Shown: positions 1 through 64,000 of the stretch, piece by piece | Layout: the number at the start of each line of letters is the position of its first letter | Numbering within the stretch: the first letter of the stretch is position 1 | Source: a virus | Direction: 5' to 3' (one strand) | Length of the DNA: 64,000 nucleotides | IMG/VR virus record: IMGVR_UViG_3300042691_041392 | The notes under the pieces: model-generated | What the model was told of the DNA's origin: nothing | What the model saw: the letters and a program-made list of their open reading frames with translations, nothing else | The model's database searches: none | Translations under genes and position numbers: made by a program

Positions 1-432
1 TTTTGTTCTAATATAATTTTCATTATCAATAGATTCAAAATAGTAGTTTGATGATTTATCAACTTCGATGCTTTCTTTATGATAAAAAGCAAATCCATCC
101 ATATCATCTTCACTTAAAGGATCTTCTTTTTTACCCTTAAAAATAGAATCATATTTTAATGAATGTTTACCTTCGATTTTATGTTTAGAAAGAACTATAT
201 CATCTTCATCCTCTGAACTTTTTTTCTCATCATCCATCAAATTTAAATCATCATCGTCAATTTCAATCAAAATATCTAAATTGTCATCATCGTCTAAATT
301 CAGATCAGAATCTGATTTTGATTCATCATCAAAATCTTCTTCATCGTCTAAATCATCAATAATTTCATCACCGACTTCATTATCTAATTCATCATCGAAA
401 TCTTCTTCATCATCTCTAACTTTTTTAGCCAT
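1..432 (-). CDS. Acidic hypothetical protein, partial (runs off window start)
   Basis: ATG at 432 (MAKKVRDDEEDFDDELD...), open to position 1. Not in the ORF track because it is truncated. Confidence 0.75.
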   Translation of the reverse strand, partial: MAKKVRDDEEDFDDELDNEVGDEIIDDLDDEEDFDDESKSDSDLNLDDDDNLDILIEIDDDDLNLMDDEKKSSEDEDDIVLSKHKIEGKHSLKYDSIFKGKKEDPLSEDDMDGFAFYHKESIEVDKSSNYYFESIDNENYIRTK

Positions 433-486
433 AGATTTTTTTTATTTTTTGTATTGTTTTATATAATTTTTTATTATCTTTGTTTC

Positions 487-1656
487 TTATTGATCTAAAA
501 ACTGATCGTTTTCTAGTGTTAAATAAACTGGATTTAAACTCAATCTAATCTGTGATTTTAAGAAATCACCATCTCTTTGTTTAAGTAGTTTAAATCTATA
601 TAAGTTTTGTCTTTTCATTTCTTCTGTACGGATGATAGCAAAGAAGGTGTCAGCAGTCTCTGCTATTGCTTTTGACTCAGGTACGGCTTCTAATGTAATA
701 TCGGATGAGTTCCAAGCATCTTTAGCAACCTGCACACCAGTTATAACAGGACACATATATTTTGCTCCCATTGCTCTTAATCCCTCTGCTAAGTGTTTAC
801 CCTTAGTATAAAGATTATCAGCATTAGATCCTTTATTAGCAGCAATCAATGTAATATAATCAACTATAATTAGGTCGATTTTTATACCTCTCTTTTCTTT
901 TAATCTTTGAATATAATTATCAAAGTCATTAACAGTTGCTGTTCCGGCTGCCCAGAATTTAGTTATAATTTTACCAACTTTATTTTCAAATAAATCAACA
1001 CCACCTTCTATTCGTTTGAGAGCATCTATCTTAGATTTAATCAATTCAACATCCTTAGATTGATTATCATAATCATTAATAGGAATTTTTAACCTCATAG
1101 CACCTAATCTCTTCATAACTTTACGCTCACTCATTTCAAGAGTGATATAAAGAACATTGTGTCCCATATTTGCTGATTTAACGGCAAAATTTTGCATCCA
1201 AAGAGAATTGTGACTAAGAATATCATTTATATAATACTGTTTATTAGAACCCTCTGATAGTTGTAAATCATACATATGTGAATTTTTTCCGGTTTTTGAT
1301 ATATTCATAATTTGCTCCGGTCCATCTTTTGTCATTATAAAATTACCCAATTCTAATTTCTCACAATATATCTCTGTCAAATCACATTTTTTTGATGAAA
1401 AGTCCATATTATCACATCTATATAATAGATGTTTGTCAGCGCATATTAAATTTTTACCACCGGAGGTAATAATTTCAAATTCTTCAAATTTTATTGTTTT
1501 ACCAATACCCTCTATATTAACCCATCCATTTGGGGTCAATACCTCAAAATTATCCACCTCATATGCTTCGATGAATTTATCATAAAGCGGTCTATCATAC
1601 TTACCTTCTAATAGACTATCTGCTTCTATTACTTCAAAATTATCTAAATTATTCAT
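487..1656 (-). CDS. gp41/DnaB-like replicative helicase C-terminal part, preceded by 150-aa C-intein (1207-1656)
   Basis: Intein blocks 'LICADKHLL' and 'MYDLQL...ILSHN|S', followed by helicase 'NVLYITLEMSE', Walker B 'LIIVDY' and 'LKQRDG'. Confidence 0.93.
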   Translation of the reverse strand: MNNLDNFEVIEADSLLEGKYDRPLYDKFIEAYEVDNFEVLTPNGWVNIEGIGKTIKFEEFEIITSGGKNLICADKHLLYRCDNMDFSSKKCDLTEIYCEKLELGNFIMTKDGPEQIMNISKTGKNSHMYDLQLSEGSNKQYYINDILSHNSLWMQNFAVKSANMGHNVLYITLEMSERKVMKRLGAMRLKIPINDYDNQSKDVELIKSKIDALKRIEGGVDLFENKVGKIITKFWAAGTATVNDFDNYIQRLKEKRGIKIDLIIVDYITLIAANKGSNADNLYTKGKHLAEGLRAMGAKYMCPVITGVQVAKDAWNSSDITLEAVPESKAIAETADTFFAIIRTEEMKRQNLYRFKLLKQRDGDFLKSQIRLSLNPVYLTLENDQFLDQ

Positions 1657-2830
1657 TAATAAATTTTATACATTTTTCTACGGTTTGTTTCGGGTTTTTT
1701 CTATATTCAGATTCCCAAACAATAAAAACTTCATAACCCCTTTTTCTAAACCAATTGATTTTATCAATATCTTTTTTCCAAATTTCTTTTGATGTTACTT
1801 TCAATATAGGATGTATAAAGCTCTCATTATACTTATCAGGGTTACAGTGCCAATAATCACCATTAAATTCAATACATTTCTTTTTACTATGATCAACATA
1901 ATCAAATCTATAATGTCTTTTATTTATTTTATCATATCTAATGGTTTCTGAGTTTAACTCTTCAAAATTAATTTTGTTATTTTTAAAGTTCTCATAAATA
2001 CTCCAGAAAAGATTTTGTGAAATTTTAGAATATCCACCATTATTAAATAATTTTTTTCTATTAATTTCTATTTTCTCCTCTTCTGTTTTTGAATCTATTG
2101 TTTCGATCCATTTCCTCTGTCTCTCTTCAAAAACTATTTTACCATCTTCTTTGCCATATTTTTCAATACATTTTTGTAACGAAAATCTATTTTGTATTTC
2201 AGATATCTTTTCAATAGCCTCCTCTTCACTAAAACCTCTTTTTAAATAGTACTCCTTTTTCGTTGGATATTTATGTGCATATTTTTCAGGATTTGATTTT
2301 AATTTAATAGAGGTTTTTAAATGAATTTCATCCATAACCTCTTTTGCTTTTAAAATAGCATTCTTTTCAGAATATCCCTTCTCAATCCAAAAATACTTAC
2401 AGTTTCTACTTCTTTTTTTGTCCCAATTTTTATCTATTTTTCTTAATTTATTTTGTGATTCAATCCTTTCTTTCAACTGCCTTTCATTTTCTATTTTAAA
2501 TTGAACTTCAGCTTCTTCTCTAGAAAGCATATTTCTATACATGAATCCCTCTACACTATGAGAGTTAAATGATTTTTTAACACACTCTTGACTCTCACAT
2601 AAATTTCTATATCCCTTTGATATAGAAATAAACTTACCTTTACTACCACAAAAGAAACAAGAATTGTCTCTGTGATTTATATAAGTATCATAATACTCTT
2701 CATGATTCATTTTCAATGTTTTTGTAACATAACAAGATAAACCCTGTGAACTCTCAAATATTCTATTACTAATAGGACAAGTGTAAGGAAATTCTATATC
2801 CTTATATCTTTTTTTAGCATCTGCATTCAT
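1649..2830 (-). CDS. Free-standing homing endonuclease (Vsr-like/PD-(D/E)XK) between the split-intein halves
   Basis: C-terminal 'RFDY...CIEFNGDYWHCNP...GYEVFIVWESE' motif, with N-terminal Zn-binding CxxC motifs. Confidence 0.85.
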   Translation of the reverse strand: MNADAKKRYKDIEFPYTCPISNRIFESSQGLSCYVTKTLKMNHEEYYDTYINHRDNSCFFCGSKGKFISISKGYRNLCESQECVKKSFNSHSVEGFMYRNMLSREEAEVQFKIENERQLKERIESQNKLRKIDKNWDKKRSRNCKYFWIEKGYSEKNAILKAKEVMDEIHLKTSIKLKSNPEKYAHKYPTKKEYYLKRGFSEEEAIEKISEIQNRFSLQKCIEKYGKEDGKIVFEERQRKWIETIDSKTEEEKIEINRKKLFNNGGYSKISQNLFWSIYENFKNNKINFEELNSETIRYDKINKRHYRFDYVDHSKKKCIEFNGDYWHCNPDKYNESFIHPILKVTSKEIWKKDIDKINWFRKRGYEVFIVWESEYRKNPKQTVEKCIKFINE

Positions 2831-2853
2831 ACTTAATATTTTATTTTTATATA

Positions 2854-3582
2854 TTAAATATCAACACCCCACTGACTAACTTTGGCAAAGAATGTTCCAA
2901 AATCAACATTTGAAACATTACCATTATTCTTATCTCTAACTTTTATCACCGTATCAAAAGAACAACATTTTCCGTTGTTAGTTTCAGCCATTATTACATT
3001 TAATGTAGAAATATCCCATCCACCACCTAGCATATGGTCAATGGTTTCGAATCCACATTTAACTTTAAATTTTGAGGAATCTTGTACGTGATTTTCAGCC
3101 TCATCAAAATCTGAACCCATATCATCATCTTGTACAAATCTAGTTGATGACATCTCATCAACAATACCTTTAATTCTATTAGCAGCTTCGACTGCTTTAT
3201 CAAAGTCAGATATTGAATCTAGATTTCTAGTTTCATCGATGATATCTACTGTACCAGTTTTTAATCGATTTGCTAAAACCCAACCATTAAAGTTTGGTTC
3301 TATAAAGTTTTTCTCATCATATTCATCAAGATTAACTTGAAGAATTGATTTTAAAATCTCTTTGGTTATCATACCTTCTTTATCTTGAAGGTTAACCATG
3401 TCTAAAATTTGTCTCGGAGTTGGGATTTCAACATCCGAACCTTTCAACATATATTCTCTAATTACGCCGTAAACAAATTGAATTTCCGAATTTCTAAAAA
3501 AATAAGCCTTTACTATCTCAAAATATTTCTTGTTCTTTAAAATGTAATTAAAATATACTTTCTCTAATTGTGGAGTAGTCAT
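2854..3582 (-). CDS. gp41/DnaB-like helicase N-terminal part plus 37-aa N-intein (2857-2967)
   Basis: 'GFETIDHMLGGGW...LNVIMAETNNGK' Walker A interrupted before its Ser by 'CCSFDTVIKVR...', then a stop. Confidence 0.92.
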   Translation of the reverse strand: MTTPQLEKVYFNYILKNKKYFEIVKAYFFRNSEIQFVYGVIREYMLKGSDVEIPTPRQILDMVNLQDKEGMITKEILKSILQVNLDEYDEKNFIEPNFNGWVLANRLKTGTVDIIDETRNLDSISDFDKAVEAANRIKGIVDEMSSTRFVQDDDMGSDFDEAENHVQDSSKFKVKCGFETIDHMLGGGWDISTLNVIMAETNNGKCCSFDTVIKVRDKNNGNVSNVDFGTFFAKVSQWGVDI

Positions 3583-3639
3583 TTATAATAATTATTTTTT
3601 AATCATGAATTATATAAATAAACTAATCTTTGTTTAAAT

Positions 3640-3667
3640 AAAAAAAATCCTTATATTAAGGATTTTC
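3640..3667. terminator. Rho-independent terminator hairpin
   Basis: aaaatcctta-tat-taaggatttt with A/T tails. Confidence 0.65.
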
Positions 3668-3671
3668 ATTT

Positions 3672-4475
3672 TTACTTATTTTTATTATCATTTATTATTT
3701 CAGATCCTAAACGACTATTTCCTAGTGTCTTTTGTATAGTCGGTTCTTCCATTTCTTCCACTTCATCTTCTATTTTATCTTCAATTTTCTTTGGAAGTTT
3801 TAATTTACTTTTTAATTTTTTAATAACATGAGCTATTGTGTGTTTAGCAACAATAGTCGCAACACCACTAGCTAACATTAGAAAGTTTTCAGGCATTGTG
3901 TCTAAGTTAAGTTTATATTTATTGATTATATCAGCTAATGAAACACAAATAGGAGCTAACATAGCACCATAAGCAAACATATCTATAATACCACCAATAA
4001 CAGCACCAACGTGTTTACCAAATATTTTAAAAACACCTGTTACTGATTTCAAACATTTAATAACTTTTTTAACAATTCCATCACCAATACCTCTCATTCT
4101 CAATTCCTCAAGCATAGATTTCGAATCCTTTGTCATTTCAACCTCTTCTTTAGGTGATTTAGTTTTCTTTTCTTCTAAATAAATAATTGAAAGTGATGTT
4201 AATGCTAATAAAACTACTGTTTCTTTTGTTATTTCAACTTGTGATAAACTTGCATTTTTCATTATATTAAGTATAATTGGCATAAAAGCACCAATTCCAA
4301 ATCCAAATGTCCCAATTAATCTAAAATTAAGATTTAAATCACTTACTATTTTTCTTAGTACACTTTTATAATCTTCATTTTCAGTTTCATCTGATTCTGT
4401 TACCATTTCAAGTGATTGTATAAAATGTTCAACCATTGAGTCAACTACAATATCGTTATATCTTTTAATTTTCAT
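3672..4475 (-). CDS. Hypothetical protein with hydrophobic helices and N-terminal MKIKRYND motif
   Basis: 267-aa ORF with the late motif directly upstream. Confidence 0.75.
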   Translation of the reverse strand: MKIKRYNDIVVDSMVEHFIQSLEMVTESDETENEDYKSVLRKIVSDLNLNFRLIGTFGFGIGAFMPIILNIMKNASLSQVEITKETVVLLALTSLSIIYLEEKKTKSPKEEVEMTKDSKSMLEELRMRGIGDGIVKKVIKCLKSVTGVFKIFGKHVGAVIGGIIDMFAYGAMLAPICVSLADIINKYKLNLDTMPENFLMLASGVATIVAKHTIAHVIKKLKSKLKLPKKIEDKIEDEVEEMEEPTIQKTLGNSRLGSEIINDNKNK

Positions 4476-4496
4476 ATATTATATATTAATTTTAGA

Positions 4497-5549
4497 TTAC
4501 CAATTATCATCTTGTGTCATATCTCTTTGACTTGGATCAATATTAAAAAACTCTTCAACCGTTCCATCCGTTTCTTGAAGTTTATAATATTTACCAGGTT
4601 CAGATGGTTCATAATTCATACCAAAACCACCTTGTGAATAACAAAATGTATCTAAATATGGAAAATCTTCATTTCTATATTCATCTATATTAGGAAAAAC
4701 TACTTTTTCTTTTAGTGTAACTACTAACGGACTTCCTTTCCAATGAAAAGCGTCAATTGAATTACTAGTCTTGCTTCTTGTATAATAGTCATTATCTATA
4801 GCCCACTTCATAAACTTTTGATAATCAGCCTCTGTATTATAATAAACTCTATCCATTAATTTTTTACCAGAAGTTGTTTCCCAAAGAAGAGCTCTACCCT
4901 TTATAGATTCTTGATCATCAAGTAGTACCAATATTTTAACTCCTGGACAAGCTCTATAAAAATTAACAGAATGATCATCATTCATACAAGAATGGTCTAA
5001 AGTTGATCCCAAGTATTCTTCATAATTACCTGTACAATAAGCATCTAATACTTTATCAGTTCCCCATATTTGAAAAGTTCCACTTGTATTTGTTGATACC
5101 CATCTTTCCACAAATAGTGATATATCTTTATCACTAAATGTATCACCTAATAATTTTTTAACAAATCTACCAACATAAATCTCAGTAAATGATAACTTTG
5201 TATCAAAATAATAATTATATAGTTTTCCTGGATCTGGTTTAAATTCGTAAATTCTAATTAAATCATTTAGATTTTGTTTTTTAACAAATCTATTAACACT
5301 TGGATTATCAAAAAAAGATTTGACTTTATCCATTGGAACATAAAGTATTTTATCTTCACTATGTAGATTTATATAAGTCATTTCTTGTTCACTTCTATCT
5401 AATTCTAACAAAGCTTTACCCACTGAATCATCAAAATTATTGATAATTATATTTAATTTATGTTTAACTTCTCTGGATAACTTAAATAGACCTTTAAGTC
5501 TTTCACCTGCTTCTTCTAACAAGAATTCTGAATAATTAAAAACTTTCAT
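4497..5549 (-). CDS. Conserved phage protein (SCM...GRALLW...MDRVY...FPYLDT family); likely start MKVFNYSEF at 5549
   Basis: Motif set typical of large-phage uncharacterised proteins. The upstream extension to 5774 overlaps the divergent gene. Confidence 0.75.
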   Translation of the reverse strand: MKVFNYSEFLLEEAGERLKGLFKLSREVKHKLNIIINNFDDSVGKALLELDRSEQEMTYINLHSEDKILYVPMDKVKSFFDNPSVNRFVKKQNLNDLIRIYEFKPDPGKLYNYYFDTKLSFTEIYVGRFVKKLLGDTFSDKDISLFVERWVSTNTSGTFQIWGTDKVLDAYCTGNYEEYLGSTLDHSCMNDDHSVNFYRACPGVKILVLLDDQESIKGRALLWETTSGKKLMDRVYYNTEADYQKFMKWAIDNDYYTRSKTSNSIDAFHWKGSPLVVTLKEKVVFPNIDEYRNEDFPYLDTFCYSQGGFGMNYEPSEPGKYYKLQETDGTVEEFFNIDPSQRDMTQDDNW

Positions 5550-5618
5550 AATGTATATATAAAAAGTAAAAAAACGGTTTTTAAAAAATAATATATAATT
5601 AAAAATAAAACGTATAAA

Positions 5619-6242
5619 ATGAGATTTATAAAGAAAATTAATGAATTTTTCAACCCTGAATCTGAAATTGAAAGAGAAGATGATTTCTATGGTCATGATG
5701 AAGAAGAAGGTGATTTCGGTCACGAAGATGATTTCTATGGTCATGACGAAGAAGAAGGTGATGAATTTAATCATGATGAAGAAAATTGGGGTGATGAAGA
5801 AGATTCATCATTAGGTGGATCAAGAATTTCATCATTTGATAATTTTGGTTCTGATGAAGAAGAATGTGAACCGTGTAACGATGAAGAGGATGAGTATTCT
5901 CACGAAGATTTTGGTCATGAAGACGAAGAAGATTTTTCTCACGAAGAAGATGAGTATTCTCACGAAGATTTTGGTTCTGATGAAGACGAAGATGAGGATG
6001 AAAATTTTGAAGAAGATACTTATGTTGAGTCTTTCAAAGGTTTCAATGAAAAAATGAATGCTGGTTTCAAAGCTTATTTAGATAAAAAGAAAGCTGAGAA
6101 AGAAGGTAAAAAAGAGGATAAAGATGAGAAAAAAGGTGGTAAAAAAGGTGCTAAACCAGATTTCTTAGATTTAGATAAAGATGGTGATAAAAAAGAGCCA
6201 ATGAAAAAAGCAGCTAAAGAAGCTAAAAATAAAAAGAAATAA
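5619..6242 (+). CDS. Highly acidic, probable prohead core/internal protein
   Basis: MRFIKKINEF N-terminus, D/E-rich internal tandem repeats, C-terminal 'KPDFLDLDKDGDKKEPMKKAAKE', late motif upstream. Confidence 0.7.
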   Translation: MRFIKKINEFFNPESEIEREDDFYGHDEEEGDFGHEDDFYGHDEEEGDEFNHDEENWGDEEDSSLGGSRISSFDNFGSDEEECEPCNDEEDEYSHEDFGHEDEEDFSHEEDEYSHEDFGSDEDEDEDENFEEDTYVESFKGFNEKMNAGFKAYLDKKKAEKEGKKEDKDEKKGGKKGAKPDFLDLDKDGDKKEPMKKAAKEAKNKKK

Positions 6243-6267
6243 TTTGACGTATCATCGAATTATAAAC

Positions 6268-6297
6268 AAAAAACTCACCAAATTGGTGAGTTTTTTT
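6268..6297. terminator. Bidirectional terminator between convergent genes
   Basis: aaaaaactcacca-aat-tggtgagtttttt. Confidence 0.8.
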
Positions 6298-7963
6298 ATG
6301 CGTCTATTTTAACATTTACTCTTTTGATTGCCTCTTGAATCCAATCTGGTAAAAAATGAGAAGAGTGTTTTATAACATCACCAAATCCACCATCTAATAC
6401 AATAGTATCAGCATAATCAGTTATAGATCTAACTGGTCTACCAGTCATTTGTACTAACCCAGCACAGGTCTTCCAACTATACCAATCCGGATTATTGACT
6501 TGTCTCATTTTGTTTTTCTGAGATGCTAAAGAAGGATAAGGAATTTTAGCAATAATTTGAAAACGGGCTTTATCATTATCAAAACTAACGCCTGTATCCA
6601 TTGAAGGACTAACAATAACAGTTGGTTCTGTACTTTCAAAGTGCATTTTCAAAACCTCATCTTTATTAGATGAATCGTGGAAAATAAGTCTTGGATCTTT
6701 AATTGAATCTTCAATCCATTTAGCCAGTTCAAAAGAATTTGTGTGTATAACTCCTTTTTTACCTTTATATTTATCTAATAATTTCTGTATATAAGGAATA
6801 TATCTTTTAAAAGTTTCTTCTTTTGTTTTAAATGACATCTTACCCAATGGCATATAAAAAATAGGTCTATTCTTTAATGGAAAAGGAGATCCAATTGAAT
6901 AGTAAACAGCTTTACTAACATCTAATCCGTTTAGATTACAAAATAAGTTCTTATCTAAAATAGTTCCAGACATAAGAAAAACCATATCATAGTGAGCAAA
7001 AACATACTTATCTAAGTAATCAAAAGACCAAATTGGTTCTAAGGATAATTCTTTTTGTCTAGCTTTTTCATTCCAATTAGATTCCAATACCCAGTTATTT
7101 GGATTTTCCTTATATTCTTTTAAGAATACTTCTATTTTTAATTGGTATTGTTTTAAATCTGTAACTAAGTTCATTAACTTAACGTCACTATTTTTACTAT
7201 TTAAAACTTTTGAGATTTTCAAATCTCTTTTATCAGATTTAACATCTCTTTTTGTATTAACCATTCCTTTCTCCATTCCCTCAACGGTATCTAAAATTTC
7301 ACCATTAAAATATGAAAGAAAATCAACATATGATTGAATAGTATTCACAGCTTTTAACTTTTTCAAAATCTCATATTCATTTGAAAATTTAAACCTCTTA
7401 ACTATTGTCTCAGTTATCTTAATGGAGATAAAGTCAGACATAACATCATCAAATTCATGACACTCATCAACAATTAAAACTCTAGCTCCTCTTGATTCCA
7501 TTAACTTTTGATTATAAATCGCATAAAGAATATAAAGATAAAAGTTTGTTAAAGAGATTCCACCACTAATATAGTTCTCTCTAGCGTTTGTATATGGACA
7601 AGATTCACAAGTTGTTTTATTAAGTCTATTAAACTCACCACCTTGAGCACAAGAACAAGAATAAGATTCACATTCATAATTCTCTTTACCCTTTAAATCA
7701 GAAATTGATTCGTAAGTTTCTGAGTATTGGTCTTGTAGAATTTTACTGTTAGTGATAACATCAACTCTTGCGAATTTACTTACATTCTTTTTATACCAGT
7801 CTGCAATCATTAAGGCTAAGTAAGATTTACCCGTACCAACTGGTAGATTAAGTAGATAGAACTTGTTTAGTTTATTTTTATTATATTCCGAATCTATAAA
7901 TTCCAATGCTTCCTTCTGTTCTTTTCTTGGTTTAAATTTTGCTAAATCTTTTTTAAGTGACAT
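6296..7963 (-). CDS. DinG/XPD-like SF2 helicase
   Basis: Q-motif 'RKEQ', 'PVGTGKS', Cys cluster, 'IVDECH', 'MSGT' and 'QMTGRPVRSITD'. Confidence 0.88.
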   Translation of the reverse strand: MSLKKDLAKFKPRKEQKEALEFIDSEYNKNKLNKFYLLNLPVGTGKSYLALMIADWYKKNVSKFARVDVITNSKILQDQYSETYESISDLKGKENYECESYSCSCAQGGEFNRLNKTTCESCPYTNARENYISGGISLTNFYLYILYAIYNQKLMESRGARVLIVDECHEFDDVMSDFISIKITETIVKRFKFSNEYEILKKLKAVNTIQSYVDFLSYFNGEILDTVEGMEKGMVNTKRDVKSDKRDLKISKVLNSKNSDVKLMNLVTDLKQYQLKIEVFLKEYKENPNNWVLESNWNEKARQKELSLEPIWSFDYLDKYVFAHYDMVFLMSGTILDKNLFCNLNGLDVSKAVYYSIGSPFPLKNRPIFYMPLGKMSFKTKEETFKRYIPYIQKLLDKYKGKKGVIHTNSFELAKWIEDSIKDPRLIFHDSSNKDEVLKMHFESTEPTVIVSPSMDTGVSFDNDKARFQIIAKIPYPSLASQKNKMRQVNNPDWYSWKTCAGLVQMTGRPVRSITDYADTIVLDGGFGDVIKHSSHFLPDWIQEAIKRVNVKIDA

Positions 7964-8003
7964 ACTTTTTTTTAATATATATGATAAAGTTTTATTAAAG
8001 TTT

Positions 8004-8981
8004 ATGCCAAAAAAGATAACATATGAAGAGTTTATAGATAGATCAAAAGATAAACATGGTGATAAATTTAATTATGATAATGTTAATTATATAAATCAAT
8101 ACACACCTGTTAAAATTAAATGCCCGATACATGGTTATTTTGAACAAATACCTAAATCACATATGAATGGAAATGGTTGTAAAAAGTGTTCACAATTGAA
8201 AATTGCGGAGAAATTAACGGGAGTTAAAAAATTAAACAAGTTAGATGATAAAACAATTATTGATAGATTGGAAAAAATGTATGATTATGATTATTCTAAA
8301 TGCAAAATAAATGGAACAGGGCAAACTGCTGTTATAAGTGATATAATATGTCCGGTACATGGCTTTTTCTCTAAAAGATTAAATAATCATTTAAGACAAA
8401 ATCAAGGATGTAATTTGTGTGGTAAAAATAAATTAACAAGAGATATATTTACAGAAAGATCTAATATAATACACCAAAATAAATATGATTATTCAAAATT
8501 TGAGTATATAAATAATAGAGAAGCATCTATTATAATATGTCCTGATCATGGTGAATTTAAACAAAGACCTGATAAACATTTATCTGGACAAGGATGTCCT
8601 GTTTGTTATAGAAATATAATATCAAAGGGTGAGAAATTTATAAGAAATTTTCTTATATCTAAAAATATAAAATTTGAAGAACAAAGAATAATACCTGGAA
8701 CTAAATTAAAGATGGATTTCTTTTTACCATTAAAAAATATATGTATTGAATATGATGGTATTCAACATTTTGAACCAAGAGTGAGATTTGGAGGTGATGC
8801 GGAGTTTAACAATCAGAAATTGAGAGATATAAGTAAAAATGATTATTGTAAAAATAACAATATAAAATTATTTAGAATATCATACAAGGATTACTCTAAG
8901 TTAAATTCTATTTTAGATGAAATTTTAAATGAAAGTATTAAAAGTTTCAAAGAATTCGTAAATCTTATAAAAAATGTTTAA
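8004..8981 (+). CDS. Homing endonuclease, CPxHG zinc-repeat plus PD-(D/E)XK-type nuclease (likely start 8004)
   Basis: Three 'CPxHG...H..G.GC..C' repeats and C-terminal 'MDFFLP...IEYDGIQH'. Confidence 0.85.
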   Translation: MPKKITYEEFIDRSKDKHGDKFNYDNVNYINQYTPVKIKCPIHGYFEQIPKSHMNGNGCKKCSQLKIAEKLTGVKKLNKLDDKTIIDRLEKMYDYDYSKCKINGTGQTAVISDIICPVHGFFSKRLNNHLRQNQGCNLCGKNKLTRDIFTERSNIIHQNKYDYSKFEYINNREASIIICPDHGEFKQRPDKHLSGQGCPVCYRNIISKGEKFIRNFLISKNIKFEEQRIIPGTKLKMDFFLPLKNICIEYDGIQHFEPRVRFGGDAEFNNQKLRDISKNDYCKNNNIKLFRISYKDYSKLNSILDEILNESIKSFKEFVNLIKNV

Positions 8982-9040
8982 AAAAAGAGGTTTTTTATAT
9001 TTTTTAGTAAATATATAAGAAAAATAAACTTTTTTCCCTT

Positions 9041-9223
9041 ATGTATTTACTAGATTATGATGATTTTAACATATACACAACATCAGAAGATGTAAAAGAA
9101 TATGTCAATTCTTTAATTATTGAAGGATATGAATTTTCAGAAGAAATATATACTATGTGTATTGAACATTTTGGAGATGGTATAAAATCACTTCTAAATG
9201 AGATATTTTTTTATGAAGATTAA
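9041..9223 (+). CDS. Small hypothetical protein
   Basis: 60-aa ORF after an AATATATA motif, overlapping the next start. Confidence 0.6.
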   Translation: MYLLDYDDFNIYTTSEDVKEYVNSLIIEGYEFSEEIYTMCIEHFGDGIKSLLNEIFFYED

Positions 9224-9878
9224 AAAGTTTTTTGAATTCAAAGGTATCGTCAATCAAGATATTTTATATATTTTTGATTTTGACGATACATTAGTTGAAA
9301 CTCCTGAATTTGAGGAGTTAGCAATTCCCTACTTAAAGGAAGATGTTAGTGTTGAAGAGTTAGTCAATAAGTGTATAAATGAAATCGATGTAGATAAAAA
9401 TTTATTAAAATATTTAGATGGGAGAATTTATTTTGAAGATCCTAATAATCAATTAGAAATACCATCGAATTCAAAGTATTGGGTAAGAAAAGGTTTAAGA
9501 GTTTATCTATTACCACCAAATGAGTTTTCACTATCAGATGATAGTTTACCAAAAGAGGTTAAAAGTTTAAAAGATCTTTATGATTCTGTTGAAAATAAAT
9601 GTATTGTAACAGCTAGACCAGAAATAATCAGAGATAAAATTTTAAAATCTCTTAAAGATTTAGGATTTAGTAAACCAAAATATGGTTTACATATGTACCC
9701 AAGTTTAAATCATAGAAATGCAGGTGAATGGAAAGGTCATAAAATAGTTCAATTAATTGAAGAAACTGGATTTAAAAAAGCTATTTTTTATGATGATAAT
9801 TCAAAGTATATCAAAAAAGCTAGAAAAGTAATTACTGAAAAATTACCTCATTTTGATATAAAATACGTAAAAGTATAA
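9213..9878 (+). CDS. HAD-superfamily phosphatase (likely start MKIKKFFEF)
   Basis: 'FDFDDTL', 'VTAR', a conserved Lys and 'FYDD' motifs. Confidence 0.8.
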   Translation: MKIKKFFEFKGIVNQDILYIFDFDDTLVETPEFEELAIPYLKEDVSVEELVNKCINEIDVDKNLLKYLDGRIYFEDPNNQLEIPSNSKYWVRKGLRVYLLPPNEFSLSDDSLPKEVKSLKDLYDSVENKCIVTARPEIIRDKILKSLKDLGFSKPKYGLHMYPSLNHRNAGEWKGHKIVQLIEETGFKKAIFYDDNSKYIKKARKVITEKLPHFDIKYVKV

Positions 9879-9899
9879 AACCACTCGATTGAGTGGTTT
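9878..9899. terminator. Terminator hairpin between convergent genes
   Basis: aaaccactc-gatt-gagtggttt. Confidence 0.7.
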
Positions 9900-9910
9900 C
9901 ATTTTATAGT

Positions 9911-10879
9911 TTATAATCTTTGAATTTTAAAAATCTTAAATGATTCCTTGATATTCAATATATTTATTATATTCTCTATTTGTAGATTAACATCCTTTTT
10001 ATCTATATGTTTTCTATCTTGTTTAATTATAATCAGTTTAATACTATTATCATCACAAAACTTTTGTTTTATACTATCTCTTAATATAGTAAGTTTGTAA
10101 TTAGGTTCGCCACCAAATAACTCAACTGGTTGATAATGCTGTATTCCATTAAATTCTATACAAGTGTTATATTCAGGTAAGAAAAAGTCAAAAGGTAGTA
10201 ATTGTTTATAAGAACACTCTTTGAACTTCTTCTGTCTCACATAACTTATTTTATTTTTATTTAAGAAAAGTTCAATTAATCTCTCTCCATATGATTGTGA
10301 GCACACAGGACATCCGGATCCTGATATAACATGAGTAGCTGGTACTTGAGTGAAAGGTCCATGTTTTGGACATATTATAGTAACCGGTGTTTTCATGTTA
10401 ACATATTCTACGTTTGAATAATCATAATTAATAGTGTGTACACTCTTTGCTCTTTTTATAAAATTTTCAGTATCTAATTTTTTATTATTTGAACAAGATG
10501 CACACCCATTTCCATTCATATGTGACCAAGCTGATTGTTGAAAAGGTCCGTGCTCAGGGCAGTTTATAGTGGAATTTATTCTATTTTTTTTATAAACAAA
10601 ATCAGAATAGTCGTATTTATCACCATGTTTACTTCTAAACTTTTTTAGAACATCATCAAAATTCGACTTTTGTTTTTCTGAAGATCTATTATTACCACAA
10701 GTATTACATCCATGTCCTTTTAATAAATTCTTAACAGTTTGTATAGATTCATGACCTTTATCACAGATCGTTTTTATTTTTGAATGTGTGTTTAAATAAT
10801 CACTCATATCAAATGTATATTCTGGGTGTTTTAATTTAAGTCTTTTATAAATTTCATCTTTATCTATTTTAATAGCCAT
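9911..10879 (-). CDS. Homing endonuclease, CPxHG zinc-repeat plus PD-(D/E)XK-type nuclease
   Basis: Paralog of 8004-8981; 'PFDFFLP...IEFNGIQH'. Confidence 0.85.
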   Translation of the reverse strand: MAIKIDKDEIYKRLKLKHPEYTFDMSDYLNTHSKIKTICDKGHESIQTVKNLLKGHGCNTCGNNRSSEKQKSNFDDVLKKFRSKHGDKYDYSDFVYKKNRINSTINCPEHGPFQQSAWSHMNGNGCASCSNNKKLDTENFIKRAKSVHTINYDYSNVEYVNMKTPVTIICPKHGPFTQVPATHVISGSGCPVCSQSYGERLIELFLNKNKISYVRQKKFKECSYKQLLPFDFFLPEYNTCIEFNGIQHYQPVELFGGEPNYKLTILRDSIKQKFCDDNSIKLIIIKQDRKHIDKKDVNLQIENIINILNIKESFKIFKIQRL

Positions 10880-10889
10880 TAATTATATA

Positions 10890-12416
10890 TTAAATATCAT
10901 TTTCCAATTCTTTGATCATATCAAGTACTTTTTTAAGCTCTTCCTTTTTGCTCATCATGATATTTTTATTATATTTTCTATCGGCATATATATCTTCCAA
11001 CATCTTGAGTGTGGGTGATAACCTTTTCTCGAAAACTACACCATTTACACATAACACATGATTATTTAAATCAATTTCTCTACCATTTTCACACATAGTT
11101 TTATCTCTACTTGATTGAACACCAACGAAGTTTTCAGGGGCTATGTAAAACTGACGTTGTGTTGTGGGATAAAGTGAGCTGAAATCATAAGTAACACACC
11201 ATCTGTTCATTCCGACTACTGGATCTTTAACCCATCCACCTGCAATAGTTGATTCACCATCTCCCTTTTCGTCTTTGAAAAGAACTATATTATCCATTTC
11301 TCTAAATCGATTTCTTAAAACTCCTTCTGTGATTGCTAAAGAAGCTAAAGCATTATTCATTTGAGAAACAACATCAACAATTCTAATTCTCGATAATGAA
11401 GAGATCGCATAAACAATAGAGATATAGTTTCTTGCTTCGTGAATTTTTTGTACTAAGACACTATCGACAGCGTTATAATACATAAAAGTTTCAAAATCAT
11501 CCTCATAAAGTTTTTGTAATGATCCTGTATATTTAATTTTATCAACACCAACTAATTTCTGAGAAACAAAGTCTAATGATGATGACTCTTTTACCTTGAT
11601 TGAAGTATCACAAATTTCATATAATTGCATGTAATCAAAGATCATTCTATGTGCTGGTACCTCAAAATCAGTTCCCCACATTTTATTCAATCTTTTTAAA
11701 GGCGATGATTCATTTGGATTGATTCTATATTCTTTACCATTCATCCATTTGGATATTTTTCTAGAACGGTTTACTAAATACAACCAGTCATAGTTCAAGA
11801 AGTTCCATCCAGTTAAAAGTGGCATTTTAGGAACCATTTTATGAAAGAAAGCATATAACATATCAAACTCATCATCATACTTAACATACTTAAACTTATA
11901 ATCTGAATTAAATTTCTTAAAGTATTTATTTGTGTTAGTTCTTATACGTTCTTGCATATCTTCAGGCATATCCTTTAAACCTAATAAGATAATTTTATCG
12001 TCATAAACAATTGATATTGAAAGAACTTGAGTAGCTGCTCCTTCTTGTATAACATTACCTTGCTGATCTTTAATATCAGCAGCTTCAGGAAAACCATCAA
12101 TAATTTCAGTTTCAATATCTATAAAGTAAATCTTTGGTAGGTTAAACTCAAACAACTCATCTTGTTCTTCTTTTGGAAGTGCGTCTAAATACTCATAGAT
12201 TGCGTATCTATCAGGTCTCTCAACTTGAACCAATTTTACTGATTTACCATCCCAAGATTTATAAGTTGGATGTTTTTGAGGATCATTCTCCTCACAAGTA
12301 ACGTATTTAACTGGATTATCCCAGTCATAATATTTAAGTTTTATATCACCGGTTTTATCTACATAACTACAAACTAATTTCTTCGTATTTGTCAAATATT
12401 GTGTTTCAATAAGCAT
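10890..12416 (-). CDS. Family B DNA polymerase, N-terminal subunit only (gp43A-like: exonuclease plus motif A)
   Basis: ExoI 'DIET', ExoII 'GWNFLNYD', ExoIII 'YNAVD' and motif A 'DFSSLYP'. The ORF ends in the fingers, before motifs B and C. Confidence 0.9.
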   Translation of the reverse strand: MLIETQYLTNTKKLVCSYVDKTGDIKLKYYDWDNPVKYVTCEENDPQKHPTYKSWDGKSVKLVQVERPDRYAIYEYLDALPKEEQDELFEFNLPKIYFIDIETEIIDGFPEAADIKDQQGNVIQEGAATQVLSISIVYDDKIILLGLKDMPEDMQERIRTNTNKYFKKFNSDYKFKYVKYDDEFDMLYAFFHKMVPKMPLLTGWNFLNYDWLYLVNRSRKISKWMNGKEYRINPNESSPLKRLNKMWGTDFEVPAHRMIFDYMQLYEICDTSIKVKESSSLDFVSQKLVGVDKIKYTGSLQKLYEDDFETFMYYNAVDSVLVQKIHEARNYISIVYAISSLSRIRIVDVVSQMNNALASLAITEGVLRNRFREMDNIVLFKDEKGDGESTIAGGWVKDPVVGMNRWCVTYDFSSLYPTTQRQFYIAPENFVGVQSSRDKTMCENGREIDLNNHVLCVNGVVFEKRLSPTLKMLEDIYADRKYNKNIMMSKKEELKKVLDMIKELENDI

Positions 12417-12535
12417 TTTATTAAATTATTTTTTACATGTGTTATATTCATGATTTACAACATGGTTTAAATTTTTTAAAATAAAAAACCCACACTTTTG
12501 GTGTGGGAAATTAAACTATGAAAAAAAAAAGAAAA

Positions 12536-13051
12536 TTAAAAATCGCAATCAAAATAGTCTAAAATTATACCATTTTTCTCTACAACAAATTGCAATTCAT
12601 CTCTCTTTACTAATTGATATTCGTAATGTCTTCCTAATTTAAAGAGTGTTCTGATAAATGGAATGTCTTCACTTTCATTAACAACTTTTTCTTCAACCAT
12701 TAAACATAAAACTTTTTTATCATCTTCTGAATTGTAATTAATTAATTCATCATCGTGATTTCTTTCAAGACCTGTTTTACCATAAGCGAAGAATTGCGTT
12801 TTTAATTTTTCACCGGAGGTAGTATATGTTAGAGTAACATAATCACCAATTTCTATATTAGGATTTTCATCTTTTAAATAAACTCTAGTCCAAAAATATA
12901 TTTTTTCAGGAGATATTTCAATTTGAACTTCATCACTGACATCGTCTGATAATTCATCTGTATCTACATCTGCTAGTTGTTCTTGTATAAACTCATATAA
13001 TGTTTTACCATCATTAAGCTCGTTCATTGTATATTCTTTATTTTCTGACAT
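12536..13051 (-). CDS. Hypothetical protein
   Basis: 171-aa ORF with no recognised motif. Confidence 0.7.
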   Translation of the reverse strand: MSENKEYTMNELNDGKTLYEFIQEQLADVDTDELSDDVSDEVQIEISPEKIYFWTRVYLKDENPNIEIGDYVTLTYTTSGEKLKTQFFAYGKTGLERNHDDELINYNSEDDKKVLCLMVEEKVVNESEDIPFIRTLFKLGRHYEYQLVKRDELQFVVEKNGIILDYFDCDF

Positions 13052-13096
13052 TTTAGAAAAATATTTTTTATTTATATAGGATATAATATAATAAGT

Positions 13097-13927
13097 TTAA
13101 ACAGCTATTTCTAATTTCTGACTTAACTTTTGAATTCCCTCAATTCCTTCTATGATAAAGTCATCAACTGTATAATCATAAAAATTATCTTTTTGAACTA
13201 ATGAAATTTTTGGATTTATATCTAAAGGTTTTCTTTCTAAAATCTCTTTTACAGAATCCATGTGTCTATCATAAACGTGTAAATTTTGAACTAAATGACA
13301 GAACTTACCAACTTTATACCCACAATGACTAGCAACCATCATCTGAAGAGCAACATATTGTATCTTATTTATGTATCCAGCCATTACATAGTCATTTGAT
13401 CTTTGAGTTAAAGTCATATCTAAATAATATTCACCATCTACTTTTCTTACAGACCAAAGTGTTTCATAAGCACAAGGATGTAATCCTTTAGTTTCTTTCA
13501 AATCAGAATATTGAAACATATTAATAATGTGTCTTCTACCAAAAGGGTCATTTTTTAAACCATATAAAAGTTGATTCATCAAATCATATCTATTGATAGT
13601 AGCGCCATATCGTTGACCAATTGTTTCATCACCAATATTCCATTCTTCCCACCAATTAACTCCTAATTCACGAGCAATCTCTAATGAACTAGTTTGTTTT
13701 TGATAAATCCAAAGAACTTCTCTAATTCCAGTTTTGATTGCAGTATTTCTTAATGTGGTAATTGGAAACTCACCTTTAGAAAGGTCATATTCTTCAAATA
13801 CTCCAGTAATGAATTTTGTATGAGCTGGTTTACCATCTGACCAAACTGGTCTTGGATTTTCATCCCAAGAACCTTCACTTAATATCTTATTAAGATTTTC
13901 AATATAATATTTATCTGCTTTGTTCAT
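13097..13927 (-). CDS. thyA: Thymidylate synthase
   Basis: 'PFGRRHI', catalytic 'LHPCAY', 'TQRSND' and 'NLHVYDRH'. Confidence 0.95.
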   Translation of the reverse strand: MNKADKYYIENLNKILSEGSWDENPRPVWSDGKPAHTKFITGVFEEYDLSKGEFPITTLRNTAIKTGIREVLWIYQKQTSSLEIARELGVNWWEEWNIGDETIGQRYGATINRYDLMNQLLYGLKNDPFGRRHIINMFQYSDLKETKGLHPCAYETLWSVRKVDGEYYLDMTLTQRSNDYVMAGYINKIQYVALQMMVASHCGYKVGKFCHLVQNLHVYDRHMDSVKEILERKPLDINPKISLVQKDNFYDYTVDDFIIEGIEGIQKLSQKLEIAV

Positions 13928-14084
13928 TACCTAACTTTTCTTTTTTACAATAACAAAATTGTTCAAATAAACCACAATCACCGTGGTATTTACCATATAA
14001 CTCCTCATTTCTGTTATTAATTCTGATAATTATTTCATGTGCTGGATTATTAGGATCCAATCCATCGTTTATATTACTTTTCAT
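13911..14084 (-). CDS. Small hypothetical protein (57 aa, MKSNINDGLDPNNPAHE...), below the ORF-track cutoff
   Basis: Fills the gap exactly and overlaps both neighbours, as in an operon. Confidence 0.55.
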   Translation of the reverse strand: MKSNINDGLDPNNPAHEIIIRINNRNEELYGKYHGDCGLFEQFCYCKKEKLGNEQSR

Positions 14085-14595
14085 CTAATAATTTATTTAT
14101 TTTTTCATCTCTATTTATAGTTTTAATAAAGTTTGATATCTCATATACATTACCATCCACTGATACAAAAGTTTGATTTAATCCAGGCAGTCGGTGTATT
14201 GAAAATAATTTAATTTTCTCTTTAGGGAAACCACCATTATTGAAAGTAAGATTAGTAACGGTAAGTATCTTTTTTGTTTTTATATTCAATATTCTCTTAG
14301 ATATTTCACTACTGAAAAAATCAATATCATCAACTATAATATAATCTATTTTATTCTTAATTACCATTTCATCAATCATATCCATAATCATTAAATCTGA
14401 TTGTAAATTGGATTTTATATTGGAAACTTTTAGGAAAAGATGTTTTAATTTTTCTACTTTGAATCGTGAATTAGTACCATCAATTTCTAAGAAAATTATA
14501 TTACTGTTATATAAACATCCAACTATATCTCTTAGTAGAAAAGTTTTCCCTAAGGAATTACTTCCTATAATTAGGTTTATATCTTTATCAAACAT
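14074..14595 (-). CDS. Degenerate RecA/DnaB-like P-loop protein with C-terminal RDEKINKLL motif
   Basis: 'LIIGSNSLGKT' and 'KIDYIIVDDID'. Confidence 0.65.
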   Translation of the reverse strand: MFDKDINLIIGSNSLGKTFLLRDIVGCLYNSNIIFLEIDGTNSRFKVEKLKHLFLKVSNIKSNLQSDLMIMDMIDEMVIKNKIDYIIVDDIDFFSSEISKRILNIKTKKILTVTNLTFNNGGFPKEKIKLFSIHRLPGLNQTFVSVDGNVYEISNFIKTINRDEKINKLLDEK

Positions 14596-14630
14596 ACTAT
14601 TTTATTTATTATAATGACAAAAGTTTCTAA

Positions 14631-15488
14631 TTAAACTTCATTGTTTTTAATGGTGGATTTATTATCCATTGATATGAACTTCCATCCTTTATACTCTGTA
14701 ATTATTCCGTATCTTAATCTTTTTAGATTATAAAAGGTTATTTCATATTTATCTGCCATATTTTTTAAACCACCTTTATGTATTATAATATTACCATTGT
14801 ATTCAAAATAGTAAGTTATTAACTCTTCATGTCTTTTAGTTGTGTTGTATTTATGTTTATTTCTAAATTCAATGGATTGTGTGACTTCTTTTAATTTTTC
14901 AGAATTTCTAAGTGACTCAGATAATTTATTTTTATATTCATCACTTCTTTTTATACCAGTTAATGCCTTTGATATTTTATCTCTATGTTCTAATGATTTT
15001 GGAACACCTATTAAGGATTTTTTTATACATTCCATATGTCCATTGGTATTTTTTTTACCATATCTAGGATTTTTCTCACCAGTATTTATAATTCTATAAT
15101 ATTCTCTAGTCTCATCACTTTTTTTATTTTCAATAGCTTCCTTCCATTTTTCTGATTTTTTAAGTCCAATTTTAACCATATCCGATACGGAGGTTTTTAA
15201 ATAGTCTTTTGTTAGGTTACATAAATTATCTAAGCCAATTTCATCAATTTTTTCATATTCAATTCTATATGCTTCGAGTTCATCATCAGTTTCAAAAATT
15301 TTAGTATATTCAATTTTTTGATCTAATTTTAATATTTCATTTATTTTATTAAAAAGAGCTGAATTATTATTAGATTTGATTCCTTTTATTGCTCTTTGTT
15401 CATGAACATACATTCTATTCTTAGTACCCTTACCTACATAAAAAATTATATCATTGTGGCTTAGTGTATAAACATAATACTTTTTCAT
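14631..15488 (-). CDS. GIY-YIG-type (YVY...YVGKG) homing endonuclease with NUMOD3 repeats
   Basis: 'YYVYTL...FYVGKGTKNR', and 'GEKNPRYGKK' and 'KSLEHRDKISKAL' repeats. Confidence 0.8.
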   Translation of the reverse strand: MKKYYVYTLSHNDIIFYVGKGTKNRMYVHEQRAIKGIKSNNNSALFNKINEILKLDQKIEYTKIFETDDELEAYRIEYEKIDEIGLDNLCNLTKDYLKTSVSDMVKIGLKKSEKWKEAIENKKSDETREYYRIINTGEKNPRYGKKNTNGHMECIKKSLIGVPKSLEHRDKISKALTGIKRSDEYKNKLSESLRNSEKLKEVTQSIEFRNKHKYNTTKRHEELITYYFEYNGNIIIHKGGLKNMADKYEITFYNLKRLRYGIITEYKGWKFISMDNKSTIKNNEV

Positions 15489-15533
15489 AATTCTTAAAGT
15501 TATTTTAAGTATATATAAAAAGAATTGTTCATC

Positions 15534-16316
15534 CTAAGTAATTATCCATTTTTTTTGAATCCATATATTCCTAGTTCCAAATTTTTCTTTATAGCAAGTT
15601 TCCTTATTACCATAAAACTTTAGCCATTCATTTATTCGATTTTCACCAAATGGATTTTGCCAATCTTTTATCTCACCACCACCAAAACTATACGATTCTT
15701 CAAAACACCTAATAATCATATCAAAAAGATCTTCTAATTCTTTATTATTTAATTGATTTATTGTACGACGAGGATTGTAATCCAATCGACCAATAATCTC
15801 AGCTAATAAATAAGCTCCTATTCCATTAAAGTATTTTTGATTTAATAATGATTCGCCAAGTTGTTTATCAAAAGCTTTACAACCAATATTATCTAAAACC
15901 AATTTCTTAAATTTATCCTTTTCTTTTAAAGGATCTGGACCTCTTTTAACACCACCAAAGCCACCTAATTTATATTTAGGTCCCATATACCCACCATAAA
16001 GTAGTAAAGACCAACCATCAGTTGTATCAAGACGCATTCTAACAAATTTTGTTTCATTCCATTTATTAGTTGGTACAAACTTCCAATTTCCGGACATTCC
16101 CATAAAGACAGAAAAGGAAAAACATGTAACATCATGATATAAATAAACTAATAATTCTTTACCATTTGAATTACTATTTACTTTAAAATCTGTAATAAAA
16201 TTATCTTCTCTTGGTATATTACCTTTTTCTACGTGAAAAAACTTGTTGAATTTTTTATCAGAAACTTTATCATTTATAAATTCCGACATTATCTTAACTT
16301 CTACATATTCTGGCAT
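15534..16316 (-). CDS. Fpg/Nei-like DNA glycosylase
   Basis: N-terminal 'MPE..EV', 'MGMSG', 'GPDPL' and H2TH 'LLNQKYFNGIGAYL..EI'. Confidence 0.85.
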   Translation of the reverse strand: MPEYVEVKIMSEFINDKVSDKKFNKFFHVEKGNIPREDNFITDFKVNSNSNGKELLVYLYHDVTCFSFSVFMGMSGNWKFVPTNKWNETKFVRMRLDTTDGWSLLLYGGYMGPKYKLGGFGGVKRGPDPLKEKDKFKKLVLDNIGCKAFDKQLGESLLNQKYFNGIGAYLLAEIIGRLDYNPRRTINQLNNKELEDLFDMIIRCFEESYSFGGGEIKDWQNPFGENRINEWLKFYGNKETCYKEKFGTRNIWIQKKWIIT

Positions 16317-16338
16317 AATAGTTCTAATTTAAATTGTC

Positions 16339-16497
16339 TTAGAACCATTCTATAAAAAGGTCTTGAATAAGTTTGAAACCATTAGGTAATCTACCAATAT
16401 AAATATCATAAGGTTCTTTTTTAAAATGAACCACTTTTATTTTATGTTCGTGTTTTGGTTCTGGCTTTTTAAAACTATTGAAAAAATCATCACTCAT
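16339..16497 (-). pseudogene. Truncated DUF4326-like remnant (52 aa)
   Basis: 'KVVHFKKEPYDIYIGR' matches the DUF4326 N-terminus, then an early stop. Confidence 0.55.
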
Positions 16498-16900
16498 GAC
16501 TTAAAATATTTCTTATTATATCACATTCTTCTTCGGTTAAACCAATCCAACTTCTACATTTAATAACATTATCAACGTGTGGTTCTATATCAAATACTCT
16601 ATCATCAATAACAACATAATTATCAACTTTATTTTTTGATAACCAATCTTTTATTTCTAATCCTCTGTCTTGTTGATCTATATGAGGTGTATAATCAAAT
16701 ATTTCTATATCAATTCCTTGACTAGTAAAAACATTTTGTAGTTCTTCTTTTGTATGATTTAATCTCCAGGTAGAAGTTATTACTGGTTTAAGATCAAACT
16801 CTTTACATAAACGATTATAACAAGCAATCGCCTTTTTATCCCACTTCTTTTTCCAATGAGGATTTAGTACACCATCAATATCTGTAAAAATTACAATCAT
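16490..16900 (-). CDS. HAD domain protein (Swiss-army-knife RNA repair type)
   Basis: 'IFTDIDGVLN', 'ITSTWR', 'RGLEIKDWL' and 'VVIDD'. Confidence 0.85.
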   Translation of the reverse strand: MIVIFTDIDGVLNPHWKKKWDKKAIACYNRLCKEFDLKPVITSTWRLNHTKEELQNVFTSQGIDIEIFDYTPHIDQQDRGLEIKDWLSKNKVDNYVVIDDRVFDIEPHVDNVIKCRSWIGLTEEECDIIRNILSHE

Positions 16901-17328
16901 TTTTTCTCTAAAATAAGAAATTCAAAATAACCACTTTGTCTAATTGACATAGAAAATACGTAACCCATTCTTTCAATAACTCCTTTAATATATTTTATTT
17001 TTTCTTGGAAAAGAAAGTATCTATCATCAGGTATTGAAAATCCAACTCTCGTATCAGTATAAGTAGTAGCAACTTCGGATTCAAAAAGTTCTTCAAATTG
17101 AATTAGATAAGCACACACTTGTTCATTCACACCTCTATATTTAGAAAAATCCTTTTCTTTAATATCACCTAACCAGTCAAGTTGACCATTTGGTTTTGTA
17201 TAAAAAAGTGTGTATTTGATATCGTAATTAAATCCAATATCAGAAAACTCTGTTAAAATATATTTTAAGTTATCTTCATCATCAAAGATATCATCACTTA
17301 AATTTTCGTTAAATTTCTTTATTTTCAT
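16897..17328 (-). CDS. Hypothetical protein with MKIKKFNE N-terminus
   Basis: Shares 'LKYILTEFSDIGF' with 17325-18254 and 45970-46377. Confidence 0.7.
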   Translation of the reverse strand: MKIKKFNENLSDDIFDDEDNLKYILTEFSDIGFNYDIKYTLFYTKPNGQLDWLGDIKEKDFSKYRGVNEQVCAYLIQFEELFESEVATTYTDTRVGFSIPDDRYFLFQEKIKYIKGVIERMGYVFSMSIRQSGYFEFLILEKK

Positions 17329-18254
17329 GCTAATTTAAAATCAACTTTTATTTTATCTTCCAAACCGATCCAAATATCACGTTTTTTAAAAAATCCACTT
17401 TTGATACTTGTTTTATATTCATTAAATGATGATTCATATCCTAAGTTTATAAACTCAATCTTATCACCATTTTTATAATAATAGATTATAGCATTTCTGA
17501 TATATTGTTGAGTTTTGATATCTTCTAATCTTTTATTCTTTAAACTCTCAAATTCAAATTTTATATTATACTTTAATTCAAGATTTTTAATAAAGTTCAT
17601 AAGTGTTTTTTTTATTATATCAATAGACTCTTCTTCATTTGAAACATAATCTAAATCCTTTTCCTTCTCTCTAGTTATTATATTTAATAATTCTTCCGAC
17701 TTTGATTTTCGATCATTGAGATTTAATGAAATTTTAGAAAATCCATTTTCTGAGTTTGATAATTCCATAGAATAATCATCATCACTTACAAATGAGTTAA
17801 TAAGTATTTCTTTTAAGTCATTTATATTGAATTTCAATTTAGTATCATCCTTCTCAATAGGAAATTCAAATACATAAGTTATATCCCAACTACCACCACC
17901 AAACATATAATAAATATCACATTTATCATCAAAAGTACTAATGATGTGATTAGTTGTATTAGTTAAAGAACTAAGTAATTTTGTATTTGTATATTTAGTT
18001 CTTTGAACATTTATATTACTCGGCGCCTTTAATTTTAAAATTAATCTTGGTTTAACCTCACTACTATTCTTATTTACTCTTAGTTTACCATCAGCTCCCA
18101 TAAACGCTATATCATAGGATGTTGTATATCCTAAATCGATAAGATCTATTAAAATATATTTAATTTCCTCATCATCAGTTTCTAATACATTTAGATAATA
18201 CTCTATATAATCAGAAACACTTTCAAATAATTTATACTTTTTTATATACTTCAT
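17325..18254 (-). CDS. Hypothetical protein with MKYIKKYKLFES N-terminus
   Basis: Late motif upstream; 'IKYILIDLIDLGY'. Confidence 0.7.
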   Translation of the reverse strand: MKYIKKYKLFESVSDYIEYYLNVLETDDEEIKYILIDLIDLGYTTSYDIAFMGADGKLRVNKNSSEVKPRLILKLKAPSNINVQRTKYTNTKLLSSLTNTTNHIISTFDDKCDIYYMFGGGSWDITYVFEFPIEKDDTKLKFNINDLKEILINSFVSDDDYSMELSNSENGFSKISLNLNDRKSKSEELLNIITREKEKDLDYVSNEEESIDIIKKTLMNFIKNLELKYNIKFEFESLKNKRLEDIKTQQYIRNAIIYYYKNGDKIEFINLGYESSFNEYKTSIKSGFFKKRDIWIGLEDKIKVDFKLA

Positions 18255-18270
18255 TTAGTATATATTAAAA

Positions 18271-18747
18271 TTATAAATCAAACCTTATACATTGATCAGT
18301 AATATATTTAGAGTGTTCTAATTGTAAGTGTGTTGCCAAACCAATTGTAATGTGTAGACCAAAATAAGGCTTAGGATCTAATCCCATAACAGTTCTTATA
18401 TTATGAGCATCATCACAATAAGCTTTTAACCACCAGTGACCTTTTTTATTAGATCTTATATCAGATGGATCGTATTGTATTTTTATTTCTTTACCATGAA
18501 ATAACTCTCTACTCATCATATACAATTCATCATCAACAATATCATTGATAATTGTTAAGTGTGTTCCTCGAATTGGTTTATTTAATACTAAATTAAATCT
18601 TTTTTTTAAGAACCAAGAATAATAAGCATAGGTATCATCATTATTTTGAAATCTAACCATAGCAACTTTTTTCCATGAGGATTGCTTATCGTGTTTTTTA
18701 GTCACGTTTACAGGATCAAATTCTATTTTACCAATTATTTCAAACAT
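18271..18747 (-). CDS. Putative 2H phosphoesterase
   Basis: Two HxT motifs ('GTHLTII', 'GLHITIG') about 70 aa apart in a 158-aa protein. Confidence 0.65.
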   Translation of the reverse strand: MFEIIGKIEFDPVNVTKKHDKQSSWKKVAMVRFQNNDDTYAYYSWFLKKRFNLVLNKPIRGTHLTIINDIVDDELYMMSRELFHGKEIKIQYDPSDIRSNKKGHWWLKAYCDDAHNIRTVMGLDPKPYFGLHITIGLATHLQLEHSKYITDQCIRFDL

Positions 18748-18750
18748 AAT

Positions 18751-18760
18751 TACAAATATA
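18751..18760 (-). promoter_or_regulatory. Bacteroidota-type -7 element (TATATTTG)
   Basis: TAnnTTTG immediately upstream of the 18747 start. Confidence 0.6.
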
Positions 18761-18839
18761 ATAAATTATTCCATTGTAAGCTTTGTTCTATATAAAGTAA
18801 ATAAAGAAAATACTAAAGAACATAAATTCAAAGTCTTTG

Positions 18840-19229
18840 TCATGAAATTAATTTGAAAAAATAAGAGAGAAAAACGTCAATTAAAATACAAAAAGCAATA
18901 TAACCTAAAAAGTAAAAAATTAATTTTTTATTGAATTTATCACTCAAAGCAAATTTCTTAAACTTAATCTTATCAAATTTAAATTTATTTACGAGGTTAT
19001 CTAATTTCTGGTCTCTCTCACAACTTTTACATAATTTGAAGTTATTTGTGTTTGAAATATCTTCTATTGTATTCCTTTGATGTCCAGTTTCGGATTTACA
19101 GTTATAGCATTTAACACCAGTAGATAAATCATATAAAATTGATTTACCTTTTTTAATCATATAAAAGTTATATGAAAAAATAGCCAAGACTCCAAGTAAT
19201 TGGAATAAGCTTATTGTAATTGTTATCAT
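18840..19229 (-). CDS. Membrane protein with Zn ribbon and internal RDQKLDNLV motif
   Basis: Two hydrophobic segments flanking CxxC...CxxC. Confidence 0.65.
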   Translation of the reverse strand: MITITISLFQLLGVLAIFSYNFYMIKKGKSILYDLSTGVKCYNCKSETGHQRNTIEDISNTNNFKLCKSCERDQKLDNLVNKFKFDKIKFKKFALSDKFNKKLIFYFLGYIAFCILIDVFLSYFFKLIS

Positions 19230-19465
19230 AAAATTTTATTTAATTTATTATCTCTTATTAGGTCTTTATTTAAATCTAATATTTCTTTATAATTCCATTC
19301 TCTTGATATCCAAAGACCTCCTTGGTATTCAACTCTTTTTTGATAATAAACAGAACATCTGGCACTATCATAATCGATATAAAGACCATTTCCTGGTGTT
19401 GTAACAGAAGTTAATATACCCTTACCAGCAGGAGTATTTACTTCATCCCAAATAGTTAAACTCAT
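19226..19465 (-). CDS. Small protein ending RDNKLNKIL
   Basis: 79 aa, with a TATATTTGTA promoter at 19478-19487. Confidence 0.7.
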   Translation of the reverse strand: MSLTIWDEVNTPAGKGILTSVTTPGNGLYIDYDSARCSVYYQKRVEYQGGLWISREWNYKEILDLNKDLIRDNKLNKIL

Positions 19466-19520
19466 AATTTATAAATATACAAATATAATTTTAATATATA
19501 ATCAAAAATAATTAAAAAAT

Positions 19521-19712
19521 ATGGAAGATAAAAACCTTAAAATGATTAAGAATGAAACTATTCCAGTAGAAGAAATGAATCTTTTAAGAGAAAAATTCAT
19601 CAATGAATACTCAAGAAAAAGAGGTTGGAATTCAAAGGAATTAACATCTACTCAAATGTTAGAGATCGTTTCTCAAGCAGGATACAAATCACCTGGTATC
19701 ATTCTAGGATAA
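19521..19712 (+). CDS. Small hypothetical protein
   Basis: 63 aa, late motif upstream and terminator downstream. Confidence 0.65.
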   Translation: MEDKNLKMIKNETIPVEEMNLLREKFINEYSRKRGWNSKELTSTQMLEIVSQAGYKSPGIILG

Positions 19713-19742
19713 AAAAAACCTCAGTTTAACTGAGGTTTTTTT
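19711..19742. terminator. Bidirectional terminator
   Basis: aaaaaacctcagt-tta-actgaggtttttt. Confidence 0.8.
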
Positions 19743-19743
19743 A

Positions 19744-20928
19744 TTAATACATATCTTCAAAATCAAATCCATAATCATCTTCTTCTACTAACTGAATAGT
19801 TTCAGATATTGCTTCCATAGGAACTGTTTTTAGTTCTGGTAAGTGTTCAATTAAATCACTTCTACTACCAACATACTCAATTCTACCTGATGCTGACTCA
19901 GAGTAAAGTGAGTGACCATTCCAAATAATCTCTACAAAATCAAATGAGTCAATTTGATTTGATAACCAACTATGAATCATTTTCTTTTCTAACTCAATTT
20001 GTTTTTTGTGTAAATAAACTTTCTTTTCAGAACCGTTTAAATAAACGTGAGTAAAAAAATCAGTACTCCAATTAGGATTAGAAGAAACATATTTTTTGGA
20101 CTTATGAGAAGAATATGAAGATCCACCTCCATATCCAACGCCTCCGCCTCCCCAAAAGCCCCAACCATCATCATCATTCCAACCATCATCGTAGTTGTTT
20201 TGATCTCTTTCAATTGGTAAAGTCTCCCAGTCAATTTCACAAACTGTTTTACATAATCTTTTTAAGTATTCAATATCTTGACGTTCTCTTGTGGTATGTT
20301 CATCATAATAACCAACAGAAATATTAGTACACTCTGGAATTAAGTCCATAAACTTAGCCGAGTCTGTTAAGATACCAGTACTATCTGGTCTCATATTCAT
20401 CGAGTTGTTTGTAACATTCATTCGTTTTGCTAATTCAACAGCGAATGTTTCAGAACAACATCTACCAAACATTTGATAAGTAATAATTGAAGTTGTACCA
20501 CGTCTATCAAAACTAACACACTTGTTGATATGTTTTGAAAACTCAGTATTTTTCCACTCTCTTGCTAATCTACCTGAACCAATACAACCAACTTCTTCAC
20601 CAATAAAGAAGTAGTAAAGACCTGGAACTCCTTTTGATATCATATAGGAAATAACAGTCATACCAGCTTTATCATCAGCACCTAAGATAGAAGTACCATC
20701 TGTACCAATCATATTACCATTAAATACGTGATTTACCTTTTTCTGAGCTTTATCAGCTGTATCTAAGTGGCATGTAAACATAGTTGTTGGTTTATCACCA
20801 ATAACTAAATAGTAGTTTCCTAAACCGTCTTCTTGATATCCCTTTGGTAGATTGTTTAATAAACCTAACTCGGTTCCGTGTGGGTAAGTAAACCTTGTTA
20901 GTTGTAAAAACTTTTTAGTAATTCTCAT
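19744..20928 (-). CDS. M20/M28-family zinc metallopeptidase-like protein
   Basis: 'CHLDT', 'LGADDKAG', 'GEEVG', 'FDRRG', 'TDSA' and 'SVGYYDEH'. Confidence 0.85.
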   Translation of the reverse strand: MRITKKFLQLTRFTYPHGTELGLLNNLPKGYQEDGLGNYYLVIGDKPTTMFTCHLDTADKAQKKVNHVFNGNMIGTDGTSILGADDKAGMTVISYMISKGVPGLYYFFIGEEVGCIGSGRLAREWKNTEFSKHINKCVSFDRRGTTSIITYQMFGRCCSETFAVELAKRMNVTNNSMNMRPDSTGILTDSAKFMDLIPECTNISVGYYDEHTTRERQDIEYLKRLCKTVCEIDWETLPIERDQNNYDDGWNDDDGWGFWGGGGVGYGGGSSYSSHKSKKYVSSNPNWSTDFFTHVYLNGSEKKVYLHKKQIELEKKMIHSWLSNQIDSFDFVEIIWNGHSLYSESASGRIEYVGSRSDLIEHLPELKTVPMEAISETIQLVEEDDYGFDFEDMY

Positions 20929-20959
20929 TTTATTGAAGATATATTATTGTTTAATTATA

Positions 20960-20993
20960 TACAAATATACGTATTTTATTTTATTTAGACAAA
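20960..20993 (-). promoter_or_regulatory. Bacteroidota sigma-type promoter (TTTG-N20-TATATTTG)
   Basis: Both -33 and -7 elements are present with 20-nt spacing. Confidence 0.7.
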
Positions 20994-21004
20994 TTCTAAA
21001 TAAC

Positions 21005-21562
21005 TTATTTTTCATCATCAAATAATGAATCAATTTTCTTATCTCTTATGTAAGCACCTTTCAATTTGTCTAATTCGGTTGTCCATCCATTGATATTATC
21101 TTTAATGAATTTAGATTGTAAATTTCTATTGGCATTGAAACTTGTAGGTGTTGTGATATTTGGATCAAGATTATATTTTATTTCAACATGAAAATCATTT
21201 ACATCATCAGTTGATTTGTAGTGATATTCTTTAGCAATTATAATGAATTTATAATCTAATTTTTCTATGACTTTTAAGAAGTTTGTTACTTGGTGACTTT
21301 TATATTGATAAAGATCAATTACAATTAAGTTAACTCGAAATAGATTTGACTTATCGTTTACTAACTCTTCAAACTCTTCAAAGTTGTTAAATAATATACA
21401 ACTATGTAGTCCGTATATAAGACCACAACTTTTCTCTTTGTTAGGTGCGAAAAGTACATAATTATAATTATCAACTTCAAGGAAGTTAACAACTTCTAAG
21501 AGTACACTGGAAATATGATTAGGTGTCCCAGTAAAGAAATTATACTTTTTTAAAAAAATCAT
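21005..21562 (-). CDS. Hypothetical protein ending RDKKIDSLF
   Basis: 185 aa, with a Walker-B-like 'LIVIDL'. Confidence 0.65.
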   Translation of the reverse strand: MIFLKKYNFFTGTPNHISSVLLEVVNFLEVDNYNYVLFAPNKEKSCGLIYGLHSCILFNNFEEFEELVNDKSNLFRVNLIVIDLYQYKSHQVTNFLKVIEKLDYKFIIIAKEYHYKSTDDVNDFHVEIKYNLDPNITTPTSFNANRNLQSKFIKDNINGWTTELDKLKGAYIRDKKIDSLFDDEK

Positions 21563-21944
21563 TTATATTTAAACATTCTTTATTAACATCAACAATAAAG
21601 TTGAACTTTTGTAGAAATCTTCTTCCTATTAACATAGGATATTGCATATTATCACGATTGTTTAGTGAAACATATAATTTATATGGAGTATTTCCTAAAA
21701 TAACACTTGTGGGAATTGCATAACGTTCTTGTTCATGACCAAATGAACTTTTAACATTTATTGTTTTGAATTTTTCATAGACGAAGTTTTTATCGCCTAT
21801 TCTAAAATGTAATTTACCTTCTAATTCCTCTATCTCGTCACAATGTAAGACATTACTGTAAGCACCTGTGTCGATTTTAGCAGGTACATTAACCAATCCA
21901 AGATCCACAAAATGAAATAATTCTCTCCAACCAACTATATTCAT
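21540..21944 (-). CDS. RimK-associated retropepsin-like putative protease
   Basis: 'VGWRE', 'AKIDTGA' and 'MQYPMLIGRRFL'. Confidence 0.85.
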   Translation of the reverse strand: MNIVGWRELFHFVDLGLVNVPAKIDTGAYSNVLHCDEIEELEGKLHFRIGDKNFVYEKFKTINVKSSFGHEQERYAIPTSVILGNTPYKLYVSLNNRDNMQYPMLIGRRFLQKFNFIVDVNKECLNINDFFKKV

Positions 21945-22008
21945 AAATATTATACTTTATATTAAACAAAGATACTAAAATTTTCTATAAAAAGAAAAAA
22001 AATTATAT

Positions 22009-22767
22009 ATGAATTCATATAGTTTTAGCTGTATAATTTTATACAGACACAATATACAGAGATGGAACAATCTAAAAAGAATACTGGAGTGGATAACTGG
22101 ATTTTCTAATGTAGAATTAATAATAGTTGAACAAGATACACATTCTAAAATTGGTCATTTAAACTTTCCAGGAAAACATATCTTTACAAAATCAAAAATG
22201 CCATTCAACCGTTCTTGGGGATTTAATGTTGGTTTAAAACACGTTAATTCAAAAGTTACGGTTTTTACAGACTGTGATTTGATAATGAACCCTGAACTAT
22301 TTATAAGTGGTTTGAAATCATTAGAACAGTTTGAGATGGTTAGTCCTTATAATTCTGTTGTTGATTTAAACCCACAAGAAAGTGGATTTCAATTAGAAGA
22401 GATGTTAAAAATTGATAGACCAGGTAGGGGTGAAAATGATATTCAAAAAATCAACATCTCCGGAGGTATAACTATGTTTAGAACGGATGCTATTAAAAAA
22501 ATCGCAGGGTGGAACGAAGACTTTATTTCTTGGGGAGGTGAAGATGACTTTCAAACTGTTAAGGTGGAGAACTTTTTAACGTGGTATGAACAACCGGGAA
22601 GATGTTACCATCTTTATCACGATAAAGAAAAAATTGACATGAAGTGGTATCAGAGAAATTTACAATTGTTATCGAAATTGAAGTCATTAACAAGAGAAGA
22701 ATTGAGTAAACAAATCATGACTAGTTCTCCAAAAATTGGAATGAAAAATAAATATGATAATTTTTAA
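22009..22767 (+). CDS. Glycosyltransferase (GT2/GT7-C, galactosyltransferase-like)
   Basis: 'IVEQD', 'FNRSWGFNVG', 'DCD' and 'WNEDFISWGGEDD'. Confidence 0.85.
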   Translation: MNSYSFSCIILYRHNIQRWNNLKRILEWITGFSNVELIIVEQDTHSKIGHLNFPGKHIFTKSKMPFNRSWGFNVGLKHVNSKVTVFTDCDLIMNPELFISGLKSLEQFEMVSPYNSVVDLNPQESGFQLEEMLKIDRPGRGENDIQKINISGGITMFRTDAIKKIAGWNEDFISWGGEDDFQTVKVENFLTWYEQPGRCYHLYHDKEKIDMKWYQRNLQLLSKLKSLTREELSKQIMTSSPKIGMKNKYDNF

Positions 22768-23681
22768 ATATTATTTAATAAAATATCTTCAATTTTATTA
22801 AAATCTTTATATGAAATTCTTAAAAGATGAATATTTTTAGATTTACAATATTCATCTTTTATTTTATCACATTCTATTGTGTATTTTAACTTATCCATTC
22901 CACCTTGAAATCCCAGTGGTTTGAAGTGTTGTATACCATCATATTCGATTAAAATATTTTTATCTGATAACCAAAAGTCAAATGATAATTTTTTATTTTT
23001 TATACAATCATCAAATTTTTTCTGTGTTTCGTATGTTATATTATTTTTTATTAGAAATCTCTCTATTCTATTCTCACCTCTAGATTGATTACATTTTGGA
23101 CAACCCTTACCATCTAAGTGATTTGATGGCATTTGTTTAAATGATCCATGTTTTGGGCAAATTATTTCCACTGGTGTTTTAGCATTTATATAATTTAACT
23201 TCGAATAATCATATAGAACACCATGTGTATTATTCGCTTTGCTAGGGAAAAATTGTGAGTATTTTTTAATGTTAGTATTTTTAGTTTTTTGTATTTTACA
23301 TCTAGGACATCCTTGTCCTCTAAGATGTTTATTTGGGGTTTGGTCAAAATATCCATGTATAGGACAAGATATATGAACTTTCGTACCATCATTAATATAT
23401 TCTACTTGATCATAATTGTAGAAGTTATTATGAACTTTATTTGATTGATCAATGAATTTGGACAAACTTTTACTGAATGATTTTTTATTTTTATCAATTG
23501 CACATTTTTTACAACCCTTACCAATTAAATGATTATATGGTAATTGTTCAAAATATCCATGTATAGGACATCCAATTAGTATCTTCGTTTTCGCGTTTAT
23601 GTAATTTACTCTATCATAATTATAAAAATTGTTATGCACATCATTTGCCTTTTTTATAAAGTTGTAAAACTTATCATCCAT
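22764..23681 (-). CDS. Homing endonuclease, CPxHG zinc-repeat plus PD-(D/E)XK-type nuclease
   Basis: Third paralog; 'SFDFWL...IEYDGIQH'. Confidence 0.85.
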   Translation of the reverse strand: MDDKFYNFIKKANDVHNNFYNYDRVNYINAKTKILIGCPIHGYFEQLPYNHLIGKGCKKCAIDKNKKSFSKSLSKFIDQSNKVHNNFYNYDQVEYINDGTKVHISCPIHGYFDQTPNKHLRGQGCPRCKIQKTKNTNIKKYSQFFPSKANNTHGVLYDYSKLNYINAKTPVEIICPKHGSFKQMPSNHLDGKGCPKCNQSRGENRIERFLIKNNITYETQKKFDDCIKNKKLSFDFWLSDKNILIEYDGIQHFKPLGFQGGMDKLKYTIECDKIKDEYCKSKNIHLLRISYKDFNKIEDILLNNI

Positions 23682-23714
23682 AAAGTTATATATTAAAAAA
23701 ATAAGACAATAAAT

Positions 23715-24431
23715 ATGACAACTTTTGATAAAATAAAAATAATTTCAAACTTTAAAGAGGAGAAAAATACACTACCTCAAATACAAGTCAATTATATTGA
23801 TTTTGTGTATGAAACTGAAGAAGAAAGATTGAAGAAAAAAATGGAAAGAAGAAACATCGCAATTGATGTTGTTCTTGATGAGGCTAATGAAGAAGATTTA
23901 GTGGATATAGTTCCTGATCAGACATTAAGAGATGAGTTATCTTTTGGTGGTGTTATAGCCCCACAAGTTTATAGTATGAGTATTCAATCAAAAAGATATA
24001 TATCAGAAGATAGTCTTTATGATGAAATTATCGACTTTATTGACAAATCAAACTTGAATTTGAATTCACCTGTTAATTTAGATTTAACTTTATCAAACTC
24101 ACCAGATGGATCTGATAATAGAAAGTTTATTTCTAAAGTAATGATGGCTTCCAACTTAATTGCTGTTGAAGGTAGAATAGGTCCTGCTAAAACTGTTATA
24201 TTAGGAAAGAATGTTTTTTATAAAATGGTGGATTGTTTAGATATGTTATCTAATACAGGTCTTCAACACTTTGTTGATTATTCAATTGATCCTGATAAAG
24301 TGATTGTTTTTAGAACAAACAATACAGATCAAAGTGGAATTATTTGTATTCTTGATGAGGGAAATGGTAGATATTTCTTAAAAGAAACACCAAATTGGGA
24401 GAGACAATATTGTAGTTTTAAAGTTATATAA
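23715..24431 (+). CDS. Reduced paralog of the major capsid protein
   Basis: Collinear matches to gp23 at 53766-55517: YIDFVY/YIDFQY, GGVIAP/AGVIGP, RKFISKVMMASNLIAVEGRIGPA/RKLITKIAHASNYIATEGRVGPA, RTNNTDQSGII/RKNNPDQPGII. Confidence 0.85.
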   Translation: MTTFDKIKIISNFKEEKNTLPQIQVNYIDFVYETEEERLKKKMERRNIAIDVVLDEANEEDLVDIVPDQTLRDELSFGGVIAPQVYSMSIQSKRYISEDSLYDEIIDFIDKSNLNLNSPVNLDLTLSNSPDGSDNRKFISKVMMASNLIAVEGRIGPAKTVILGKNVFYKMVDCLDMLSNTGLQHFVDYSIDPDKVIVFRTNNTDQSGIICILDEGNGRYFLKETPNWERQYCSFKVI

Positions 24432-24434
24432 AAT

Positions 24435-24464
24435 AAAAAAGACATCTATAAGATGTCTTTTTTT
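24435..24464. terminator. Bidirectional terminator
   Basis: aaaaaagacatct-ata-agatgtcttttttt. Confidence 0.8.
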
Positions 24465-24996
24465 ATGCTGGTACTCTTAATTTATCATATTTAAGTAGTA
24501 ATTTATACATTCTATCCCATTCGTCTTTTGGGTTTTGTATCTTTTTTTCATACCACTTATTGTTGTTCATGTATTCAACAATCATTCCAACTTTTAAATC
24601 ATCCATAGTTTTTGGAACCCAATATCTTTTTGCTTCTACGAACGAAAATGATACACCATTGTGTAAATATGATTTATTTTCCGAATCGGTATTATACATA
24701 AGTAAACCCAGTGGTTGTTCAGAACCATCAAAGAAAACTTTTTTAGCATTTGAATCTCCTTGGTATTTTACAATTGCGCAATCTTGATTAAAATGATCTA
24801 ATAAGAAAATAGCATCTCTTCTTAAAGAATCATTATCTGGTCCCCAAGCAATAACAGAATCTTCAAAGTTACCTTTATAATAACCTTGTATAGGTAAGAT
24901 TTGATATTCTTTTGAATAAAGAACAGAAATCATTTCGTTTAATCTATCAGCTGATAGAATTATATATGAAGATTGTACACTTTCTAATCCGTTCAT
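24463..24996 (-). CDS. Putative SAM lyase (T3 SAMase-like) with C-terminal extension
   Basis: 'YIILSADR', 'GYYKGNFEDSV' and 'FNQDCAIVK' resemble T3 SAMase 'YVLVSAFR', 'GCYRE..EEKTV' and 'WEQDCVLVY' (recalled, not aligned). Confidence 0.55.
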   Translation of the reverse strand: MNGLESVQSSYIILSADRLNEMISVLYSKEYQILPIQGYYKGNFEDSVIAWGPDNDSLRRDAIFLLDHFNQDCAIVKYQGDSNAKKVFFDGSEQPLGLLMYNTDSENKSYLHNGVSFSFVEAKRYWVPKTMDDLKVGMIVEYMNNNKWYEKKIQNPKDEWDRMYKLLLKYDKLRVPA

Positions 24997-25031
24997 ATTT
25001 TATATATTAATATCTTATAGTTATATATTAA

Positions 25032-26285
25032 TTATAAAATATTAAATTCTTCAAATAATTTGGTTTTGAAAATTGTTTCGATAGGTTCTTTATATTTTTT
25101 AGGAATAATTATACTATCATGTACAGTAACTAATTTTACTTCAGGGTAAAAAATCATTATATCTCTTATGATTTTATTAAAAATTAAATTAGATTCTGCT
25201 CTTTGTAATTCATATGATAGAATTTTATAATCACCTTTTTCTTTTTTATAAAGTTTTATAAAATAATGTATTGATGGAAATAATTCAGAAAATACTTTAT
25301 CTGCTTTACTATTGGAAGCATTCTTACCAAAAAGAACTCGGTAAGTCATTTCTTTAACCATTCCTTTATCAGTAGTTTTTAAATGATCCATTACATATTG
25401 ATAATATTTACCATTTATGGTTAAATATTTGAATAATTCAAACTCATCACTTCTAACCCATTTTGAGTTACTATCGGAAATTATTTTTGTTAAAAAAAGA
25501 GGTTGGCTGTTGTTGATATCAATTTCACAAGTTTCTTCACCATCTATCAGTAAACAGTTTTTTCTAATGAATGATTTTAAAATTGTGAAATTTGTGTGCA
25601 TTCTACCATAATTATCAAAATGATAGAATATGTGTTTATCATTTATACACTCTACTGAATATTTATTTCTATTATAAATATCACTATCATTATCTTTTAA
25701 ATTATCTAAATAAAATATTGATCTATCAAATTGAATATCAATATAAAAAAGATCATCTACTAACTTCGTTTTGATATCATCATCTATAAGTTTGTTTTTA
25801 ATACCATCTTCTTCAATTTGACAAACATTATTTCGATACTTTTTAAGTAAAATATTATCCGAATTTCTATATCGATTTATTTTACCTTTTAGAACTTTAT
25901 CATTTATTTTATAAACTCTAGCATTTCTACCAGCTTGGTAATTGGAGATCATTTCTAGTATATTATTATCTACTAAATATCCAATATAATAATTATAAAG
26001 ATATCCATACTTATCTTTTAGGATAGTTGACATTAAGTTAAATTTATTCTCTTTTTTAAAATAATATTTTAAAATAAGATTGTGTATTATATCAACTATA
26101 TAAGATGATTTTAATTTTACACCTTTGTACTCAAAATTTTTATTTTCAGATAATTCTTCTAAGATAGTTGGTAAGAATTGTAAACTTGATTTTTTAGTTT
26201 CAAGTTTTTTTCTGATAGTTGAGTGAAATTTTTTATCCTCAATTTCTAAGACTTCTAAATTCATAGATATTATATCATGTATCAT
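25032..26285 (-). CDS. PolA-family palm-domain protein lacking an exonuclease
   Basis: 'YGRMHT', motif A-like 'EIDINNSQP', 'LQRAES' and motif C 'TVHDSI'. Confidence 0.65.
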   Translation of the reverse strand: MIHDIISMNLEVLEIEDKKFHSTIRKKLETKKSSLQFLPTILEELSENKNFEYKGVKLKSSYIVDIIHNLILKYYFKKENKFNLMSTILKDKYGYLYNYYIGYLVDNNILEMISNYQAGRNARVYKINDKVLKGKINRYRNSDNILLKKYRNNVCQIEEDGIKNKLIDDDIKTKLVDDLFYIDIQFDRSIFYLDNLKDNDSDIYNRNKYSVECINDKHIFYHFDNYGRMHTNFTILKSFIRKNCLLIDGEETCEIDINNSQPLFLTKIISDSNSKWVRSDEFELFKYLTINGKYYQYVMDHLKTTDKGMVKEMTYRVLFGKNASNSKADKVFSELFPSIHYFIKLYKKEKGDYKILSYELQRAESNLIFNKIIRDIMIFYPEVKLVTVHDSIIIPKKYKEPIETIFKTKLFEEFNIL

Positions 26286-26295
26286 GATTTTAGTT

Positions 26296-26469
26296 CTACT
26301 TTTTAAAAATTTTCTTTATCTTATTTCTTCTAATTTCGGATCTTAAAATACCTTCTAAAAAATTATCATCAATACCATAATGATGACTTAAATCTGTCAC
26401 CATTTCAACACTCCATTCAGCTTTTAATGCTTTAGTGCTCACCTCAACAGATTTCATTTTTATACTCAT
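26296..26469 (-). CDS. 57-aa mini-protein: gp23-like peptide plus RRNKIKKIF motif (not in ORF track)
   Basis: MSIKMKSVEVSTKALKAEWSVEMVTDLSHHYGIDDNFLEGILRSEIRRNKIKKIFKK; ATG overlaps the upstream TAA (TAATG). Confidence 0.75.
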   Translation of the reverse strand: MSIKMKSVEVSTKALKAEWSVEMVTDLSHHYGIDDNFLEGILRSEIRRNKIKKIFKK

Positions 26470-27791
26470 TACTTAACTCCTTTCTCATCAACTATTGATG
26501 TTATTTTACCACCTTTACCTTTTTTCTTTTTATCTTCTGATCCTTTTTGTATTTCATCAAATACATCTGGATAAACTTCTCCTTCAGCATCTGTTTCATA
26601 TTGAATATCAAAAAACTCATCAAAGTCTAAAAGACCAGATCTTGTTAACTCAACTTCATGTATCTTATTCAAGTATCTATCAATATACTTATCAATATCA
26701 TCAACAAATAAGTTGAATAACTTAACCGTATTTTCAGTAAAAACTCCAATTGGTTTTTTTCTTTTCTTATTAAATGAACCAAGAATTATTTTAAAGATAT
26801 ATTCAAGTTTAGAATCTAATTCTAAATATTCTTTAGTCATCTTGTTTGGAATTAATTCTTTATTTATTTTAAATTTTTCTTTATCAAAAAATTCCGGTAT
26901 TATAAACTCAAAATTTACTAAGTCATCTTTAACTTCATCTAAATAAAAATTGTACAACTTACAAATTAGATAAATATAAATCTCATCTTTTTTAGTACCT
27001 TTTAGTTTAATATCTTCTAAATTTAAAGATTGACAAAAATTCAAAAAGTTAATTAAGATTAATGAGTATATTTCCACATAGTCAGTTGACTTATCACTAC
27101 TTACTCTTTTATATAGTGGATTTAGTAATTGAAATGATATATCTTTACTATCTATTCTAACAATTAGCTTTTCTAAATTTTCTTGAAATTCATCAAGCAT
27201 TAAAAAAGAATTTTCCGAGAGTGGATTTAATATTTTATAAAAGAAAAAGGCAAAAGACTTATCACCAAAAACATATTCTAAATCTTCTTCACTTGTGTTT
27301 AAAAAATACTTTATAGCCTCAATCATTCTCTCTGTTAATTTACCCTGAAATATAACCGGTATCATATCAACATTCATCAATCTAGAATATTCATCAATCT
27401 CTTCGATATTAAACTCATATTTACCACTTTTATAAATAGATGTTAATACTAATCCATTTTTTGGAAGTTTATCATATTCTATATTTGCTGGTTGATTATC
27501 AGGAAAGTACTCAAAACAAAACCACCATTTTTTATTTAAAAGTGATTTAACTCTATTATCTAGTGAATCTAAGTATTTTATAGCTGGGTTATAATAATTT
27601 TGCATAGCTAAATCAATTAGATTAATAGAATCACTATTAATTGATTTTGCTTTTATAGTAAAATCTTTACCATTCCAATTAACCCATATTTTACTTCCTT
27701 GAATATCTTCGAATACGGTTATATCATTACTAAACATAGAGTTAAGTAATTCTGTATTTTCTAAATCATTAAGTGTTTTTAAATTACTCAT
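26469..27791 (-). CDS. RNA-ligase-fold protein with degenerate catalytic motifs
   Basis: Motif I-like 'EDIQGS' (no Lys), III-like 'FCFEY', 'IPVIFQG' and IV-like 'EKLIVR'. Confidence 0.55.
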   Translation of the reverse strand: MSNLKTLNDLENTELLNSMFSNDITVFEDIQGSKIWVNWNGKDFTIKAKSINSDSINLIDLAMQNYYNPAIKYLDSLDNRVKSLLNKKWWFCFEYFPDNQPANIEYDKLPKNGLVLTSIYKSGKYEFNIEEIDEYSRLMNVDMIPVIFQGKLTERMIEAIKYFLNTSEEDLEYVFGDKSFAFFFYKILNPLSENSFLMLDEFQENLEKLIVRIDSKDISFQLLNPLYKRVSSDKSTDYVEIYSLILINFLNFCQSLNLEDIKLKGTKKDEIYIYLICKLYNFYLDEVKDDLVNFEFIIPEFFDKEKFKINKELIPNKMTKEYLELDSKLEYIFKIILGSFNKKRKKPIGVFTENTVKLFNLFVDDIDKYIDRYLNKIHEVELTRSGLLDFDEFFDIQYETDAEGEVYPDVFDEIQKGSEDKKKKGKGGKITSIVDEKGVK

Positions 27792-27865
27792 ATTTTTTTA
27801 TACTTTTTGTTTTGATTTTTGTTTTTATCCAAACTTACTTATATATAAAAAATATAAAATGTAGT

Positions 27866-29509
27866 ATGAAGAAATTATTATTAATTACTCCGCATTTATC
27901 CACTGGTGGTTTACCACAATTTTTACTTAAAAAAATAGAGATTTTAGTTAAAAAATTTGATGTTTACTTAGTAGAGTGGGATGATATAACTGGTGGTAGA
28001 TTGGTTATTCAAAAAAATAGAATTAAAGATATATTGGGTGATAAATTAATTACTCTTTATGATAAAAAAAATATATTTAATCTAATTGATGTAATTAATC
28101 CAGATATAATACATTTTGAAGAATTTCCTGAAACATTTATCGATGATTCTATACTAAAGTCAATTTATATTGATATGAGAAGTGGTTATAATTATGTTAT
28201 AACTGAAACAACACATGGTACTTTATTTAATAAAGATGATAAGAAATATCTTCCAGATAGAACTATGTTTGTTTCTGATATAAATATGATTCAATATAAT
28301 TCTATTTCAACTAAACCAGAAGTAATACCAATGGATGTTGATAACAGTGAGTTTAGAAATAAAAAACTTATTGATCTTGGATTAGATCCAAGTTATAAAC
28401 ATGTTATGAACGTTGGTTTATTTAATAGTAATAAAAATCAATCAGAAATCTTTGAATATGCTAAAATGATGTTAGATCAAAAAGTTCATTTTCATTTCTT
28501 TGGTAATATGGCTGGGAATTTTGAGGAATATTGGAGACCATTAGTTAATAATAGACCTGAGAATTGCACATTATGGGATGAACGAAGTGATTTACACAAG
28601 TTTTATTCTTGTATGGATCTTTTCTTATTTACATCTAAATTAGAAAATAGACCATTATCTGTTATCGAAGCATTATCCAATAATATGAGTGTTTTAATGT
28701 ATAACTTATCTAATTACAAAGGTGAGTTTTCTAAATATGAAAATGTTGAATTTTTGACAAATGACTTTGATTATAACGTAAAGTTAATTAAAGATTCATT
28801 AAAATTAGAAGAGTTTATTATAGATAATAAAGAGAAAGTAGAAGATAATTATAAAGAATATAAAATATCTGCTTATCATATGTTAACAGATATTGATACC
28901 GATAGAGAAGTAAAATCAATGATATCTTTAACTAAATTAAAAGATTATGGTATTGATTATTTTCCTTGTGTGAATAAAAGATGGACTGAATTGCCTCCAT
29001 CTGATAGTTGTCAATATCCGGAAAAAATAAGTATGGAACCAGGTGGTAAATTAACACCAGGTCATTATGGTTGTTATTTGGCACATAAAGACGCTTTTTA
29101 TAGAGGTATGAACTCAGATTCGGATTTCATTTTCATATTTGAATGTGATGCTGTTATTGATATTGATATGAATGAGTTTATGAGTAAGGTTAAATTTGCT
29201 TGTGATGTTCTAAATAAAACGGATTTATTGATGTTTTCTTTTGGTTATCATAATAACTCACATATAATTGACAAATATAATGATTATTGGACAGTTAATA
29301 AATTTTATGGAGCTCATGCTTATTTAATACCAAGAAGAAGTTTTGGTATAATTGATAAAATGTATCAAACTGCTAAGTGGAATGTATCTGATTTATTATT
29401 TGTTGAGAATTTAGATCAATATAAAACAGGAATTTTTGAAGTACCACCAACAAAACAATCGGCTGGTTACTCAATATTAGATAAAATATACAATGAAGAC
29501 AGACACTAA
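27866..29509 (+). CDS. Two-domain glycosyltransferase (GT4-like plus GT25-like); likely start 27866
   Basis: 'PHLSTGG', 'NKNQ', 'ENRPLSVIEAL'; second domain 'GHYGCYLAH', 'IFECDA', 'GAHAYLI'. Confidence 0.85.
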   Translation: MKKLLLITPHLSTGGLPQFLLKKIEILVKKFDVYLVEWDDITGGRLVIQKNRIKDILGDKLITLYDKKNIFNLIDVINPDIIHFEEFPETFIDDSILKSIYIDMRSGYNYVITETTHGTLFNKDDKKYLPDRTMFVSDINMIQYNSISTKPEVIPMDVDNSEFRNKKLIDLGLDPSYKHVMNVGLFNSNKNQSEIFEYAKMMLDQKVHFHFFGNMAGNFEEYWRPLVNNRPENCTLWDERSDLHKFYSCMDLFLFTSKLENRPLSVIEALSNNMSVLMYNLSNYKGEFSKYENVEFLTNDFDYNVKLIKDSLKLEEFIIDNKEKVEDNYKEYKISAYHMLTDIDTDREVKSMISLTKLKDYGIDYFPCVNKRWTELPPSDSCQYPEKISMEPGGKLTPGHYGCYLAHKDAFYRGMNSDSDFIFIFECDAVIDIDMNEFMSKVKFACDVLNKTDLLMFSFGYHNNSHIIDKYNDYWTVNKFYGAHAYLIPRRSFGIIDKMYQTAKWNVSDLLFVENLDQYKTGIFEVPPTKQSAGYSILDKIYNEDRH

Positions 29510-31070
29510 AATAGGATTTATCATTACATACTTTCATACATCAGATGAAGGTTTGAATTTACTTATAGAGAATTTAAAAACTATTAGTAGAGAAAATTAT
29601 TACTTAGTTTTAGCAAGTCACTCACCTTTAGATAAAAACATTCAGGAAATGTGTGACTTTTATTTTTATCAACAAAAAAATATTGTTGATGATAGAAAAT
29701 ATTCACACGGTGTTGCAGAAAGTAATTTAATTGAAATTTGTTTAAAACATTTAAAAGATCAATCAATTAATTATACTTATAAGATAACTTATGATGTTGA
29801 AATAGTTGATGTTAATGAGTTTAAAAAATGGAATATAGATGGATATCAATTTGTTTCTTGTAATTGGGGAACTAATATCATTTGTACAAATTCATTCTTT
29901 ACTAATATAGATTTTTTACTTACAAATATAACATTTTTCCGAAGCATTGAAGAAATGTTTTTAGTAAACACAGTTTTAGAAAACTGTTGGGAGGCTAATT
30001 TTAGAAATAATAATGTTTTAGATAAAATATATTCGTTTAGTGATAAATATGAATTTTATGGTCAAAATAAGATAGATCTTTGTTTTTATAACTACAATAA
30101 AATAGATTTTTGGTATTCTCCTGAAGAAACAAAATTCTTTATTATGAATAATAGTGAAGATATGAACAATGTTCACTTTAGAATATTTGACTATTATACC
30201 GATATCTGTATTTATTTGAATAGAGATTTTGATTTAAAACAGAATTTAATTTTTTGGTTTATACCACCATTTAGTTTAAATATTAATAAGTCAGTAAATG
30301 GGTTTTACTTAGAAATATACTTAGAAAATCAAGTTATTAGAAAAAATATTTTAATAAAAGATTTTGACTTAAAGCATCCACTTTCTAATAAGTTTAAATT
30401 AATTAAAGATACTGAAGTTAAGTTCAATGAGTTTTCCGACTTTAATGATATGAGTATCTATGATTTATTTAGTTTTAACATTGATGAAATTAATAATTAT
30501 GTTGACATTGGTGCAAATTATGGTATGTCGAGTATATCTTTTATTGAGAGAGATATAAAAACATATATGATAGAAGCAGACCAATCAAATGTAGATATTC
30601 TAAATAGAATGTGGAGTAAGAATTCTAAAATAAGAATTATAGATAAGGCAATTTCATCAGTTGATGGTGAAATTGTATTTTATACAAGTCCAGGTATAGG
30701 TTCGGTTGTTTCTTCTTTATATCATACTGATGCTAATGGAAATGATATGGAGAGAAAAGAAGTTAGAGTTCAATCTATAACACCGAATAAACTAATTGAA
30801 GAATTTATTGATGAGAGTGAGATAGATTTGATGAAGGTTGATATTGAAGGTGCTGAGTATGATTTCTTTGAAACTATAACAAATGAAAACCTTAAAAAGA
30901 TAAAAAGAATTATAATAGAATATCACAATAATGATAATTATAGAGCTATGAGTATTTTAGAGAAACTAACATATTGTGGATTTAAATTTAAATTATCAAA
31001 ATGGAGTCATAATTGTGGTAATTATATAATAGAAAATAAAATGGGTGTTATTTACGCCGAAAAAATATAA
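29493..31070 (+). CDS. FkbM-family methyltransferase (C-terminal domain)
   Basis: 'VDIGANYG', 'MKVDIEGAEY' and 'IIEYH'. Confidence 0.85.
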   Translation: MKTDTKIGFIITYFHTSDEGLNLLIENLKTISRENYYLVLASHSPLDKNIQEMCDFYFYQQKNIVDDRKYSHGVAESNLIEICLKHLKDQSINYTYKITYDVEIVDVNEFKKWNIDGYQFVSCNWGTNIICTNSFFTNIDFLLTNITFFRSIEEMFLVNTVLENCWEANFRNNNVLDKIYSFSDKYEFYGQNKIDLCFYNYNKIDFWYSPEETKFFIMNNSEDMNNVHFRIFDYYTDICIYLNRDFDLKQNLIFWFIPPFSLNINKSVNGFYLEIYLENQVIRKNILIKDFDLKHPLSNKFKLIKDTEVKFNEFSDFNDMSIYDLFSFNIDEINNYVDIGANYGMSSISFIERDIKTYMIEADQSNVDILNRMWSKNSKIRIIDKAISSVDGEIVFYTSPGIGSVVSSLYHTDANGNDMERKEVRVQSITPNKLIEEFIDESEIDLMKVDIEGAEYDFFETITNENLKKIKRIIIEYHNNDNYRAMSILEKLTYCGFKFKLSKWSHNCGNYIIENKMGVIYAEKI

Positions 31071-31077
31071 TATATTT

Positions 31078-33396
31078 ATGAGTTTTGATGTTAAAATAAA
31101 TGGTGATTTTTTAGAAATAAAAAATAACACTGATAAATTTTTTGAAAATTGTTTAATTAATTTGAAAAATATATTTTTCGATGATTTAATTTTTGAAAAA
31201 ACTAATATCATACCAAACAAAGAAGATGTTGATAATAAAAAATCATTTTTTATTATGAATAAAGATTTCAGATCAACTTGGGGTGATAAAGAGTATTTCT
31301 TAAAAATTTATTCAAATGATAGATTAATTTATGATCAAGTTATAAATGATAGATCAAAATGTTTTGTTTTGGTTTCTAATAAAAAGTATGAAGACTTAAC
31401 TATAAAATTAATTAATCAATTAGTTAAATTAACTAATATAGATATACTTCATTATACAATTGGTTATGAAACCATGTATAATAATAATCGAATAAAAAAT
31501 ATTAAAATTGATATTAGTAGAGATCTTAACAATCCGCATTATATACAATTTACAAAACCGACAGCATTTTTAGATGCTATTTCTAGAGGATATAAGGACT
31601 ATGTATTTTTAGATTCTGATATTCAAGTAAGAGATAATATATCTGAAATTTTTGAATATGCTAAATACATAACGGATGGTCCAATTTTACAAAGAGGATG
31701 TTGGGATTATACTTTTGTTAATGGTGCCTATACACCTGGCGATTTAACAAGAAAATTATTGGGAGTTGATAAACAAACATCACCATATTGTTTAACAAAT
31801 GTTGTTATTTTTAATCAAACACATAAATCAATATTTGAAGAATGGAAGTCTGTTTGTGATTTAGAAGAAGTTGAGACTATTTGTGAGAAAGAGTTTTTAC
31901 ATGATGAAATATTATTCAATTGCATTCTATGGAAGAATAATATAATACCTAAAATGTTTTGGTTCTTTATAAATGTTTCTAATTCAAATGATGTTAAATT
32001 CTTTTTAGAATATAAATATGATGGGTATGAGTTACCAGTTGATATGAATAAACACGGTAAAGGATATCCATTTCAATCTAGATTTCCATATGATAAAAAT
32101 AATATCTTCGGGTTTCATTGTGTGAAGGATTTAAATGAAGTTGATAAAATTCATAATTTAATTAGTAATAGTAATTCAAATTTTGAGGAAAAACTTTTAA
32201 ATTTCTATGATAATATAGAAAAATCTGATATCAATATCAATCCAAAATATGAGGATGTTAGTATTTTAAATCATTATATTGGAGGTGCTTATATTGAAGT
32301 TAAGTCAAAATTGAATAAACAATTTAAAGTTGAATTCTGGAATTCAAAGGGGTTTTGTGAATATTCAACAACCATTGGTAGTAATATGTGGACAAAAACA
32401 AATAAGAAGTATTTTGAAGAGTACACATGTAAAGTCTGGGATGGTGAAGAATTAATCTATGATAAAAAGTATGATGCTACGGGTAAGAGAGTTTTTATAA
32501 CATTAGAATCGAGATCAATTGGCGATACATTGGCTTGGTTTCCATATGTTGATGAATTTAGAAAAAAATGGAATTGTGAGGTTATATGTTCAACTTTCTG
32601 GAATCACCTATTTAAGGAAACTTATCCAGAAATTGAATTTGTTGAACCGGGATCAGTGGTGAATCACATCTATGCTATGTATAATATTGGTTGGTTTTAT
32701 AATGAGGATAATACTGTACAGTTTGATAAAAATCCAACAGATTTTAAAGAAATTCCACTTGGAAAAACATCAGCTGATATACTAGGTTTGGATTTTGAAT
32801 ATGTCAGAGCTAAAATTAACTTACCAAAAGTAGAAAAAAAGAAAAGAGTTGGTATAGCAATTCACTCAACTGCACAAACTAAATACTGGAATAATCCAAC
32901 TGGATGGCAGGAAGTTGTTTATTTTTTGAAGGCTAGTGGATATGAAGTTATGATTCTTTCTAAAGAAGGTGATAATTATATGGGTAATAAACATCCAGAA
33001 GGATGTGTGAAATTACCAGAGGGATCAATGGAGAAACTAATGGAAACAATGTTATCTTGTGAGTTTTTTATAGGAGTTGGTTCTGGTTTGAGTTGGGTAT
33101 CTTGGACAATAGGAGTCCCAACATTCTTGATATCAGGATTTAGTAAACCAATCTCTGAATTTGAAGGTGAGAATGTATTTAGAATTTTCAATGATTCAGT
33201 TTGTAATGGTTGTTACAATAGATATAGATTAGATGCTGGTGATTGGAATTGGTGTCCGGATCATAAAGGTACTGAAAGACAGTTTGAATGTACTAAGTCA
33301 ATTACTGGTAAAATGGTTATTGACACAATAATGAATTCTGGTTTAATAAGAGTGCCAAACTTGGATGAAGATGTTTTACCACAATTTAATTTTTAA
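31078..33396 (+). CDS. GT-A domain fused to autotransporter-heptosyltransferase (AAH/TibC, GT9-like) domain
   Basis: 'VFLDSD'; 'SIGDTLAWFPY', 'FFIGVGSGLSW', 'ISGFS' and Cys cluster 'CNGCYN...WCP...ECTKSIT'. Confidence 0.82.
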   Translation: MSFDVKINGDFLEIKNNTDKFFENCLINLKNIFFDDLIFEKTNIIPNKEDVDNKKSFFIMNKDFRSTWGDKEYFLKIYSNDRLIYDQVINDRSKCFVLVSNKKYEDLTIKLINQLVKLTNIDILHYTIGYETMYNNNRIKNIKIDISRDLNNPHYIQFTKPTAFLDAISRGYKDYVFLDSDIQVRDNISEIFEYAKYITDGPILQRGCWDYTFVNGAYTPGDLTRKLLGVDKQTSPYCLTNVVIFNQTHKSIFEEWKSVCDLEEVETICEKEFLHDEILFNCILWKNNIIPKMFWFFINVSNSNDVKFFLEYKYDGYELPVDMNKHGKGYPFQSRFPYDKNNIFGFHCVKDLNEVDKIHNLISNSNSNFEEKLLNFYDNIEKSDININPKYEDVSILNHYIGGAYIEVKSKLNKQFKVEFWNSKGFCEYSTTIGSNMWTKTNKKYFEEYTCKVWDGEELIYDKKYDATGKRVFITLESRSIGDTLAWFPYVDEFRKKWNCEVICSTFWNHLFKETYPEIEFVEPGSVVNHIYAMYNIGWFYNEDNTVQFDKNPTDFKEIPLGKTSADILGLDFEYVRAKINLPKVEKKKRVGIAIHSTAQTKYWNNPTGWQEVVYFLKASGYEVMILSKEGDNYMGNKHPEGCVKLPEGSMEKLMETMLSCEFFIGVGSGLSWVSWTIGVPTFLISGFSKPISEFEGENVFRIFNDSVCNGCYNRYRLDAGDWNWCPDHKGTERQFECTKSITGKMVIDTIMNSGLIRVPNLDEDVLPQFNF

Positions 33397-33397
33397 A

Positions 33398-33426
33398 TAA
33401 AAAAGAGACCTTTATGGTCTCTTTTT
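33398..33426. terminator. Bidirectional terminator
   Basis: aaaagagacc-tttat-ggtctctttt. Confidence 0.75.
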
Positions 33427-34098
33427 GTTTACTTTTACTTTTACACCAGTTTCTTTTTTAATTGGTCGTATTTTTTTATTTTCATTTAGATTAACTGTTA
33501 CCTTTTTAGATACTTTAACAATAAATTCATCTTTCCAAGGTGTGAATAAGTTACCATCAGCATTTACTTCTAGTTTTATATTACCTCTTTGTCCTTCATT
33601 AAAAAGGCTTAATTTCTTAATAGGAATGATACATTTACCGTTTTTAACCTCACCTTTAAACATAAGATTCCAATCAGCTGATTCAATTACTAATCTAACT
33701 TCTGTATCTTTTTGACTTACACCTTCAATTGCTATATCACAAATAAATTCTTCAGATTTATCTTTGTATAACACATATGAATCTTCATCATTATAACTTT
33801 CGTTATTTTCTTCCAAATCTTCCTCTTCTGAAGAATTATCAAATGAATAATCATCTTGTTCTTGTTCTTCCTCACTATTGTAGTTATTATAAGGATTTAA
33901 GCTTTGATCAATTTCATCTTCATCATCGGCGGCGTCGTTGATATTTGTAAATATTTCTTTATCTTCATCAACCTCATCATCTTCATATCTATCTGAAAAC
34001 AAACCTTCTTTTAATAGATTTGACTTCATCTTTTTAAGATCTTCCATTTTATTACCACCTAGAAAATCTTCAAATCTAAAAACATCATTATCTTCCAT
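33412..34098 (-). CDS. Hypothetical late protein with acidic N-half and beta-rich C-half
   Basis: 228 aa, 'VFRFEDFL' N-terminus, late motif upstream. Confidence 0.7.
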   Translation of the reverse strand: MEDNDVFRFEDFLGGNKMEDLKKMKSNLLKEGLFSDRYEDDEVDEDKEIFTNINDAADDEDEIDQSLNPYNNYNSEEEQEQDDYSFDNSSEEEDLEENNESYNDEDSYVLYKDKSEEFICDIAIEGVSQKDTEVRLVIESADWNLMFKGEVKNGKCIIPIKKLSLFNEGQRGNIKLEVNADGNLFTPWKDEFIVKVSKKVTVNLNENKKIRPIKKETGVKVKVNKKRP

Positions 34099-34108
34099 AA
34101 TTTATATA

Positions 34109-34519
34109 TTATTTTTGAAAATCAACTTTTATATTAATTGAATCGTTTAAAAAACGATCAAACTCGTTTATTGTTACTTTTATATCTTCTCTCGGATTTT
34201 TTATTTTTTCATATTCAATACCTCTAACTCTACAATATAATTTTATTATTTTATCGGTATTTTCTCTACCTAAATCCTTATTTAGTTGCCTCCATGGATT
34301 ATTTTTTTCATATTCTCCTTTATGTGGATATCCACTTCCACCACCACTCACTCGGCGTGATACCACTTCTAATAAAATAAAAACTTCATCCCAAGTTAAT
34401 TCAACATTTTCCCATTTTAAATTTACCTCTTCCCATTTTAAATACTTTTTACCAACTGAATATTCCAAATCACTCCAGTTTACATCTTGGTTTAATAAAG
34501 GTGAGTAAATTAAAGGCAT
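34109..34519 (-). CDS. Hypothetical late protein
   Basis: 136 aa with Trp heptad 'KWEEVNLKWENVELTWDE'. Confidence 0.7.
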   Translation of the reverse strand: MPLIYSPLLNQDVNWSDLEYSVGKKYLKWEEVNLKWENVELTWDEVFILLEVVSRRVSGGGSGYPHKGEYEKNNPWRQLNKDLGRENTDKIIKLYCRVRGIEYEKIKNPREDIKVTINEFDRFLNDSINIKVDFQK

Positions 34520-34588
34520 ATAAAATTTTATTTCTGTTATATATTAAATAATTCATGTTTGGACACATGTTACTTAATATATACTACT

Positions 34589-37500
34589 ATGAGTTATGAT
34601 TTTACTGGTGCAACCGTCTCCGGAACATATGGTAGATTGGTTCAAGTAGTACATGGTACACCGGATTTATATTATGATGGTTTTGGAAATCTTTTAGATT
34701 TAGGAAGTGGTACATCTTCTGTTGGTCCACAAGGTCCGACAGGACCACAAGGAACATCTATGTTATTCCAAGGAGAATGGGATTCGATGATGATGTATTT
34801 CTACTATGATTTTGTTACATATAATGGAAATGCTTACTTATGTATTTCTGATTTAACTGGTTCAGCTCCTTGGTCATCACCTGATATAGATACATCTCAT
34901 TGGCAACAAATGTTAATTGGTTTATCAGGAACTTCCGGAACATCAGGGATAAATGGAACATCAGGTACAAATGGAACTTCAGGTACAAATGGAACTTCAG
35001 GGACTTCTGGATCTAATGGCACTTCAGGAACATCAGGTACAAGTGTTTCTACTAATTATGCTTATATAACATCAACCTACTCGGTATCCAATACAGATCA
35101 CTATATTGAGGCTAATGGAACTTTTGATATTACTTTACCGACAGCAATAGGTTTTTCAGGGAAAGGATTCATTATAAAAAATACCGGAACTGGTATAATA
35201 ACAATAAAAACAACTTCTTCTCAGCTAATTGATAATCTATCGTCATATAATTTAGCATTCTATGATACTCTTACTGTTGAAAGTAATGGATTAAATTGGT
35301 TAGTTAATCACCCACAAACTAAACAATTTATCCGAGTTTATAATAATACTGGTTCAATTATACCTAAGGGATCTGCTCTTAAAATACAGTCATCATATAG
35401 TGGTATTCCCAGTGTCTCTTTGTCAATTGCTAATGGTGTTGGAAATCAACAAGTAATTGGTCTGGCTTATATTGATATTCCAATTGCGTCTGAGGGTATT
35501 GCCATATCATCTGGTATCTTATCGGGACTTGATTTATCAGCTTATTCGATTGGTGATATTCTTTATTTATCTGATACAACACCAGGTAGTTTTATAAACT
35601 CATCAAGTACATTAGATTTTTCATCAAGAACTAACCAAATTGGTTATATTACAAATAATAGTTCAACAATTGGAACTCTACAAGTTGAAATTAATAATGA
35701 GGATATCAATTTATCTCTTACTGATATACAGAGAAATATATTAGAAGGTAATGTCATATCAACAGGTGTTTATAATTATTCGGGACTTGTTAAAACTAGT
35801 AGTACAACATTTACAGTGGGTAGTGCTTCTGGTTGGATTATAACTAATACAGGTACATATTCTATTAAACCAACAGTTTTACAAATTACTTATGGTGGAA
35901 CTACAAGTATAACAACACCTTACTTAAACACATTTGATAGTACTTATGTTTTATTAACAGCTAGTTCTTCATTACATTTACAAGGTACATTTCCAACAGC
36001 ACAAGAAAGAAGACAAAATATCTTCTTAGGTAAAGTTGTACACCCTGATAGACAAACCATTTTAAATGTAAATAATACTGTTGATTATGATGTATCACCA
36101 ATGTCCGCATTGAGAGATTTATGGTCACCAATCAAATTAATAAATCAAGGAATTATACCATCCGCTCATAGTACAACTTTAGAGTTTAATACATCAACTG
36201 GTATTCTTTGGGGTAATGGTATAAATTGGACTAATAATGAATTAAATCCAAATAGTATTAATATTAGTGGTCAATCTCCGGTAACTTTTCAATATAGAAC
36301 TCAAATAGGTGGTACATTTTCTAATACAACATTTATAGATCCTACTCATTATGATAATGGTGGTGTTATTAGTGTAGTAGGTGGTGGTAATGGTTCGTCA
36401 ACAAATCAAAGAATATATTTATTCCCAACTGGATTGGTAAGAGTTCAATATGGTCAAACAGTATATGGATCTTTATCTGAAGCGATTTCAGCAGCACAAG
36501 AAGAATTATATGTTGAGTATCCAAATAATAGAGATAATGGTATTCTTATAGGTATTTTATCTGTTAATAAAAATGCTTCAAACTTATCAGATCCCACACA
36601 GGCAAGATTTAATTTTGTTTCTAAGTTTGGTGAGATCTTAGGTGGATCTGGTGGTATATCAACAACTACATTACAACAAGCTTATGATAACTCATCTACA
36701 CCAGAAATAGTAACTAACTCTACTTTAGGAGCTGTTACAATCAAAAGAGGAAGTTCATTAGAAACCGATAATGTATTTGAAGTTCAAAGTGGTGTTGATG
36801 GTGTTACATTTAGTGTAACTGGTCAAGGTAGAACAAATACACATAACTTAACGATAACAGGAATTGGATCAACATCAAGTTTAACTAAATATATGGTTGT
36901 TGATGATAGTGGAAATACATATTATCAAACAACTAATCCAGGTGGTGGTAGTGGTACTTCAGGAACTTCGGGGGTGGGTACTTCAGGAACATCCGGTACA
37001 TCAGGTTTGAATGGAACAAGTGGTGTAAATGGTGTTGGTGGTGCACTAGGTTATTATGGTAACTTTCTTGATCTTACGACTCAGCCATTTATTACTCCTG
37101 GTGTTGCTCAAATAGTGGGTATTAACACTAATTCAGGATCAGTTGGATTTTCCTTATCAGGTACAGGTAGTGTGGTGATTGAAAATCCAGGAACATACAC
37201 TATGATATATTCTATCCAACTACAAAATACAGATGCTGATATCCACTATGCTGATATATGGTTAAAATATAATGGATTAGATTATCCAGATAGCACAACT
37301 AGATTTTATATACCGGCTAGAAAAAATTCAAATGAGTATGGTTATACAGTAGCAACTGTAAATTATGTTGGAACTTCAATAAACCCAAATGATACTGTCG
37401 AATTGTGGTGGCATTCTGATAGTAGTTTAGTATCAATTCAATATTTACCATCAAGTATATCACCTATAATTCCTGCTATACCTAGTGTGATTTCTACATT

Positions 37501-38140
37501 TACTCAGGTTATGTACACACAGATAGGACCAACTGGATCTAATGGAACATCTGGTACGAGTGGGAGTCAAGGCACTTCTGGAACTTCTGGAATAAATGGA
37601 AATGATGGAACATCTGGTACTTCCGGAATTTCTGGATTAAATGGAAATGATGGAACATCTGGTACAAGTGGGAGTCAAGGTACTTCCGGAACTTCTGGTG
37701 TTAATGGTGTTGATGGTACTTCCGGAATTTCTGGATTAAATGGAAATGATGGAACATCTGGTACGAGTGGAAATCAAGGAACATCCGGAACAAGCGGTTC
37801 ATCAGGAACTTCTGGTTCATCAGGTACATCCGGATCATTCGGAACTTCTGGTTCATCAGGTACATCCGGATCATTCGGAACTTCTGGTTCATCAGGTACA
37901 TCCGGATCATCAGGAACTTCTGGTTTATTACTATTGAGTGGTTCAACTGACAATGGACTAATAACTTTAAATGGAACTATACCAAATGGCACGGTTGAAA
38001 ATAATCTAACATTTGATGGTACAAATTTAAATGTAACTGGTAATACTGAAATAAGCGGAACATTTAGTAGTAATTCAAATTCAATTTTAACTCAAAATTT
38101 AATACAAGCTGGACTATTATATCTATCAAATAATTTATAA
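34589..38140 (+). CDS. Collagen-like (Gly-Thr-Ser) virion fibre protein 1 (likely start MSYDF)
   Basis: GPQ and GTS triplet tracts separated by beta-rich globular domains, including a BclA-C-like segment. Confidence 0.8.
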   Translation: MSYDFTGATVSGTYGRLVQVVHGTPDLYYDGFGNLLDLGSGTSSVGPQGPTGPQGTSMLFQGEWDSMMMYFYYDFVTYNGNAYLCISDLTGSAPWSSPDIDTSHWQQMLIGLSGTSGTSGINGTSGTNGTSGTNGTSGTSGSNGTSGTSGTSVSTNYAYITSTYSVSNTDHYIEANGTFDITLPTAIGFSGKGFIIKNTGTGIITIKTTSSQLIDNLSSYNLAFYDTLTVESNGLNWLVNHPQTKQFIRVYNNTGSIIPKGSALKIQSSYSGIPSVSLSIANGVGNQQVIGLAYIDIPIASEGIAISSGILSGLDLSAYSIGDILYLSDTTPGSFINSSSTLDFSSRTNQIGYITNNSSTIGTLQVEINNEDINLSLTDIQRNILEGNVISTGVYNYSGLVKTSSTTFTVGSASGWIITNTGTYSIKPTVLQITYGGTTSITTPYLNTFDSTYVLLTASSSLHLQGTFPTAQERRQNIFLGKVVHPDRQTILNVNNTVDYDVSPMSALRDLWSPIKLINQGIIPSAHSTTLEFNTSTGILWGNGINWTNNELNPNSINISGQSPVTFQYRTQIGGTFSNTTFIDPTHYDNGGVISVVGGGNGSSTNQRIYLFPTGLVRVQYGQTVYGSLSEAISAAQEELYVEYPNNRDNGILIGILSVNKNASNLSDPTQARFNFVSKFGEILGGSGGISTTTLQQAYDNSSTPEIVTNSTLGAVTIKRGSSLETDNVFEVQSGVDGVTFSVTGQGRTNTHNLTITGIGSTSSLTKYMVVDDSGNTYYQTTNPGGGSGTSGTSGVGTSGTSGTSGLNGTSGVNGVGGALGYYGNFLDLTTQPFITPGVAQIVGINTNSGSVGFSLSGTGSVVIENPGTYTMIYSIQLQNTDADIHYADIWLKYNGLDYPDSTTRFYIPARKNSNEYGYTVATVNYVGTSINPNDTVELWWHSDSSLVSIQYLPSSISPIIPAIPSVISTFTQVMYTQIGPTGSNGTSGTSGSQGTSGTSGINGNDGTSGTSGISGLNGNDGTSGTSGSQGTSGTSGVNGVDGTSGISGLNGNDGTSGTSGNQGTSGTSGSSGTSGSSGTSGSFGTSGSSGTSGSFGTSGSSGTSGSSGTSGLLLLSGSTDNGLITLNGTIPNGTVENNLTFDGTNLNVTGNTEISGTFSSNSNSILTQNLIQAGLLYLSNNL

Positions 38141-38183
38141 GAATAATATAAAAATTAATATATAAGAAAAATATATTATAGTT

Positions 38184-41100
38184 TTGGCAAGAAATCCTAG
38201 ATATCAAATACATAATTTAGATACAGATGGTTATGGTAAGTTGGTTCAAATTATTGATGGTATTCTTTATGATGGTTTTGGAAATCAATTAATTTTTCAA
38301 GGTGGTGGTGGAACAGGAACCTCAGGGACATCAGGTGTTAATGGTAATAATGGTTTAAATGGATCTTCTGGTTATGGAGTACCATCTGGTGGTTCTACCG
38401 GTCAAGTTCTTGTTAAAGTTGATTCAACAAACTATAATACACAATGGGTAACATTTTCTGGTGGTGGTAGCACATCCGGATCATCGGGAACAAGTGGTCC
38501 ATCTGGAGCTAGTGGTGCTAATGGATCTAATGGTACATCAGGAACCCGTGGATCTTCAGGAACTTCCGGTCCAGCAGGAGAAAATGGAACAAGCGGAACT
38601 TCTGGTATTGGATCTAATGGTACATCAGGAACATCGGCGATTGGTACATCTGGAACAAGTGGTGAAAAAGGAACTTCAGGAACAAGTGGTGAAAAGGGAA
38701 CATCCGGAACTAGCGGTGGTGGTTCTGCTGGAACGAGTGGAACATCTGGTATTGGATCTAATGGTACATCAGGAACATCAGCGATTGGTACATCAGGCAC
38801 GAGTGGTTTAAATGGATCTTCAGGAACAAGTGGCGAGAATGGAACATCAGGCACGAGTGGTACATCTGGTATTGGATCTAATGGTACATCAGGAACATCG
38901 GCGATTGGTACATCAGGAACAAGTGGTGAGAACGGAACTTCCGGAATAAATGGATCTAACGGGACAGCTGGAACTTCTGGAATAAATGGCGTTAATGGTA
39001 CATCTGGAACTTCCGGTGTAAATGGTTCATCAGGAACTTCCGGAATAAATGGCGTTAATGGTACATCTGGGACTTCCGGTGTAAATGGTTCATCAGGAAC
39101 TTCTGGATCTTCTGGAACTTCCGGAATAAATGGATCTAACGGGACATCTGGAACTTCCGGAATAAATGGCGTTAATGGTTCATCAGGAACTTCGGGTTTT
39201 AATGGCTCATCAGGGACATCAGGAACAAGTGGAGAAAATGGAACTTCGGGTTCATCAGGAACTTCGGGTTTTAATGGCTCATCAGGTACATCAGGTAGTC
39301 AAGGTACATCAGGTAGCGCAGGAACTTCTGGAATAAATGGTGGTGACGGATCTTCTGGAACATCCGGATCTTCTGGAACTAGTGGAATTACAGGAACAAG
39401 CGGTAGTGCAGGAACTTCCGGAACAAGTGCAACTAGTGGAAGCTCAGGAACATCAGGTAGTCAAGGAACAAGTGGAACATCTGGTATCGGATCTAATGGT
39501 ACATCCGGCACAAGTGGAACATCAATGAGTGTATCCGGATCTAATAATGAACTTTTGACATCAGATGGTTCTGGTGGTATTGTTTCAGAATCTTTGATAA
39601 CTTTTGATGGTGCTAAATTAAGTTTATTATATCAATCTGGTGATGAAGGAGGTGAAATATTATTAAATAAATCAGTTACTAATAATACACTTGATGGTGT
39701 GGGTATAACAATAGACTCTTATCGAAATAAAATAAGGTTTTTTGAACAAGGTGGTTCAGCAAGAGGAGCATATATTGATTTGACGGAGTGTTCTGCTGGT
39801 GTTGGAACAAATCTACTTAGTGGAGTTGGTGGATCCGGTACAAGTGGAACATCAGGTGTTAATGGTTCATCTGGAACTTCCGGTGTTAATGGCGCTAATG
39901 GTTCATCAGGAACTTCCGGCGTAAGTGGTGCTAACGGCTCATCTGGAACTTCCGGTGTAAGTGGTGCTAATGGTAATGATGGATCTTCTGGAACTTCCGG
40001 TGTTAATGGTGTTAACGGTTCATCTGGAACTTCCGGTGTAAGTGGTGCTAACGGCTCATCCGGAACTTCCGGTGTAAGTGGTGCTAACGGCTCATCTGGA
40101 ACTTCTGGTGTAAGTGGTGCTAACGGATCTTCTGGAACTTCCGGTGTAAATGGTGCTAACGGAAATGATGGATCTTCTGGGACTTCTGGTGTAAGTGGTG
40201 CTAACGGATCTTCTGGAACTTCAGGTGTTAATGGCTCATCAGGAACAAGTGGTGTATCTGGTTCAAATGGTATAGATTCTGCAAGTTTTGAATATTATTA
40301 TAGTACATCCACAACAGGATCAGATCCTGGTTCAGGCTATTTTAGGTTAAATAACCTAACTATGGGTAGCGCTACTCTACTATATATAGACCAGTTTGAT
40401 AAAGGAGGTAATAACAATTTACAAGGTTTCTTAAATTCTTTATCTAACTATGGATCTACATCTAGAAGAGGTTTTATTAAGATAACAAAACAAAATGACT
40501 TAACTTGGTTTCAAACATATGAATTTAGCACTACACAAGATAATACAGGGTGGTGGACAATAACACTGTCTAATGTTATATCAGATGCAAACTTTACAAA
40601 TAATGACTTATGCTTTGTAAGTTTCAATGTTTCTGGTCCAAATGGATCGAGTGGAACTTCAGGTATAAATGGTGCTAACGGATCTTCCGGAACTTCTGGT
40701 GTAAATGGTGCTAACGGATCTTCCGGAACTTCCGGTGTAAATGGTGCTAACGGATCTTCCGGAACTTCTGGTGTTAATGGTGCTAACGGATCTTCTGGAA
40801 CATCCGGTGTTAATGGTGGTAATGGTTCATCTGGAACATCCGGTGTTAATGGTGTTAATGGTGCTAACGGCTCATCTGGAACTTCAGGTGTAAGTGGTGC
40901 TAACGGTAACGATGGATCTTCTGGAACTTTTGGTTCATCTGGAACTTCCGGTGTAAGTGGTGCTAACGGTAATGATGGTTCATCTGGAACTTCCGGTGTT
41001 AATGGAACATCCGGAACAACAGGAACTTCTGGTTTACTAACATTAACTGGAACAACAGATAATGGAGTAATAACTCTAAATGGATCTCAGCCAAATGGAA

Positions 41101-41252
41101 ATGTTGAAACAAATTTAACATTTGATGGTAGTCAATTAAATGTAACAGGATCTACTAGAATAAGTGGAACATTCTCAGGAACAACTTCTAATTATGTCAC
41201 TGCTGATTTTATAACACAAACAGTTTTACTTTATCTTTCAAATAATACTTAA
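38184..41252 (+). CDS. Collagen-like (Gly-Thr-Ser) virion fibre protein 2 (TTG start)
   Basis: Very long G-X-Y tracts. Shares the N-terminal 'YG.LVQ...YDGFGN' and C-terminal 'TDNG.ITLNG...LLYLSNN' with fibre 1. Confidence 0.8.
38310..41033 (+). repeat. In-frame 9-nt-period repeats encoding GTS/GSS/GVN triplets
   Basis: ggaacttcc/ggaacatct/ggtacatca-type degenerate tandem repeats. Confidence 0.85.
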
Positions 41253-41297
41253 TAGAGAAGAGTATTTAAAATATATACTCTAAAAAAGTATATAAAA

Positions 41298-41732
41298 ATG
41301 GCAAATACTTTAACATTTACAAGTACACCTTTTCTACAAGGATTTATAGCATCAACTGCTAGTAACTCATCAAATAACACTAAATATGATGTTTTAGATT
41401 CGGATGCTAATGATAGAAGAATATATGGAATGGCTATAACATCAACTGATGCAGGTGCACAAACCGTTAAAATTCACTTGAATAATGGATCGACATCATA
41501 TCAAGCTTTTACATTAAACGTTCCTTTGAATTCTGGTAACTCTACTTCTGTCGCATCAGTTGATATTATGGGTAGTGTATATGGAGCTTCAATTTTTCAA
41601 AAACAAAGAGATGCTAATGGCGTTCCATATTTTAATCTACCAGCTAACTGGAAAGTTCAAATGGAATACAACACGACATTGGCGAGTGCTGAGGTTTTAA
41701 ATGTTTTTGTTTTTGGTGAAAGTTACGCATAA
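41298..41732 (+). CDS. Virion-associated beta-domain protein, paralog 1
   Basis: 'RRIYG...NSGN...YFNLPANW...FGE' domain. Confidence 0.7.
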   Translation: MANTLTFTSTPFLQGFIASTASNSSNNTKYDVLDSDANDRRIYGMAITSTDAGAQTVKIHLNNGSTSYQAFTLNVPLNSGNSTSVASVDIMGSVYGASIFQKQRDANGVPYFNLPANWKVQMEYNTTLASAEVLNVFVFGESYA

Positions 41733-42157
41733 TGGGAAATAAATTAACATACACATCTAGTAGTTTTATGGAATGTACAGTAGCGACAGCTTCTAGAACA
41801 GGAGGTACTATTTATGATATTTTGGGAGCAACTTCTTCAAATAGAAGAGTATATGGGATAAGTGTTGTCAATGCTGATAATGCAGCTAACCCGGTAAAAG
41901 TCTATTTAAACGATGGGATTAATAGATACCAAGTTAGTAATGTCAACTTAGCTGCCAACTCTGGTAATAGTACATCTGTTGGATTAACTAATGTCTTTAT
42001 TAGTACAATGGGTGAATCTGTTTTTTGTAAAACAAGAGATGCTAATGGTATACCATATTTTAATTTACCTGCAAATTGGAAGATACAATTGTCATTGACA
42101 AATACACCAGGTGCTGGTGAGTACGTACATACTTTTGTTTATGGAGAAAATTATTAA
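41732..42157 (+). CDS. Virion-associated beta-domain protein, paralog 2
   Basis: Same domain as 41298-41732. Confidence 0.7.
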   Translation: MGNKLTYTSSSFMECTVATASRTGGTIYDILGATSSNRRVYGISVVNADNAANPVKVYLNDGINRYQVSNVNLAANSGNSTSVGLTNVFISTMGESVFCKTRDANGIPYFNLPANWKIQLSLTNTPGAGEYVHTFVYGENY

Positions 42158-42162
42158 TTACT

Positions 42163-43017
42163 ATGGCTGATTCATTATTATTATCAAATTCAATGTACTT
42201 AGAATGTATATCATTAACAGCGTCAAGTTCATCTGGTACTGCCTATGCAATAATAACAGCTACTTCAAGTTATGATAGAAGAATTTATGGAATTAGTATA
42301 GCAAATACATCAGCGGTTAACCACTTAACTTGTACACTTTGGTTAAGTGATGGAACCACAAATTATCAAATGGGTAAATTAGATGTTCCGGCTAACTCAG
42401 GTAACACATCAACAATCTCAGCAGTTGATTTATTTACTAAATCGGTTTTTGGTGGTTTATTAACAAATTCTATGGCTGATAATATGGGGGTTTGGTATTT
42501 TAATTTACCAAAAACTTGGAGTATGAAGTTTACTTATACGAATACTTTATCAACTGGTAATGAGATGACATTTACATCATTTGGAGAAATATATGATAGT
42601 TATAATATAAGACATACATCAAGTGGATTTGAACAGTCCGCAACATTTTCAAGTGCAACTGGTACAAATACAATTGACTTGTTGAGTTCATCAATATATG
42701 ATAGAAGAATTTATGGACTTAGTTCTACTAGTACAGATGGTACCGCAAGAACAATGACTATTAAATTAAGTAATGGTGTAAATAGTTACTTGTTATATAC
42801 CGAATCTATATTAGCAAACTCTGGTAATGCGACTACCATAGCATCAGGTGATATATTTTATGATGCTTTGATACAGGGTTTATTTACAAGAACTGCTGAC
42901 TCGGAGGGTGCTTGTTATTATTTTAATTTACCGGCTGGTTGGAGTATAACTGGTAAATTATCAGGTTCAACTACTGGTGTTATAACAATAAAAACGATTG
43001 GAGAAGTTTATGGGTAG
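42163..43017 (+). CDS. Virion-associated protein with two tandem copies of the same domain
   Basis: Two 'YDRRIYG...ANSGN...YFNLP..W' units. Confidence 0.7.
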   Translation: MADSLLLSNSMYLECISLTASSSSGTAYAIITATSSYDRRIYGISIANTSAVNHLTCTLWLSDGTTNYQMGKLDVPANSGNTSTISAVDLFTKSVFGGLLTNSMADNMGVWYFNLPKTWSMKFTYTNTLSTGNEMTFTSFGEIYDSYNIRHTSSGFEQSATFSSATGTNTIDLLSSSIYDRRIYGLSSTSTDGTARTMTIKLSNGVNSYLLYTESILANSGNATTIASGDIFYDALIQGLFTRTADSEGACYYFNLPAGWSITGKLSGSTTGVITIKTIGEVYG

Positions 43018-43903
43018 AAATGGTAAAAATGATGGATTAAAACAAGGTAGACTACAAGGTGCTAAAACTGGTTTTGGTTTTTCTAGAATGGAAAGTGGTT
43101 TAAAGAAAGGTGTTGTAAGTGAATCTGGAATGCACAATAAAATACAAGATCCGACTTTACTTCAAGGTAGTAAAAAACCGAGTTCTTTTTGGTTGGCTGA
43201 TTACGCAACTGCCACCGGAGCAGGAGCTACAATAACCGCTTTATCAGAATTGATATCAGGAGCAACCGCCTTTACTATATTATCATCACCCGCATATCAA
43301 CCACCATATTCAGGTAACGGTGGAGTTTATAATAATAAAGCTTATATTGATTTTAACTCAGGAGCCGATTTAATATACACAAGTTTATCAACAATGGGCT
43401 CTGGTAAAAATGAATTAACTTTGATGATGGTTGTTAGATTAAGTACTACATCAACAACAACTTTATTTTATAGTGTTGACTCAACAATTTCAACAACAGT
43501 AGGAGATATAAGAGTTGAATCAATTGGTGGTAATAAAATAAGAGTAACATTTATAGGAAATCCAACTTCAACATCATCTGTTTATGAGACATATGATTCG
43601 ACATTAGAGGGTAATAACTGGCATTTATTAACAGTGAAGTTTAGGTTATATCAACCTGGTGGTCAAGGATCGGAAATGGAGCTATGGTTAAATGGTAATT
43701 TGAATATGGCGCCAGTTACTACAACCTTTGGTGGATCTACATCAACATTTGTTGGTAACTCATACAATATAGGTAATAACTCATCACAAACGGCTGGTGG
43801 TTCAAATATGGCGGCTTTTTTAACATTGGATTATTGGGTAAATTCATCTGAACAGATGAGATTAGAAAACTTTTTTAGATGGTATTATGGTAGGAGATTT
43901 TAG
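43010..43903 (+). CDS. LamG/concanavalin-like domain protein
   Basis: 'FWLAD', 'NNWHLLTV' and 'LWLNG'; follows the fibre cluster. Confidence 0.65.
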   Translation: MGRNGKNDGLKQGRLQGAKTGFGFSRMESGLKKGVVSESGMHNKIQDPTLLQGSKKPSSFWLADYATATGAGATITALSELISGATAFTILSSPAYQPPYSGNGGVYNNKAYIDFNSGADLIYTSLSTMGSGKNELTLMMVVRLSTTSTTTLFYSVDSTISTTVGDIRVESIGGNKIRVTFIGNPTSTSSVYETYDSTLEGNNWHLLTVKFRLYQPGGQGSEMELWLNGNLNMAPVTTTFGGSTSTFVGNSYNIGNNSSQTAGGSNMAAFLTLDYWVNSSEQMRLENFFRWYYGRRF

Positions 43904-44102
43904 TGTTAATAGACCGAGTTTTGATCCAGAAACTCAAAAATTAGTTCTTAAGCAAGAATATATTGGAATTGGTGAAGTTCGTAGATTTTCAGGAACAATT
44001 CTTATAATATTTGATACGAACGTAGCAACTGAAGATATGTATCCGTATTATTTCTATAATGGTTTAGATTCAATATTTGATGTTGTTCCAATTAATCAAT
44101 AA
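43887..44102 (+). CDS. Small hypothetical protein
   Basis: 71 aa, overlaps the upstream stop. Confidence 0.55.
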   Translation: MVGDFSVNRPSFDPETQKLVLKQEYIGIGEVRRFSGTILIIFDTNVATEDMYPYYFYNGLDSIFDVVPINQ

Positions 44103-44130
44103 ATAAGTTTTTATTTTTAATATATAATTT

Positions 44131-44901
44131 ATGAAGAAATATTTTGAATTTGTTCAAAGTGATTTTGAACCCATTAAATCTTTTTACATCAAAGATGAGT
44201 TAAATCCTAAAGTTTGGAGTGATAATAAAATTGATCCAGAAATCAGAGAAAACTTGTTGAAAATAGCTGAAGATTTTTATAATAGTACAGATTTAAATGT
44301 TGATGTTAAAGATATAATACTAACTGGTTCTTTAGCTAATTACAATTGGTCTGAAAAATATTCAGATTATGATTTACACATATTAATCGACTTCGATGAT
44401 GTTGATGATAATGTTGAATTAGTTAAAAAGTATGTTGATTCAGCAAAAAAGAATTGGAATGACGAACATGATATAAAAATAAAGGGATATGAAGTTGAGG
44501 TTTATATACAAGATATTGATGAACCACACAAATCAACAGGTGTATTCTCATTATTGAAAGATAAGTGGAATGTTAGACCGGAGAAAGTAAAATTTGAACC
44601 AGATGAGGAGTATCTAAGAGAAAAGTCTAAATCTATTATGATGATGGTTGATGATTTAGAATCTCAAATCAATGAAGATAAGTATGATAAATTCAATGAG
44701 AAGCTAACAAAGGTTTGGAATAAAGTTAAGAACCTAAGAAAAAGTGGATTAGAAGAAAGTGGTGAATTATCTTTAGGTAATTTATTGTTCAAATTGTTAA
44801 GAAGGAATGGATATATCGGAAAGATTATTGATATGAAGATCAAATCATATGATAAACAATTCGAGTCTATTAAAAATAATTATGGTGATGATGAATATTA
44901 A
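44131..44901 (+). CDS. Pol-beta-superfamily nucleotidyltransferase
   Basis: 'LTGSLANYNWS..SDYDLH' and a third acidic residue in 'VEVY'. Confidence 0.85.
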   Translation: MKKYFEFVQSDFEPIKSFYIKDELNPKVWSDNKIDPEIRENLLKIAEDFYNSTDLNVDVKDIILTGSLANYNWSEKYSDYDLHILIDFDDVDDNVELVKKYVDSAKKNWNDEHDIKIKGYEVEVYIQDIDEPHKSTGVFSLLKDKWNVRPEKVKFEPDEEYLREKSKSIMMMVDDLESQINEDKYDKFNEKLTKVWNKVKNLRKSGLEESGELSLGNLLFKLLRRNGYIGKIIDMKIKSYDKQFESIKNNYGDDEY

Positions 44902-45589
44902 GATATCTGAAATAGAAAATATGTTTAAAGAAATCTTCAGTGAAGAAGATGGTAAAGTTTCATCAGTTGAAACAGTTTATGAAACTCCAGATGATGGAGA
45001 TTTTCTTAAATTGATTATTTCTTTACATGGATTAAATACCGAAAACTCCACTATAATACACACTAAATTTATATTTAAAGTTGATGCTGGTAAAAGACAT
45101 TTAATTGATAATTCATTTATTTATCTTTATGATATAAACTGTATTTATCACAAAATTGATTTTGATAATGTTATAGATCTTCAAGAAAAAATAGAAGATG
45201 TTGTTGACTCAAATGACTTTGGTGAAGATATTCAGATTTTATCTGACTTTATTGAAGCACCTGCAATGTTCTTAAACTATTACATGAAAAGAGCAAAGAT
45301 AACAGATTATTCTATTTTTGATGTTGAATATAGTCCTAAGTTTAAAACAACTCCTTGTGATCAAACAAAATTTGATTTTAAAGTGAATATAAATAATAAC
45401 TACTTTATTGAAATGTCTATTTGGAAAATTGAGGCTAATGATAAAGAAGATGTTGATAAGTATAAAATGCAGTTTCGTTTTATGGATGAAATTAAAACTG
45501 TTGAAACTGATACCTTAAATAATATACACTATTTCATAGGTTCTAATATAGCTAAATTATTAGACAGAAAACTAAAAAATAAAGATTAA
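44891..45589 (+). CDS. Hypothetical protein
   Basis: ORF 44849-45589; start uncertain. Confidence 0.65.
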   Translation: MNIKISEIENMFKEIFSEEDGKVSSVETVYETPDDGDFLKLIISLHGLNTENSTIIHTKFIFKVDAGKRHLIDNSFIYLYDINCIYHKIDFDNVIDLQEKIEDVVDSNDFGEDIQILSDFIEAPAMFLNYYMKRAKITDYSIFDVEYSPKFKTTPCDQTKFDFKVNINNNYFIEMSIWKIEANDKEDVDKYKMQFRFMDEIKTVETDTLNNIHYFIGSNIAKLLDRKLKNKD

Positions 45590-45591
45590 TA

Positions 45592-45966
45592 ATGACTTAT
45601 AAAGATAATCAACCAGTATTTAACGTAAATAGAAAAGTTGCTAATTTTAAAGACTTTGCTCAAGATAAAGAAAAATTAGCTAAAGCTGATTTACAAAGAA
45701 AACCTAATTCAGAAGACCAACAACATATTGGTAATAAAAGAACTGAATATAATACAGTTACTCATAAATTAACTGATTATTCAGATGATGAAATTAAAGA
45801 TAGATTGGATTCAATGGATAATTTAGAAGAGTCATTATCTAGTGAATATAAAGATTTGGTTAAAAAGATTAAAAAACTTAAATGTATGGGAACTATCGCA
45901 GAGGGTGTTGGTTATGAATACGCAAAAAAAGATATAATAGAATTAATAAGAAAAGATTTTAAATAA
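45592..45966 (+). CDS. Hypothetical protein
   Basis: 124 aa with 'RKVANFKDF' near the N-terminus. Confidence 0.65.
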   Translation: MTYKDNQPVFNVNRKVANFKDFAQDKEKLAKADLQRKPNSEDQQHIGNKRTEYNTVTHKLTDYSDDEIKDRLDSMDNLEESLSSEYKDLVKKIKKLKCMGTIAEGVGYEYAKKDIIELIRKDFK

Positions 45967-45969
45967 TCT

Positions 45970-46377
45970 ATGAAATATATTAAATTATTTGAAAGTTTTG
46001 GAAGTAGAGACTTTAAATCTGATATAGATCATATTAAAATGATCATGTCTGATATTGAAGATGATGGTATTGACTTTAGAGTTATACCAAATGAAAGAGC
46101 TTTTGATGATGAAAAAGATTATATCTATATAAAAATATACAATATACCATTTTATTTACCTAATAAATTAGATTATTTTGATAGAAAATATAAACAATTA
46201 ATTGGTGAAATAGGTGATTTATATCATCTTGATAAAATAAGAGCCAAATCTTCTCTTGGATTAATAAGATCATTTAATTCTCATGACGAATATTATAAAT
46301 GGTGTAGAGGTAAAAAACAGAGTATATCAGAATTAGACTTTGAATTCTCAAGTCATGATGGAAAAGAAGTTTTTTAA
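45970..46377 (+). CDS. Hypothetical protein with MKYIKLFESF N-terminus
   Basis: Shares 'IKMIMSDIEDDG' with the 16897 and 17325 family. Confidence 0.7.
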   Translation: MKYIKLFESFGSRDFKSDIDHIKMIMSDIEDDGIDFRVIPNERAFDDEKDYIYIKIYNIPFYLPNKLDYFDRKYKQLIGEIGDLYHLDKIRAKSSLGLIRSFNSHDEYYKWCRGKKQSISELDFEFSSHDGKEVF

Positions 46378-46392
46378 AATAATATATACTAA

Positions 46393-46860
46393 ATGAAATA
46401 TTTAAAGTTATTTGAAGCATTTGAGTCTAATATAATGTCTAAGACTCTAAAGTATTTATCAAAAGATGGTAAGGAAAGATTTTTTCAACTAATGAAAGCA
46501 TTTAGTGAAAAATATGATTATCCTTTCTCAAAATTAAATGATGATTTTTTCGAGTATTTACCGTACGCATCAGCACTTAAAAAGTATATAAGTTCTGTAG
46601 CAAAAACAGTAGATTGTAAAGCTAAATCAGAAGAATTATTAGATAGTGACGTTGCTGTACCAGGTGACGTTTGTACTGGTGGTAAAATAAAAAGAAAATG
46701 GGGTGAAGGATCAAGAAGTGTTGAATGTACAAAATGTAATGGTACGGGAAAAATTACTGTTGATGAAGCTCCAGAATTACCAGATGGTTATGAACTAACT
46801 AAAATATGGTTAGATGATGAAGGTAATATTGTTGATATTACTTACACAGTCTTTTACTGA
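46393..46860 (+). CDS. Hypothetical protein with MKYLKLFEAFES N-terminus and DnaJ-type CxxCxGxG
   Basis: 'CTGGKI...ECTKCNGTGKI'. Confidence 0.7.
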   Translation: MKYLKLFEAFESNIMSKTLKYLSKDGKERFFQLMKAFSEKYDYPFSKLNDDFFEYLPYASALKKYISSVAKTVDCKAKSEELLDSDVAVPGDVCTGGKIKRKWGEGSRSVECTKCNGTGKITVDEAPELPDGYELTKIWLDDEGNIVDITYTVFY

Positions 46861-46870
46861 AAATGAGACT

Positions 46871-47191
46871 ATGAATAAACAAATACAATCTTTTATTGAT
46901 AATGCTGAAATAAAATGGAATGATAAATTAGTATTGAAAAAAATGATTGAATTGAGTAATGAAGTTTATGAGAAAATTAAATCATTTGGTAAACTAAATG
47001 ACTTATCCGACGTTGAATTGGTCTTACAAAAAATTAAATCTATATTAAGTTTATTTAAGAATACAAGATGGGAGTTTTGTAGATTAGGTTACACTGATAT
47101 AGCTTCTTATAAAAAGAAATTAGATGACGCTCAAAAAGATAAAGTTCTACAAAGTTTAGAAGAATTAAAGAAAACATTAAATAGAATATAA
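46871..47191 (+). CDS. Hypothetical helical protein
   Basis: ORF 46814-47191; likely start MNKQIQ. Confidence 0.55.
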   Translation: MNKQIQSFIDNAEIKWNDKLVLKKMIELSNEVYEKIKSFGKLNDLSDVELVLQKIKSILSLFKNTRWEFCRLGYTDIASYKKKLDDAQKDKVLQSLEELKKTLNRI

Positions 47192-47194
47192 AAT

Positions 47195-47225
47195 AAAAAC
47201 CTCTTATTAAATAAGAGGTTTTTTT
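47195..47225. terminator. Bidirectional terminator
   Basis: aaaaacctcttatt-a-aataagaggtttttt. Confidence 0.75.
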
Positions 47226-47553
47226 ATAATAGTTTGTTTAATTTTAAGTCTCTATAAACACGTTTGGTTATATTACCAAGTGATATATCAGAAAATCCAA
47301 TTGGGTCTACCATATCGTCTAAAATCGTCTTATATTTGTTATACCACTCATAAAATATATCACAACTCATTATAATTATTTCAGCGAAAGATATATTTGT
47401 GATAAAATCATCATATTGACAAACTAAGACATTACAATCATGACCAAAACTACTATTAGTGTGATAAAAAGGATAATTTATTGTAACACACATATTCCAA
47501 TCTAATGTTACAATAAAACCCATTTTATGTATTCTATCTAACTCATCAATCAT
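47224..47553 (-). CDS. Hypothetical protein ending RDLKLNKLL
   Basis: 109 aa. Confidence 0.7.
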   Translation of the reverse strand: MIDELDRIHKMGFIVTLDWNMCVTINYPFYHTNSSFGHDCNVLVCQYDDFITNISFAEIIIMSCDIFYEWYNKYKTILDDMVDPIGFSDISLGNITKRVYRDLKLNKLL

Positions 47554-47767
47554 TTAAAATCTTTTTAATTTTAAAATCTCTTTTATCAGATTTTTCAAGA
47601 GGTTCTAAGTAGATTTCACCATCTGAAATCCTAACCTCCCATTTACCTCCAGTTTTATCATCTAATAAAACTAGTTTCTTAACTATTACATTTCCATCTG
47701 GATCAACTAAAATTGATGAATCTCCATTTGGAGTGTTTATTTCAAATCTATTTGGTTTAATTGCCAT
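47546..47767 (-). CDS. Small protein ending RDFKIKKILND
   Basis: 73 aa. Confidence 0.7.
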   Translation of the reverse strand: MAIKPNRFEINTPNGDSSILVDPDGNVIVKKLVLLDDKTGGKWEVRISDGEIYLEPLEKSDKRDFKIKKILND

Positions 47768-48461
47768 TTAAAAGTTTATCTATTTTTTCGTCTCTCATTT
47801 GAGATAATAGAATTAGTGATGATTTTTGAAACTCATCATCTATAACATAAACTACTTCATTATCACTTATTTCAAAATAAAAATCATAACTAATAATTAT
47901 TTTTGGTTGAAAAGTTGCTTCACTACGAACTTCATATTGAAAATTATTTATGTTAAATCGTATATCATTAAATAAATAAATCATTTCATCATCCCACCTA
48001 AGATATGGATCAACATAAACTTCAAAATCTAAATACTTACCAACTGGATAAATATAACCATTTGTATTCAATGTGTTTTTAGATAATTTGAAATTAAAAA
48101 AATGAAAAGATGATGAGTCTTGTAACTCAGCTGACAATCTAGCACAACTAACTAAATTTTTATACTTATATTTTGATAAATATAAGCTAGTTATGTTTAA
48201 TTTTTCATAATAACCAATATTTCTCAAATCGATAAAACCTTTATTATATTTCATCTCTTTGAATATATACTTAATTAAAGTTCTTAAAATCTCATATTTA
48301 ATCTGACTAATAAATTTATCTATATATTCATCAGTCATTGGAACTGAAACTGAAATACTCACACTATTTTTATTAGACGTTATTTTATCATCTAAAATTA
48401 AAAAGTCTTTGTTTTCAAAACTTAAAGATTTGATTATATTTTCTATTAAATCACTATACAT
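47757..48461 (-). CDS. Degenerate major-capsid-protein paralog ending RDEKIDKLL
   Basis: GYIYPVG...VYVDPYLRWDD matches gp23 GQLYPVG...IYVDPYMKYND; SEATFQPK matches SEATFAPR. Confidence 0.82.
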   Translation of the reverse strand: MYSDLIENIIKSLSFENKDFLILDDKITSNKNSVSISVSVPMTDEYIDKFISQIKYEILRTLIKYIFKEMKYNKGFIDLRNIGYYEKLNITSLYLSKYKYKNLVSCARLSAELQDSSSFHFFNFKLSKNTLNTNGYIYPVGKYLDFEVYVDPYLRWDDEMIYLFNDIRFNINNFQYEVRSEATFQPKIIISYDFYFEISDNEVVYVIDDEFQKSSLILLSQMRDEKIDKLLNGN

Positions 48462-48463
48462 AA

Positions 48464-49417
48464 TTAATTTATCTTTTCACCAGTTTCGGGATTATAATTA
48501 AGAATTAAAATCTCAACACCCTTTTCTTGTTCTTTTTTAGTATCAGAATTATTACCACCTTGTGCGGAACTTCTAAATACTTCTTTCTCAAACCACATAT
48601 ATTTATCTCTTGGTAACAATTCTTCTAATAAAGGGAAATAATAATATGATAAAGACCAACGAGACTTTGACTTTTTAATCAACTCTAATAATCTTCTATG
48701 AGAAGCTGGTCCAAATACACCATCACTATCAGCACCATACCAAAACAACCTTTTAGCATCATCATCACCTTTACCTTCATTAAATCTCGCATATGGTGGA
48801 TCTAAATAGATATAAGTATCATCTGAGTCATATTTTGTAATAAGATCTTCAAAATCAATGTTAGTAAACTCTTTAATAGATTGTAGTTTCTCTGTATATT
48901 TATTCTTCTTTAATTTATCAATAAGAACTTCTAACTTTAATTTATCTTTATCTTTTTTATAACCATTGAATCCAGCACCTCGTGGATAAACTGAATTGTG
49001 AGCTGATGTAATTAAGAATGCGTAAATAGCAGCTTTTTCAAAATCACCAATCTCAAAATTCATATTATCTAAGAATTCATTTTTTTGATATTCTTTATAA
49101 ATGCCTTTATAGAAGTCCCATTTCTTTAAAGCTTCTGTTTCGTTTGTTTTTAAGAGAGTATTTTTTAGATTTTCTAAATAAGGTAGAAACTCTTGAGGTT
49201 TTGAACAACAATAATATAAATTAACTTGATGTCTATTTTTATCATTGTAAATGACAGTATCAACTTTTAATGTATCATCATCTAAATAGGTTCCCATAGA
49301 TCCACTAAATGGTTCTAAATAAGTTTTTATACTACCATCTTTAGGTATTTTTTTATTTATAAATTCGTGGAAAACATTTGAACTCTTGCCACCGAAATAT
49401 GATATCATCGCACACAT
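48464..49417 (-). CDS. DNA adenine methyltransferase (Dam/D12 class)
   Basis: 'YFGGKS', 'YLEPFSG', 'YND' and 'YLDPPY'. Confidence 0.88.
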   Translation of the reverse strand: MCAMISYFGGKSSNVFHEFINKKIPKDGSIKTYLEPFSGSMGTYLDDDTLKVDTVIYNDKNRHQVNLYYCCSKPQEFLPYLENLKNTLLKTNETEALKKWDFYKGIYKEYQKNEFLDNMNFEIGDFEKAAIYAFLITSAHNSVYPRGAGFNGYKKDKDKLKLEVLIDKLKKNKYTEKLQSIKEFTNIDFEDLITKYDSDDTYIYLDPPYARFNEGKGDDDAKRLFWYGADSDGVFGPASHRRLLELIKKSKSRWSLSYYYFPLLEELLPRDKYMWFEKEVFRSSAQGGNNSDTKKEQEKGVEILILNYNPETGEKIN

Positions 49418-49527
49418 ATTACTTTTCTATTTTTTTAGTTATGATTTATAATCATTTTTATTAAAAAGTTTAAGGTAATCACTGGGATGATAAGTTTATT
49501 TATATATAAATAAAAATAATAAAATAT

Positions 49528-50169
49528 ATGATTATATACAAAATATCTAATATAATAAATGATAAGATCTATATAGGTCAGACAATAGAGACATTGGATA
49601 AGAGGTGGAGAAGACACACATGGAAGTCAACTATAAAAAGAAATGTAATGGCTATAACCAATGCGATTATAAAATATGGTGTGGAAAATTTCATGATAGA
49701 GGAAATTGATAGTGCTGAAAATATAGAGGAGTTAAATATGAAAGAGGAATATTACATAAAATATTATGATTGTATATCACCAAAGGGTTATAATATAAAA
49801 AATGGTGGTGATAATAAAAAATTATCAGAGGAGACTAAACTAAAAATTAGCATTTCGAATAAAGGTAAAAAAAGAACAAAGGAAACTATAAAAAAACTAT
49901 CAGATTCACACAAAGGATGGGTTCCATCAGAGGAAACAAAACAAAAATGGAGAGATGCGTTTGGTGGTAAAAAACCATCTGACAACACTATAAATGCAGC
50001 TATAGAAGCAAATCAGAAGGAATACACACTTTTAAATCCGGATGGTGAACTTATAACATTTATAAATATGGCAAAGTTTTGTAAGGAAAACAATTTATCA
50101 AATTCTAAATTGTGCTTAGTTGCTAGTGGTAAGATAAAATCGCATAAAGGTTGGACAAAACCTATTTAA
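49528..50169 (+). CDS. GIY-YIG homing endonuclease with NUMOD3 repeats
   Basis: 'IIYKI...IYIGQT', 'GYN' and 'SEETKLKIS'. Confidence 0.88.
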   Translation: MIIYKISNIINDKIYIGQTIETLDKRWRRHTWKSTIKRNVMAITNAIIKYGVENFMIEEIDSAENIEELNMKEEYYIKYYDCISPKGYNIKNGGDNKKLSEETKLKISISNKGKKRTKETIKKLSDSHKGWVPSEETKQKWRDAFGGKKPSDNTINAAIEANQKEYTLLNPDGELITFINMAKFCKENNLSNSKLCLVASGKIKSHKGWTKPI

Positions 50170-50668
50170 AAAATTGTTCTAAACCAGTTTTCTTTTCAAT
50201 TCCTCTTAGTTCATCACGAACTTTCATAAGTATTTTACCAAGATGATTTTTACCTTTATTTCCACACTTTTCACAATAACATGACCCATAAAAATTGTCG
50301 TGCCAATAATTACCTTCGATTAGCTGAAGATCTTCTGTGTTTAATAGAAGTTCTGATAAATTATCATTTTTGAATTTTTCTCTAACACCCCAATTCATGA
50401 ACTCTAATTTCTTTTCATCCCAATCACTACGAACTTTTAACTTTTGACCAAGTTTTTTAACGTGACCTGGACTTGGTGTTTTCGCAATCATTTCTTTAAA
50501 GTCAGCAGGTGTGTAATAAATACCATTTATCATTTGATCATTTTTACATTTTTGTGCTACATAGAAATGTTCTACACTTGGATATTTAATTCCTTGATGT
50601 TCTATTTCAACTGGATAGAAATTGGATAGAAAATTCCATCTACCATCAAATCTATTTATATAACTCAT
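50162..50668 (-). CDS. NADAR (YbiA-like) protein
   Basis: 'FLSNFY', 'SVEHFYVAQK', 'DW', 'KF', 'LIEGN.WHD.FYG' and 'NHLGKILMKVR'. Confidence 0.9.
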   Translation of the reverse strand: MSYINRFDGRWNFLSNFYPVEIEHQGIKYPSVEHFYVAQKCKNDQMINGIYYTPADFKEMIAKTPSPGHVKKLGQKLKVRSDWDEKKLEFMNWGVREKFKNDNLSELLLNTEDLQLIEGNYWHDNFYGSCYCEKCGNKGKNHLGKILMKVRDELRGIEKKTGLEQFFK

Positions 50669-50681
50669 AGTATTTTATATG

Positions 50682-50709
50682 AAAAAACCCCACAATGTTG
50701 TGGGGTTTT
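50682..50709 (-). terminator. Terminator after tmRNA
   Basis: aaaaccccaca-atgt-tgtggggtttt. Confidence 0.8.
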
Positions 50710-50715
50710 AATTTG

Positions 50716-51080
50716 TGGAGAAGACCCGGTACCGCCCCGGGTGTACTACTCAGATGACAACAATTAATCTTCACAGGTTTAGTAGAGTTTTTCTAAACTT
50801 ACAAAATAGTTAGTTGAACTGACCCATCACTCTAACAATTCTGGTTTCACATTTGGTCTGTGTGATACAGTTGGAGAATTTTTTCGATTAGTTTCTCTTA
50901 AACTAACTCTGGAGTGTTAACTCCAATTGCTTTTAGGGTCGCTACTAAATCTTCACGAGATCCTACTTCATTTGTGTTGCCATTTACGACAGTTATCGAT
51001 TAATTTATAAATCGGACATTCGACAACCCGATACCTGCATAATCACCACCAATCTGCTAGGCGAATCTAATGACTTCCCC
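50716..51080 (-). ncRNA. ssrA: tmRNA (365 nt); tag reading frame 50898-50981
   Basis: 5' GGGGAAG pairs with 3' CUUCUCC-A, including G3.U. T-arm CCCGG-GGCGGUA-CCGGG. Tag (A)GNTNEVGSREDLVATLKAIGVNTPELV* follows UAAAU. CCA is not fully encoded. Confidence 0.88.
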
Positions 51081-51100
51081 ATATTGTTTGTAATTATTTC

Positions 51101-51134
51101 TACAAATGTATATATAATATTTTAAATATACAAA
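51101..51134 (-). promoter_or_regulatory. Bacteroidota-type promoter for tmRNA (TTTG-N20-TACATTTG)
   Basis: Both elements are present, about 20 nt upstream of the tmRNA 5' end. Confidence 0.65.
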
Positions 51135-51189
51135 AAAGTTGAAAATTTTATTAAAAAAAATAACTCACCAAAGTGAGTTATTTAATATT

Positions 51190-53034
51190 TTAGAATACAT
51201 CAGTATCATCTGGCATATCACCATCATCCATTGAGTAGAAGTTGAATATAAATAGTGGTTCTACTTTTCTTGTTTCCCATATATCACATTCCAAATCAAA
51301 ATCAATTAAGACATCTTTATCAATTTTCTTTATAACTTCATAGATATGAATAACTTCATCAAGTTTATAAAAATAATTAACCATTCCGTATGTTGTTGGT
51401 ATAATTTGAACTTTTAAATTCATACCAGTATTTGTTACTTCACAGTTTTTGATACCAGCTTGAGTAATCATTTTTCTCAAAAGATATTTAAGATTATCAA
51501 TATCATCAGTGTTATTATCGTCATCATCTTCATATTGATCATAATCCTCTTCCTCTTCATCATCCCATCTATCCCACTCTTCATTTAAGAATTGGTCATA
51601 TTTCTTCAATTTATTTGACTCATAAGGATCATTATAAGTTCTATTAGTCTTAGATGAACTATCTTTACCCAATATAATTTGTAAATATGTCTCATCAAAT
51701 AAACAAGAAGTTGGTCTTTTGTGAAGTTTCATAACATTTCTAAGTTCTTTTAAACTTTCTAAAATGGTATCAATATCTTCATTTTCTAAATCAAAGTTTA
51801 CATAAACATTACCGTGATCAGTTGAAATAGTTTTATCTAAATTAACTCCTTTTAAAGCATCGACAAATTCTTTATTTGATGTTTTAACATTAGATATCAT
51901 CTGTTTAATAGCCGCTCTATCTTGAATAGTTCTCACAACTGGTAAGTTAGCCCAATCTACATTAACAGAAGCTTTACATAAATCTATTAAGTAATCCATA
52001 TTTTGAATTTCTTTACCAGTATGCTCATTTAAATAACCAACTGAAACGTTTGTACATTCAGGAATATCATCTATAAATGAAGCTGAATCGGTGAATACAC
52101 CAGTAGGGTCAATTTTCAAATTCAATCCACTTGCGTTATATTGTTCACAAAGTGCGTTACCAAATTCATCAGAACAACATCTACCACCAGCTTGTGCGGT
52201 AATAACAGAAATTGTTTTTCTTCTATCAAAAGAAACACATCTTTTAATATTTTTCAAATAACTAACTTCATCATATTTATCAGCTAAAGCTCTAGAACCA
52301 ATACCACCTCTTTCTTCTCCGATAAAGAAGTAATAAAGACCTGGTACATTTTTAGCCATCATATATAACATAACAGTTGTTCCTGCTTTATCATCAGCAC
52401 CTAATACTGTTGTTCCATCAGTTACGATGTGTTCTTGTTCATCAATTTGAACAGAAAAAAGTCTTGTAACAGCTTGTTTTCTATCGGCTGTATCTAAGTG
52501 ACAAGTAAACATAGTTGTTGGATTGTCACCAATTATTTTATAATAGTTACCAACAATATCTTTACTTAATTCAGGTAGGAATTGAAGAACTTCATCTTCA
52601 TGTCCATGTGGATAAGTTTTAGTAACTAATGAAAGGAATGTAGATCTTGGATCTAATGGATTATATTCAAATGTAGGAACCTTAATTGGAATTTTTTCAT
52701 CTTCAACAGATTCTCCTTTTTTAACTTTATTATACAAAGTAACAAAGTTTTGAATATCTTCTGATGTAAAATAATTATGAAAATAATATCTAATAAAGTT
52801 ACCACATTTCATATCAACTGTTCCTTTATCTTTTGTTGTTACTTTAAAATGAAAATCTTTATCAGAAACATCAACATTTGTTATTTTCAATCCATTGAAA
52901 TATTCTGTATCTTCATCATCTAAACATAATATTTCAAAAGCAATATATTCATTCATATCATTAAGCTTTTCTAATACATCTATTAAAGCTTTTGATAATT
53001 TTATTTTTGGTAAGTTTGTTGGTTCTCCCGCCAT
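51190..53034 (-). CDS. Multi-domain M20/M28 peptidase-like protein (paralog of 19744-20928)
   Basis: 'TYPHG', 'CHLDT', 'GADDKAG', 'GEE', 'FDRR' and 'SVGYLNEH', with extra N- and C-terminal domains. Confidence 0.85.
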   Translation of the reverse strand: MAGEPTNLPKIKLSKALIDVLEKLNDMNEYIAFEILCLDDEDTEYFNGLKITNVDVSDKDFHFKVTTKDKGTVDMKCGNFIRYYFHNYFTSEDIQNFVTLYNKVKKGESVEDEKIPIKVPTFEYNPLDPRSTFLSLVTKTYPHGHEDEVLQFLPELSKDIVGNYYKIIGDNPTTMFTCHLDTADRKQAVTRLFSVQIDEQEHIVTDGTTVLGADDKAGTTVMLYMMAKNVPGLYYFFIGEERGGIGSRALADKYDEVSYLKNIKRCVSFDRRKTISVITAQAGGRCCSDEFGNALCEQYNASGLNLKIDPTGVFTDSASFIDDIPECTNVSVGYLNEHTGKEIQNMDYLIDLCKASVNVDWANLPVVRTIQDRAAIKQMISNVKTSNKEFVDALKGVNLDKTISTDHGNVYVNFDLENEDIDTILESLKELRNVMKLHKRPTSCLFDETYLQIILGKDSSSKTNRTYNDPYESNKLKKYDQFLNEEWDRWDDEEEEDYDQYEDDDDNNTDDIDNLKYLLRKMITQAGIKNCEVTNTGMNLKVQIIPTTYGMVNYFYKLDEVIHIYEVIKKIDKDVLIDFDLECDIWETRKVEPLFIFNFYSMDDGDMPDDTDVF

Positions 53035-53071
53035 CTTTTAAAATTTCTTTTTTTGTATATATTAAATTCAA

Positions 53072-53686
53072 TTAATGAGTTATTTCAACTCTACCTTTAG
53101 AATATCTAACATACCTACTATTTGTATGATCTACCTGCACTTGACCAGTTACAGATCCTTGTTTTTTACTAACATAATCTTTTGTACAAACAACTATATC
53201 ACAATTTGAAAGGTCATTTAAAGAATATTTCTTTTTTTCATTACTTTCCATCTTTTCTAAATGACTGTTTTTTTTAACTATGTCAGCAGCTTGTAGAATA
53301 ACATTCTCTGGTATAATATCATCTTTTAATGTTTTAATTATAAGATGAGTTCCAATAATTCTATCACCAGTAACTTCTTCACCATTAGTTTTATAATAGT
53401 GATCAGGATTTTTTATACTTGTAGCGTGCATCCAAATATCATTTTTACTAGGCTCTGAACCACCGATTGGGTTAGCAAATTTACCGGAATACATAGTGGT
53501 TAGAAAATCATTACTTTTAGCATTTCTACCCCAATAGACATCATATACATTTTCTGGATTATTCGAATCTGATATTTTTTTATGTTTTATATCATAACCA
53601 TCCAATTTGAATTGTTCTAAATCACTTTTTGGAGTGCTTGTAGATGTCTCATATACTTTAAACGTTTTAAATCTTTTAATTCTCAT
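53072..53686 (-). CDS. NFACT-R (DUF814) RNA-binding domain protein
   Basis: 'GRNAKSNDFLT', 'DIWMHA', 'GTHLII', 'ILQAA' and 'VSKKQG..GQV'. Confidence 0.75.
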   Translation of the reverse strand: MRIKRFKTFKVYETSTSTPKSDLEQFKLDGYDIKHKKISDSNNPENVYDVYWGRNAKSNDFLTTMYSGKFANPIGGSEPSKNDIWMHATSIKNPDHYYKTNGEEVTGDRIIGTHLIIKTLKDDIIPENVILQAADIVKKNSHLEKMESNEKKKYSLNDLSNCDIVVCTKDYVSKKQGSVTGQVQVDHTNSRYVRYSKGRVEITH

Positions 53687-53719
53687 AGTTTATATATTAA
53701 AATTGAAAAATGTATAAAC

Positions 53720-53749
53720 AAAAAAAACTCTCCATCAGGAGAGTTTTTT
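53720..53749 (-). terminator. Terminator after major capsid gene
   Basis: aaaaaactctcc-atca-ggagagtttttt. Confidence 0.8.
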
Positions 53750-53765
53750 ATATCTTTATTAACTA

Positions 53766-55517
53766 TTAGTTAAGTAATTGATTTCTATCAGTTACAACGA
53801 TAGTCATAAATTGTTTTTGTGGGAACCAACCAACTTCAGCTACTGCGTATCTAGATCTTAGTAACATTCTTGGAGCGAAAGTCGCTTCAGAAATAACTGA
53901 GATAGATTGAGCCATTAAGTAAGGTACGAAGATGATACCTGGTTGATCAGGATTGTTTTTTCTACCTAAAACGATTCTGTTGTCGTTATATTTCATGTAT
54001 GGATCAACATAGATAGAAATATCACCAATTGAACCAACAGGATATAATTGACCTTGTCCGTTTAATTTAGATTTAACTGGGTTAATAGTGTAACCAGCGA
54101 TATCTTGTAAAGCTGCAGCTAATCCCCCGTTTGTGATTAAGTATTGAGCTGGACCTACACGACCTTCAGTTGCGATGTAGTTAGAAGCGTGAGCAATCTT
54201 AGTGATTAACTTTCTTTGAACAGCGTGTGTAGTTTCACCTGTTACAGCAGCACTAGCATAAGCTGTGTTTAAGTCAAAGATTGTTGAAGCAGAACCAGTA
54301 ATTAAAGTACTTGATAAAGAAGTATTTAATGGAGCTGATGTTCTGTTTAACGCACCCATCTCAAAGATTTTAGCAACGATTTGTTTAGAAATTGTTTGAG
54401 ATAACTCGTTAACAAGGATAGATTCCATTTTTTGAACGATATCCATACCTGTGTTAGCTTTAATATCTTCAATTTCTGTTCTTCTTAAAGCTGAAGATAC
54501 TTCAATAGTACCAACTGCGATAGTTTTAGAAGAAATTTTTGGTCCGATAACACCAGCGTAAGAGTCATCGTCAGCATCTCTACCCATTGGGTAAGAACCA
54601 GCAGCGTTAGAAGTAGCAACACCTGTCCAGTTTGCAGAGAAACCAGGGATATGATCTTCTAATGCAGATACTAATTCAACAGTTTTTGTACTTGCACCTG
54701 ATACAGAGTGAGTACCAACAAGAACGATTTGAGATGACATAGAAGCCGTAGCTGAGAATGTATTTCTTGTAGAGTCAAAAGCCCAAGCAGTTGTAAATTG
54801 GTTTACACCTGTGTGAGATGTGTTAGCTTGTCTGTAAGCTCTGAAGATTGGGTAACCATCGATACGAGAGAAACCTAAGAACTCAGCGTAAGCAGCTTTG
54901 TTTGAAGGCTCAGTTTGAGTAAACTCACCACCTACTGGTGCTTCAGATCCTGCTGTGTTAGATGCAGTACCTAAAGTAACCCATACTCTACCACCTTGAA
55001 GACCACCACTTGTTTGAGTAATGTTATATCCAGATAATTTAGTGTTTAATGTTGTAGTAACATTTCCTAATGTAGTAGAGTCTAAGTTTAATTTGAAAAC
55101 TTGTGGTCTCTCATCAGATGCGCCTAATCTTGTATCATCATATTGGAAATCAATATAAAGTAAATCAATTTTCGGACCTGGAGAAGGTTTAACAGCTACT
55201 AAATCTAAACCGATTGTTTGAGCAGCGATTTTCATAGCTACTGGTAAAAGGTTTTGACCAACGTCTCCTGAACCAGCAACACCACCCCAGTTTGCACCAA
55301 CTGTAACACCTGAAGGTGTATTTGAACCAATAACTGGATTTAAAACAGCACCCATACCTGCTACGTTAGAAGCATTTACATATGCATTTTCATTGATTGA
55401 GTGAAACTCAGCGTATTCCGCCATCCATTCAACTCTATCACCTGTAACTCCCATGTTCTCAAGAACCGGAGCCCATTTCTTAGTTGCTTTCGCTTTGTCT
55501 ATTCTAATGTGTGACAT
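53766..55517 (-). CDS. Major capsid protein (T4 gp23-like)
   Basis: 'KKWAPVLE', 'IYVDPY', 'IIFVPY' and 'TFAPRMLLRSRYA'; highly biased codons; downstream of the protease. Confidence 0.93.
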   Translation of the reverse strand: MSHIRIDKAKATKKWAPVLENMGVTGDRVEWMAEYAEFHSINENAYVNASNVAGMGAVLNPVIGSNTPSGVTVGANWGGVAGSGDVGQNLLPVAMKIAAQTIGLDLVAVKPSPGPKIDLLYIDFQYDDTRLGASDERPQVFKLNLDSTTLGNVTTTLNTKLSGYNITQTSGGLQGGRVWVTLGTASNTAGSEAPVGGEFTQTEPSNKAAYAEFLGFSRIDGYPIFRAYRQANTSHTGVNQFTTAWAFDSTRNTFSATASMSSQIVLVGTHSVSGASTKTVELVSALEDHIPGFSANWTGVATSNAAGSYPMGRDADDDSYAGVIGPKISSKTIAVGTIEVSSALRRTEIEDIKANTGMDIVQKMESILVNELSQTISKQIVAKIFEMGALNRTSAPLNTSLSSTLITGSASTIFDLNTAYASAAVTGETTHAVQRKLITKIAHASNYIATEGRVGPAQYLITNGGLAAALQDIAGYTINPVKSKLNGQGQLYPVGSIGDISIYVDPYMKYNDNRIVLGRKNNPDQPGIIFVPYLMAQSISVISEATFAPRMLLRSRYAVAEVGWFPQKQFMTIVVTDRNQLLN

Positions 55518-55603
55518 AATTAATTTATTTTTTTTTATTTTTTTTATAATCTATATATTACCTTAATTTTACTCGTTTTTTTCAAGTGTGGATTTTTTAT
55601 AGA

Positions 55604-57712
55604 TTAGATGTTTTTGAATCTTTCCATAATAGCATTTACATCATTGTCAGATAATTTATCTTCTTGAATTAAAGCATCATGTGAAACTAATTTTTTAGTT
55701 ACAGATTCATTTGTTTTAAGATTTCTAGTTGCCCAGAAATGCTCAATTTGTGACTCAGTTGTTAACATTTCAGCTGGGTATAATCTAGCTTGTGATAACA
55801 TAGATTTTTTAGCTGATTCATTTAACTGATTCCAGATAGCCTTAGTGTTTTCAGGCATCATTCTGATAACTCTTTCTTCTAGAGTTTCATTTTTAGTTGA
55901 TAATGCTTCAGAAATTAATGAAAGAACTTCTTTTTGTGTGAAGTAACTTCTTTCGTTTATGTGAAGTTTAACAGTTTCTTGTTCTTCATTAGTTAAAGCA
56001 TAGTAACTATCAACTTGTGATTTAGATAAGAATTTTAAGAAATTCAAATCTGATGTCTCGGAAACTTTACGTTTTTTAGCCTCTTCGATTAATTTATTAA
56101 TAGATTCAGATAATTCAGAATCATTGTCACCAGAAACTTCATAGTCCATTGGTCCACATTCTTCATCATCTTCTTCATCTTCTTCGTGTGCATAAGCCTC
56201 TTCAGAACCTACGTGAGAAATACCATTGTATTCTTCTTCATCTTCGTTTTCTTCTTCAGAACCCCAAGCTTCTTCTTCATCCTCATCTTCTAAAGAAGAA
56301 AAACCAGCAGCGTTTAATGTTGGGAAAGCTTCTTCAGCAGATTCGAATAATTTACCACCGTTTAATTTCTCAGCAATCATCCCAGCGTAAGAGATTGATT
56401 TGTCTAAGTTCTCAGCGATATATTCAGAGTAAGCGATATTATCATCTAAGTGTTCAGCGATATATTCTGAATAAGCGATATTACCTTCTACGTGCTCAGC
56501 TAAATACTCAGAGTAAGCAATTGAATTATCAACGTGCTCAGCGATATATTCAGAGTAAGCGATGTTTTTATCTAAGTTTTCAGCGATGTATTCAGAGTAA
56601 GCGATATTCTTATCTAAATTCTCAGCGATATACTCAGAGTAAGCGATGTTTTTATCTAAGTTTTCAGCGATATACTCAGAATAAGAGATATTCTTATCTA
56701 AGTTTTCAGCGATATACTCAGAGTAAGCGATGTTTTTATCTAAGTTTTCAGCAACGTATTCAGAATAAGCGATATTCTTATCTAAATTCTCAGCTAAATA
56801 CTCAGAGTAATTAACAGCTTTTTCTAGATTTTCAGCTAAATAGTCATTGTGTTTAATAAGTTTGTCAGTTGTTTCTTTTAACGACTTGTTCTCATTAACC
56901 ATAATTTGAACTTTTTCAGCTAAATAATCTAAATACTTAACAACTTGAGAATTAGTAGTGTTTAATTCATCATAATACTCAAGTAGTTGTTCTAATTTCT
57001 TAGGGCTTAAGTTACCTTTAGAAATAGCATTCTTAACTTCTTTCTTTGTAGAAGCTAATTCATTAACTAAATACTTAGAGTAATCAGTTAATTGTTGCTT
57101 AGTAACAAACTCATTTTTGTTCATGTTAAATAGATCATTTATTTTTGACTCATCGGACATTTCATATATCCTAAAGTTGGATTGTGGATTATCATAACCT
57201 AGTGATTCATTAAGTGTTTTAACACTCATTTTAGCTGAAGCAAAACCTGGATCAGCAACTATATCATAAGTAAATAATTTCTTTAACGAAACTGATCCGT
57301 CAGACTCAGTAATACCTGCGGCTCTAGAAGAAACAAAAACAGGACATCCGTCATCGACCAATGCCTTAGCTTCTTTACCCCAATAAGTACTTAATAATCT
57401 GATTTCACCAGTGACATTATTAGCCTCTTTAACATAGTTAGCTTTAGTAATTATGTGTGAAGCCCTTGAAAGAGATGTGTCAAATACGTCTGGATGGTCA
57501 AATTCACCATACACAGCACCTAACCCATTCATCCTTTCGTTAAGTTCTTGTAGAGCTGGTAAGAATTTTTCAGCTGTATAAATTCTTTCATTACGGTTTT
57601 TAACACCGAATTCTGTAAATATACCACCTAATACATACTTATCTTTACTCACCGAATTATTCTCAACAATAAGAGAATTAGTTGAATTTTCTACAATTAA
57701 GACTGGTTTCAT
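55604..57712 (-). CDS. Prohead protease (gp21-like) fused to scaffold-like coiled-coil domain
   Basis: 'KNRNERIY', 'GEFDHP', 'VSSRAAG' and 'YDIVADPGF', then 14-aa repeats. Confidence 0.9.
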   Translation of the reverse strand: MKPVLIVENSTNSLIVENNSVSKDKYVLGGIFTEFGVKNRNERIYTAEKFLPALQELNERMNGLGAVYGEFDHPDVFDTSLSRASHIITKANYVKEANNVTGEIRLLSTYWGKEAKALVDDGCPVFVSSRAAGITESDGSVSLKKLFTYDIVADPGFASAKMSVKTLNESLGYDNPQSNFRIYEMSDESKINDLFNMNKNEFVTKQQLTDYSKYLVNELASTKKEVKNAISKGNLSPKKLEQLLEYYDELNTTNSQVVKYLDYLAEKVQIMVNENKSLKETTDKLIKHNDYLAENLEKAVNYSEYLAENLDKNIAYSEYVAENLDKNIAYSEYIAENLDKNISYSEYIAENLDKNIAYSEYIAENLDKNIAYSEYIAENLDKNIAYSEYIAEHVDNSIAYSEYLAEHVEGNIAYSEYIAEHLDDNIAYSEYIAENLDKSISYAGMIAEKLNGGKLFESAEEAFPTLNAAGFSSLEDEDEEEAWGSEEENEDEEEYNGISHVGSEEAYAHEEDEEDDEECGPMDYEVSGDNDSELSESINKLIEEAKKRKVSETSDLNFLKFLSKSQVDSYYALTNEEQETVKLHINERSYFTQKEVLSLISEALSTKNETLEERVIRMMPENTKAIWNQLNESAKKSMLSQARLYPAEMLTTESQIEHFWATRNLKTNESVTKKLVSHDALIQEDKLSDNDVNAIMERFKNI
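56375..56836 (-). repeat. 11 in-frame 42-bp repeats (AENLDKNIAYSEYI)
   Basis: Counted in the translation. Confidence 0.9.
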
Positions 57713-57856
57713 GTAAAATAGTTATTTTTTGTATAAATTATAGTGTATATATTGCCTTATCAAACTCCTCTTTTTTCTATATGGATTTTTTACAGTAACT
57801 AAATTTTATAAATACCAAAAGGCTTTTTAAATCATGATTTTTAAAACATTTTCAAA

Positions 57857-58288
57857 ATGAAAAATAAAATACATGTATATTTATATAAAATGATTCTAAC
57901 TAGAGAAATAGATGTAAAGATTAGTGAGTCCAATTTTCATTACTATGAAGACTTAGGATATGATATAGGATTGGGTGAGGTTATTACCATACCAGTAGAA
58001 TTACTTTCGAAAGGTTCCCATCATAAAATAAAGTGCCAATGTGATAGTTGTGGTATAGAAAAACAGGTTATATATAAAAACTATCTTAAATACGACAATA
58101 AGAATTGGGGAGACTATTTTTGTAGAAAATGTTCAGAAATAAAAAGAAAAGAAACACTAAGAAAAAACTTTGGTGTTGATTATCCTATACAAAATAAAAA
58201 AGTATTATCTAAAATGAAAAATACCTTAGTTGAAAAATACGGTGTAGATAATATATCAAAAAAGAATAAAATAAATAAAGATGGCTAA
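57857..58288 (+). CDS. Zn-ribbon protein resembling a homing-endonuclease DNA-binding region with no nuclease domain
   Basis: 'KGSHHKIKCQCDSCG', 'CRKC' and 'KYGVDN' repeats. Confidence 0.6.
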   Translation: MKNKIHVYLYKMILTREIDVKISESNFHYYEDLGYDIGLGEVITIPVELLSKGSHHKIKCQCDSCGIEKQVIYKNYLKYDNKNWGDYFCRKCSEIKRKETLRKNFGVDYPIQNKKVLSKMKNTLVEKYGVDNISKKNKINKDG

Positions 58289-60185
58289 ATACAATGAAGG
58301 AGATATTCTTGAATCTCAAATAGAATTCTCCGTTAGCGGAAATGCAACTGTCAAAGTTGATGGAAAAGAATTTTTCGTACATAAAAAGAGAACGTTAAAT
58401 TCACTACACTTAGATAAAGTAAGATTTGTTCTCTTTAAAGGAGAAAAAAAATTAGAAGCAAAAGTAATAGAGGTAGTTGAAAGATTTAAATTAGAATTTG
58501 TAGGAACTACTCAAGTTAAAAAAGATCACACATTTGTTATACCAGATAACTCAAAAATACACGTTGACTTTTATATAAAAGGTAAACACTCAGCAGAAGA
58601 TAATCAAAAAGTACTTGTTAAATTTGATAGTTGGGAAAACGGTCAAAAATCACCAAATGCTAAAATTGTTAAAATTTTAGGAACTGTTGGTGAGAATGAA
58701 ACCGAAATGAACGCTATTATGTATGAATATAACTTACCAGTGGATTTCCCACAAGAAGTTTTAAATGAATCAGAGTTAATATCAGAAGTTATTACTGAGA
58801 AAGAGATATCTAAAAGAAGAGATTTGAGAAATATAACTACAATCGGTATCGATCCGTTTGATTCAAAAGATGCTGATGATACAATCGGATTAGAATTTAA
58901 AGATGGTAAAAGATATGTTTCTATAAATATCGCAGATGTTACACACTATATAAAACCAGGAAGTGCCTTAGATGAAGAAGCTTATAAAAGATCATCTTCT
59001 GTTTATTTAGTTGATAGATGTGTGCCAATGATACCAAAAAGATTGAGTAATGGTATATGTTCTTTAAAATCAGGTAGTGATAAACTATGTTACTCTGTTA
59101 TAGTTGAATTAGATACAAATGGTAGAATTGAAAACACTTGGTTTGGTAGAACTATTGTAAACGTAAATAAAGACTATTCTTATGAAATGGCTCAAGAAGT
59201 TATCGACAGAGGAACAGCATCAGAAGAAAATAAAGATTGTGATGAGGTTATTTTAGAATTACACAGATTAGCTTTAAAAATGAGAAGAAGAAGAATGTTA
59301 GGAGGTTCCATGGAAATTGGTGGTGTTGAAGTTAAATTCAAATTAGCTGATGATAATAAAAAACCAATTGGACTTTATTTAAAAGAACAAAAAGAAGCTA
59401 ATCACTTAATAGAAGAATATATGTTATTAGCGAATAGAGAAGTTGCTAAGTTTATTAAGTCTAGAGGGTTACCTTGTGTTAATAGAATTCACGAAGAACC
59501 GGATGAAACTAAATTAGAACATATTAAAACATTCATATCAACTTTAGGATATGAAGTAAATTACGGTGATACACCTGAGAAGACTAAATTAGTTATAAAT
59601 GAACTAATGAAAAGTTGCAAAGGAACTAGTGAGGAAAACATCATTACAACTTTAATAGTTAGAGCTCAGCAAAAGGCTAAATATACAACTAGAAACATTG
59701 GTCATTATGGTTTGGGATTTGAACACTATTCACACTTCACAAGTCCGATTAGAAGATATAGTGATATGTTGACACATAGATTATTATCAATGGCATTGAA
59801 AAGTGAGGGATATAGTAAAGATGTTAAACCAAACGAATTAGAAAAACAATGTGAGTGGATATCTAAACAAGAAGTAGTATCAGCAAAAGCTCAAAGAGAT
59901 TCTATTAAGTATAAACAAGCTGAATACTTAGGAGACAGAATTGGTCAAGTTTTTGATGGAATTGTTTCAGGTGTATTAGATAGAGGAATCTATGTAGAAT
60001 TGTTTGAAAGTAAATGTGAAGGTTTAATAAAACTAAGTAGTTTAGAAGGAAAATGGATGGCTTATCCAGATAATTACTATGCTGTTAGTGATTTAGGTGA
60101 TAAAGTTAGATTAGGTGATCCAATAAAGGTTGTTGTTAAGTCAGTTGATTTAGAAAAGAAACAAATCGATTTTTTAAAATTTTAA
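58281..60185 (+). CDS. rnr: Ribonuclease R (RNB family)
   Basis: 'IDPFDSKDADD', 'IADV', 'LIEEYMLLAN', 'YSHFTSPIRRYSD' and C-terminal S1. Confidence 0.92.
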   Translation: MAKYNEGDILESQIEFSVSGNATVKVDGKEFFVHKKRTLNSLHLDKVRFVLFKGEKKLEAKVIEVVERFKLEFVGTTQVKKDHTFVIPDNSKIHVDFYIKGKHSAEDNQKVLVKFDSWENGQKSPNAKIVKILGTVGENETEMNAIMYEYNLPVDFPQEVLNESELISEVITEKEISKRRDLRNITTIGIDPFDSKDADDTIGLEFKDGKRYVSINIADVTHYIKPGSALDEEAYKRSSSVYLVDRCVPMIPKRLSNGICSLKSGSDKLCYSVIVELDTNGRIENTWFGRTIVNVNKDYSYEMAQEVIDRGTASEENKDCDEVILELHRLALKMRRRRMLGGSMEIGGVEVKFKLADDNKKPIGLYLKEQKEANHLIEEYMLLANREVAKFIKSRGLPCVNRIHEEPDETKLEHIKTFISTLGYEVNYGDTPEKTKLVINELMKSCKGTSEENIITTLIVRAQQKAKYTTRNIGHYGLGFEHYSHFTSPIRRYSDMLTHRLLSMALKSEGYSKDVKPNELEKQCEWISKQEVVSAKAQRDSIKYKQAEYLGDRIGQVFDGIVSGVLDRGIYVELFESKCEGLIKLSSLEGKWMAYPDNYYAVSDLGDKVRLGDPIKVVVKSVDLEKKQIDFLKF

Positions 60186-60187
60186 TT

Positions 60188-60646
60188 ATGGGACAATTAT
60201 ATAGAGTAGATAATGAGGATTCTCATTTAAAAAATAGAATTAAAAAATTCTATTTAGAAGGAATTAAATTATCACAATTTGAAAATAAATTAGAAAAGTG
60301 GCCCAACTGGTTACAATTTAAAAGAGAAATTAAGTTGAACTCTTTACTAGAAGGTAAAAGAGTTCAATTTGATATTGAAGATATTAATGAATGGGGTAAA
60401 ATTGATAGTGTTAAATCAAATGATATGAGTTTATCTGATGTGGTTTTTTCGGTTAAAAGAATCACAATGATTATAAAAGATGATATTGTCGATGAGTTAG
60501 AAATTGAATGGAGACCATTACAAACAGAATTGGGTAGATCAATAATTGGATTATTAGATGCTGGAATTGATGTAGATATATCTATGAGTTTCTTTGAGGA
60601 TCAATTTAGTCATTTTTATATAAAAACAGAAAAGAATGTAGCATAA
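60188..60646 (+). CDS. Degenerate prohead-protease-like protein with internal REIKLNSLL motif
   Basis: WGKIDSVKSNDMSLS vs gp21 YGEFDHPDVFDTSLS; RPLQTELGRSIIGLLDAG vs RLLSTYWGKEAKALVDDG. Confidence 0.65.
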   Translation: MGQLYRVDNEDSHLKNRIKKFYLEGIKLSQFENKLEKWPNWLQFKREIKLNSLLEGKRVQFDIEDINEWGKIDSVKSNDMSLSDVVFSVKRITMIIKDDIVDELEIEWRPLQTELGRSIIGLLDAGIDVDISMSFFEDQFSHFYIKTEKNVA

Positions 60647-60677
60647 AAAAGTCTCAGTTTTCACTGAGACTTTTTTT
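60645..60677. terminator. Bidirectional terminator
   Basis: aaaaaagtctcagt-tttc-actgagacttttt. Confidence 0.8.
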
Positions 60678-60683
60678 ATATCA

Positions 60684-62435
60684 TTAAAATTCAAACTCAC
60701 TACCACCTTGAGCACCACCACCTTGAGCTGGAGGAGCTTCGGGAGCCGCTTGTCCACCACCTTGAGCAGGAGCCTCAGGAGCCGCTTGTCCACCGGCTTG
60801 AGCACCACCTTGAGCACCCATTTCACCACCGACTTGAGCACCACCTTGAGCACCCATTTCACCACCGACTTGAGCACCACCTTGAGCACCCGGAGCGGCT
60901 CCGGCGCCAGCAGCATCTTTAGCCCAATATTTCTGGTTTTCAGCTTTTTCTTCAGGTGTTAATTTAAATACGTGATCCATTATCCATTCAATATGGAAAT
61001 AAGGTTTTTCACCATTCATAATACCAGTAAGTGTACCAATTGCTTCAGCTCTTTTAGCTAAATTATTAATCTTTTTCCACTCTTCAAAAATTTGATTTGA
61101 GTTGAAATCAATATCTATCTCATTCATTATAATATCATCTTCTCTGAGTTCTGGAAATTCAACTAACATTTGTAGTTTAAGAGGTTTTACTATAATTTCT
61201 TTAAAATTTGCTCTTAATCTACCAATAAAATTATGAAACTTAACTTCATCATTTGTCATACCAGCTTGATCAGCAACAAAAGTACCACCACCACCTTCAG
61301 CTTCAAATCGATTAATTGGAATTTTAGAAGCTCTTTTAAGTGCCATGTGAAACCACTTCAACATACCATCTTCATTTATATCATGTCCTTGAGGAGCAAC
61401 TAATTCCATATTAGGAGTACCAGCATCACCATCAGGAAACCATACTTGTTTATTATACGGAATATGTTTAGCACCATTTATAGAAATTGTACCCAATGTA
61501 TCATCAAATTCAATTTCTTCTGAATAATCTTGTATCAATTGACCTATTTGTTCTTCCGCCTTTTGTCTAGATAAACCTTTGATCGGAATAGTAAATTTTT
61601 GATAGACAGTAGCATTCATTATATTAAACATAATTCTTGTTTGCTCAAGAATTTTTAACTGGTTATAAGGTTTAATTAAACCTTCAACATATGAAGTCTC
61701 AGAAAAATCATTTTGAGTTGAATATGAAATAAATGCTATTTGAGAATCTAAAAATATTCTTCTCAACTGCGGATCTTCAGGAAACTGAATCCATAAGTGA
61801 CCAACGTTTGGTTCATAAGCTGGTACAATACTTTCTGGTTTTAACCTATTAAATGCGATTATATTCTTCTTTTTATCATCCCAAACTAATTCAACTGCCA
61901 AATAACCATCTATAAGAAAGTCTCTCATCATGTTAAAAGCAGTAACACTATCTGAAAATCCAAACTTATTATATATTTTTTCAAAAAATTCTTGATATTT
62001 ATCTTTTATATCTTGTGAATAGTCAGAAGATAATGGTGATGGTGAACAAAAGTCTTTAGTATCATTATAAACAATGGACTCATCCGCGATAGCACTAATA
62101 AAATCTCTAATTTCATCTTTAATTGAATATTCTCTTAGTATTCTTCTTTTATCAGGATAAGACTTATCCAAATAAGGTATAGATTTTCTATTTAAAACCG
62201 AAGCAACCGCTCTTTGAGAAAAGAAGTCATACATTGAACTACCTCTCGCTGCATAAGGATCTTCGTTAATACCAACACCAACTTGATTTCTGATGATCAT
62301 ATCATCGTAGTTCATACCATAGTTAGATAAGTTTCTTAATATTCTACTAAAAAGACCTTTATTTTCTACAGCGGAATTCACAAAACCCATTCCACCTTGA
62401 GAGTTATTATTATTTGTATAATTATATGAAGCCAT
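60684..62435 (-). CDS. Portal protein (T4 gp20-like) with G/A/Q/P-rich tail
   Basis: 'IDG', 'IKPYNQLKILE', 'RASKIPINRF', 'DEVKFHNFIGRLR' and 'PLKLQM'. Confidence 0.92.
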   Translation of the reverse strand: MASYNYTNNNNSQGGMGFVNSAVENKGLFSRILRNLSNYGMNYDDMIIRNQVGVGINEDPYAARGSSMYDFFSQRAVASVLNRKSIPYLDKSYPDKRRILREYSIKDEIRDFISAIADESIVYNDTKDFCSPSPLSSDYSQDIKDKYQEFFEKIYNKFGFSDSVTAFNMMRDFLIDGYLAVELVWDDKKKNIIAFNRLKPESIVPAYEPNVGHLWIQFPEDPQLRRIFLDSQIAFISYSTQNDFSETSYVEGLIKPYNQLKILEQTRIMFNIMNATVYQKFTIPIKGLSRQKAEEQIGQLIQDYSEEIEFDDTLGTISINGAKHIPYNKQVWFPDGDAGTPNMELVAPQGHDINEDGMLKWFHMALKRASKIPINRFEAEGGGGTFVADQAGMTNDEVKFHNFIGRLRANFKEIIVKPLKLQMLVEFPELREDDIIMNEIDIDFNSNQIFEEWKKINNLAKRAEAIGTLTGIMNGEKPYFHIEWIMDHVFKLTPEEKAENQKYWAKDAAGAGAAPGAQGGAQVGGEMGAQGGAQVGGEMGAQGGAQAGGQAAPEAPAQGGGQAAPEAPPAQGGGAQGGSEFEF

Positions 62436-62488
62436 TAAAAATTATAAATTTTAATGGTATATATAAAAATATGAACTCCCTAAAATGA

Positions 62489-62514
62489 AAAAAGAGACCC
62501 AAAGGTCTCTTTTT
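62489..62514 (-). terminator. Terminator hairpin
   Basis: aaaagagacc-caaa-ggtctctttt. Confidence 0.7.
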
Positions 62515-62739
62515 CTATATTCCTAATTCATTCAGTTTATTATCTCTCAACTTTTCTTTTAGTCTAAGTTCGTAGTCTTCTAACTTTACACTAAAACTAT
62601 TAGACCAAATAAGTTCTCTATAAGGGGCCATTATCCACTCATTGTGTAAATAAACATTTTCAAAAATGATATTTTTTCTTTTTACAGTAGGATCTTTCTC
62701 AATAATAAAATCCTTAATTAATTCATAATCATACTTCAT
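62515..62739 (-). CDS. Small protein ending RDNKLNELGI
   Basis: 74 aa. Confidence 0.7.
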   Translation of the reverse strand: MKYDYELIKDFIIEKDPTVKRKNIIFENVYLHNEWIMAPYRELIWSNSFSVKLEDYELRLKEKLRDNKLNELGI

Positions 62740-62743
62740 ACTC

Positions 62744-63190
62744 TTAGATATAAAAAGTTCTATTTACAACATTCAAACTATTCACTGATATCTCACTTTC
62801 TTTCAAGACGTTTCTAATGTCTTTATTATAATTAGTTAAGTGATAAAATAACTTAGTAAAGTTTTTAACAGATGATCTGTTTTTAAAAAGGTTACCATCA
62901 CACCAAACAATTTCACCATTTTGTTTTAAGGTACAATTAATTCTGTGAGTATTTTGACCTGAAGTGAAAATGAACATAACCGTAATTGCTTCTTTTTCTC
63001 TTAAAACCCTAACAGAATGAAAAATAGCATTATCAAAAGCTTTTACTTTACCAACTAAAATATCAAACTTTAGATCTTCAATTTTCTTTTGCTCAATTAA
63101 ATTAGCATGTTCAATAAGTCTTTTAGCTAAATCATTTTGACCAAATGCTGATACTTTTTCAGATGCTGATACGTAAGTAGAATATTTCAT
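62744..63190 (-). CDS. Hypothetical protein
   Basis: 148 aa, with a TATCTTTGTA promoter at 63213-63222. Confidence 0.7.
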   Translation of the reverse strand: MKYSTYVSASEKVSAFGQNDLAKRLIEHANLIEQKKIEDLKFDILVGKVKAFDNAIFHSVRVLREKEAITVMFIFTSGQNTHRINCTLKQNGEIVWCDGNLFKNRSSVKNFTKLFYHLTNYNKDIRNVLKESEISVNSLNVVNRTFYI

Positions 63191-63240
63191 ATTTATAGAT
63201 TTTTAATAACTATACAAAGATAGTAATTTTTTAATCTAAT

Positions 63241-63927
63241 TTAAAATCTCCTTAAAGAATTTTTTATCCTTTGTATATGTCCTTTTAATGCTTCATATTG
63301 AGCTTTGATTTTACCATCAACATCATAAAAATCAGAAATAAGAGCTTGTACCATCTCATTATGTCGTTGATCTCTTGTCTCTAATTTAGCATTCCATATC
63401 TGCATTAGTTTTTGAGGATCATATACGGCCTTTGGGTGTTGTGAATATAAAAATCTTGGAATTTGACTCATGTGTATTTTATGACATCTATAAATCTGTA
63501 TAGCATTATACTCCATTAAAGAATACTCAAATTTCCATTTTAATAGTTCTTTATACATCCCATCATAAGTAACTTTCAGAAAGGTATCATTGTCAAAAAA
63601 CTCATCTTTGAAATAAGGATCAAAGATAGCACTTCTTATTTGTAGTGGTATAAAGTTTAAATTAACACCAAATATGATAACTTTATTATCAAATTTTTTA
63701 TAACTAACAACAAATACAGGTGAATACTCCATCCATTTAGAAGGGTCTTTATAATGAATAAAATAAAAACCACCTGGTTTTATATCAGAGACATTTATAG
63801 CTTTAAACATCTTATCACTCTTACTCCACTTATCTAAAAACTCAAGTGAATTGTTTTTAAAATTTTCTTCTAATCCGTTACCATGTACCAATAAACTTAA
63901 TTTAACTCTTTCTTCTAAAGCACCCAT
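63241..63927 (-). CDS. Possible DNA end protector (T4 gp2-like)
   Basis: 'PGGFYFIHY...PVFVV...GVNLNFIP..IR' resembles the gp2 family; near the portal gene. Confidence 0.5.
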   Translation of the reverse strand: MGALEERVKLSLLVHGNGLEENFKNNSLEFLDKWSKSDKMFKAINVSDIKPGGFYFIHYKDPSKWMEYSPVFVVSYKKFDNKVIIFGVNLNFIPLQIRSAIFDPYFKDEFFDNDTFLKVTYDGMYKELLKWKFEYSLMEYNAIQIYRCHKIHMSQIPRFLYSQHPKAVYDPQKLMQIWNAKLETRDQRHNEMVQALISDFYDVDGKIKAQYEALKGHIQRIKNSLRRF

Positions 63928-64000
63928 AGAAAGTTTTTTCTTTTATATATAAATAAAATGAAATAAACTTATGTTAAATTCCAAGCCAAATAATTCAAAA

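Follow-up and report, generated by a model that had tools for sequence, protein, structure and literature searches.

A recurrent C-terminal helix on small unrelated proteins of a T4-like megaphage: a candidate docking tag

What might a short peptide do that closes many small proteins with little else in common? The question is raised by a window of 64,000 nucleotides (the whole stretch of viral DNA analyzed here), in which eight open reading frames (ORFs), all on the minus strand, carry R-[DEN]-x-K-[IL]-x-x-[IL]-[L/F/GI] at the C-terminus, ending 0-4 residues before the stop codon, and four further ORFs hold an internal copy (Table 1). On balance, we read this tag as a portable address or docking helix, previously undescribed, that is carried by small, unrelated, non-late accessory proteins and read by one shared partner. 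The window derives from an uncultivated T4-like megaphage of ~28% GC, kin of the 635-kb record LR745206, a complete genome; its T4-like traits include a portal, a gp23-type major capsid protein (MCP) and an S77 prohead protease.

Table 1. ORFs of the window with C-terminal or internal matches to the tag, and one match that was dropped
Position	Strand	Feature	Tag	Core or tag position	Matrix score
14074..14595	-	173-aa carrier, minimal RecA/KaiC-like P-loop ATPase	ends INRDEKINKLLDEK	14086-14112	22.9
19226..19465	-	79-aa orphan carrier	ends LIRDNKLNKIL-stop	19229-19255	25.5
21005..21562	-	185-aa orphan carrier	ends YIRDKKIDSLFDDEK	21020-21046	16.3
26296..26469	-	57-aa mini-ORF carrier, gp23-type capsid fragment	basic variant RRNKIKKIFKK	26305-26331	21.1
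47224..47553	-	109-aa orphan carrier	ends VYRDLKLNKLL-stop	47227-47253	24.3
47546..47767	-	73-aa beta-rich orphan carrier	ends DKRDFKIKKILND	47555-47581	23.3
47757..48461	-	234-aa carrier, minimized MCP paralog	ends QMRDEKIDKLLNGN	47769-47795	
62515..62739	-	74-aa orphan carrier	ends KLRDNKLNELGI (LGI form)	62521-62547	24.4
18840..19229	-	129-aa protein	internal, CERDQKLDNLV at aa 72	18990-19016	16.4
60188..60646	+	152-aa protein	near N-terminus, FKREIKLNSLLEGK at aa 46	60323-60349	23.1
6296..7963	-	XPD/DinG-like helicase	internal tag-like loop, DKRDLKISKVL at aa 246	7202-7228	18.1
27773-29509			weak internal match (matrix)		
23715..24431	+	238-aa minimized capsid-protein paralog	RNIAIDVVL, unsupported as tag		<10

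The tag and its carriers

The whole tag spans ~13 residues around the core R-D-x-K-I-x-x-I-L and is present on about one in seven proteins of the phage and its closest relatives. An N-cap (T/S-K-S/Q-E) leads into h-R-[DEN]-x-K-[IL]-x-x-[IL]-[L, or G-I], followed by a short tail, polar or charged and variable, that runs to the stop; the LGI form occurs 19 times in LR745206. On the predicted helix, which has its own N-cap, the conserved R0, K3, I4, I7 and L8 map to a single face. We scored proteins with a position-specific matrix (threshold score ≥10), with residue-shuffled proteins as the control. The window yielded 12 matches vs 0.38 in shuffled proteins, and in LR745206, 142 of 947 ORFs end in the tag (0.15 in shuffles). 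The strict pattern was found there 66 times (0.03 in shuffles), with 54 of the 66 matches no more than 8 residues from the C-terminus. High-scoring copies elsewhere comprise 4 at N-termini and 12 internal ones, the latter at apparent domain junctions.

An earlier note on this DNA had reported the motif and proposed comparing it with shuffled proteomes, looking for C-terminal enrichment and asking whether orthologs of the carriers keep it; all three came out in its favor. Orthologs at 31-50% identity retain R0, K3, h4, h7 and h8. Each of the eight C-terminal instances that it listed was found at its ORF, as were the internal copies in 18840..19229 and 60188..60646. RNIAIDVVL, which it had taken for a variant, falls below the matrix threshold, the helicase copy had been overlooked, and 27773-29509 has a further, weak match. 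The pattern is also far more widespread than the note had described.

Carriers are small (median 102 aa), soluble by prediction (a TM-like segment in 6 of 113) and mostly orphans in Pfam and PHROGs, and 112 of 113 are singletons in BLAST once the tag is trimmed. The claim that they share nothing else therefore holds by BLAST, although two window carriers are capsid-derived and one is a RecA-like ATPase core. The last of these, 14074..14595, has weak Pfam matches to TK/AAA and Foldseek matches to KaiC/RadA/UvsX (AF2 pTM 0.64), and its orthologs at 50% identity retain the tag. In the AF2 model the tag lies within the last helix at low local confidence, suggesting that it is not firmly packed; in 47546..47767, whose LR745206 ortholog is also tagged, the low-confidence model has a beta body and an unpacked tag (the carrier models are of low confidence throughout, pLDDT 58-64). 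The capsid-derived carriers are 26296..26469, matching Pfam Gp23 across aa 1-47 (E 5.8e-9) and the PHROG major head protein (E 7.6e-9), and 47757..48461, matching the MCP at 53766-55517 (BLASTP E 7e-10); the ortholog of the latter, LR745206 207176-207907, keeps the tag and matches its own phage's MCP (E 5e-15). The dropped ORF 23715..24431 also matches the MCP (BLASTP E 1e-9). No Pfam or PHROG family was found for 19226..19465. The ORF 21005..21562 overlaps a RimB-like peptidase gene on its upstream side, and its ortholog (LR745206 226370-226933; 42% overall identity) is tagged as well, while 62515..62739 sits just upstream of the portal gene. Among the internal copies, that of 18840..19229 precedes a hydrophobic C-terminal segment, that of 60188..60646 lies at aa 32 in the LR745206 ortholog, and the helicase ortholog there is tag-like at the same position.

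The tag is confined to one subclade of T4-like megaphages. DNA-pattern matches numbered 96 in LR756502 (12 in the control) and 46 in LR756504 (18 in the control), where the variant is R-K-x-K-I-[DE]-x-L-L, but did not rise above background in LR756501, LR756500 and Lak-B4.

Selection acts on the tag as a peptide rather than on its DNA. Synonymous codon use within the tag is that of the genome (AGA for Arg, 73% inside the tag and 76% genome-wide; AAA for Lys, 81% and 74%), the hydrophobic positions alternate among ATT, ATA, TTA and CTN, and a DNA matrix built from in-frame instances placed 139 of its 164 matches in the sense frame. These results agree with the earlier observation that the DNA is unrepeated and the conservation lies at the peptide level. 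The tag's DNA is A/T-rich and many carriers overlap the start of the next gene, which would suit a translated nucleic-acid signal for that gene (promoter, translation-initiation region or recombination site); a K/I/L/N-rich composition artefact could also be imagined. We give both next to no credence, as they are refuted by the shuffle, frame, codon and downstream-gene tests: 54-142 observed instances face 0.03-0.4 in shuffles, nearly all matches are in frame 0, codon choice is free, stop-to-next-start overlaps vary widely (-1 to -43 nt), and for 23 of 111 carriers no gene follows on the same strand. One of the window carriers, 47224..47553, is the final gene of its block, ahead of a hairpin; with no same-strand gene downstream, its tag is no signal for a following gene.

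A second label on late proteins

LR745206 has a second, N-terminal T4-CTS-like tag on 71 ORFs, and the C-terminal tag is on none of these (8.5 expected). The motif TAATATAT is found upstream of the protease-scaffold and portal genes, and the MCP gene has the variant TTATATATA; its position upstream of head genes points to a late promoter. This putative promoter motif lies ≤50 nt upstream of 0 of 113 C-tagged genes, 32 of 71 N-tagged genes and 11-22% of the others; at the operon level, the corresponding figures are 19%, 85% and 38-47%. Exclusion from N-tagged proteins, together with absence directly behind the putative late promoter, suggests that the C-terminal tag is a mark of accessory proteins outside the late class and probably no head-loading signal.

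Under such head loading, cargo would dock in the prohead interior for co-injection, in the manner of the T4 CTS, encapsulin cargo peptides or the coat-binding helix of the P22 scaffold. The capsid would indeed be a high-capacity hub, the carriers match T4 internal proteins in their small size, a tagged ORF adjoins the portal gene and some carriers are capsid or scaffold fragments. Moreover, the P22 scaffold C-terminus, YRKLKAKLKGIR, has essential R293 and K296, i.e., the same R...K spacing as the tag. Yet the genome already has its separate CTS-like label, largely behind late-promoter motifs and never on a C-tagged protein, C-tagged genes are scarce in late units, and tag-negative LR756501 has the same arrangement of scaffold repeats. 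Protease-type [ILVM]-x-E sites do not recur at a fixed distance ahead of the tag (no position just upstream has one in more than 10 of 113 carriers), and a PDB profile search with the tag did not retrieve the P22 domain. We consider head loading very improbable; the compartment option of the earlier note, if it meant the capsid, is unlikely in view of the mutual exclusion with the N-terminal tag and the lack of late-promoter motifs before tagged genes.

Candidate readers and competing explanations

In the docking reading that we favor, a self-contained helix of ~13 residues would display one face, with R0 and K3 beside I4, I7 and L8. The subclade has attached this helix to well over 100 small, fast-evolving, mutually unrelated proteins from non-late transcription units, and every carrier would engage one common partner via the conserved face, probably in a hydrophobic groove with an acidic rim. 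The C-terminal tag would be a second label, apart from the N-terminal T4-CTS-like label of late proteins, and head loading is most likely not its role. The earlier note had similarly proposed a docking helix that addresses many cargos to one hub. Peptide-level conservation, portability, unrelated bodies and the single helix face speak for this proposal, whereas the capsid as compartment and uniformly featureless carriers do not hold; the hub, i.e., the existence and identity of the reader, we infer.

The leading candidates for the reader are the phage's ClpC-like unfoldase, which has no N-domain, with ClpP, and a RimB-like retropepsin peptidase restricted to the clade; a hub of the host is just as possible. 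In the Clp version of the docking reading, the tag, as a tether or turnover signal, would deliver early proteins, or the targets bound by their bodies, to the protease; early proteins would be cleared at set times, or targeted proteolysis would run through adaptors. We hold this proposal to be possible but doubtful. Among known systems, AAA+ proteases are the textbook example of one reader with many terminally tagged clients (ssrA, the SspB XB tail, the ClpV-VipB helix). The tag-positive LR745206, LR756502 and LR756504 each encode both unfoldase and peptidase, as a 666-719-aa ClpC-like AAA+ protein without Clp_N and two to three ClpP (701 aa and two ClpP in LR745206), a combination absent from both tag-negative relatives examined (LR756501 has no ClpP, Lak-B4 only a 425-aa AAA_2 protein). 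One ClpP gene is directly followed by a tagged gene of 210 aa; the gene directly upstream of the ClpC-like gene has a tag-like end in LR745206 and in an independent contig, where two genes downstream of the ClpC-like gene are tagged as well; and one carrier has a UVR motif resembling the one in the ClpC-like M-domain. However, with 15% of genes tagged, tagged neighbors are not rare, and the correlation comes from five phylogenetically non-independent genomes. Since the tag-positive genomes form one clade, the phyletic correlations with ClpC plus ClpP and with the RimB-like gene are all confounded by descent; the search for a co-occurring gene in related phages, which the earlier note had suggested, thus produced genes that track the tag but carry this ambiguity. 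The variable tail and the internal and N-terminal copies are unlike a terminal degron and fit a tether better. No ClpS- or MecA-like family was found among the neighboring genes.

With only 3-4 hydrophobic residues, the helix could instead contribute to structure or stability in a generic way, and the tag might have no reader at all, serving as an intrinsic C-terminal capping or solubilizing helix or as a protective end against tail-specific proteolysis of small, marginal proteins. In favor of this, the carriers are small orphans with polar or charged residues behind the helix, and in LR756504 position 1 is basic and position 5 acidic, suggesting an i/i+4 intrahelical salt bridge. Nonetheless, we find this unlikely: the charged R0 and K3 do not vary over more than 100 unrelated bodies or between clades, the tag also occurs at N-termini and domain junctions, its strict exclusion from N-tagged proteins and its expression-class bias would be odd for such an element, and a generic stabilizer would not stay within one subclade. 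A different possibility is suggested by a basic subclass, R-K-x-K-I-x-x-I-F (R-[KR]-x-K-I-x-x-I-F), found on mini-ORFs of 46-83 aa that are fragments of conserved phage proteins: the capsid protein (26296-26469 in the window, Pfam Gp23; LR745206 255010-255237), scaffold repeats (E 9e-41), the prohead-protease motif LF..D.VADPGF, the DNA-polymerase motif A DFASLYPSTQR and a CTS-like peptide. At the DNA level these mini-ORFs share only 67-70% identity with the parent gene; they are therefore old and maintained as peptides. Such bodies could be decoys or baits, i.e., binders or mimics that the helix couples to one effector or sequestering partner, blunting host sensors of phage proteins or poisoning competing phages. 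The standard tag on minimized MCP paralogs and on a P-loop carrier that is a bare RecA-like core is in line with this, but likeness to larger phage proteins is not clearly enriched (8 of 113 carriers vs 30 of 624 small non-carriers), and several of the fragments match over no more than 11-15 residues (E 1e-4 to 5e-3), and we rate this idea no higher than the absence of a reader. Still less probable, to the point of being remote, is docking to a sliding clamp (PIP-box-like) or another part of the replisome. The h-x-x-h-h spacing with a polar residue three positions ahead is a PIP-box pattern, and the motif occurs in two helicases (XPD-like and UvsW-like) and the RecA-like ATPase. However, over 100 orphan carriers are far too many, an aliphatic I-L stands where the PIP-box has an aromatic pair, and the N-terminal polymerase fragment in the window has no tag at its end (the C-terminal fragment lies outside the window). 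No gp45-type clamp was found with Pfam PF02916/PF09116 in three tag-positive genomes, a search that would not cover a divergent or host clamp.

Taken together with the docking reading, these data lead us to propose, tentatively, a two-label sorting code. An N-terminal CTS-like label would send late proteins into the head, and the C-terminal helix would send over 100 early/middle accessory proteins, among them small copies of capsid, scaffold, protease and polymerase proteins of the phage itself, to a second, so far undescribed destination, most interestingly the phage's own ClpC-like/ClpP machine, with carriers as adaptors or timed-turnover clients. If true, this would be a viral targeted-proteolysis network in bacteria. 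The subclade limit, the exclusion from N-tagged proteins and the absence directly behind the putative late promoter go beyond what the earlier note described.

Comparison with known peptide tags

The T4 CTS (IPI-III, Alt) resembles the C-terminal tag: it, too, is a short, portable peptide at the end of small phage proteins that are otherwise unrelated, and it is read by one assembly partner. It is N-terminal, however, sits on late proteins and is removed by the prohead protease, whereas the tag is at the C-terminus of non-late gene products, lacks a protease site and never shares a protein with the genome's own CTS-like tag. We therefore rejected it as a T4-type CTS, for which N-terminal position, protease site and late head-associated carriers are all wanting. 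A PDB-wide profile search returned solely the catalytic loop of eukaryotic-type kinases, Y-R-D-L-K-L-D-N-L-L (E 1.5-2.1), because the letters coincide; kinship was rejected given the chance-level E-value, the invariant kinase Asn (+5 from the catalytic Asp) in only 12 of 113 and the tag's place as the last 13 residues of 46-250-aa proteins.

PIP-box and LxxLL motifs resemble the tag in that h-x-x-h-h comes after a basic residue, on a short helix suited to a hydrophobic cleft, but they serve few replication or transcription proteins, in contrast to over 100 orphans here. The tags and tethers of AAA+ proteases (ssrA, the C-terminal XB peptide of SspB for ClpX, the VipB helix at the ClpV N-domain) are likewise terminal peptides that let one machine recognize many proteins. 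They have no sequence similarity to the tag, and the phage ClpC-like protein is without the N-domain that usually binds such peptides, so that recognition by it is putative.

No shell or compartment is known for the phage's early proteins, unlike in encapsulin and microcompartment systems, and the tag differs from their cargo peptides in sequence and, at ~15% of the proteome, in its far larger scale. Even so, these peptides are the nearest functional analogy: they are short amphipathic helices at either terminus, joined by linkers to unrelated proteins and bound by one partner, and the tag's logo, N-cap, one-sided face and occurrence at either end of unrelated cargo correspond to that description.

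The C-terminal tag and its carriers

The closest public records to the window (GC ~28%) are uncultured megaphages, LR745206 (635 kb; portal 78% identical) and LR756502 (642 kb), followed by LR756504, LR756501/3 (735 kb), LR756500 and the Lak phages. These megaphages fall within the Mahaphage group, for whose huge genomes (>634 kb) a Bacteroidetes host is predicted (PMC7162821). Genome-scale statistics were computed on the complete relative LR745206, and 41-kb pieces of five relatives were analysed in addition.

All eight C-terminal instances of a shared peptide listed in an earlier note are present as placed, 0-4 residues before the stop. This peptide, hereafter the C-tag, spans 13 residues around the core R-D-x-K-I-x-x-I-L. 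A family-built matrix (score of at least 10) gave 12 matches in the window as opposed to 0.38 in shuffled proteins, i.e., these eight and internal copies in 18840-19229, in 60188-60646, in a helicase (6296-7963) and, weakly, in 27773-29509; RNIAIDVVL, claimed as a variant in 23715-24431, found no support from the matrix. The observation is confirmed and extends to the scale of a genome, with frequency and C-terminal placement both far above shuffles: the strict pattern occurs 66 times in LR745206, 54 of them at most 8 residues from the C-terminus (shuffles, 0.03), and the matrix flags 142 of its 947 ORFs (shuffles, 0.15).

The ORFs bearing the C-tag (carriers) have a median length of 102 aa, accounting for 26% of all 80-120-aa ORFs and for almost none above 250 aa. 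That they are otherwise unrelated was borne out, as 112 of 113 were BLAST singletons once the tag was trimmed. Searches of Pfam, PHROGs and NCBIfam assigned carriers to no family, except for a capsid fragment and weak P-loop matches, and the largest carriers matched no Pfam family. The tag itself is conserved among orthologs: it is kept in three window/LR745206 pairs (31-48% identity), in relatives of the P-loop carrier at 50% identity and in an independent contig (L026). Carrier bodies turn over quickly, because an LR745206 ortholog was detectable for only three of the eight window carriers. When a degenerate DNA pattern was used, matches exceeded the control in LR756502 (96 vs 12) and LR756504 (46 vs 18), but were at background in LR756501, LR756500 and Lak-B4; the tag is therefore confined to one subclade.

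A basic subclass of the tag, R-[K/R]-x-K-I-x-x-I-F, ends ORFs of 46-83 aa with bodies that are fragments of conserved phage proteins. In LR745206 these bodies include a C-terminal piece of the major capsid protein (MCP), four scaffold repeats (E 9e-41), a prohead-protease motif (LF..D.VADPGF), DNA-polymerase motif A (DFASLYPSTQR) and a peptide resembling the capsid targeting sequence of T4 internal proteins; at the DNA level the fragment ORFs match their parent genes at only 67-70% identity. Minimised paralogs of the MCP, namely window 47757-48461 (E 7e-10) and its ortholog, bear the standard tag, and the P-loop carrier consists of a bare RecA/KaiC/RadA-like core. Derivation from larger phage proteins was rejected as a general property of carriers, as they were not clearly enriched for such similarity (8/113 vs 30/624 small non-carriers); core-protein fragments are thus a subclass of carriers and not the rule. 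One possible role for the tagged pieces of capsid, scaffold, protease and polymerase is that of decoys or interference peptides.

Peptide character and predicted structure of the tag

The proposal that conservation acts on the peptide was upheld: synonymous codons within the tag are used as elsewhere in the genome, Ile and Leu codons with different first bases replace one another at its hydrophobic positions, and its alternative endings, 'L' and 'G-I', are intelligible only as protein. A signal in RNA or DNA is ruled out by this free codon use, by the reading frame (139 of 164 matches to a DNA matrix built from in-frame tag instances lie in the sense frame), by 23 of 111 carriers that have no co-directional downstream gene, and by the many different lengths at which carriers overlap downstream starts. 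One window carrier, 47224-47553, is followed by a terminator-like hairpin. The same data on codons, frame and downstream genes led us to reject an artefact of proteome composition.

The extended consensus, [T/S]-K-[S/Q]-E-[I/L]-R-[D/E/N]-x-K-[I/L]-[N/D/K]-x-[I/L]-[L or G-I]-[D/N/K]-stop, reads as a putative helix with a capping box. At 100-degree spacing, the core residues R0, K3, I4, I7 and L8 (numbered from the Arg of the tag), together with K-4, would share one face, with acidic and polar residues opposite. The LR756504 tag has Lys at position 1 and Asp or Glu at position 5, suggesting that these two positions may be merely helix-stabilising and that the constant surface would consist of R0, K3 and the three aliphatics. 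AF2 placed the tag of the P-loop carrier within its last helix (residues 153-171) with low local confidence; a 73-aa carrier modelled without an alignment reached a pLDDT of 58, a low confidence that makes the model uninformative as to tag conformation.

Gene context, the N-terminal tag and a putative late promoter

The window's head genes (see table) include a prohead protease whose scaffold-like part contains ~12 tandem copies of a 14-residue repeat (AYSEYIAENLDKNI) besides a long acidic stretch, an architecture kept in LR745206, LR756502, LR756504 and LR756501. The genes for a family-B DNA polymerase and a DnaB-like helicase are both split, and the window further contains several homing-endonuclease-like genes along with two collagen-repeat giants. 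The DnaB/gp41-like helicase is encoded by two ORFs that flank a 393-aa endonuclease-like gene, and the polymerase ORF ends past the start of the polymerase domain, followed by a DUF723/treble-clef zinc-finger gene; the latter is one of three paralogs, homing-endonuclease-like in appearance, with a GIY-YIG/NUMOD3 endonuclease nearby. The collagen-triple-helix-repeat giants (1193 and 1022 aa; locally 35-38% GC) have related C-termini and precede three paralogous proteins of 141-284 aa; giants and paralogs are probably fibre or decoration proteins. Other products of the phage are an exoribonuclease of the RNase II/R type (RNB, E 2e-98), a protein with a NADAR-like domain, and HAD and 2H domains belonging to 'Swiss Army Knife' RNA-repair proteins. 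A pair of metallopeptidases of the M20/M28 type (PepT-like) are paralogs with 54% identity over 240 aa, one lying in the head module by the capsid gene and the other adjoining the RimB-like gene and a tagged gene.

Coordinates of features in the window and in the related megaphage LR745206
Feature	Sequence	Coordinates	Match
T4-type portal	window	60684-62435	
gp23-type MCP	window	53766-55517	
S77 prohead protease fused to repeat-rich scaffold	window	55604-57712	
gp23 fragment, basic-tag subclass	window	26296-26469	Pfam E 5.8e-9; PHROG E 7.6e-9
P-loop carrier (173 aa)	window	14074-14595	
RimB-like retropepsin aspartic peptidase	window	21540-21944	Pfam PF05618, E 3.5e-15
ClpC-like AAA+ protein without Clp_N, acidic N-terminal tail (L009)	LR745206	423224-425329	
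Two ClpP genes	LR745206	123556-124221, 75119-75859	
N-tag ORFs	window	3672-4475, 16897-17328, 17325-18254, 45970-46377, 46393-46860, 53072-53686	
Genes with TAATATAT(A) upstream	window	53766-55517, 55604-57712, 51190-53034, 38184-41252, 41298-41732, others	
DNA polymerase / DUF723 / GIY-YIG region ORFs	window	10890-12416, 9911-10879, 7863-8981, 22764-23681, 14631-15488	
Split helicase and endonuclease-like gene	window	487-1656, 1649-2830, 2854-3582	
Collagen-repeat giants	window	34559-38140, 38184-41252	
Three paralogs after the giants	window	41298-43017	
M20/M28-type metallopeptidases	window	19744-20928, 51190-53034	
RNB, NADAR-like, HAD, 2H genes	window	58281-60185, 50162-50668, 16490-16900, 18271-18747	

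A separate N-terminal peptide, M-K-[Y/H]-[L/I]-K-x-[F/Y]-[N/E]-E (N-tag), starts 71 of the 947 LR745206 ORFs (shuffles, 1.6), and none of these 71 also bears the C-tag, compared with 8.5 expected. Enriched before N-tag genes is an upstream motif, TAATATAT(A), which is likewise seen ahead of the portal gene and the protease-scaffold gene and has the variant TTATATATA upstream of the MCP gene; in head, fibre, N-tag and homing-endonuclease-like genes it lies about 13-14 or 28-35 nt ahead of the start codon. This motif is probably the late promoter of the clade, a counterpart of T4 TATAAATA. Of the 71 N-tag genes, 32 have it no more than 50 nt upstream, as opposed to none of 113 C-tag genes and 11-22% of other genes, and the proportion lying in co-directional blocks behind it was 85% for N-tag genes, 38-47% for others and 19% for C-tag genes. 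Given the lack of overlap between the two tags and the depletion of the putative late motif before C-tag genes, the C-tag marks non-late proteins and is a label distinct from the presumed head-loading N-tag.

Candidate readers and comparison with known systems

The earlier note took the tag for a docking helix that addresses its carriers to one hub, and this is the best reading available, one that we consider somewhat probable, with the hub itself putative. The capsid, one compartment that the note's reading allowed, is an improbable destination in light of the exclusion from N-tag ORFs and the absence of the putative late motif before C-tag genes; moreover, no consistently placed prohead-protease site precedes the tag among carriers. 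As for the partner recognising the tag (its reader), PF02916 and PF09116 detected no gp45-type clamp in three tag-positive genomes. The scaffold was set aside as a candidate nominated by phyletic profile: its repeat/acidic-stretch fusion to the protease is found equally in tag-negative LR756501, making that profile uninformative.

Two candidates among the proteolytic genes are leads only, the tag-positive genomes being one clade. One is a Clp machine: the tag-positive LR745206, LR756502 and LR756504 each have two or three ClpP proteins and a ClpC-like unfoldase that lacks the usual N-domain, tag-negative LR756501 has no ClpP, and tag-negative Lak-B4 has no ClpC-like form of this kind. Neighbours of the Clp genes frequently terminate in the tag or in a peptide resembling it, also in an independent contig, and no ClpS/MecA-like families were found among them. 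Over more than 100 metagenomic protein clusters, from contigs of up to 591 kb, the ClpC-like protein shows 83-88% identity. The other is the RimB-like peptidase, whose gene overlaps the tagged 21005-21562 in the window and a copy of which in LR745206 overlaps the tagged ortholog of that ORF. Its family is found in the window, LR745206 and LR756504, and is absent from tag-negative LR756501, LR756500 and Lak-B4. The substrates of those RimB proteases that have been characterised are polyglutamate tails at C-termini (PMC11957791). A RimK partner is absent from the tag-positive genomes.

Most genes of huge phages are small orphans that offer no handle for study. One peptide on ~15% of the proteins of a 635-kb phage provides one, in that it delimits non-late accessory proteins as a functional class and predicts a single hub that could be retrieved with one synthetic peptide. 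A further potential use lies in the host phylum, predicted to be Bacteroidetes, where the tag could act as a portable means of docking proteins or having them degraded.

We found no published description of such a tag in open-access papers and preprints. Its sequence nearly coincides with the AGC protein-kinase catalytic loop (YRDLKLDNLL), a match at chance level: in a profile search of all PDB sequences (alignment A1, 107 tags), kinase catalytic loops were the sole matches (E 1.5-2.1), and the P22 scaffold domain was not retrieved. Should the reader be the phage's own Clp machine or a peptidase, the tag would belong to a virus-run turnover or adaptor system of a kind undescribed in bacteria. 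The N-tag, for its part, resembles the T4 capsid targeting sequence, and the two tags together suggest that giant phages sort their proteomes by short address labels.

What the first reader, a model, noticed from the sequence alone, without database searches (positions are those of the whole stretch)
23715..60646. Tagged degenerate copies of core phage proteins: possible decoy or bait system
Seen: five tag carriers are eroded copies of essential phage proteins. Three are capsid-derived (23715, 26296, 47757), one is prohead-protease-derived (60188) and one is RecA/DnaB-like (14074). They lie outside the head operon, and most are not behind the late motif. Established: major capsid proteins trigger bacterial immunity (CapRel, Lit), and prohead protease has been reported to activate CBASS. 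Inference: these are non-functional mimics of immune triggers that bind host sensors and, through the common tag, deliver them to a sequestering or degrading hub. An alternative is dominant-negative interference with co-infecting phages.
Basis: partly seen in the sequence, partly recalled or inferred. Interest (0 to 1): 0.9.

Follow-up and report, generated by a model that had tools for sequence, protein, structure and literature searches.

The report
Tagged mini-capsid and dead-protease paralogs
A huge T4-like phage keeps slimmed-down copies of its own capsid protein and head protease that carry a short peptide label shared with dozens of other small proteins. The copies are real, conserved genes, but what reads the label, and whether they act as immune decoys, is still unknown.

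Summary
Four of the five named carriers really derive from head proteins.
- 47757 is a compact HK97-fold protein. hhalign to the phage's own capsid protein gives 99.4% (E 1.7e-21), and the model matches T4 gp23 at Z 11.3.
- 23715 is a second mini-capsid (hhalign 96%).
- 26296 is a 57-aa piece equal to T4 gp23 residues 254-298.
- 60188 has the gp21 protease fold (Z 8.3) but no catalytic His.
- 14074 is only a generic P-loop NTPase with intact Walker motifs.

They are not eroded. Each belongs to a conserved, syntenic family, and close pairs give dN/dS of 0.1-0.4. The mini-capsid 47757 is patchy (27 of 80 relatives), so it is not a vertex protein.

The tag, R-[DEN]-x-K-[IL]-x-x-[IL]-[LF], is real. 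It sits at the C-terminus of 6, 8 and 31 genes in three genomes, against fewer than 0.04 expected.

Tag genes avoid the late-promoter motif (0 of 45 directly upstream). They often follow a TAnnTTTG box, which I take to be a Bacteroidota-type host promoter.

The decoy idea passes its own refutation tests but has no direct support, and the tag's reader is unknown. This scan noted a similar tag plus head-protein snippets in another T4-like phage (e1-5467768, e1-5467769).

The parts
47757..48461 (-). P0002: 234-aa mini HK97-fold protein. The core spans about residues 1-210, followed by a C-terminal tag helix (213-231, ...MRDEKIDKLLNGN).
   Evidence: Family found in 27 loci and in LR745206. Tag residues R223, K226, I227 and L231 are invariant or nearly so.
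23715..24431 (+). P0001: 238-aa mini-capsid paralog. An internal tag (residues 46-55, RRNIAIDVVLDE; NRDLAIDILLDD in relatives) sits where the MCP carries its roughly 190-aa insertion.
   Evidence: R46, A49, I50, D51 and L54 are invariant in 9 cluster representatives.
26296..26469 (-). 57-aa ORF made of a T4-type gp23 beta-strand plus the start of the spine helix. It ends in a tag-like ...RRNKIKKIFKK and is start/stop-coupled (TAATG) to 26469-27791.
   Evidence: Five homologues in relatives end in RKKSINKIF.
60188..60646 (+). P0003: 152-aa gp21-like pseudo-protease with an internal tag helix (W41...KREIKLNSLL54). It is the last gene of a 3-gene string that includes an RNase II/R gene, between the portal and protease genes.
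14074..14595 (-). P0004: 173-aa P-loop NTPase with intact Walker A and B and a C-terminal tag (...NRDEKINKLLDEK). It is not demonstrably derived from a core phage protein.
   Evidence: A tagged homologue occurs in relative G2.
47546..47767 (-). 73-aa tagged protein (...KRDFKIKKILND), directly downstream of P0002.
   Evidence: Present in 28 loci and in LR745206.
47224..47553 (-). 109-aa tagged protein (...YRDLKLNKLL), third gene of the tagged trio.
21005..21562 (-). 185-aa tagged protein (...IRDKKIDSLFDDEK). It is conserved and tagged in the window, G1 and G2. A retropepsin-like peptidase gene (21540-21944) and an M28-like peptidase gene (19744-20928) flank it.
19226..19465 (-). 79-aa tagged protein (...IRDNKLNKIL-stop).
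62515..62739 (-). 74-aa protein with the tag variant ...LRDNKLNELGI, upstream of the portal gene.
   Evidence: The same variant ends a 610-aa protein of G1.
53766..55517 (-). Major capsid protein (583 aa, T4 gp23 family), the parent fold of the mini-capsids.
   Evidence: Pfam Gp23 E 2.1e-27.
55604..57712 (-). Prohead protease (S77, gp21-like N-terminal domain) fused to a long C-terminal region. It is the parent fold of P0003.

Best explanation
The window comes from a huge T4-like phage of the clade that holds the 630-640-kb genomes LR745206 and LR756502. Its host is probably a member of the Bacteroidota.

Roughly 3-9% of the genes in three genomes of this clade (the window and two near-complete relatives) encode small accessory proteins of 57-250 aa. 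They share one portable amphipathic helix, hh-R-[DEN]-x-K-[IL]-x-x-[IL]-[LF]. This helix nearly always lies 0-3 residues from the C-terminus. In two families it is grafted inside the fold.

Four of the named carriers are domesticated, cut-down paralogs of head-assembly proteins: two mini HK97-fold proteins, a 57-aa strand-plus-spine-helix peptide of T4-type gp23, and a catalytically dead gp21-type protease. They are intact genes kept by selection. Their presence varies between relatives, their bodies change fast, and they are not placed behind the late-promoter motif.

Most likely mechanism (inferred): they are non-structural competitive mimics. They occupy partners that normally bind or are cut by the real capsid protein and protease. 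Those partners could be host sensors, the phage's own maturation machinery, or a rival phage's assembly. The tag would be a docking helix that ties all carriers to one common, still unidentified partner.

Shown here: homology, folds, loss of the catalytic residue, conservation of the tag, purifying selection, and promoter-motif class. Inferred: mimicry, timing of expression, and docking.
For: Homology and fold:
-.

Loss of function as capsid or protease:
- The catalytic His of the protease (GEFDHP) is replaced, and the P0003 family has no invariant His or Ser.
- The mini-capsids align only to about the last 130-200 residues of the 583-aa MCP and lack its insertion.

Selection:
- Close pairs give dN/dS of 0.16-0.40 (P0002 family), 0.08-0.35 (P0003 family) and 0.13-0.31 (73-aa family).
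- The tag columns are among the few invariant columns of these families.
- 100 of 117 full-length representatives of the P0003 family keep W-x3-[KN]-R-[DE]-I-K-L-x2-L-L.

The tag is real and acts at the protein level:
- C-terminal carriers number 6, 8 and 31, against 0.005, 0.035 and 0.02 in shuffles.
- Synonymous codons vary within the tag.
- 38 of 45 tags end within 3 residues of the stop codon.

Accessory nature:
- Carriers are mostly orphans, with no Pfam or PHROG family in about 30 tested.
- P0002 is absent from G1 and G2.

Non-late class:
- The late-type motif lies directly upstream of 0 of 45 C-tag genes and 23 of 45 N-tag genes.
- It is the nearest upstream motif for 7 of 45 C-tag genes, 36 of 45 N-tag genes and 348 of 699 other genes.
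- TAnnTTTG is the nearest motif for 19 of 45, 5 of 45 and 110 of 699.

Context:
- P0002 follows a Dam methylase gene.
- Prohead-protease activity is a published CBASS trigger (PMC12991175).
- CBASS escape mutations map to phage virion-assembly proteins (10.1101/2023.05.21.541620).
Against: - No binding partner was identified. No expression or virion data exist for this uncultured clade.
- The promoter classes rest on short AT-rich motifs. 19 of 45 C-tag genes have neither motif, including the P0002 trio and the P0003 operon.
- P0003 is nearly universal (67 of 80 loci) and fixed inside the head gene cluster. That fits a role in the phage's own head maturation at least as well as counter-defence.
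- Three tagged genes in a row lie in the same gene string as the head genes.
- A distant megaphage (LR756500) has two adjacent mini-HK97 genes without this tag. The mini-capsid function therefore does not need the tag.
Confidence: 0.4

Rival explanations
1. The C-terminal tag is a second capsid-targeting (encapsidation) signal. Tagged proteins, including the mini-capsids and the dead protease, dock on the scaffold/core or the inner shell. They would then be minor head or internal proteins, perhaps injected with the DNA.
For: - Three consecutive tagged genes sit in the head gene string, and P0003 sits between the portal and protease genes.
- The parent proteins are prohead components.
- C-terminal helices are used for encapsidation by the HK97 protease and by scaffolding proteins (from memory).
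- Carriers are small, diverse and fast-changing, like T4 internal proteins.
- An M28-like protein is conserved just downstream of the MCP.
Against: - C-tag genes avoid the late motif (0 of 45 directly). A separate N-terminal, CTS-like tag class is strongly late (36 of 45) and never overlaps the C-tag class.
- [LIV]-x-E cleavage motifs are not enriched before the tag.
- Several carriers lie in the nucleotide-metabolism region.
Confidence: 0.2
2. The tag is a sliding-clamp-binding peptide (PIP-box or T4 type) that tethers many small factors to the phage clamp.
For: - The core K-[IL]-[DN]-x-[IL]-[LF]-[DNG] resembles the T4 gp43 and gp55 ends ...SLDFLFG and ...SLDFLYEAND (PMC2988020).
- The spacing D-x-x-[IL]-x-x-[IL]-[LF] is that of a PIP box (from memory).
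- The position is strictly C-terminal.
- A 73-aa ORF of G1, next to the polymerase and the putative clamp, ends in the tag fused to a polymerase-like tail...RDSKIDDLFDGFDFD.
- Two carrier families lie among DNA-metabolism genes.
Against: - The clade's own polymerase ends in ...VVMDIFSGFGFGK, without the conserved R and K.
- T4-type clamp ligands are hydrophobic and acidic (PMC2988020).
- Dozens of orphan carriers and head-protein derivatives are odd clamp clients.
- The clamp's identity rests on weak leads only (against 69, 74, 86).
Confidence: 0.12
3. The tag is a C-terminal processing or turnover signal, read by a phage or host peptidase, that times the life of early proteins.
For: - The tag keeps a strict distance from the free C-terminus.
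- A tagged gene lies between a retropepsin-like (PF05618, E 3.5e-15) gene and an M28-like peptidase gene in the window and in G2.
- Carriers are mostly in the non-late class.
Against: - Internal, fold-embedded versions of the tag are strongly conserved in P0001 and P0003. A C-terminal degron does not predict this.
- G1 keeps the tag but lacks the retropepsin-like gene beside its copy of the tagged gene.
Confidence: 0.08
4. The carriers are decaying leftovers of gene duplication or of homing-endonuclease traffic and have no function of their own.
For: The genome is full of homing endonucleases and split genes. One endonuclease gene abuts 23715.
Against: - The reading frames are intact, and the families are conserved at fixed positions across dozens of relatives.
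- dN/dS is well below 1 in close pairs, and the tag is invariant.
Confidence: 0.03

Closest known systems
T4 capsid-targeting sequence (CTS) on internal proteins IPI, IPII, IPIII and Alt
   Same: A short portable peptide shared by small, diverse, fast-changing accessory proteins of a T4-type phage.
   Different: The CTS is N-terminal, is cut off at L/I-x-E, and sits on late, packaged proteins. This tag is C-terminal or internal, shows no cleavage-site enrichment, and its genes avoid the late motif. A separate CTS-like N-terminal tag class exists in the same genomes.
T4 gp24 vertex protein (paralog of gp23)
   Same: An HK97-fold paralog of the major capsid protein encoded downstream of it. The P0002 model matches gp24 (1yue) at Z 10.2.
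   Different: P0002 is 234 aa against 427. It lacks the insertion domain, is absent from many relatives, is only 25-35% identical where the MCP is about 75%, and carries the tag helix.
T4 Inh (minor head protein that inhibits the gp21 protease) and inactive protease homologues in general
   Same: A small protein encoded near the head genes that could modulate the prohead protease. P0003 is a dead gp21-fold protein.
   Different: There is no sequence similarity between P0003 and T4 Inh. The inhibitor role of P0003 is only inferred.
Capsid-protein homologues used for interference, such as Ccm of SaPIbov5 (from memory)
   Same: An HK97-fold copy of a capsid protein used for something other than building the element's standard shell.
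   Different: Those proteins are full-size and co-assemble into small capsids. The proteins here are cut down, phage-encoded and tagged.
C-terminal clamp-binding motifs (T4 gp43, gp33 and gp55; PIP box)
   Same: A short C-terminal hydrophobic motif shared by unrelated proteins that dock on one hub, with a similar L-D-x-L-F core.
   Different: The conserved Arg and Lys are not part of T4-type motifs. The clade's own polymerase tail is different, and binding is not shown.

Membership tests
T4 gp23-type major capsid protein / HK97 fold (PF07068) | Significant sequence or profile match to gp23-family proteins | tested here: met
   - 26296: Pfam Gp23 36.3 bits, above the 24.4 cut-off.
- P0002 family against the MCP family: hhalign 99.4%.
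- P0001: hhalign 96%.
- P0001 and P0002 themselves get no Pfam hit.
T4 gp23-type major capsid protein / HK97 fold (PF07068) | HK97 fold | tested here: met
   For the P0002 model, 189 Foldseek hits at E<=1e-3. All 50 listed hits are capsid-shell or encapsulin-type entries. Z is 11.3 to T4 gp23 over 188 residues. P0001 and the 57-aa ORF were not modelled.
T4 gp23-type major capsid protein / HK97 fold (PF07068) | Full-length architecture (N-terminal region, long E-loop, insertion domain) needed to build the shell | tested here: not met
   The proteins are 234, 238 and 57 aa against 583. The alignments cover only MCP 356-556 and 433-531.
T4 gp24-type vertex protein | Present in every related genome and conserved about as well as the MCP | tested here: not met
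   The family HMM finds no copy in G1 or G2, and the gene order there skips it. It occurs in 27 of 80 loci and is 25-35% identical where the MCP is about 75%.
S77 prohead protease (T4 gp21) | gp21 / herpesvirus-protease fold | tested here: met
   VIA-align Z 8.3, rmsd 3.7 A, 110 residues to 5jbl_A. The next unrelated hit scores 4.8, and herpesvirus proteases score 3.4-4.2. hhalign 94% to the phage's own protease.
S77 prohead protease (T4 gp21) | Catalytic His and Ser conserved | tested here: not met
   The His of GEFDHP / GELNHP aligns to Ser or other residues. The P0003 family has no invariant His or Ser.
T4 capsid-targeting sequence | N-terminal position, L/I-x-E cleavage site, late expression | tested here: not met
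   The tag is C-terminal or internal. There is no cleavage-motif enrichment: 42% against 34%. The late motif lies directly upstream of 0 of 45 genes.
Clamp-binding C-terminal motif (T4 type / PIP box) | Motif pattern at the extreme C-terminus | tested here: inconclusive
   The core resembles SLDFL[FY] of T4 gp43 and gp55. However, the clade's polymerase tail differs, and R and K are extra conserved residues.
Clamp-binding C-terminal motif (T4 type / PIP box) | Physical binding to the sliding clamp | not testable with these tools
   This needs a pull-down or ITC with purified clamp and tag peptide.
RecA / DnaB-type ATPase (claimed for 14074) | Specific profile match to RecA or DnaB families | tested here: not met
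   Only weak generic P-loop hits (TK, AAA_14, AAA_22 at E 2e-4 to 4e-4; Sak4 phrog at 3.5e-3). There is no hit to the window's own DnaB-like gene.

The most novel reading that the evidence does not exclude
An early-expressed decoy set. The dead protease would occupy the bait loops of host sensors that fire when cut by prohead protease (CBASS CD-NTases). The mini-capsids and the 57-aa T4-type gp23 peptide would soak up sensors of the conserved capsid core. The shared tag would tether these and dozens of other takeover proteins to one hub.
Probability: 0.15. Interest if true: 0.9.

Novelty: new variant of a known kind. Interest (0 to 1): 0.65.

Why it matters
Capsid proteins and prohead proteases are among the main signals by which bacteria detect phage. 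A phage clade that keeps cut-down, inactive copies of exactly these two proteins is therefore of interest. It expresses them apart from the late genes, judging by promoter motifs. It also marks them with the label used on about 7% of the genes of one near-complete relative.

This points either to a new kind of counter-defence (molecular decoys) or to an unknown layer of head-assembly control in giant phages. Separately, the tag defines a testable 'address system' for 50 or more proteins of unknown function in three genomes of the clade. Finding its reader would assign a common pathway to a large block of viral dark matter. The same theme, a shared tag plus head-protein snippets, was noted by this scan in an unrelated T4-like phage, which suggests convergence.

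Tried and rejected
- Complex prediction: putative clamp (three copies) with the tagged tail of the 21005 family gave 'no answer' (score 0.10, mark 0.32). This is evidence neither for nor against binding.
- Clamp identity: nothing from Pfam DNA_PPF, PDB sequence or profile searches, PHROGs, or hhalign against T4 gp45. The only leads are ESM-Atlas neighbours and a 12-bit gp45-slide_C hit.
- Carrier annotation: Pfam or PHROG scans of about 30 further carriers gave no credible family.
- P0001 relatives: the search for related loci with P0001 found nothing. The protein database then gave 9 clusters.
- PDB sequence search with the P0002 family profile gave nothing useful.
- T4 late promoter: TATAAATA is not enriched, with 25 matches against 20.8 expected. 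The clade's late-type motif is [AT]ATATATA.
- Cleavage site before the tag: not enriched.
- 14074 against the 21005 family: only the tag region aligns.
- Vertex-protein reading of P0002: rejected because of its patchy presence and fast change.
- Pseudogene reading: rejected because of selection.
- Lit/Gol link: rejected. The 57-aa ORF maps to gp23 254-298; the Gol coordinates are from memory.
- DNA-level repeat as the source of the tag: rejected, because codons vary and the 27-mers are only 65% identical on average.
- No whole genome is held for the window.

Full report
**What the window is**

The window has 27% G+C. It carries a T4-type head gene cluster:
- portal, 60684-62435(-), Pfam Portal_T4 E 6.9e-57;
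- an S77 prohead protease fused to a long C-terminal region, 55604-57712(-);
- the major capsid protein (MCP), 53766-55517(-), Pfam Gp23 E 2.1e-27.

The nearest records are uncultured huge phages: LR756502 and LR745206 (MCP 73% identical) and then LR756501 (50%). Lak phages and Tenacibaculum phage PTm1 follow at 28-29%.

No whole genome is held for the window. I therefore fetched 80 related head loci from IMG/VR and two near-complete relatives: G1 (249 kb) and G2 (385 kb).

The genome is riddled with homing endonucleases and split genes.

**The five carriers**

*P0002 (47757-48461)*
- BLASTP to the phage's own MCP gives E 8.7e-10.
- Its family of 20 sequences aligns with the MCP family at 99.4% probability, E 1.7e-21, residues 45-193 to MCP 356-556.
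- The AF2 model (pLDDT 85) has the HK97 fold. There are 189 Foldseek hits at E<=1e-3, and all 50 listed are capsid-shell or encapsulin-type entries. Z is 11.3 to T4 gp23 and 10.2 to gp24. The aligned core ends near residue 210, so the tag helix (213-231) is an appendage.

*P0001 (23715-24431)*
- It aligns with MCP 433-531 at 96%, E 2.6e-9.
- It belongs to a family of 9 cluster representatives.

*The 57-aa ORF (26296-26469)*
- It passes the Pfam Gp23 cut-off.
- It equals T4 gp23 254-298 at 40% identity, and gp24 170-216 more weakly.
- It has no BLAST hit to the phage's own MCP. Five homologues exist.

*P0003 (60188-60646)*
- It aligns with the phage's own protease at 94%, E 1.3e-7.
- Its model matches T4 gp21 at Z 8.3 over 110 residues, well clear of the next hit at 4.8.
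- The catalytic His is replaced, and nothing like a catalytic pair is conserved in the family.

*P0004 (14074-14595)*
- It is only a generic P-loop NTPase with intact Walker motifs.

**The tag**

The motif is hh-R-[DEN]-x-K-[IL]-[DNK]-x-[IL]-[LIF]-x-stop.
- C-terminal carriers number 6 in the window, 8 in G1 and 31 in G2 under a strict pattern. Shuffles give 0.005, 0.035 and 0.02. Looser variants add more, such as 26296 and 62515 in the window and a 610-aa protein in G1.
- 38 of 45 tags end within 3 residues of the stop codon.
- Synonymous codons vary, so selection acts on the peptide.
- The tag columns are among the few invariant columns of every conserved carrier family.
- In P0001 the tag sits where the MCP has its insertion: NRDLAIDILLDD, with five invariant residues.
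- In P0003 it forms an internal helix. 100 of 117 full-length representatives of a 173-cluster family keep it.
- In P0003 the first half of the tag is collinear with the protease motif N-R-N-x-R-[IL]-Y.

**Not erosion**

- The P0002, 73-aa and 109-aa genes form a conserved trio downstream of a Dam methylase gene. The P0002 and 73-aa genes follow Dam in the same order in LR745206.
- P0003 is in 67 of 80 loci at the same place.
- Close pairs give dN/dS of 0.16-0.40 (P0002), 0.08-0.35 (P0003) and 0.13-0.31 (73-aa family).
- Yet P0002 is only 25-35% identical where the MCP is about 75%. It is also missing from G1 and G2. It is therefore an accessory gene and not a shell component.
- A more distant megaphage (LR756500) has two adjacent mini-HK97 genes without this tag.

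**Expression class, from motifs only**

- MCP, protease, portal and their neighbours are preceded by [AT]ATATATA.
- This motif lies within 60 nt upstream of 0 of 45 C-tag genes. It does so for 23 of 45 genes that carry a distinct N-terminal tag (M-[RK]-Y-[LI]-K-x-F, CTS-like) and for about 30% of other genes.
- Walking up gene strings, the nearest motif is late-type for 7 of 45 C-tag genes, 36 of 45 N-tag genes and 348 of 699 others.
- The nearest motif is TAnnTTTG for 19 of 45, 5 of 45 and 110 of 699. I take TAnnTTTG to be the Bacteroidota -7 box, from memory.
- No gene has both tags.
- The C-tag class therefore looks mostly non-late and the N-tag class late. The P0002 trio and the P0003 operon themselves have neither motif within reach.

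**Who reads the tag**

This is unknown.
- The core resembles the T4 clamp-binding ends of gp43 and gp55 (PMC2988020).
- A 73-aa ORF of G1 next to the polymerase carries the tag fused to a polymerase-like tail.
- Against this, the clade's polymerase tail is different.
- A retropepsin-like gene and an M28-like peptidase gene flank one tagged gene in the window and in G2.

**Reading**

The best-supported account is a portable docking helix on a large set of mostly non-late accessory proteins. Within that set, a small group are domesticated, inactive derivatives of the two head proteins that bacteria are known to sense (PMC12991175; 10.1101/2023.05.21.541620).

These most likely act as competitive mimics. 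Whether the target is host immunity, the phage's own maturation or a rival phage cannot be decided here. Encapsidation, clamp tethering and timed turnover remain live rivals.

**Comparison and novelty**

The nearest known things are the T4 CTS, gp24, Inh, capsid homologues used for interference, and clamp-binding tails. Each fails at least one defining feature (see the membership test). I rate the finding a new variant of a known kind: a short shared docking tag, here joined to pseudo-capsid and pseudo-protease paralogs.

The scan's earlier notes e1-5467768 and e1-5467769 describe a similar theme with a different tag in another T4-like phage. I did not check those notes.

Noticed in passing
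Window genes 17325, 45970 and 46393; G1 and G2 genome-wide: A second, N-terminal tag class (M-[RK]-[YWI]-[LIV]-[KRE]-x-[FYW], CTS-like) marks 10 genes in G1 and 32 in G2. It never coincides with the C-terminal tag. 36 of 45 such genes follow the late-type motif.
   Followed up: partly
window:57857-60646 (+): A 3-gene string lies between the portal and protease genes on the opposite strand: a DUF7487-like ORF, a full RNase II/R gene (RNB E 2.4e-98) and P0003. All three genes are conserved in at least 63 of the 80 related loci.
   Followed up: partly
window:9911-12416 (-); G1 174510-177045: The family-B DNA polymerase is split. Part A (exonuclease domain plus the start of the palm) ends at 10890 and is followed by a DUF723 homing endonuclease gene. 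In G1, part B lies elsewhere, directly after a putative gp45/PCNA-like clamp gene, and ends in ...VVMDIFSGFGFGK.
   Followed up: partly
window:19744-21944 (-); G2 92156-94202: There is a conserved gene order: a retropepsin-like peptidase (PF05618, E 3.5e-15), then the tagged 185-aa protein, then an M28-like peptidase. A paralogous M28-like 614-aa protein (51190-53034) sits just downstream of the MCP in 69 loci.
   Followed up: partly
window:55604-57712 and 60188-60646: The prohead-protease motif N-R-N-x-R-[IL]-Y (T4 gp21 NRNKRLY; this clade NRNERIY) is collinear with the first half of the tag in P0003, and its R-N-x-R-[IL] core has the same pattern as R-[DEN]-x-[KR]-[IL]. This could be chance, or a hint at the tag's origin.
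   Followed up: no
window:26296-26469: The 57-aa capsid peptide is closer to T4 gp23 (40% identity) than to the phage's own MCP (no BLAST hit). It probably derives from a different T4-type capsid or vertex gene.
   Followed up: partly
window:487-3582 (-): A DnaB-like helicase C-terminal part (487-1656) is separated from an upstream ORF (2854-3582) by a 393-aa endonuclease-like gene with an MTES_1575-type nuclease end. I did not check the intein.
   Followed up: no
window:7863-8981, 9911-10879, 22764-23681: Three paralogous DUF723 / treble-clef zinc-finger homing-endonuclease-like genes occur, 41-47% identical to one in relative L021. One abuts P0001.
   Followed up: no
window:34559-41252 (+): Two very large ORFs (1193 and 1022 aa) lie in a region of raised G+C (35-40%). 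They have similar C-terminal ends and repetitive middle parts, and are probably fibre proteins.
   Followed up: no
P0003 family (A2; P0134-P0283): 24 of 117 full-length family members end in -AA, and many end in PK-x-AA.
   Followed up: no
L127 (LR756500 246182-249460): A distant 462-kb megaphage has two adjacent mini-HK97 genes (313 and 209 aa), resembling P0002 and P0001 respectively. Neither carries the R-D-x-K-I tag.
   Followed up: partly
window:50162-50668 (-): A 168-aa gene downstream of the 614-aa M28-like gene (51190-53034) and upstream of the Dam and P0002 genes matches phrog_1017 (E 9e-40, function unknown). From memory its N-terminus looks like a NADAR/YbiA-type domain. I did not check this against Pfam.
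   Followed up: no

Follow-up and report, generated by a model that had tools for sequence, protein, structure and literature searches.

A minimal gp23-derived HK97-fold protein of a huge phage with a conserved tag-class helix in place of the insertion domain

Proteins of the HK97 fold make up virus shells, encapsulins and gene-transfer-agent heads. The ORF at 23715..24431 (+ strand, 238 aa, ATG start) in a 64,000-nt stretch of IMG/VR record IMGVR_UViG_3300042691_041392, hereafter the window, raises the question of what a strongly shortened relative of a capsid protein, here called mini1, does when it is encoded away from the head genes. With a GC content of 28.6%, the window derives from an AT-rich uncultivated huge phage. 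Its major capsid protein (MCP), a 583-aa protein of the gp23 type encoded at 53766..55517 (- strand; Pfam Gp23, E 2e-27), shares 73% identity with the MCPs of LR756502.1 and LR745206.1 (642-kb and 635-kb 'uncultured phage' genomes) and 28% with those of Lak megaphages. An identical copy of the 238-aa mini1 protein is also present in public metagenomes (P0001).

A preliminary description of the locus regarded mini1 as a capsid paralog that matches gp23 of the same phage in four collinear blocks, and comparison with the MCP at 53766-55517 upholds both statements. BLASTP aligned mini1 136-212, comprising blocks 3 and 4, with MCP 435-531 at E 1e-9, and hhalign of a 101-sequence family profile against the MCP profile returned 98.5% probability and E 3.6e-15 over ORF residues 130-236 and MCP residues 425-574. 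Block 3 (residues 130-165; 24102..24209, +), an A-domain helix followed by the GRIGPA loop, is the most MCP-like part of the protein: 15 of 23 residues are identical between mini1 136-158 and MCP 435-457, and I149, R154 and G156 are kept in at least 90% of the sequences of the 101-member family. Block 4 (residues 186-214, DPDKVIVFRTNNTDQSGIICI; 24270..24356, +) matches MCP 503-532, with BLASTP pairing mini1 192-212 and MCP 505-531. Block 1 (residues 21-32, PQIQVNYIDFVY; 23775..23810, +) corresponds to MCP 115-126 and forms the first strand of a hairpin equivalent to the HK97 E-loop (model strand E22-31). Block 2 (residues 78-94, GGVIAPQVYSMSIQSKR; 23946..23996, +) corresponds to MCP 321-337 and forms the return strand (E82-94); its core, GGVIAPQVY, aligns mini1 78-86 with MCP 321-329. 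By sequence these two blocks are weak, with E values of 7.6e-3 and 1.4e-3 when taken alone and a BLASTP E value of 0.027 for the YIDF block (block 1); they are collinear with the MCP in order and agree with a fold match to T4 gp23 106-519. Mini1 had no Pfam match even at E 1, and thus falls below the Gp23 gathering score, and PHROGs offered nothing usable. Among its 101 relatives, 23 match Pfam Gp23 at E <= 0.01 (best, 2.1e-9). Mini1 clearly descends from a gp23-type MCP, yet it is not a regular member of PF07068. Queried with the family profile, with the insert region or with the MCP profile, the PDB yielded no relevant sequence match; only the MCP sequence by itself led to T4 gp23 (E 0.003).

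AlphaFold modeling of mini1 yielded a pLDDT of 38 with a 9-sequence alignment and of 90.9, with a pTM of 0.81, with the 101-sequence alignment. The model came closest to T4 gp23 of the unexpanded head, at Z 16.6 with an rmsd of 2.8 across 183 residues, in a match that extends from residue 3 to 238 of mini1 and from 106 to 519 of the 521 residues of gp23. T4 gp24 (Z 13.0), the encapsulin EncA (14.1) and HK97 gp5 (about 12) were also matched, and T4-like MCPs ranked first among viral predicted structures. The model shows an HK97 fold whose A domain is accompanied by a shortened P domain and a shortened spine helix. As to which elements remain, the predicted structure is that of a complete A domain with an E-loop-type hairpin and a P-domain stub, without an N-arm. 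By way of the MCP-T4 gp23 alignment, helix 165-170 of mini1 falls on the short helix of the A domain in which the gp24-bypass positions lie.

Mini1 begins at about MCP residue 95, equivalent to T4 gp23 residue ~104, such that the first ~94 MCP residues, namely the cleaved N-terminal piece and the N-arm, are missing, in line with the earlier claim of N-arm loss. In T4, the N-arm comprises gp23 residues 66-105, and the insertion (I) domain, which rests on the neighboring subunit, is attached through linkers that correspond to the HK97 E-loop (PMC9546572). Mini1 has lost the I domain and retains the linkers as strands E22-31 and E82-94. The spine helix (residues 98-111; 24006..24047, +) is reduced to about 14 residues from about 40 in the MCP; overall, mini1 95-135 (41 aa) stands for MCP 345-434 (90 aa), a deletion of ~50 residues from the spine helix, of which little remains, and from the segment following it. 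A P-domain hairpin of ~20 residues (MCP ~533-553), which the MCP-T4 gp23 alignment assigns to the P-domain sheet, is cut to a tight turn. The N-arm, which mini1 lacks, and the P domain, of which it keeps a stub, are the parts that bond capsomers to one another. Contrary to the preliminary description, the last C-terminal strand was not lost. Residues 219-237 (24369..24425, +) match MCP 556-574 by hhalign, fold alignment and model; hhalign aligned residues 219-236 (RYFLKETPNWERQYCSFK) with MCP 556-574, and the fold alignment reaches gp23 residue 519 of 521.

In place of the I domain, mini1 carries a 45-residue module (residues 33-77; 23811..23945, +) comprised of a helix at 35-53 and a flexible acidic linker of low confidence. 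The exchange, first put at ~190 for ~45 residues, is one of 194 residues (MCP 127-320) for 45. The module is not a worn-down I domain: its Smith-Waterman score against that domain fell below the shuffle mean. No second copy of the insert turned up when it was compared by BLAST with every ORF of the window, although the tag discussed below is too short for BLAST. A T4 I-domain helix that may resemble the insert has no part in the argument.

The module is best understood alongside a short motif found at the ends of many proteins of this clade. The strict form of this tag is R-[DE]-x-K-[LI]-x-x-[LI]-[LG], and a tag was considered C-terminal when located <=8 residues from the end. The strict motif occurred 27 times at C-termini and 7 times internally in a set of 518 ORFs from the window and 300 kb of LR756502.1. 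Because BLAST is unsuited to so short a motif, a position matrix was used; upon iteration it placed the tag on 77 of the 518 C-termini (15%), and 9-mers that reached 10 bits or more with the matrix from these 77 C-terminal tags were called tags. As a class of sequences, the tag is real and C-terminally enriched. Samples of LR756500 (0/71), LR756501 (0/87), Lak-B5 (0/45) and PTm1 (0/23) contained no tags. Every contig with a mini1-family member has tags, and LR756504, where mini1 was not detectable, has them in 4 of 44. Mini1 was also considered as a reader of the tag and judged unlikely in this role, being itself tagged and undetectable in the tagged LR756504. Our literature search found neither the mini1 family nor the tag described.

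Within the module, the core RNIAIDVVL (R46-L54; 23850..23876, +) scores 11.3 bits on the tag matrix. It ranks 19th, and its LR756502 ortholog 17th, among 103,807 internal 9-mers, and those ranked higher are mostly plain internal tags. The best site in the MCP scores 0.09 bits, that is, the MCP has no tag-like site. Across the 101-sequence family, the helix reads K-x-x-N-R-[DEN]-L-[A/K]-I-D-x-[ILV]-L-[DG]-[ED], with a median score of 10.7 bits at the fixed tag column, a tag match at this same column in about 90% of members, and at least 15 bits with a canonical tag in 17 of them (e.g., RENKISELL and RELKINEVL). The site is internal, occupying residues 46-54 of 238 rather than the last ~8 residues. 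The preliminary view that a tag helix had replaced the I domain agrees with these data: linker strands E22-31 and E82-94 flank a 45-residue module with a helix that scores as a tag, R46 is the sole invariant residue in the family, and residues 35-53 are predicted to be helical with pLDDT 76-90. The insert thus shows both the conservation among homologs and the predicted helicity on which that view depended. Like the clade tag R-D-x-K-L-x-x-L-L, the helix displays its conserved positions 1, 5, 8 and 9 (R1, L/I5, L/I8, L9) on one face, often has D/E/N as its second and D/N as its sixth residue, is followed by an acidic tail, and is confined to tag-using genomes. It differs in being internal, at the tip of a hairpin, and in having Ala for Lys at position 4.

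The last difference bears on whether the likeness is incidental, with a helix of generic amphipathic R/hydrophobic pattern merely capping the shortened hairpin or packing on the core and having no link to the tag system. The window copy deviates from the strict consensus by N instead of D/E at position 2 and A instead of K at position 4; family-wide, D/E occurs at position 2 in 61 of 101 sequences and K at position 4 in 17 (Ala in 42%). Moreover, 10 bits are attained anywhere in 2% of shuffled proteins and the window score of 11.3 in about 1%, and the high local pLDDT (86-90) could signify packing against the core. Nonetheless, we consider an incidental likeness quite unlikely. The tag match holds a fixed column that is the best-conserved element of the family; the surrounding ~30 residues of the family profile also match, exactly at the tags, the corresponding regions of two further proteins derived from the MCP; and the helix is missing from a related core encoded by LR756500, tag-less in its sampled genes. 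Mini1 is firmly established as a minimal gp23-derived HK97 protein in which the I domain has been exchanged for a conserved helix of the tag class.

Mini1 is one of several small proteins built from MCP pieces. A second paralog, mini2 (234 aa; 47757..48461, -), copies MCP 460-553 and has a tag at its end. A 57-aa ORF (26296..26469, -) contains the MCP return strand and the start of the spine helix, scores above threshold with Pfam Gp23 (E 5.8e-9; positions 136-183 of the model) and has RRNKIKKIFKK as its terminal tag (core RRNKIKKIF); its L017 ortholog (12662-12859) also matches Gp23. LR745206.1 (L010:508-981) and LR756502.1 (L011:474-971) encode 157-165-aa copies of the MCP N-terminus (MCP 8-122) in which an internal tag module (…KSENRDRKIDSITDDKE…) sits between VAVKPIGG and LFYMDYQY, just ahead of the YIDFQY-type strand. 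In metagenomic chains of 580-659 aa, P0123 (L009:8001-9980) and P0106, a mini1-like part is linked to a mini2-like one, and no tag is present; P0123 retains the I-domain remnant IDGSPIFKAYR. The first ~45 residues have a ribbon-helix-helix look by eye, whereas Pfam gave Gp23 alone. Outside the MCP-derived set, a 555-aa window protein (6296-7963, -) and its counterpart (L008:6301-7968) have a perfect internal tag, RDLKISKVL or RDLKISKIL, at residue 246 in both genomes. The conserved internal tags of this protein and of the L010/L011 protein, along with the helix-free core of a tag-less megaphage, suggest at the level of sequence that the tag may operate internally as well as terminally.

The mini1 profile retrieved 282 cluster representatives at 50% identity (E <= 1e-3), nearly all 217-281 aa in length and the majority between 230 and 270 aa. 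Counts refer to the window and its relatives. Mini1 is short and highly diverged and its window copy has no Pfam match, properties that might be expected of a decaying, functionless remnant of a duplicated capsid gene. Such decay is hardly credible given a frame that is intact in 282 representatives of consistent length, a syntenic gene that is single-copy in both LR756502 and LR745206, a confident fold, and invariant or near-invariant residues. A contig with a GC content of 51% (L020, Logan ERR12084973) encodes both a mini1-family member and a tag-like C-terminus (…RNQQLERLGI); thus, neither family nor tag is restricted to AT-rich megaphages.

The genes around mini1 provide the main indication of its function. 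A GT2/Glyco_transf_7C glycosyltransferase gene (22009..22767, + in the window) lies immediately upstream of mini1 on the same strand in 10 of 12 loci, usually overlapping or abutting its start, and the pairing is found in 7 lineages with identity down to about 22%. This conserved pairing, which the preliminary description overlooked, is the strongest functional clue for mini1. Additional glycosyl- and methyltransferase genes are found nearby at 27773-33396. The association is not universal: family members at loci L018 and L020 and the tandem fused forms (P0123) are without glycan neighbors, a 479-aa MCP paralog of LR756501 has no glycan context, and the window glycosyltransferase is itself without a tag. 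Furthermore, in a clade with conserved gene order, adjacency can outlast any functional tie. In the window, glycosyltransferase gene and mini1 are separated by a gene (22764..23681, -) for a 305-aa protein that has an endonuclease-like tail in addition to three DUF723/treble-clef zinc-finger repeats. Because it occupies this place only in the window genome, being absent from L001, L002, L017 and L019, it is probably a mobile homing-type endonuclease insertion.

Downstream of mini1, a palindromic hairpin with A and T runs (24435..24463) between convergent genes is a likely two-way terminator. A sigma-70 promoter scan of this AT-rich DNA was uninformative (18 matches versus 20.6 expected), and an upstream AATATATA motif was rejected as a mini1 signal as it lies on the opposite strand and serves the divergent gene. 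The convergent neighbor (177 aa; 24463-24996, -) has a sub-threshold match to S-adenosylmethionine lyase PF23780 (E 2.9e-5; 24.5 bits versus a cut-off of 28). Divergently upstream of the glycosyltransferase gene is an overlapping gene pair (21005-21944, -), also found in L001, L002, L014, L017 and L019; one gene encodes a retropepsin-like 'Zn_protease' (PF05618, E 3.5e-15) and the other a ~185-aa protein with a tag at its end (…YIRDKKIDSLFDDEK).

A second connection to glycans comes from LR756500.1, where a 408-aa protein (L031:892-2118, equivalent to L036:8897-10123; about 128.9-130.1 kb of the genome) fuses the same truncated HK97 core as that of mini1 (hhalign E 4.2e-11) to a KdsD-type SIS domain (E 1e-16). 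The core of the fusion has no tag helix, and the sampled genes of this genome are tag-less. The fusion gene is part of a long operon that, judging from its predicted products, is of the Kdo/capsule type, with KdsA-like, KdsB-like, GT2/7C, KpsC/S-like, sulfo-, pyruvyl- and methyltransferase and GT1 genes.

Since its gene nearly always follows a sugar-transferase gene, mini1 is probably a helper outside the shell. We infer a non-shell role from the position of the gene outside the head block, its fast divergence, and the missing P-domain tip and N-arm, which make inter-capsomer contacts; the link to glycans is drawn from the GT2/7C gene upstream in 10 of 12 loci and the SIS fusion in the LR756500 operon. 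We therefore favor, tentatively and as something short of probable, a mimic of the capsid protein that acts outside the shell together with glycan enzymes, its tag helix serving as a handle. Such a protein would be an accessory subunit of phage glycan-building enzymes, cooperating with the glycosyltransferase. Its capsid-like core would provide a capsomer-type surface that may dock on the MCP or capsomers or oligomerize as a platform, and the tag helix on its hairpin would plug it into the reader that may bind the C-terminal tag of ~15% of the proteome.

A place in the head itself must also be weighed, either as a minimal vertex (penton) protein substituting for T4 gp24 or as a minor or packaged capsid protein brought in by its tag. 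Pfam Gp23 and the MCP profile revealed no gp24-type vertex paralog in the whole records of LR756502.1 and LR745206.1, each of which has one full-length capsid gene plus several short MCP-derived ORFs. The mini1 model also fits T4 gp24 (Z 13.0), and the A domain, the core of the capsomer, is whole, including the short helix aligned to gp24-bypass positions. However, T4-like phages without gp24 are known that have gp23 at their vertices. Furthermore, mini1 lacks the N-arm and P-domain tip needed for bonds to surrounding hexamers, it has diverged far more than the MCP with which it would need to fit together, and it is predicted to be co-transcribed with the glycosyltransferase gene rather than with head genes. 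LR756504, Lak-B5 and PTm1, which share the MCP type, have no mini1-like protein. Collectively, these points make a head component very unlikely.

The rate of change suggests another reading. Between the window and LR756502/LR745206, identity is 27-31% for mini1 and 26-33% for mini2, as opposed to 63-68% for the glycosyltransferase, 46-66% for other neighbors and 73% for the MCP. Divergence of both small paralogs (26-33%) that far outpaces neighbors (46-68%) and MCP while preserving fold and motifs would suit a conflict protein: a decoy or blocker of capsid-sensing host sensors, or a dominant-negative poison of head assembly by competing related phages, routed by its tag with other early effectors. 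Some bacterial defenses are indeed set off by major capsid proteins, as with Lit and the T4 Gol peptide or CapRel, and several separate tagged copies of MCP pieces within the same genomes, together with the location of mini1 outside the head module, point in the same direction. On the other hand, no specific sensor is suggested by the mini1 sequence, capsid sensors should be triggered rather than silenced by a mimic, and both the coupling to the glycosyltransferase and the sugar-isomerase fusion are left unexplained. We regard a role in conflict as unlikely.

Seen against known systems, mini1 has the fold of T4 gp23 and gp24 (PF07068; PDB 7VRT, 5VF3, 1YUE) while descending from the gp23-type MCP of its own phage, and, as with gp24, the paralog and the MCP are encoded in one genome. 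It keeps the A domain, E-loop-equivalent linkers, start of the spine helix and C-terminal strands of gp23. It differs in size (238 aa versus 427-583 aa), in the absence of the insertion domain, N-arm and cleaved N-terminal piece, in a P domain reduced to a stub, in a gene behind that of a glycosyltransferase instead of among head genes, in its tag helix, and in evolving about three times faster than the MCP. Encapsulins are also small HK97-fold proteins of similar size, with EncA a good match (Z 14.1) that ranks below T4 gp23, and their cargo-loading peptides recall the ~10-residue terminal peptide that the phage of mini1 has on many unrelated proteins. In mini1, however, the peptide-like helix is on the HK97-fold protein itself and not on cargo, and both the P-domain hairpin, part of a domain needed for shell closure, and the spine helix are truncated.

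Virus-encoded systems for virion glycosylation act on the capsid and tail of mycobacteriophages and on chlorovirus Vp54. These systems resemble the present locus in having clusters of virus-encoded glycosyltransferase and methyltransferase genes, and a link between capsid and glycan enzymes is plausible; a truncated capsid-protein paralog is not known as a partner in any of them. For glycosyltransferase clusters of jumbo phages, the host envelope has been proposed as acceptor (PMC7824862). The glycan acceptor of the mini1 phage could equally be the host envelope.

A bolder proposal, which we consider quite improbable as a whole, is that an HK97 capsid protein was exapted in megaphages and became a small docking module outside the shell, linking the enzymes of glycan synthesis to the capsid; in one clade, an internal copy of the tag would have wired this module into a tag-reader network that organizes ~15% of the proteome. 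The module would be separate beside the glycosyltransferase or fused to a Kdo-pathway isomerase. If true, internal copies would make the tag a position-independent, transplantable binding helix.

The mini1 family, without a Pfam or PHROG model, can be added to annotation resources. Its conserved internal tag, at a defined and probably exposed place on a well-predicted fold, would be a handle for the tag's reader, making mini1 a folded bait for that reader with R46 as the obvious point mutant. Gene pairing and fusion offer a testable lead on the role of glycosyltransferase clusters in huge phages, and the link to glycans raises the question of whether huge-phage capsids are glycosylated. More broadly, minimal HK97 paralogs that apparently do not build shells, in a family this large and conserved, would represent a new role for the fold.

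What the first reader, a model, noticed from the sequence alone, without database searches (positions are those of the whole stretch)
26296..26469. Unannotated 57-aa ORF carrying a foreign-looking gp23 peptide plus the tag
Seen: 'TKALKAEWSVEMVTDLSHHYGIDDNFLEGILRSEI', translationally coupled to the upstream gene (TAATG). From memory it resembles canonical T4-type gp23 (SRQLKAAYSIELAQDLRAVHGMDADAELSGILATEI) much more than this phage's own capsid at that position (SSALRRTEIEDIKANTGMDIVQKMESILVNEL). Inference: a capsid epitope captured from another T4-like lineage and kept as a tagged peptide.
Basis: partly seen in the sequence, partly recalled or inferred. Interest (0 to 1): 0.8.

Follow-up and report, generated by a model that had tools for sequence, protein, structure and literature searches.

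The report
Tagged capsid-excerpt mini-gene, giant phage
A giant uncultured phage and dozens of its relatives keep a tiny, selected gene that joins a 46-residue slice of a classical T4-type capsid protein, unlike the phage's own divergent capsid protein at that spot, to a short helical end-tag shared with other small proteins; it looks like a molecular mimic, but its target is unknown.

Summary
The 57-codon ORF (26296-26469, minus strand) is real. It overlaps the stop of the upstream gene in TAATG and passes Pfam's Gp23 cut-off (36.3 bits, E 5.8e-9).

It is a conserved gene, not debris:
- An intact ortholog lies directly before a compact family-A-polymerase-like gene in 61 of 76 related huge-phage loci.
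- 24 of 27 orthologs hit Gp23 on their own.
- dN/dS is 0.2-0.4 for most close pairs.
- The end-tag is kept through synonymous codon changes.

The family resembles canonical gp23 far more than the clade's own capsid protein. Its profile scores 36-59 bits against canonical and long environmental gp23, and 11-14 bits against own capsid proteins.

"Captured from another lineage" is not shown. The event is old, no close donor exists, the base composition is native, and retention of an ancestral state fits equally well. One sub-lineage carries an own-capsid-like version at the same locus.

Related genomes hold further tagged mini-ORFs, each a different canonical-type gp23 piece. My best reading is a bait-plus-tag capsid mimic with an unknown target.

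I found no published description. This scan has noted the same gene class on other genomes.

The parts
26296..26469 (-). 57-aa mini-gene (stop codon included): a gp23 excerpt plus a C-terminal tag
   Evidence: ORF listing. Pfam Gp23 36.3 bits. 27 distinct orthologs aligned, of which 24 hit Gp23 on their own. dN/dS is 0.2-0.4 in most close pairs.
26332..26469 (-). Residues 1-46: the gp23-like part. It corresponds to T4 gp23 residues about 252-298, from the strand region after the insertion domain into the first part of the spine helix.
   Evidence: The family profile matches T4 gp23 252-304 at E 5.9e-8 and gp24 166-215 at E 9e-4. Residues 292, 306 and 307 of gp23 lie in the spine helix (PMC9546572). 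The AF2 model has residues 1-20 extended, then helices 21-30 and 35-56.
26305..26331 (-). Residues 47-55: the C-terminal tag (R-R-N-K-I-K-K-I-F). It is predicted to continue the spine-type helix without a break.
   Evidence: Motif enrichment: 8 observed against 0.235 expected, 7 of them at C-termini. R47 is invariant and I51 nearly so among orthologs. The tag codons vary synonymously. The predicted helix 35-56 is continuous, with its highest pLDDT in residues 41-50.
26467..26471 (-). TAATG: a one-base overlap between the upstream gene's stop codon and the mini-gene's start codon
   Evidence: Sequence. The same overlap is kept in 20 of 33 distinct related loci.
26469..27791 (-). Upstream 440-aa gene, RNA-ligase-like (a lead only)
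   Evidence: No Pfam hit. The nearest ESM Atlas clusters carry PF09414 RNA_ligase. 67 related loci were found.
25032..26285 (-). Downstream gene, a compact family-A DNA-polymerase-like protein. Its likely true start is the ATG at 26262-26264.
   Evidence: AF2 model: pLDDT 86, pTM 0.81. Foldseek top hits are all family-A polymerases, with probability 1.0 and E from 7.5e-4. The mini-gene ends directly upstream of this gene in 61 of 76 related loci.
26269..26276 (-). GATATAAT motif just before the polymerase-like gene's likely start. It lies inside the first codons of the ORF as listed.
   Evidence: A similar ATATAA motif sits 4-7 nt before that ATG in nearly all relatives. A promoter role is inferred, not shown.
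27812..27848 (-). Upstream control region of the operon: a TTATATATAA promoter-like motif (27839-27848) and a conserved leader element (27812-27832)
   Evidence: Motif scan. Both elements are conserved before the 440-aa gene in about 40 distinct relatives.
53766..55517 (-). The phage's own major capsid protein (583 aa), used for comparison
   Evidence: Pfam Gp23 97 bits. Its homologous segment is shorter by about 4-7 residues and nearly invariant across the clade. It scores only 13.4 bits against the mini-gene profile.

Best explanation
The ORF encodes a real, conserved mini-protein with two parts.

- The first part is a 46-residue excerpt of a classical T4-type major capsid protein. It covers the strand region after the insertion domain, a short helix, and the first part of the spine helix.
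- The second part follows in the same predicted helix. It is a roughly 9-residue basic amphipathic tag (R-[KR]-x-[SK]-I-x-[KN]-I-F).

In related genomes the same tag ends other mini-ORFs, each carrying a different canonical-type gp23 piece.

Shown:
- homology to gp23;
- conservation and purifying selection;
- peptide-level conservation of the tag;
- conserved position (stop/start overlap with an RNA-ligase-like gene, directly before a compact family-A-polymerase-like gene);
- greater likeness to canonical gp23 than to the phage's own capsid protein.

Inferred: the protein cannot form a capsid subunit, so it most likely works as a soluble mimic (a bait). The gp23-like part would occupy the site of a partner that normally contacts this capsid segment. 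The tag would hand the complex to whatever reads the tag.

The partner is unknown. My split among candidate partners is:
- a host immune sensor of capsid proteins, blocked by competition: about 0.25;
- T4-type capsid proteins of co-infecting phages, with assembly interference: about 0.2;
- the phage's own head assembly or its control: about 0.15.
For: - Homology: Gp23 hits for the ORF and for 24 of 27 orthologs. The family profile matches T4 gp23 252-304.
- Synteny: present in 63 of 76 loci that hold the polymerase-like gene, and directly adjacent in 61. TAATG is kept in 20 of 33 distinct variants. The same three genes occur in the public 634-kb phage record LR745206.1.
- Breadth: at least 70 clusters of 53-75-aa relatives in a search of 1.84 billion representative proteins.
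- Selection: dN/dS 0.2-0.4 in most close pairs. The tag is kept through synonymous changes, including CGN/AGR arginine codons.
- Fast evolution: orthologs share 30-50% identity, the flanking genes 54-76%, and the capsid protein 70-83%.
- Canonical likeness, in bits: 12-50 for most orthologs against a canonical gp23 model versus -3 to 15 against an own-clade model. The family profile scores 56-59 against long environmental capsid proteins, 36-47 against cultured T4-like phages, and 11-14 against own capsid proteins.
- A wider set: pieces B, C and D in related genomes carry the same kind of tag and are also canonical-like. The exact S-I-N-K-I-F ending occurs only on pieces A and B in five genomes.
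- Structure: an extended N-terminus plus one long helix running through the tag, with no globular fold.
- Precedent for a non-activating competitor of a structural-protein sensor: DSAD1 against DSR2 (PMC11087589).
Against: - No partner, expression data or localisation is known, so the bait idea rests on what the fragment cannot be.
- Canonical likeness fits poorly with a decoy that protects the phage's own, divergent capsid protein.
- The own-capsid-like variant at the same locus in one sub-lineage fits poorly with a weapon aimed only at foreign capsids.
- The gene is missing, with the two flanking genes abutting, in about 11 of 76 loci, so it is dispensable.
- One close pair has dN/dS 0.8, and more distant pairs sit near 0.5-1.0, though dS is compressed in this AT-rich DNA.
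- Tight linkage to two nucleic-acid enzymes could mean a role unrelated to capsids.
Confidence: 0.55

Rival explanations
1. Recent capture of a foreign capsid piece. A fragment of a co-infecting T4-like phage's gene 23 was picked up by recombination and is kept as a tagged peptide.
For: The family is far closer to canonical and long environmental gp23 than to the clade's own capsid protein. T4-sized contigs with such capsid proteins come from the same sample series as the megaphage contigs. A deeper relative of 597 kb has the own-type capsid protein and no detected mini-gene.
Against: The gene is shared across a deeply diverged clade, so it is not recent. No donor is closer than about 40-48% identity. 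Its G+C matches its neighbours. The tree gives no donor. Ancestral retention explains the same data.
Confidence: 0.3
2. Minor structural or assembly part of the phage's own head. The excerpt adds a strand or helix to the shell of the very large capsid, or acts as an assembly helper, and the tag anchors it there.
For: The operon sits behind the same promoter-like motif class that precedes the capsid, protease, portal and tail genes. One lineage carries an own-capsid-like version. C-terminal tags can address cargo to HK97-fold shells, as in encapsulins (from general knowledge).
Against: The gene evolves fast while the own capsid segment is nearly invariant. It keeps motifs that the own capsid protein has lost. 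It lies among nucleic-acid enzymes rather than in the head module. It is absent in about 11 of 76 loci.
Confidence: 0.12
3. Small subunit or regulator of the adjacent compact family-A polymerase-like enzyme or the RNA-ligase-like enzyme. The capsid ancestry would be incidental.
For: It lies directly upstream of the polymerase-like gene in 61 of 76 loci and stays with that gene when the ligase-like gene is elsewhere. It is translationally coupled to the ligase-like gene in 20 of 33 variants.
Against: Selection keeps precisely the gp23 consensus residues. Sister pieces with the same tag lie at unrelated loci. The two enzyme genes abut and persist without it in about 11 loci.
Confidence: 0.08
4. 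Non-functional relic, or an ORF kept open only because it overlaps control signals of the next gene.
For: The likely promoter-like motif of the next gene lies just after the ORF, with only 10 nt between the stop and the next listed ATG. One copy is frameshifted (L123) and some lineages lack the gene.
Against: The ORF is intact in 26 of 27 distinct variants despite 50-70% amino-acid divergence. Conservation is column-specific and matches gp23. The tag shows synonymous variation. dN/dS is below 0.4 in most close pairs.
Confidence: 0.04

Closest known systems
T4 gp23 major capsid protein and gp24 vertex protein (Pfam PF07068; PDB 6UZC, 5VF3, 7VRT, 1YUE)
   Same: Clear sequence homology to one segment: gp23 residues 252-304 and gp24 residues 166-215. 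The residues conserved in the mini-gene family are the gp23 consensus residues.
   Different: It covers only 47 of 376 model positions and has no A domain, P-domain sheet, N-arm or insertion domain, so it cannot form an HK97-fold subunit. It is fused to a tag, encoded outside the head module, and evolves much faster.
DSAD1 of phage SPbeta, inhibitor of the DSR2 defence protein (PMC11087589)
   Same: It is a concept match for the decoy reading: a small phage protein that competes with a virion structural protein for the sensor's binding site.
   Different: No sequence or fold relation was tested or is expected. I know of no report that DSAD1 is an excerpt of the trigger protein. No sensor is known for the mini-gene.
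Encapsulin cargo-loading peptides and the T4 capsid targeting sequence
   Same: A short shared terminal peptide on otherwise unrelated small proteins.
   Different: The reader of this tag is unknown. The T4 targeting sequence is N-terminal and is cleaved. Here the tag continues a capsid-type helix. Nothing shows that these proteins are packaged.
Gol peptide of T4 gp23, activator of the Lit protease (from memory: gp23 residues about 93-122)
   Same: A short stretch of gp23 that acts on its own as a signal in phage-host conflict.
   Different: It is a different part of gp23: this ORF aligns to residues 252-304. Gol is not a separate gene. Weak matches to the N-terminal part of the Gp23 model in two relatives may cover that region and were not followed up.
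Capsid-protein homologues of phage satellites that redirect helper capsid assembly (PICI Ccm; from general knowledge)
   Same: It is a concept match for the interference reading: a capsid-protein relative used against another phage's assembly.
   Different: Those are complete HK97-fold proteins that co-assemble. This is a 46-residue excerpt.

Membership tests
Pfam Gp23 (PF07068) sequence family | HMM match above the curated gathering score | tested here: met
   36.3 bits against a cut-off of 24.4, E 5.8e-9. 24 of 27 orthologs match, best E 4.4e-15.
Functional T4-type capsid or vertex subunit (gp23 or gp24) | A complete HK97 fold (N-arm, P domain with sheet and spine helix, A domain) able to form capsomers | tested here: not met
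   Only model positions 136-183 of 376 are present. The AF2 model is an extended stretch plus two helices. Foldseek finds no fold match.
Shared C-terminal tag class of this phage clade | The motif R-[DENRK]-x-[KS]-[IL]-x-x-[IL]-[LFY] within a few residues of the C-terminus, enriched over chance | tested here: met
   8 observed against 0.235 expected, 7 of them at C-termini. This ORF ends 2 residues after the motif. It belongs to the basic sub-variant shared with the other small gp23 pieces.
Shared C-terminal tag class of this phage clade | Selection acts on the peptide and not on a DNA signal | tested here: met
   The Arg, Ile, Ser, Phe and Leu codons of the tag vary synonymously among 27 orthologs.
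Pseudogene or recombination debris | Frameshifts, stops, patchy presence and neutral evolution in relatives | tested here: not met
   The ORF is intact in 26 of 27 distinct variants. There is one frameshifted copy (L123), and dN/dS is 0.2-0.4 in most close pairs.
Gol-type gp23 signal peptide | Corresponds to the Gol region near the N-terminus of gp23 | tested here: not met
   It aligns to gp23 residues 252-304. The Gol coordinates are from memory.
Competitive decoy of a defence sensor (DSAD1-like) | Binds a host sensor at the site used by the structural-protein trigger, without activating it | not testable with these tools
   No host genome, no sensor candidate and no complex prediction were available.
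Horizontally captured foreign gene piece | A donor lineage identified by phylogeny or by atypical composition | tested here: inconclusive
   The tree resolves only the own capsid proteins against all the rest. G+C is native. The best identity to any full-length capsid protein is about 40-48%.

The most novel reading that the evidence does not exclude
This ORF is one member of a library of 'excerpt plus tag' mini-proteins in megaphages. Each would display one conserved motif of a classical T4-type virion protein on a common address helix. Together they would act as a programmable panel of molecular mimics, either blocking host sensors of conserved virion proteins or poisoning the assembly of competing T4-like phages. 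The bait part would be exchangeable at a fixed locus, as the own-capsid-like and tag-only variants at this locus suggest.
Probability: 0.3. Interest if true: 0.85.

Novelty: new variant of a known kind. Interest (0 to 1): 0.66.

Why it matters
If these mini-proteins are mimics, they would be a new class of phage counter-measure or inter-phage weapon. Each is a short excerpt of a conserved virion protein fused to a common address tag.

They would also point directly to the capsid surfaces that hosts or rival phages recognise. This ORF supplies a clean test case:
- it is 57 residues long;
- it has a known structural counterpart in T4 gp23;
- it has hundreds of natural variants;
- natural variants at the same locus are canonical-like, own-like, tag-only or absent.

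Even without a known function, the finding shows that small ORFs in huge phages can be selected fragments of structural genes. Annotation pipelines should not discard them as debris.

Tried and rejected
1. The tag as a DNA signal, for example a late promoter read as peptide. Rejected: the tag codons vary synonymously.
2. The tag as merely the surviving second half of the spine helix. The invariant Arg does align with the conserved Arg of the gp23 helix, and the own capsid protein aligns through the tag region. However, piece B in relatives holds a full spine helix and, after a linker, the tag as well. This idea is left as an unproven lead.
3. Derivation from a second full-length capsid paralogue of the gp24 type. 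Each of five large relatives has only one full-length Gp23 match.
4. Flanking sequence carried along by a homing endonuclease. The neighbours are conserved core-like genes, not mobile ones.
5. Close longer homologues by word search: none found.
6. Fold search with the 57-residue model: uninformative.
7. Profile search of the polymerase-like gene against PDB sequences: nothing. Its fold was found only by structure.
8. Other gp23 pieces in this window, using a canonical-model scan of all six frames: only the capsid gene and this ORF.
9. Literature searches for capsid-fragment genes in huge phages: no description found.
11. No whole genome is held for the window.

Full report
**1. The observation**

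The minus strand of 26296-26469 holds a 57-codon ORF with the quoted peptide. Its ATG shares one base with the TAA of the upstream 440-aa gene, giving TAATG. The next listed ORF starts 10 nt after its stop.

The peptide passes Pfam's curated threshold for Gp23: 36.3 bits against 24.4, E 5.8e-9, model positions 136-183 of 376. It also matches PHROG 138, major head protein.

The window is 28.6% G+C. It carries a T4-type head module: portal, prohead-protease-like gene and a 583-aa Gp23-family capsid gene at 53766-55517. No whole genome is held for it.

BLASTP gives 18/45 identities (E 4e-8) to a T4-type gp23 and no homologous alignment to the phage's own capsid protein.

**2. It is a gene, not debris**

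The two flanking genes recover 67 and 76 loci in IMG/VR, on contigs of up to 597 kb.

- A profile of the mini-ORF finds it in 63 of the 76 loci that hold the downstream gene. In 61 of these it ends directly before that gene.
- There are 27 distinct variants, of 53-83 aa. They share only 30-50% identity with the window copy but align well throughout.
- 24 of the 27 hit Gp23 by themselves, best E 4.4e-15.
- The one-base TAATG overlap with the upstream gene is kept in 20 of 33 distinct variants.
- dN/dS for the closest pairs is 0.20, 0.22, 0.37 and 0.40. One pair is at 0.80. Distant pairs are unreliable because dS is compressed in this AT-rich DNA.
- A search of 1.84 billion representative proteins gives 1546 hits at E up to 1e-3. 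About 70 of the top 150 are 53-75-aa proteins that match end to end.
- The public 634-kb phage record LR745206.1, which has no annotation, has the same three genes in the same order.
- The exact window protein is in public collections, and a near-identical member of its cluster is named only 'hypothetical protein'.

**3. What part of the capsid protein it is**

The family profile aligns to T4 gp23 residues 252-304 (E 5.9e-8) and to gp24 residues 166-215 (E 9e-4).

[quoted passage not shown] The preceding stretch follows the insertion domain, whose linkers stand in for the HK97 E-loop and take part in contacts within and between capsomers (PMC9546572).

AlphaFold2 with 105 family sequences gives pLDDT 83.5. 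Residues 1-20 are extended, followed by a short helix (21-30) and one long helix (35-56) that runs from the spine-helix part straight through the tag. There is no globular fold, and Foldseek finds nothing.

The protein therefore cannot be a capsid subunit. It displays one strand-plus-helix element of such a subunit.

**4. The tag**

The motif R-[DENRK]-x-[KS]-[IL]-x-x-[IL]-[LFY] occurs 8 times in the window's 118 ORFs of 40 aa or more, against 0.235 expected in shuffled proteins. Seven of the eight lie within 4 residues of a C-terminus.

In the mini-gene family the tag's Arg is invariant and the first Ile nearly so. The tag codons vary synonymously (AGA, AGG, CGT, CGA, CGC; ATA, ATC, ATT; TTT, TTC). 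Selection therefore acts on the peptide.

This family carries a basic sub-variant, R-[KR]-x-[SK]-I-x-[KN]-I-F.

**5. More canonical than the phage's own capsid protein**

| Comparison | Score (bits) |
|---|---|
| Most orthologs vs a model of seven cultured T4-like gp23 proteins | 12-50 |
| Orthologs vs a model of 81 own-clade capsid proteins | -3 to 15 |
| Family profile vs long (550-670 aa) environmental gp23-type proteins | 56-59 |
| Family profile vs cyanophage, Flavobacterium-phage and Tevenvirinae-type gp23 | 36-47 |
| Family profile vs own-clade capsid proteins | 11-14 |

In the alignment the own capsid segment is nearly invariant across the clade and lacks about 4-7 residues that the mini-genes and canonical proteins share.

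A 52-column tree has one relevant well-supported split (SH-aLRT 97): the own capsid proteins on a long branch against everything else. The mini-genes are unresolved among the canonical sequences.

**6. Origin: capture is not shown**

- The gene is old within the clade.
- Its G+C (27%) matches its neighbours (24% and 22%).
- No full-length protein is closer than about 40-48% identity.
- Each of five large relatives has only one full-length Gp23 match, so a lost gp24-type paralogue cannot be seen.
- A 597-kb deeper relative has the own-type capsid segment and no detected mini-gene. This is compatible with later gain or with loss.
- T4-sized contigs that encode the long canonical-type capsid proteins come from the same sample series. 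Co-occurrence of such phages is therefore plausible, but no more than that.

**7. Variation at the locus**

- In about 11 of 76 loci the two flanking genes abut and no mini-gene lies between them.
- One copy (L123) is frameshifted.
- In one sub-lineage (L091, L048, L136) the ORF at the same position matches the own-type capsid segment without gaps. It scores 18.8 bits against the own-clade model and 3.5 bits or less against the canonical models.
- In L143 a small ORF at this position carries the tag and no gp23 part.

The locus thus keeps the tag and the position while the bait part differs.

**8. A wider set**

In four of the five large related genomes searched, Pfam Gp23 also finds other small ORFs of 57-98 aa. 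Each covers a different part of the model:

- the full spine helix (model positions 155-194);
- an A-domain motif (220-260);
- the C-terminal P-domain motif (300-376).

There are also two paralogues of about 260 aa, and weak hits to the N-terminal part of the model.

The small ORFs all carry the same kind of tag. In two of the C-terminal-motif pieces it lies inside the ORF rather than at the end. All are closer to the canonical model than to the own-clade model, for example 23.5 against 2.0 bits and 29.5 against 1.7 bits. The 263-aa paralogue is own-like, at 40.3 against 1.8 bits.

The exact S-I-N-K-I-F ending occurs only on this family and on the spine-helix piece. These two overlap in the gp23 region they cover and are probably paralogues.

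In this window, a six-frame scan with a canonical model finds only the capsid gene and this ORF.

**9. Neighbourhood**

- The downstream gene folds with confidence (pLDDT 86, pTM 0.81). All its top Foldseek matches are family-A DNA polymerases.
- The upstream gene is RNA-ligase-like, on a language-model lead only.
- The operon follows a TTATATATAA motif and a conserved leader element, both kept in about 40 distinct relatives.
- The related motif TAATATATA sits 5-35 nt before many genes of the window, including the capsid, protease and tail genes.

The timing of expression cannot be inferred safely from this.

**10. Interpretation**

What is solid: this is a conserved, selected, fast-evolving mini-protein that fuses a canonical-type gp23 excerpt to a shared helical tag. 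It is one of a set of such proteins.

What is inferred: it acts as a mimic of that capsid element. The fast overall change combined with fixed gp23 consensus residues suggests a partner that reads the classical motif.

A defence-sensor decoy has a precedent in DSAD1, which competes with the tail tube protein for DSR2 (PMC11087589). It does not explain, however, why the bait differs from the phage's own capsid protein. Interference with rival T4-like capsids explains the canonical likeness but not the own-like variant. A role in the phage's own head assembly fits the promoter motif class but not the fast evolution or the gene's dispensability. I therefore commit to the bait-plus-tag mimic at 0.55 and leave the target open.

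**11. Novelty and earlier notes**

Four literature searches and one paper check found no description of such genes.

Earlier notes of this scan report the same gene class on other genomes and the same tag in this genome. I re-derived the tag enrichment, the canonical likeness and the multi-piece set independently here.

Noticed in passing
window, e.g. 55552-55559, 57746-57753, 53691-53698, 38157-38164, 44119-44126, 25001-25008: The motif (T)AATATATA sits on the coding strand 5-35 nt before about 20 gene starts. These include the capsid, protease-like and tail genes and an HNH endonuclease gene. Many copies lie only 5 nt from the ATG, which suggests leaderless or near-leaderless transcripts.
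   Followed up: partly
window 27812-27832 (minus strand); L001-L067 about 5940-5990: A conserved leader element of the form TGATAAAAACA(A/G)AAATCA (the window copy reads TGGATAAAAACAAAAATCAA), with short inverted ends. It lies between the promoter-like motif and the start of the RNA-ligase-like gene and is kept in about 40 distinct relatives. It may be a regulatory hairpin or an operator.
   Followed up: partly
window 25032-26285 (minus strand): A compact protein of about 410 aa with a confident family-A DNA polymerase fold and invariant D-x-x-N-S-Q-P and H-D-S motifs. It is conserved across the clade, although these phages also have a family-B polymerase. Its listed start is probably 7 codons too early: a GATATAAT motif precedes the second ATG.
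   Followed up: partly
window 26469-27791 (minus strand): The 440-aa protein is RNA-ligase-like by language-model neighbours only and has no Pfam hit. Where a ligase motif I (K-x-D/H-G) would be expected, the sequence reads E-D-I-Q-G-S, so the catalytic lysine may be missing.
   Followed up: no
L233, L234, L243, L236; L239, L238; L229, L237, L248 (related genomes G001-G004): Other tagged mini-ORFs of 57-98 aa, each carrying a different canonical-type gp23 piece: the full spine helix, an A-domain motif, or the C-terminal P-domain motif. In L237 and L248 the tag lies in the middle of the piece.
   Followed up: partly
L091, L048, L136 (about 5607-5828 in L091); L143; L123: Variants at the same locus. 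One sub-lineage has a mini-gene that copies the own-type capsid segment, one locus (L143) has a tag-only small ORF, and one copy (L123) is frameshifted.
   Followed up: partly
P0042 (164 aa), P0045 (120 aa), P0069 (189 aa): Metagenomic small proteins that combine gp23 pieces in unusual ways. P0042 has two tandem copies of this segment. P0045 has the segment followed by the conserved N-terminal capsid motif (the region I recall as Gol-like) in permuted order.
   Followed up: no
window 22764-23681 (minus strand): A 305-aa HNH or homing-endonuclease-like gene (PHROG 559, E 5e-76) with three treble-clef zinc-finger repeats. It lies between a glycosyltransferase-like gene and the 238-aa capsid paralogue.
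   Followed up: no
window 58281-60185 (plus strand): An RNase II/R-type exoribonuclease gene (RNB, CSD2 and S1 domains; E 2e-98) sits inside the head module, between the protease-like and portal genes.
   Followed up: no
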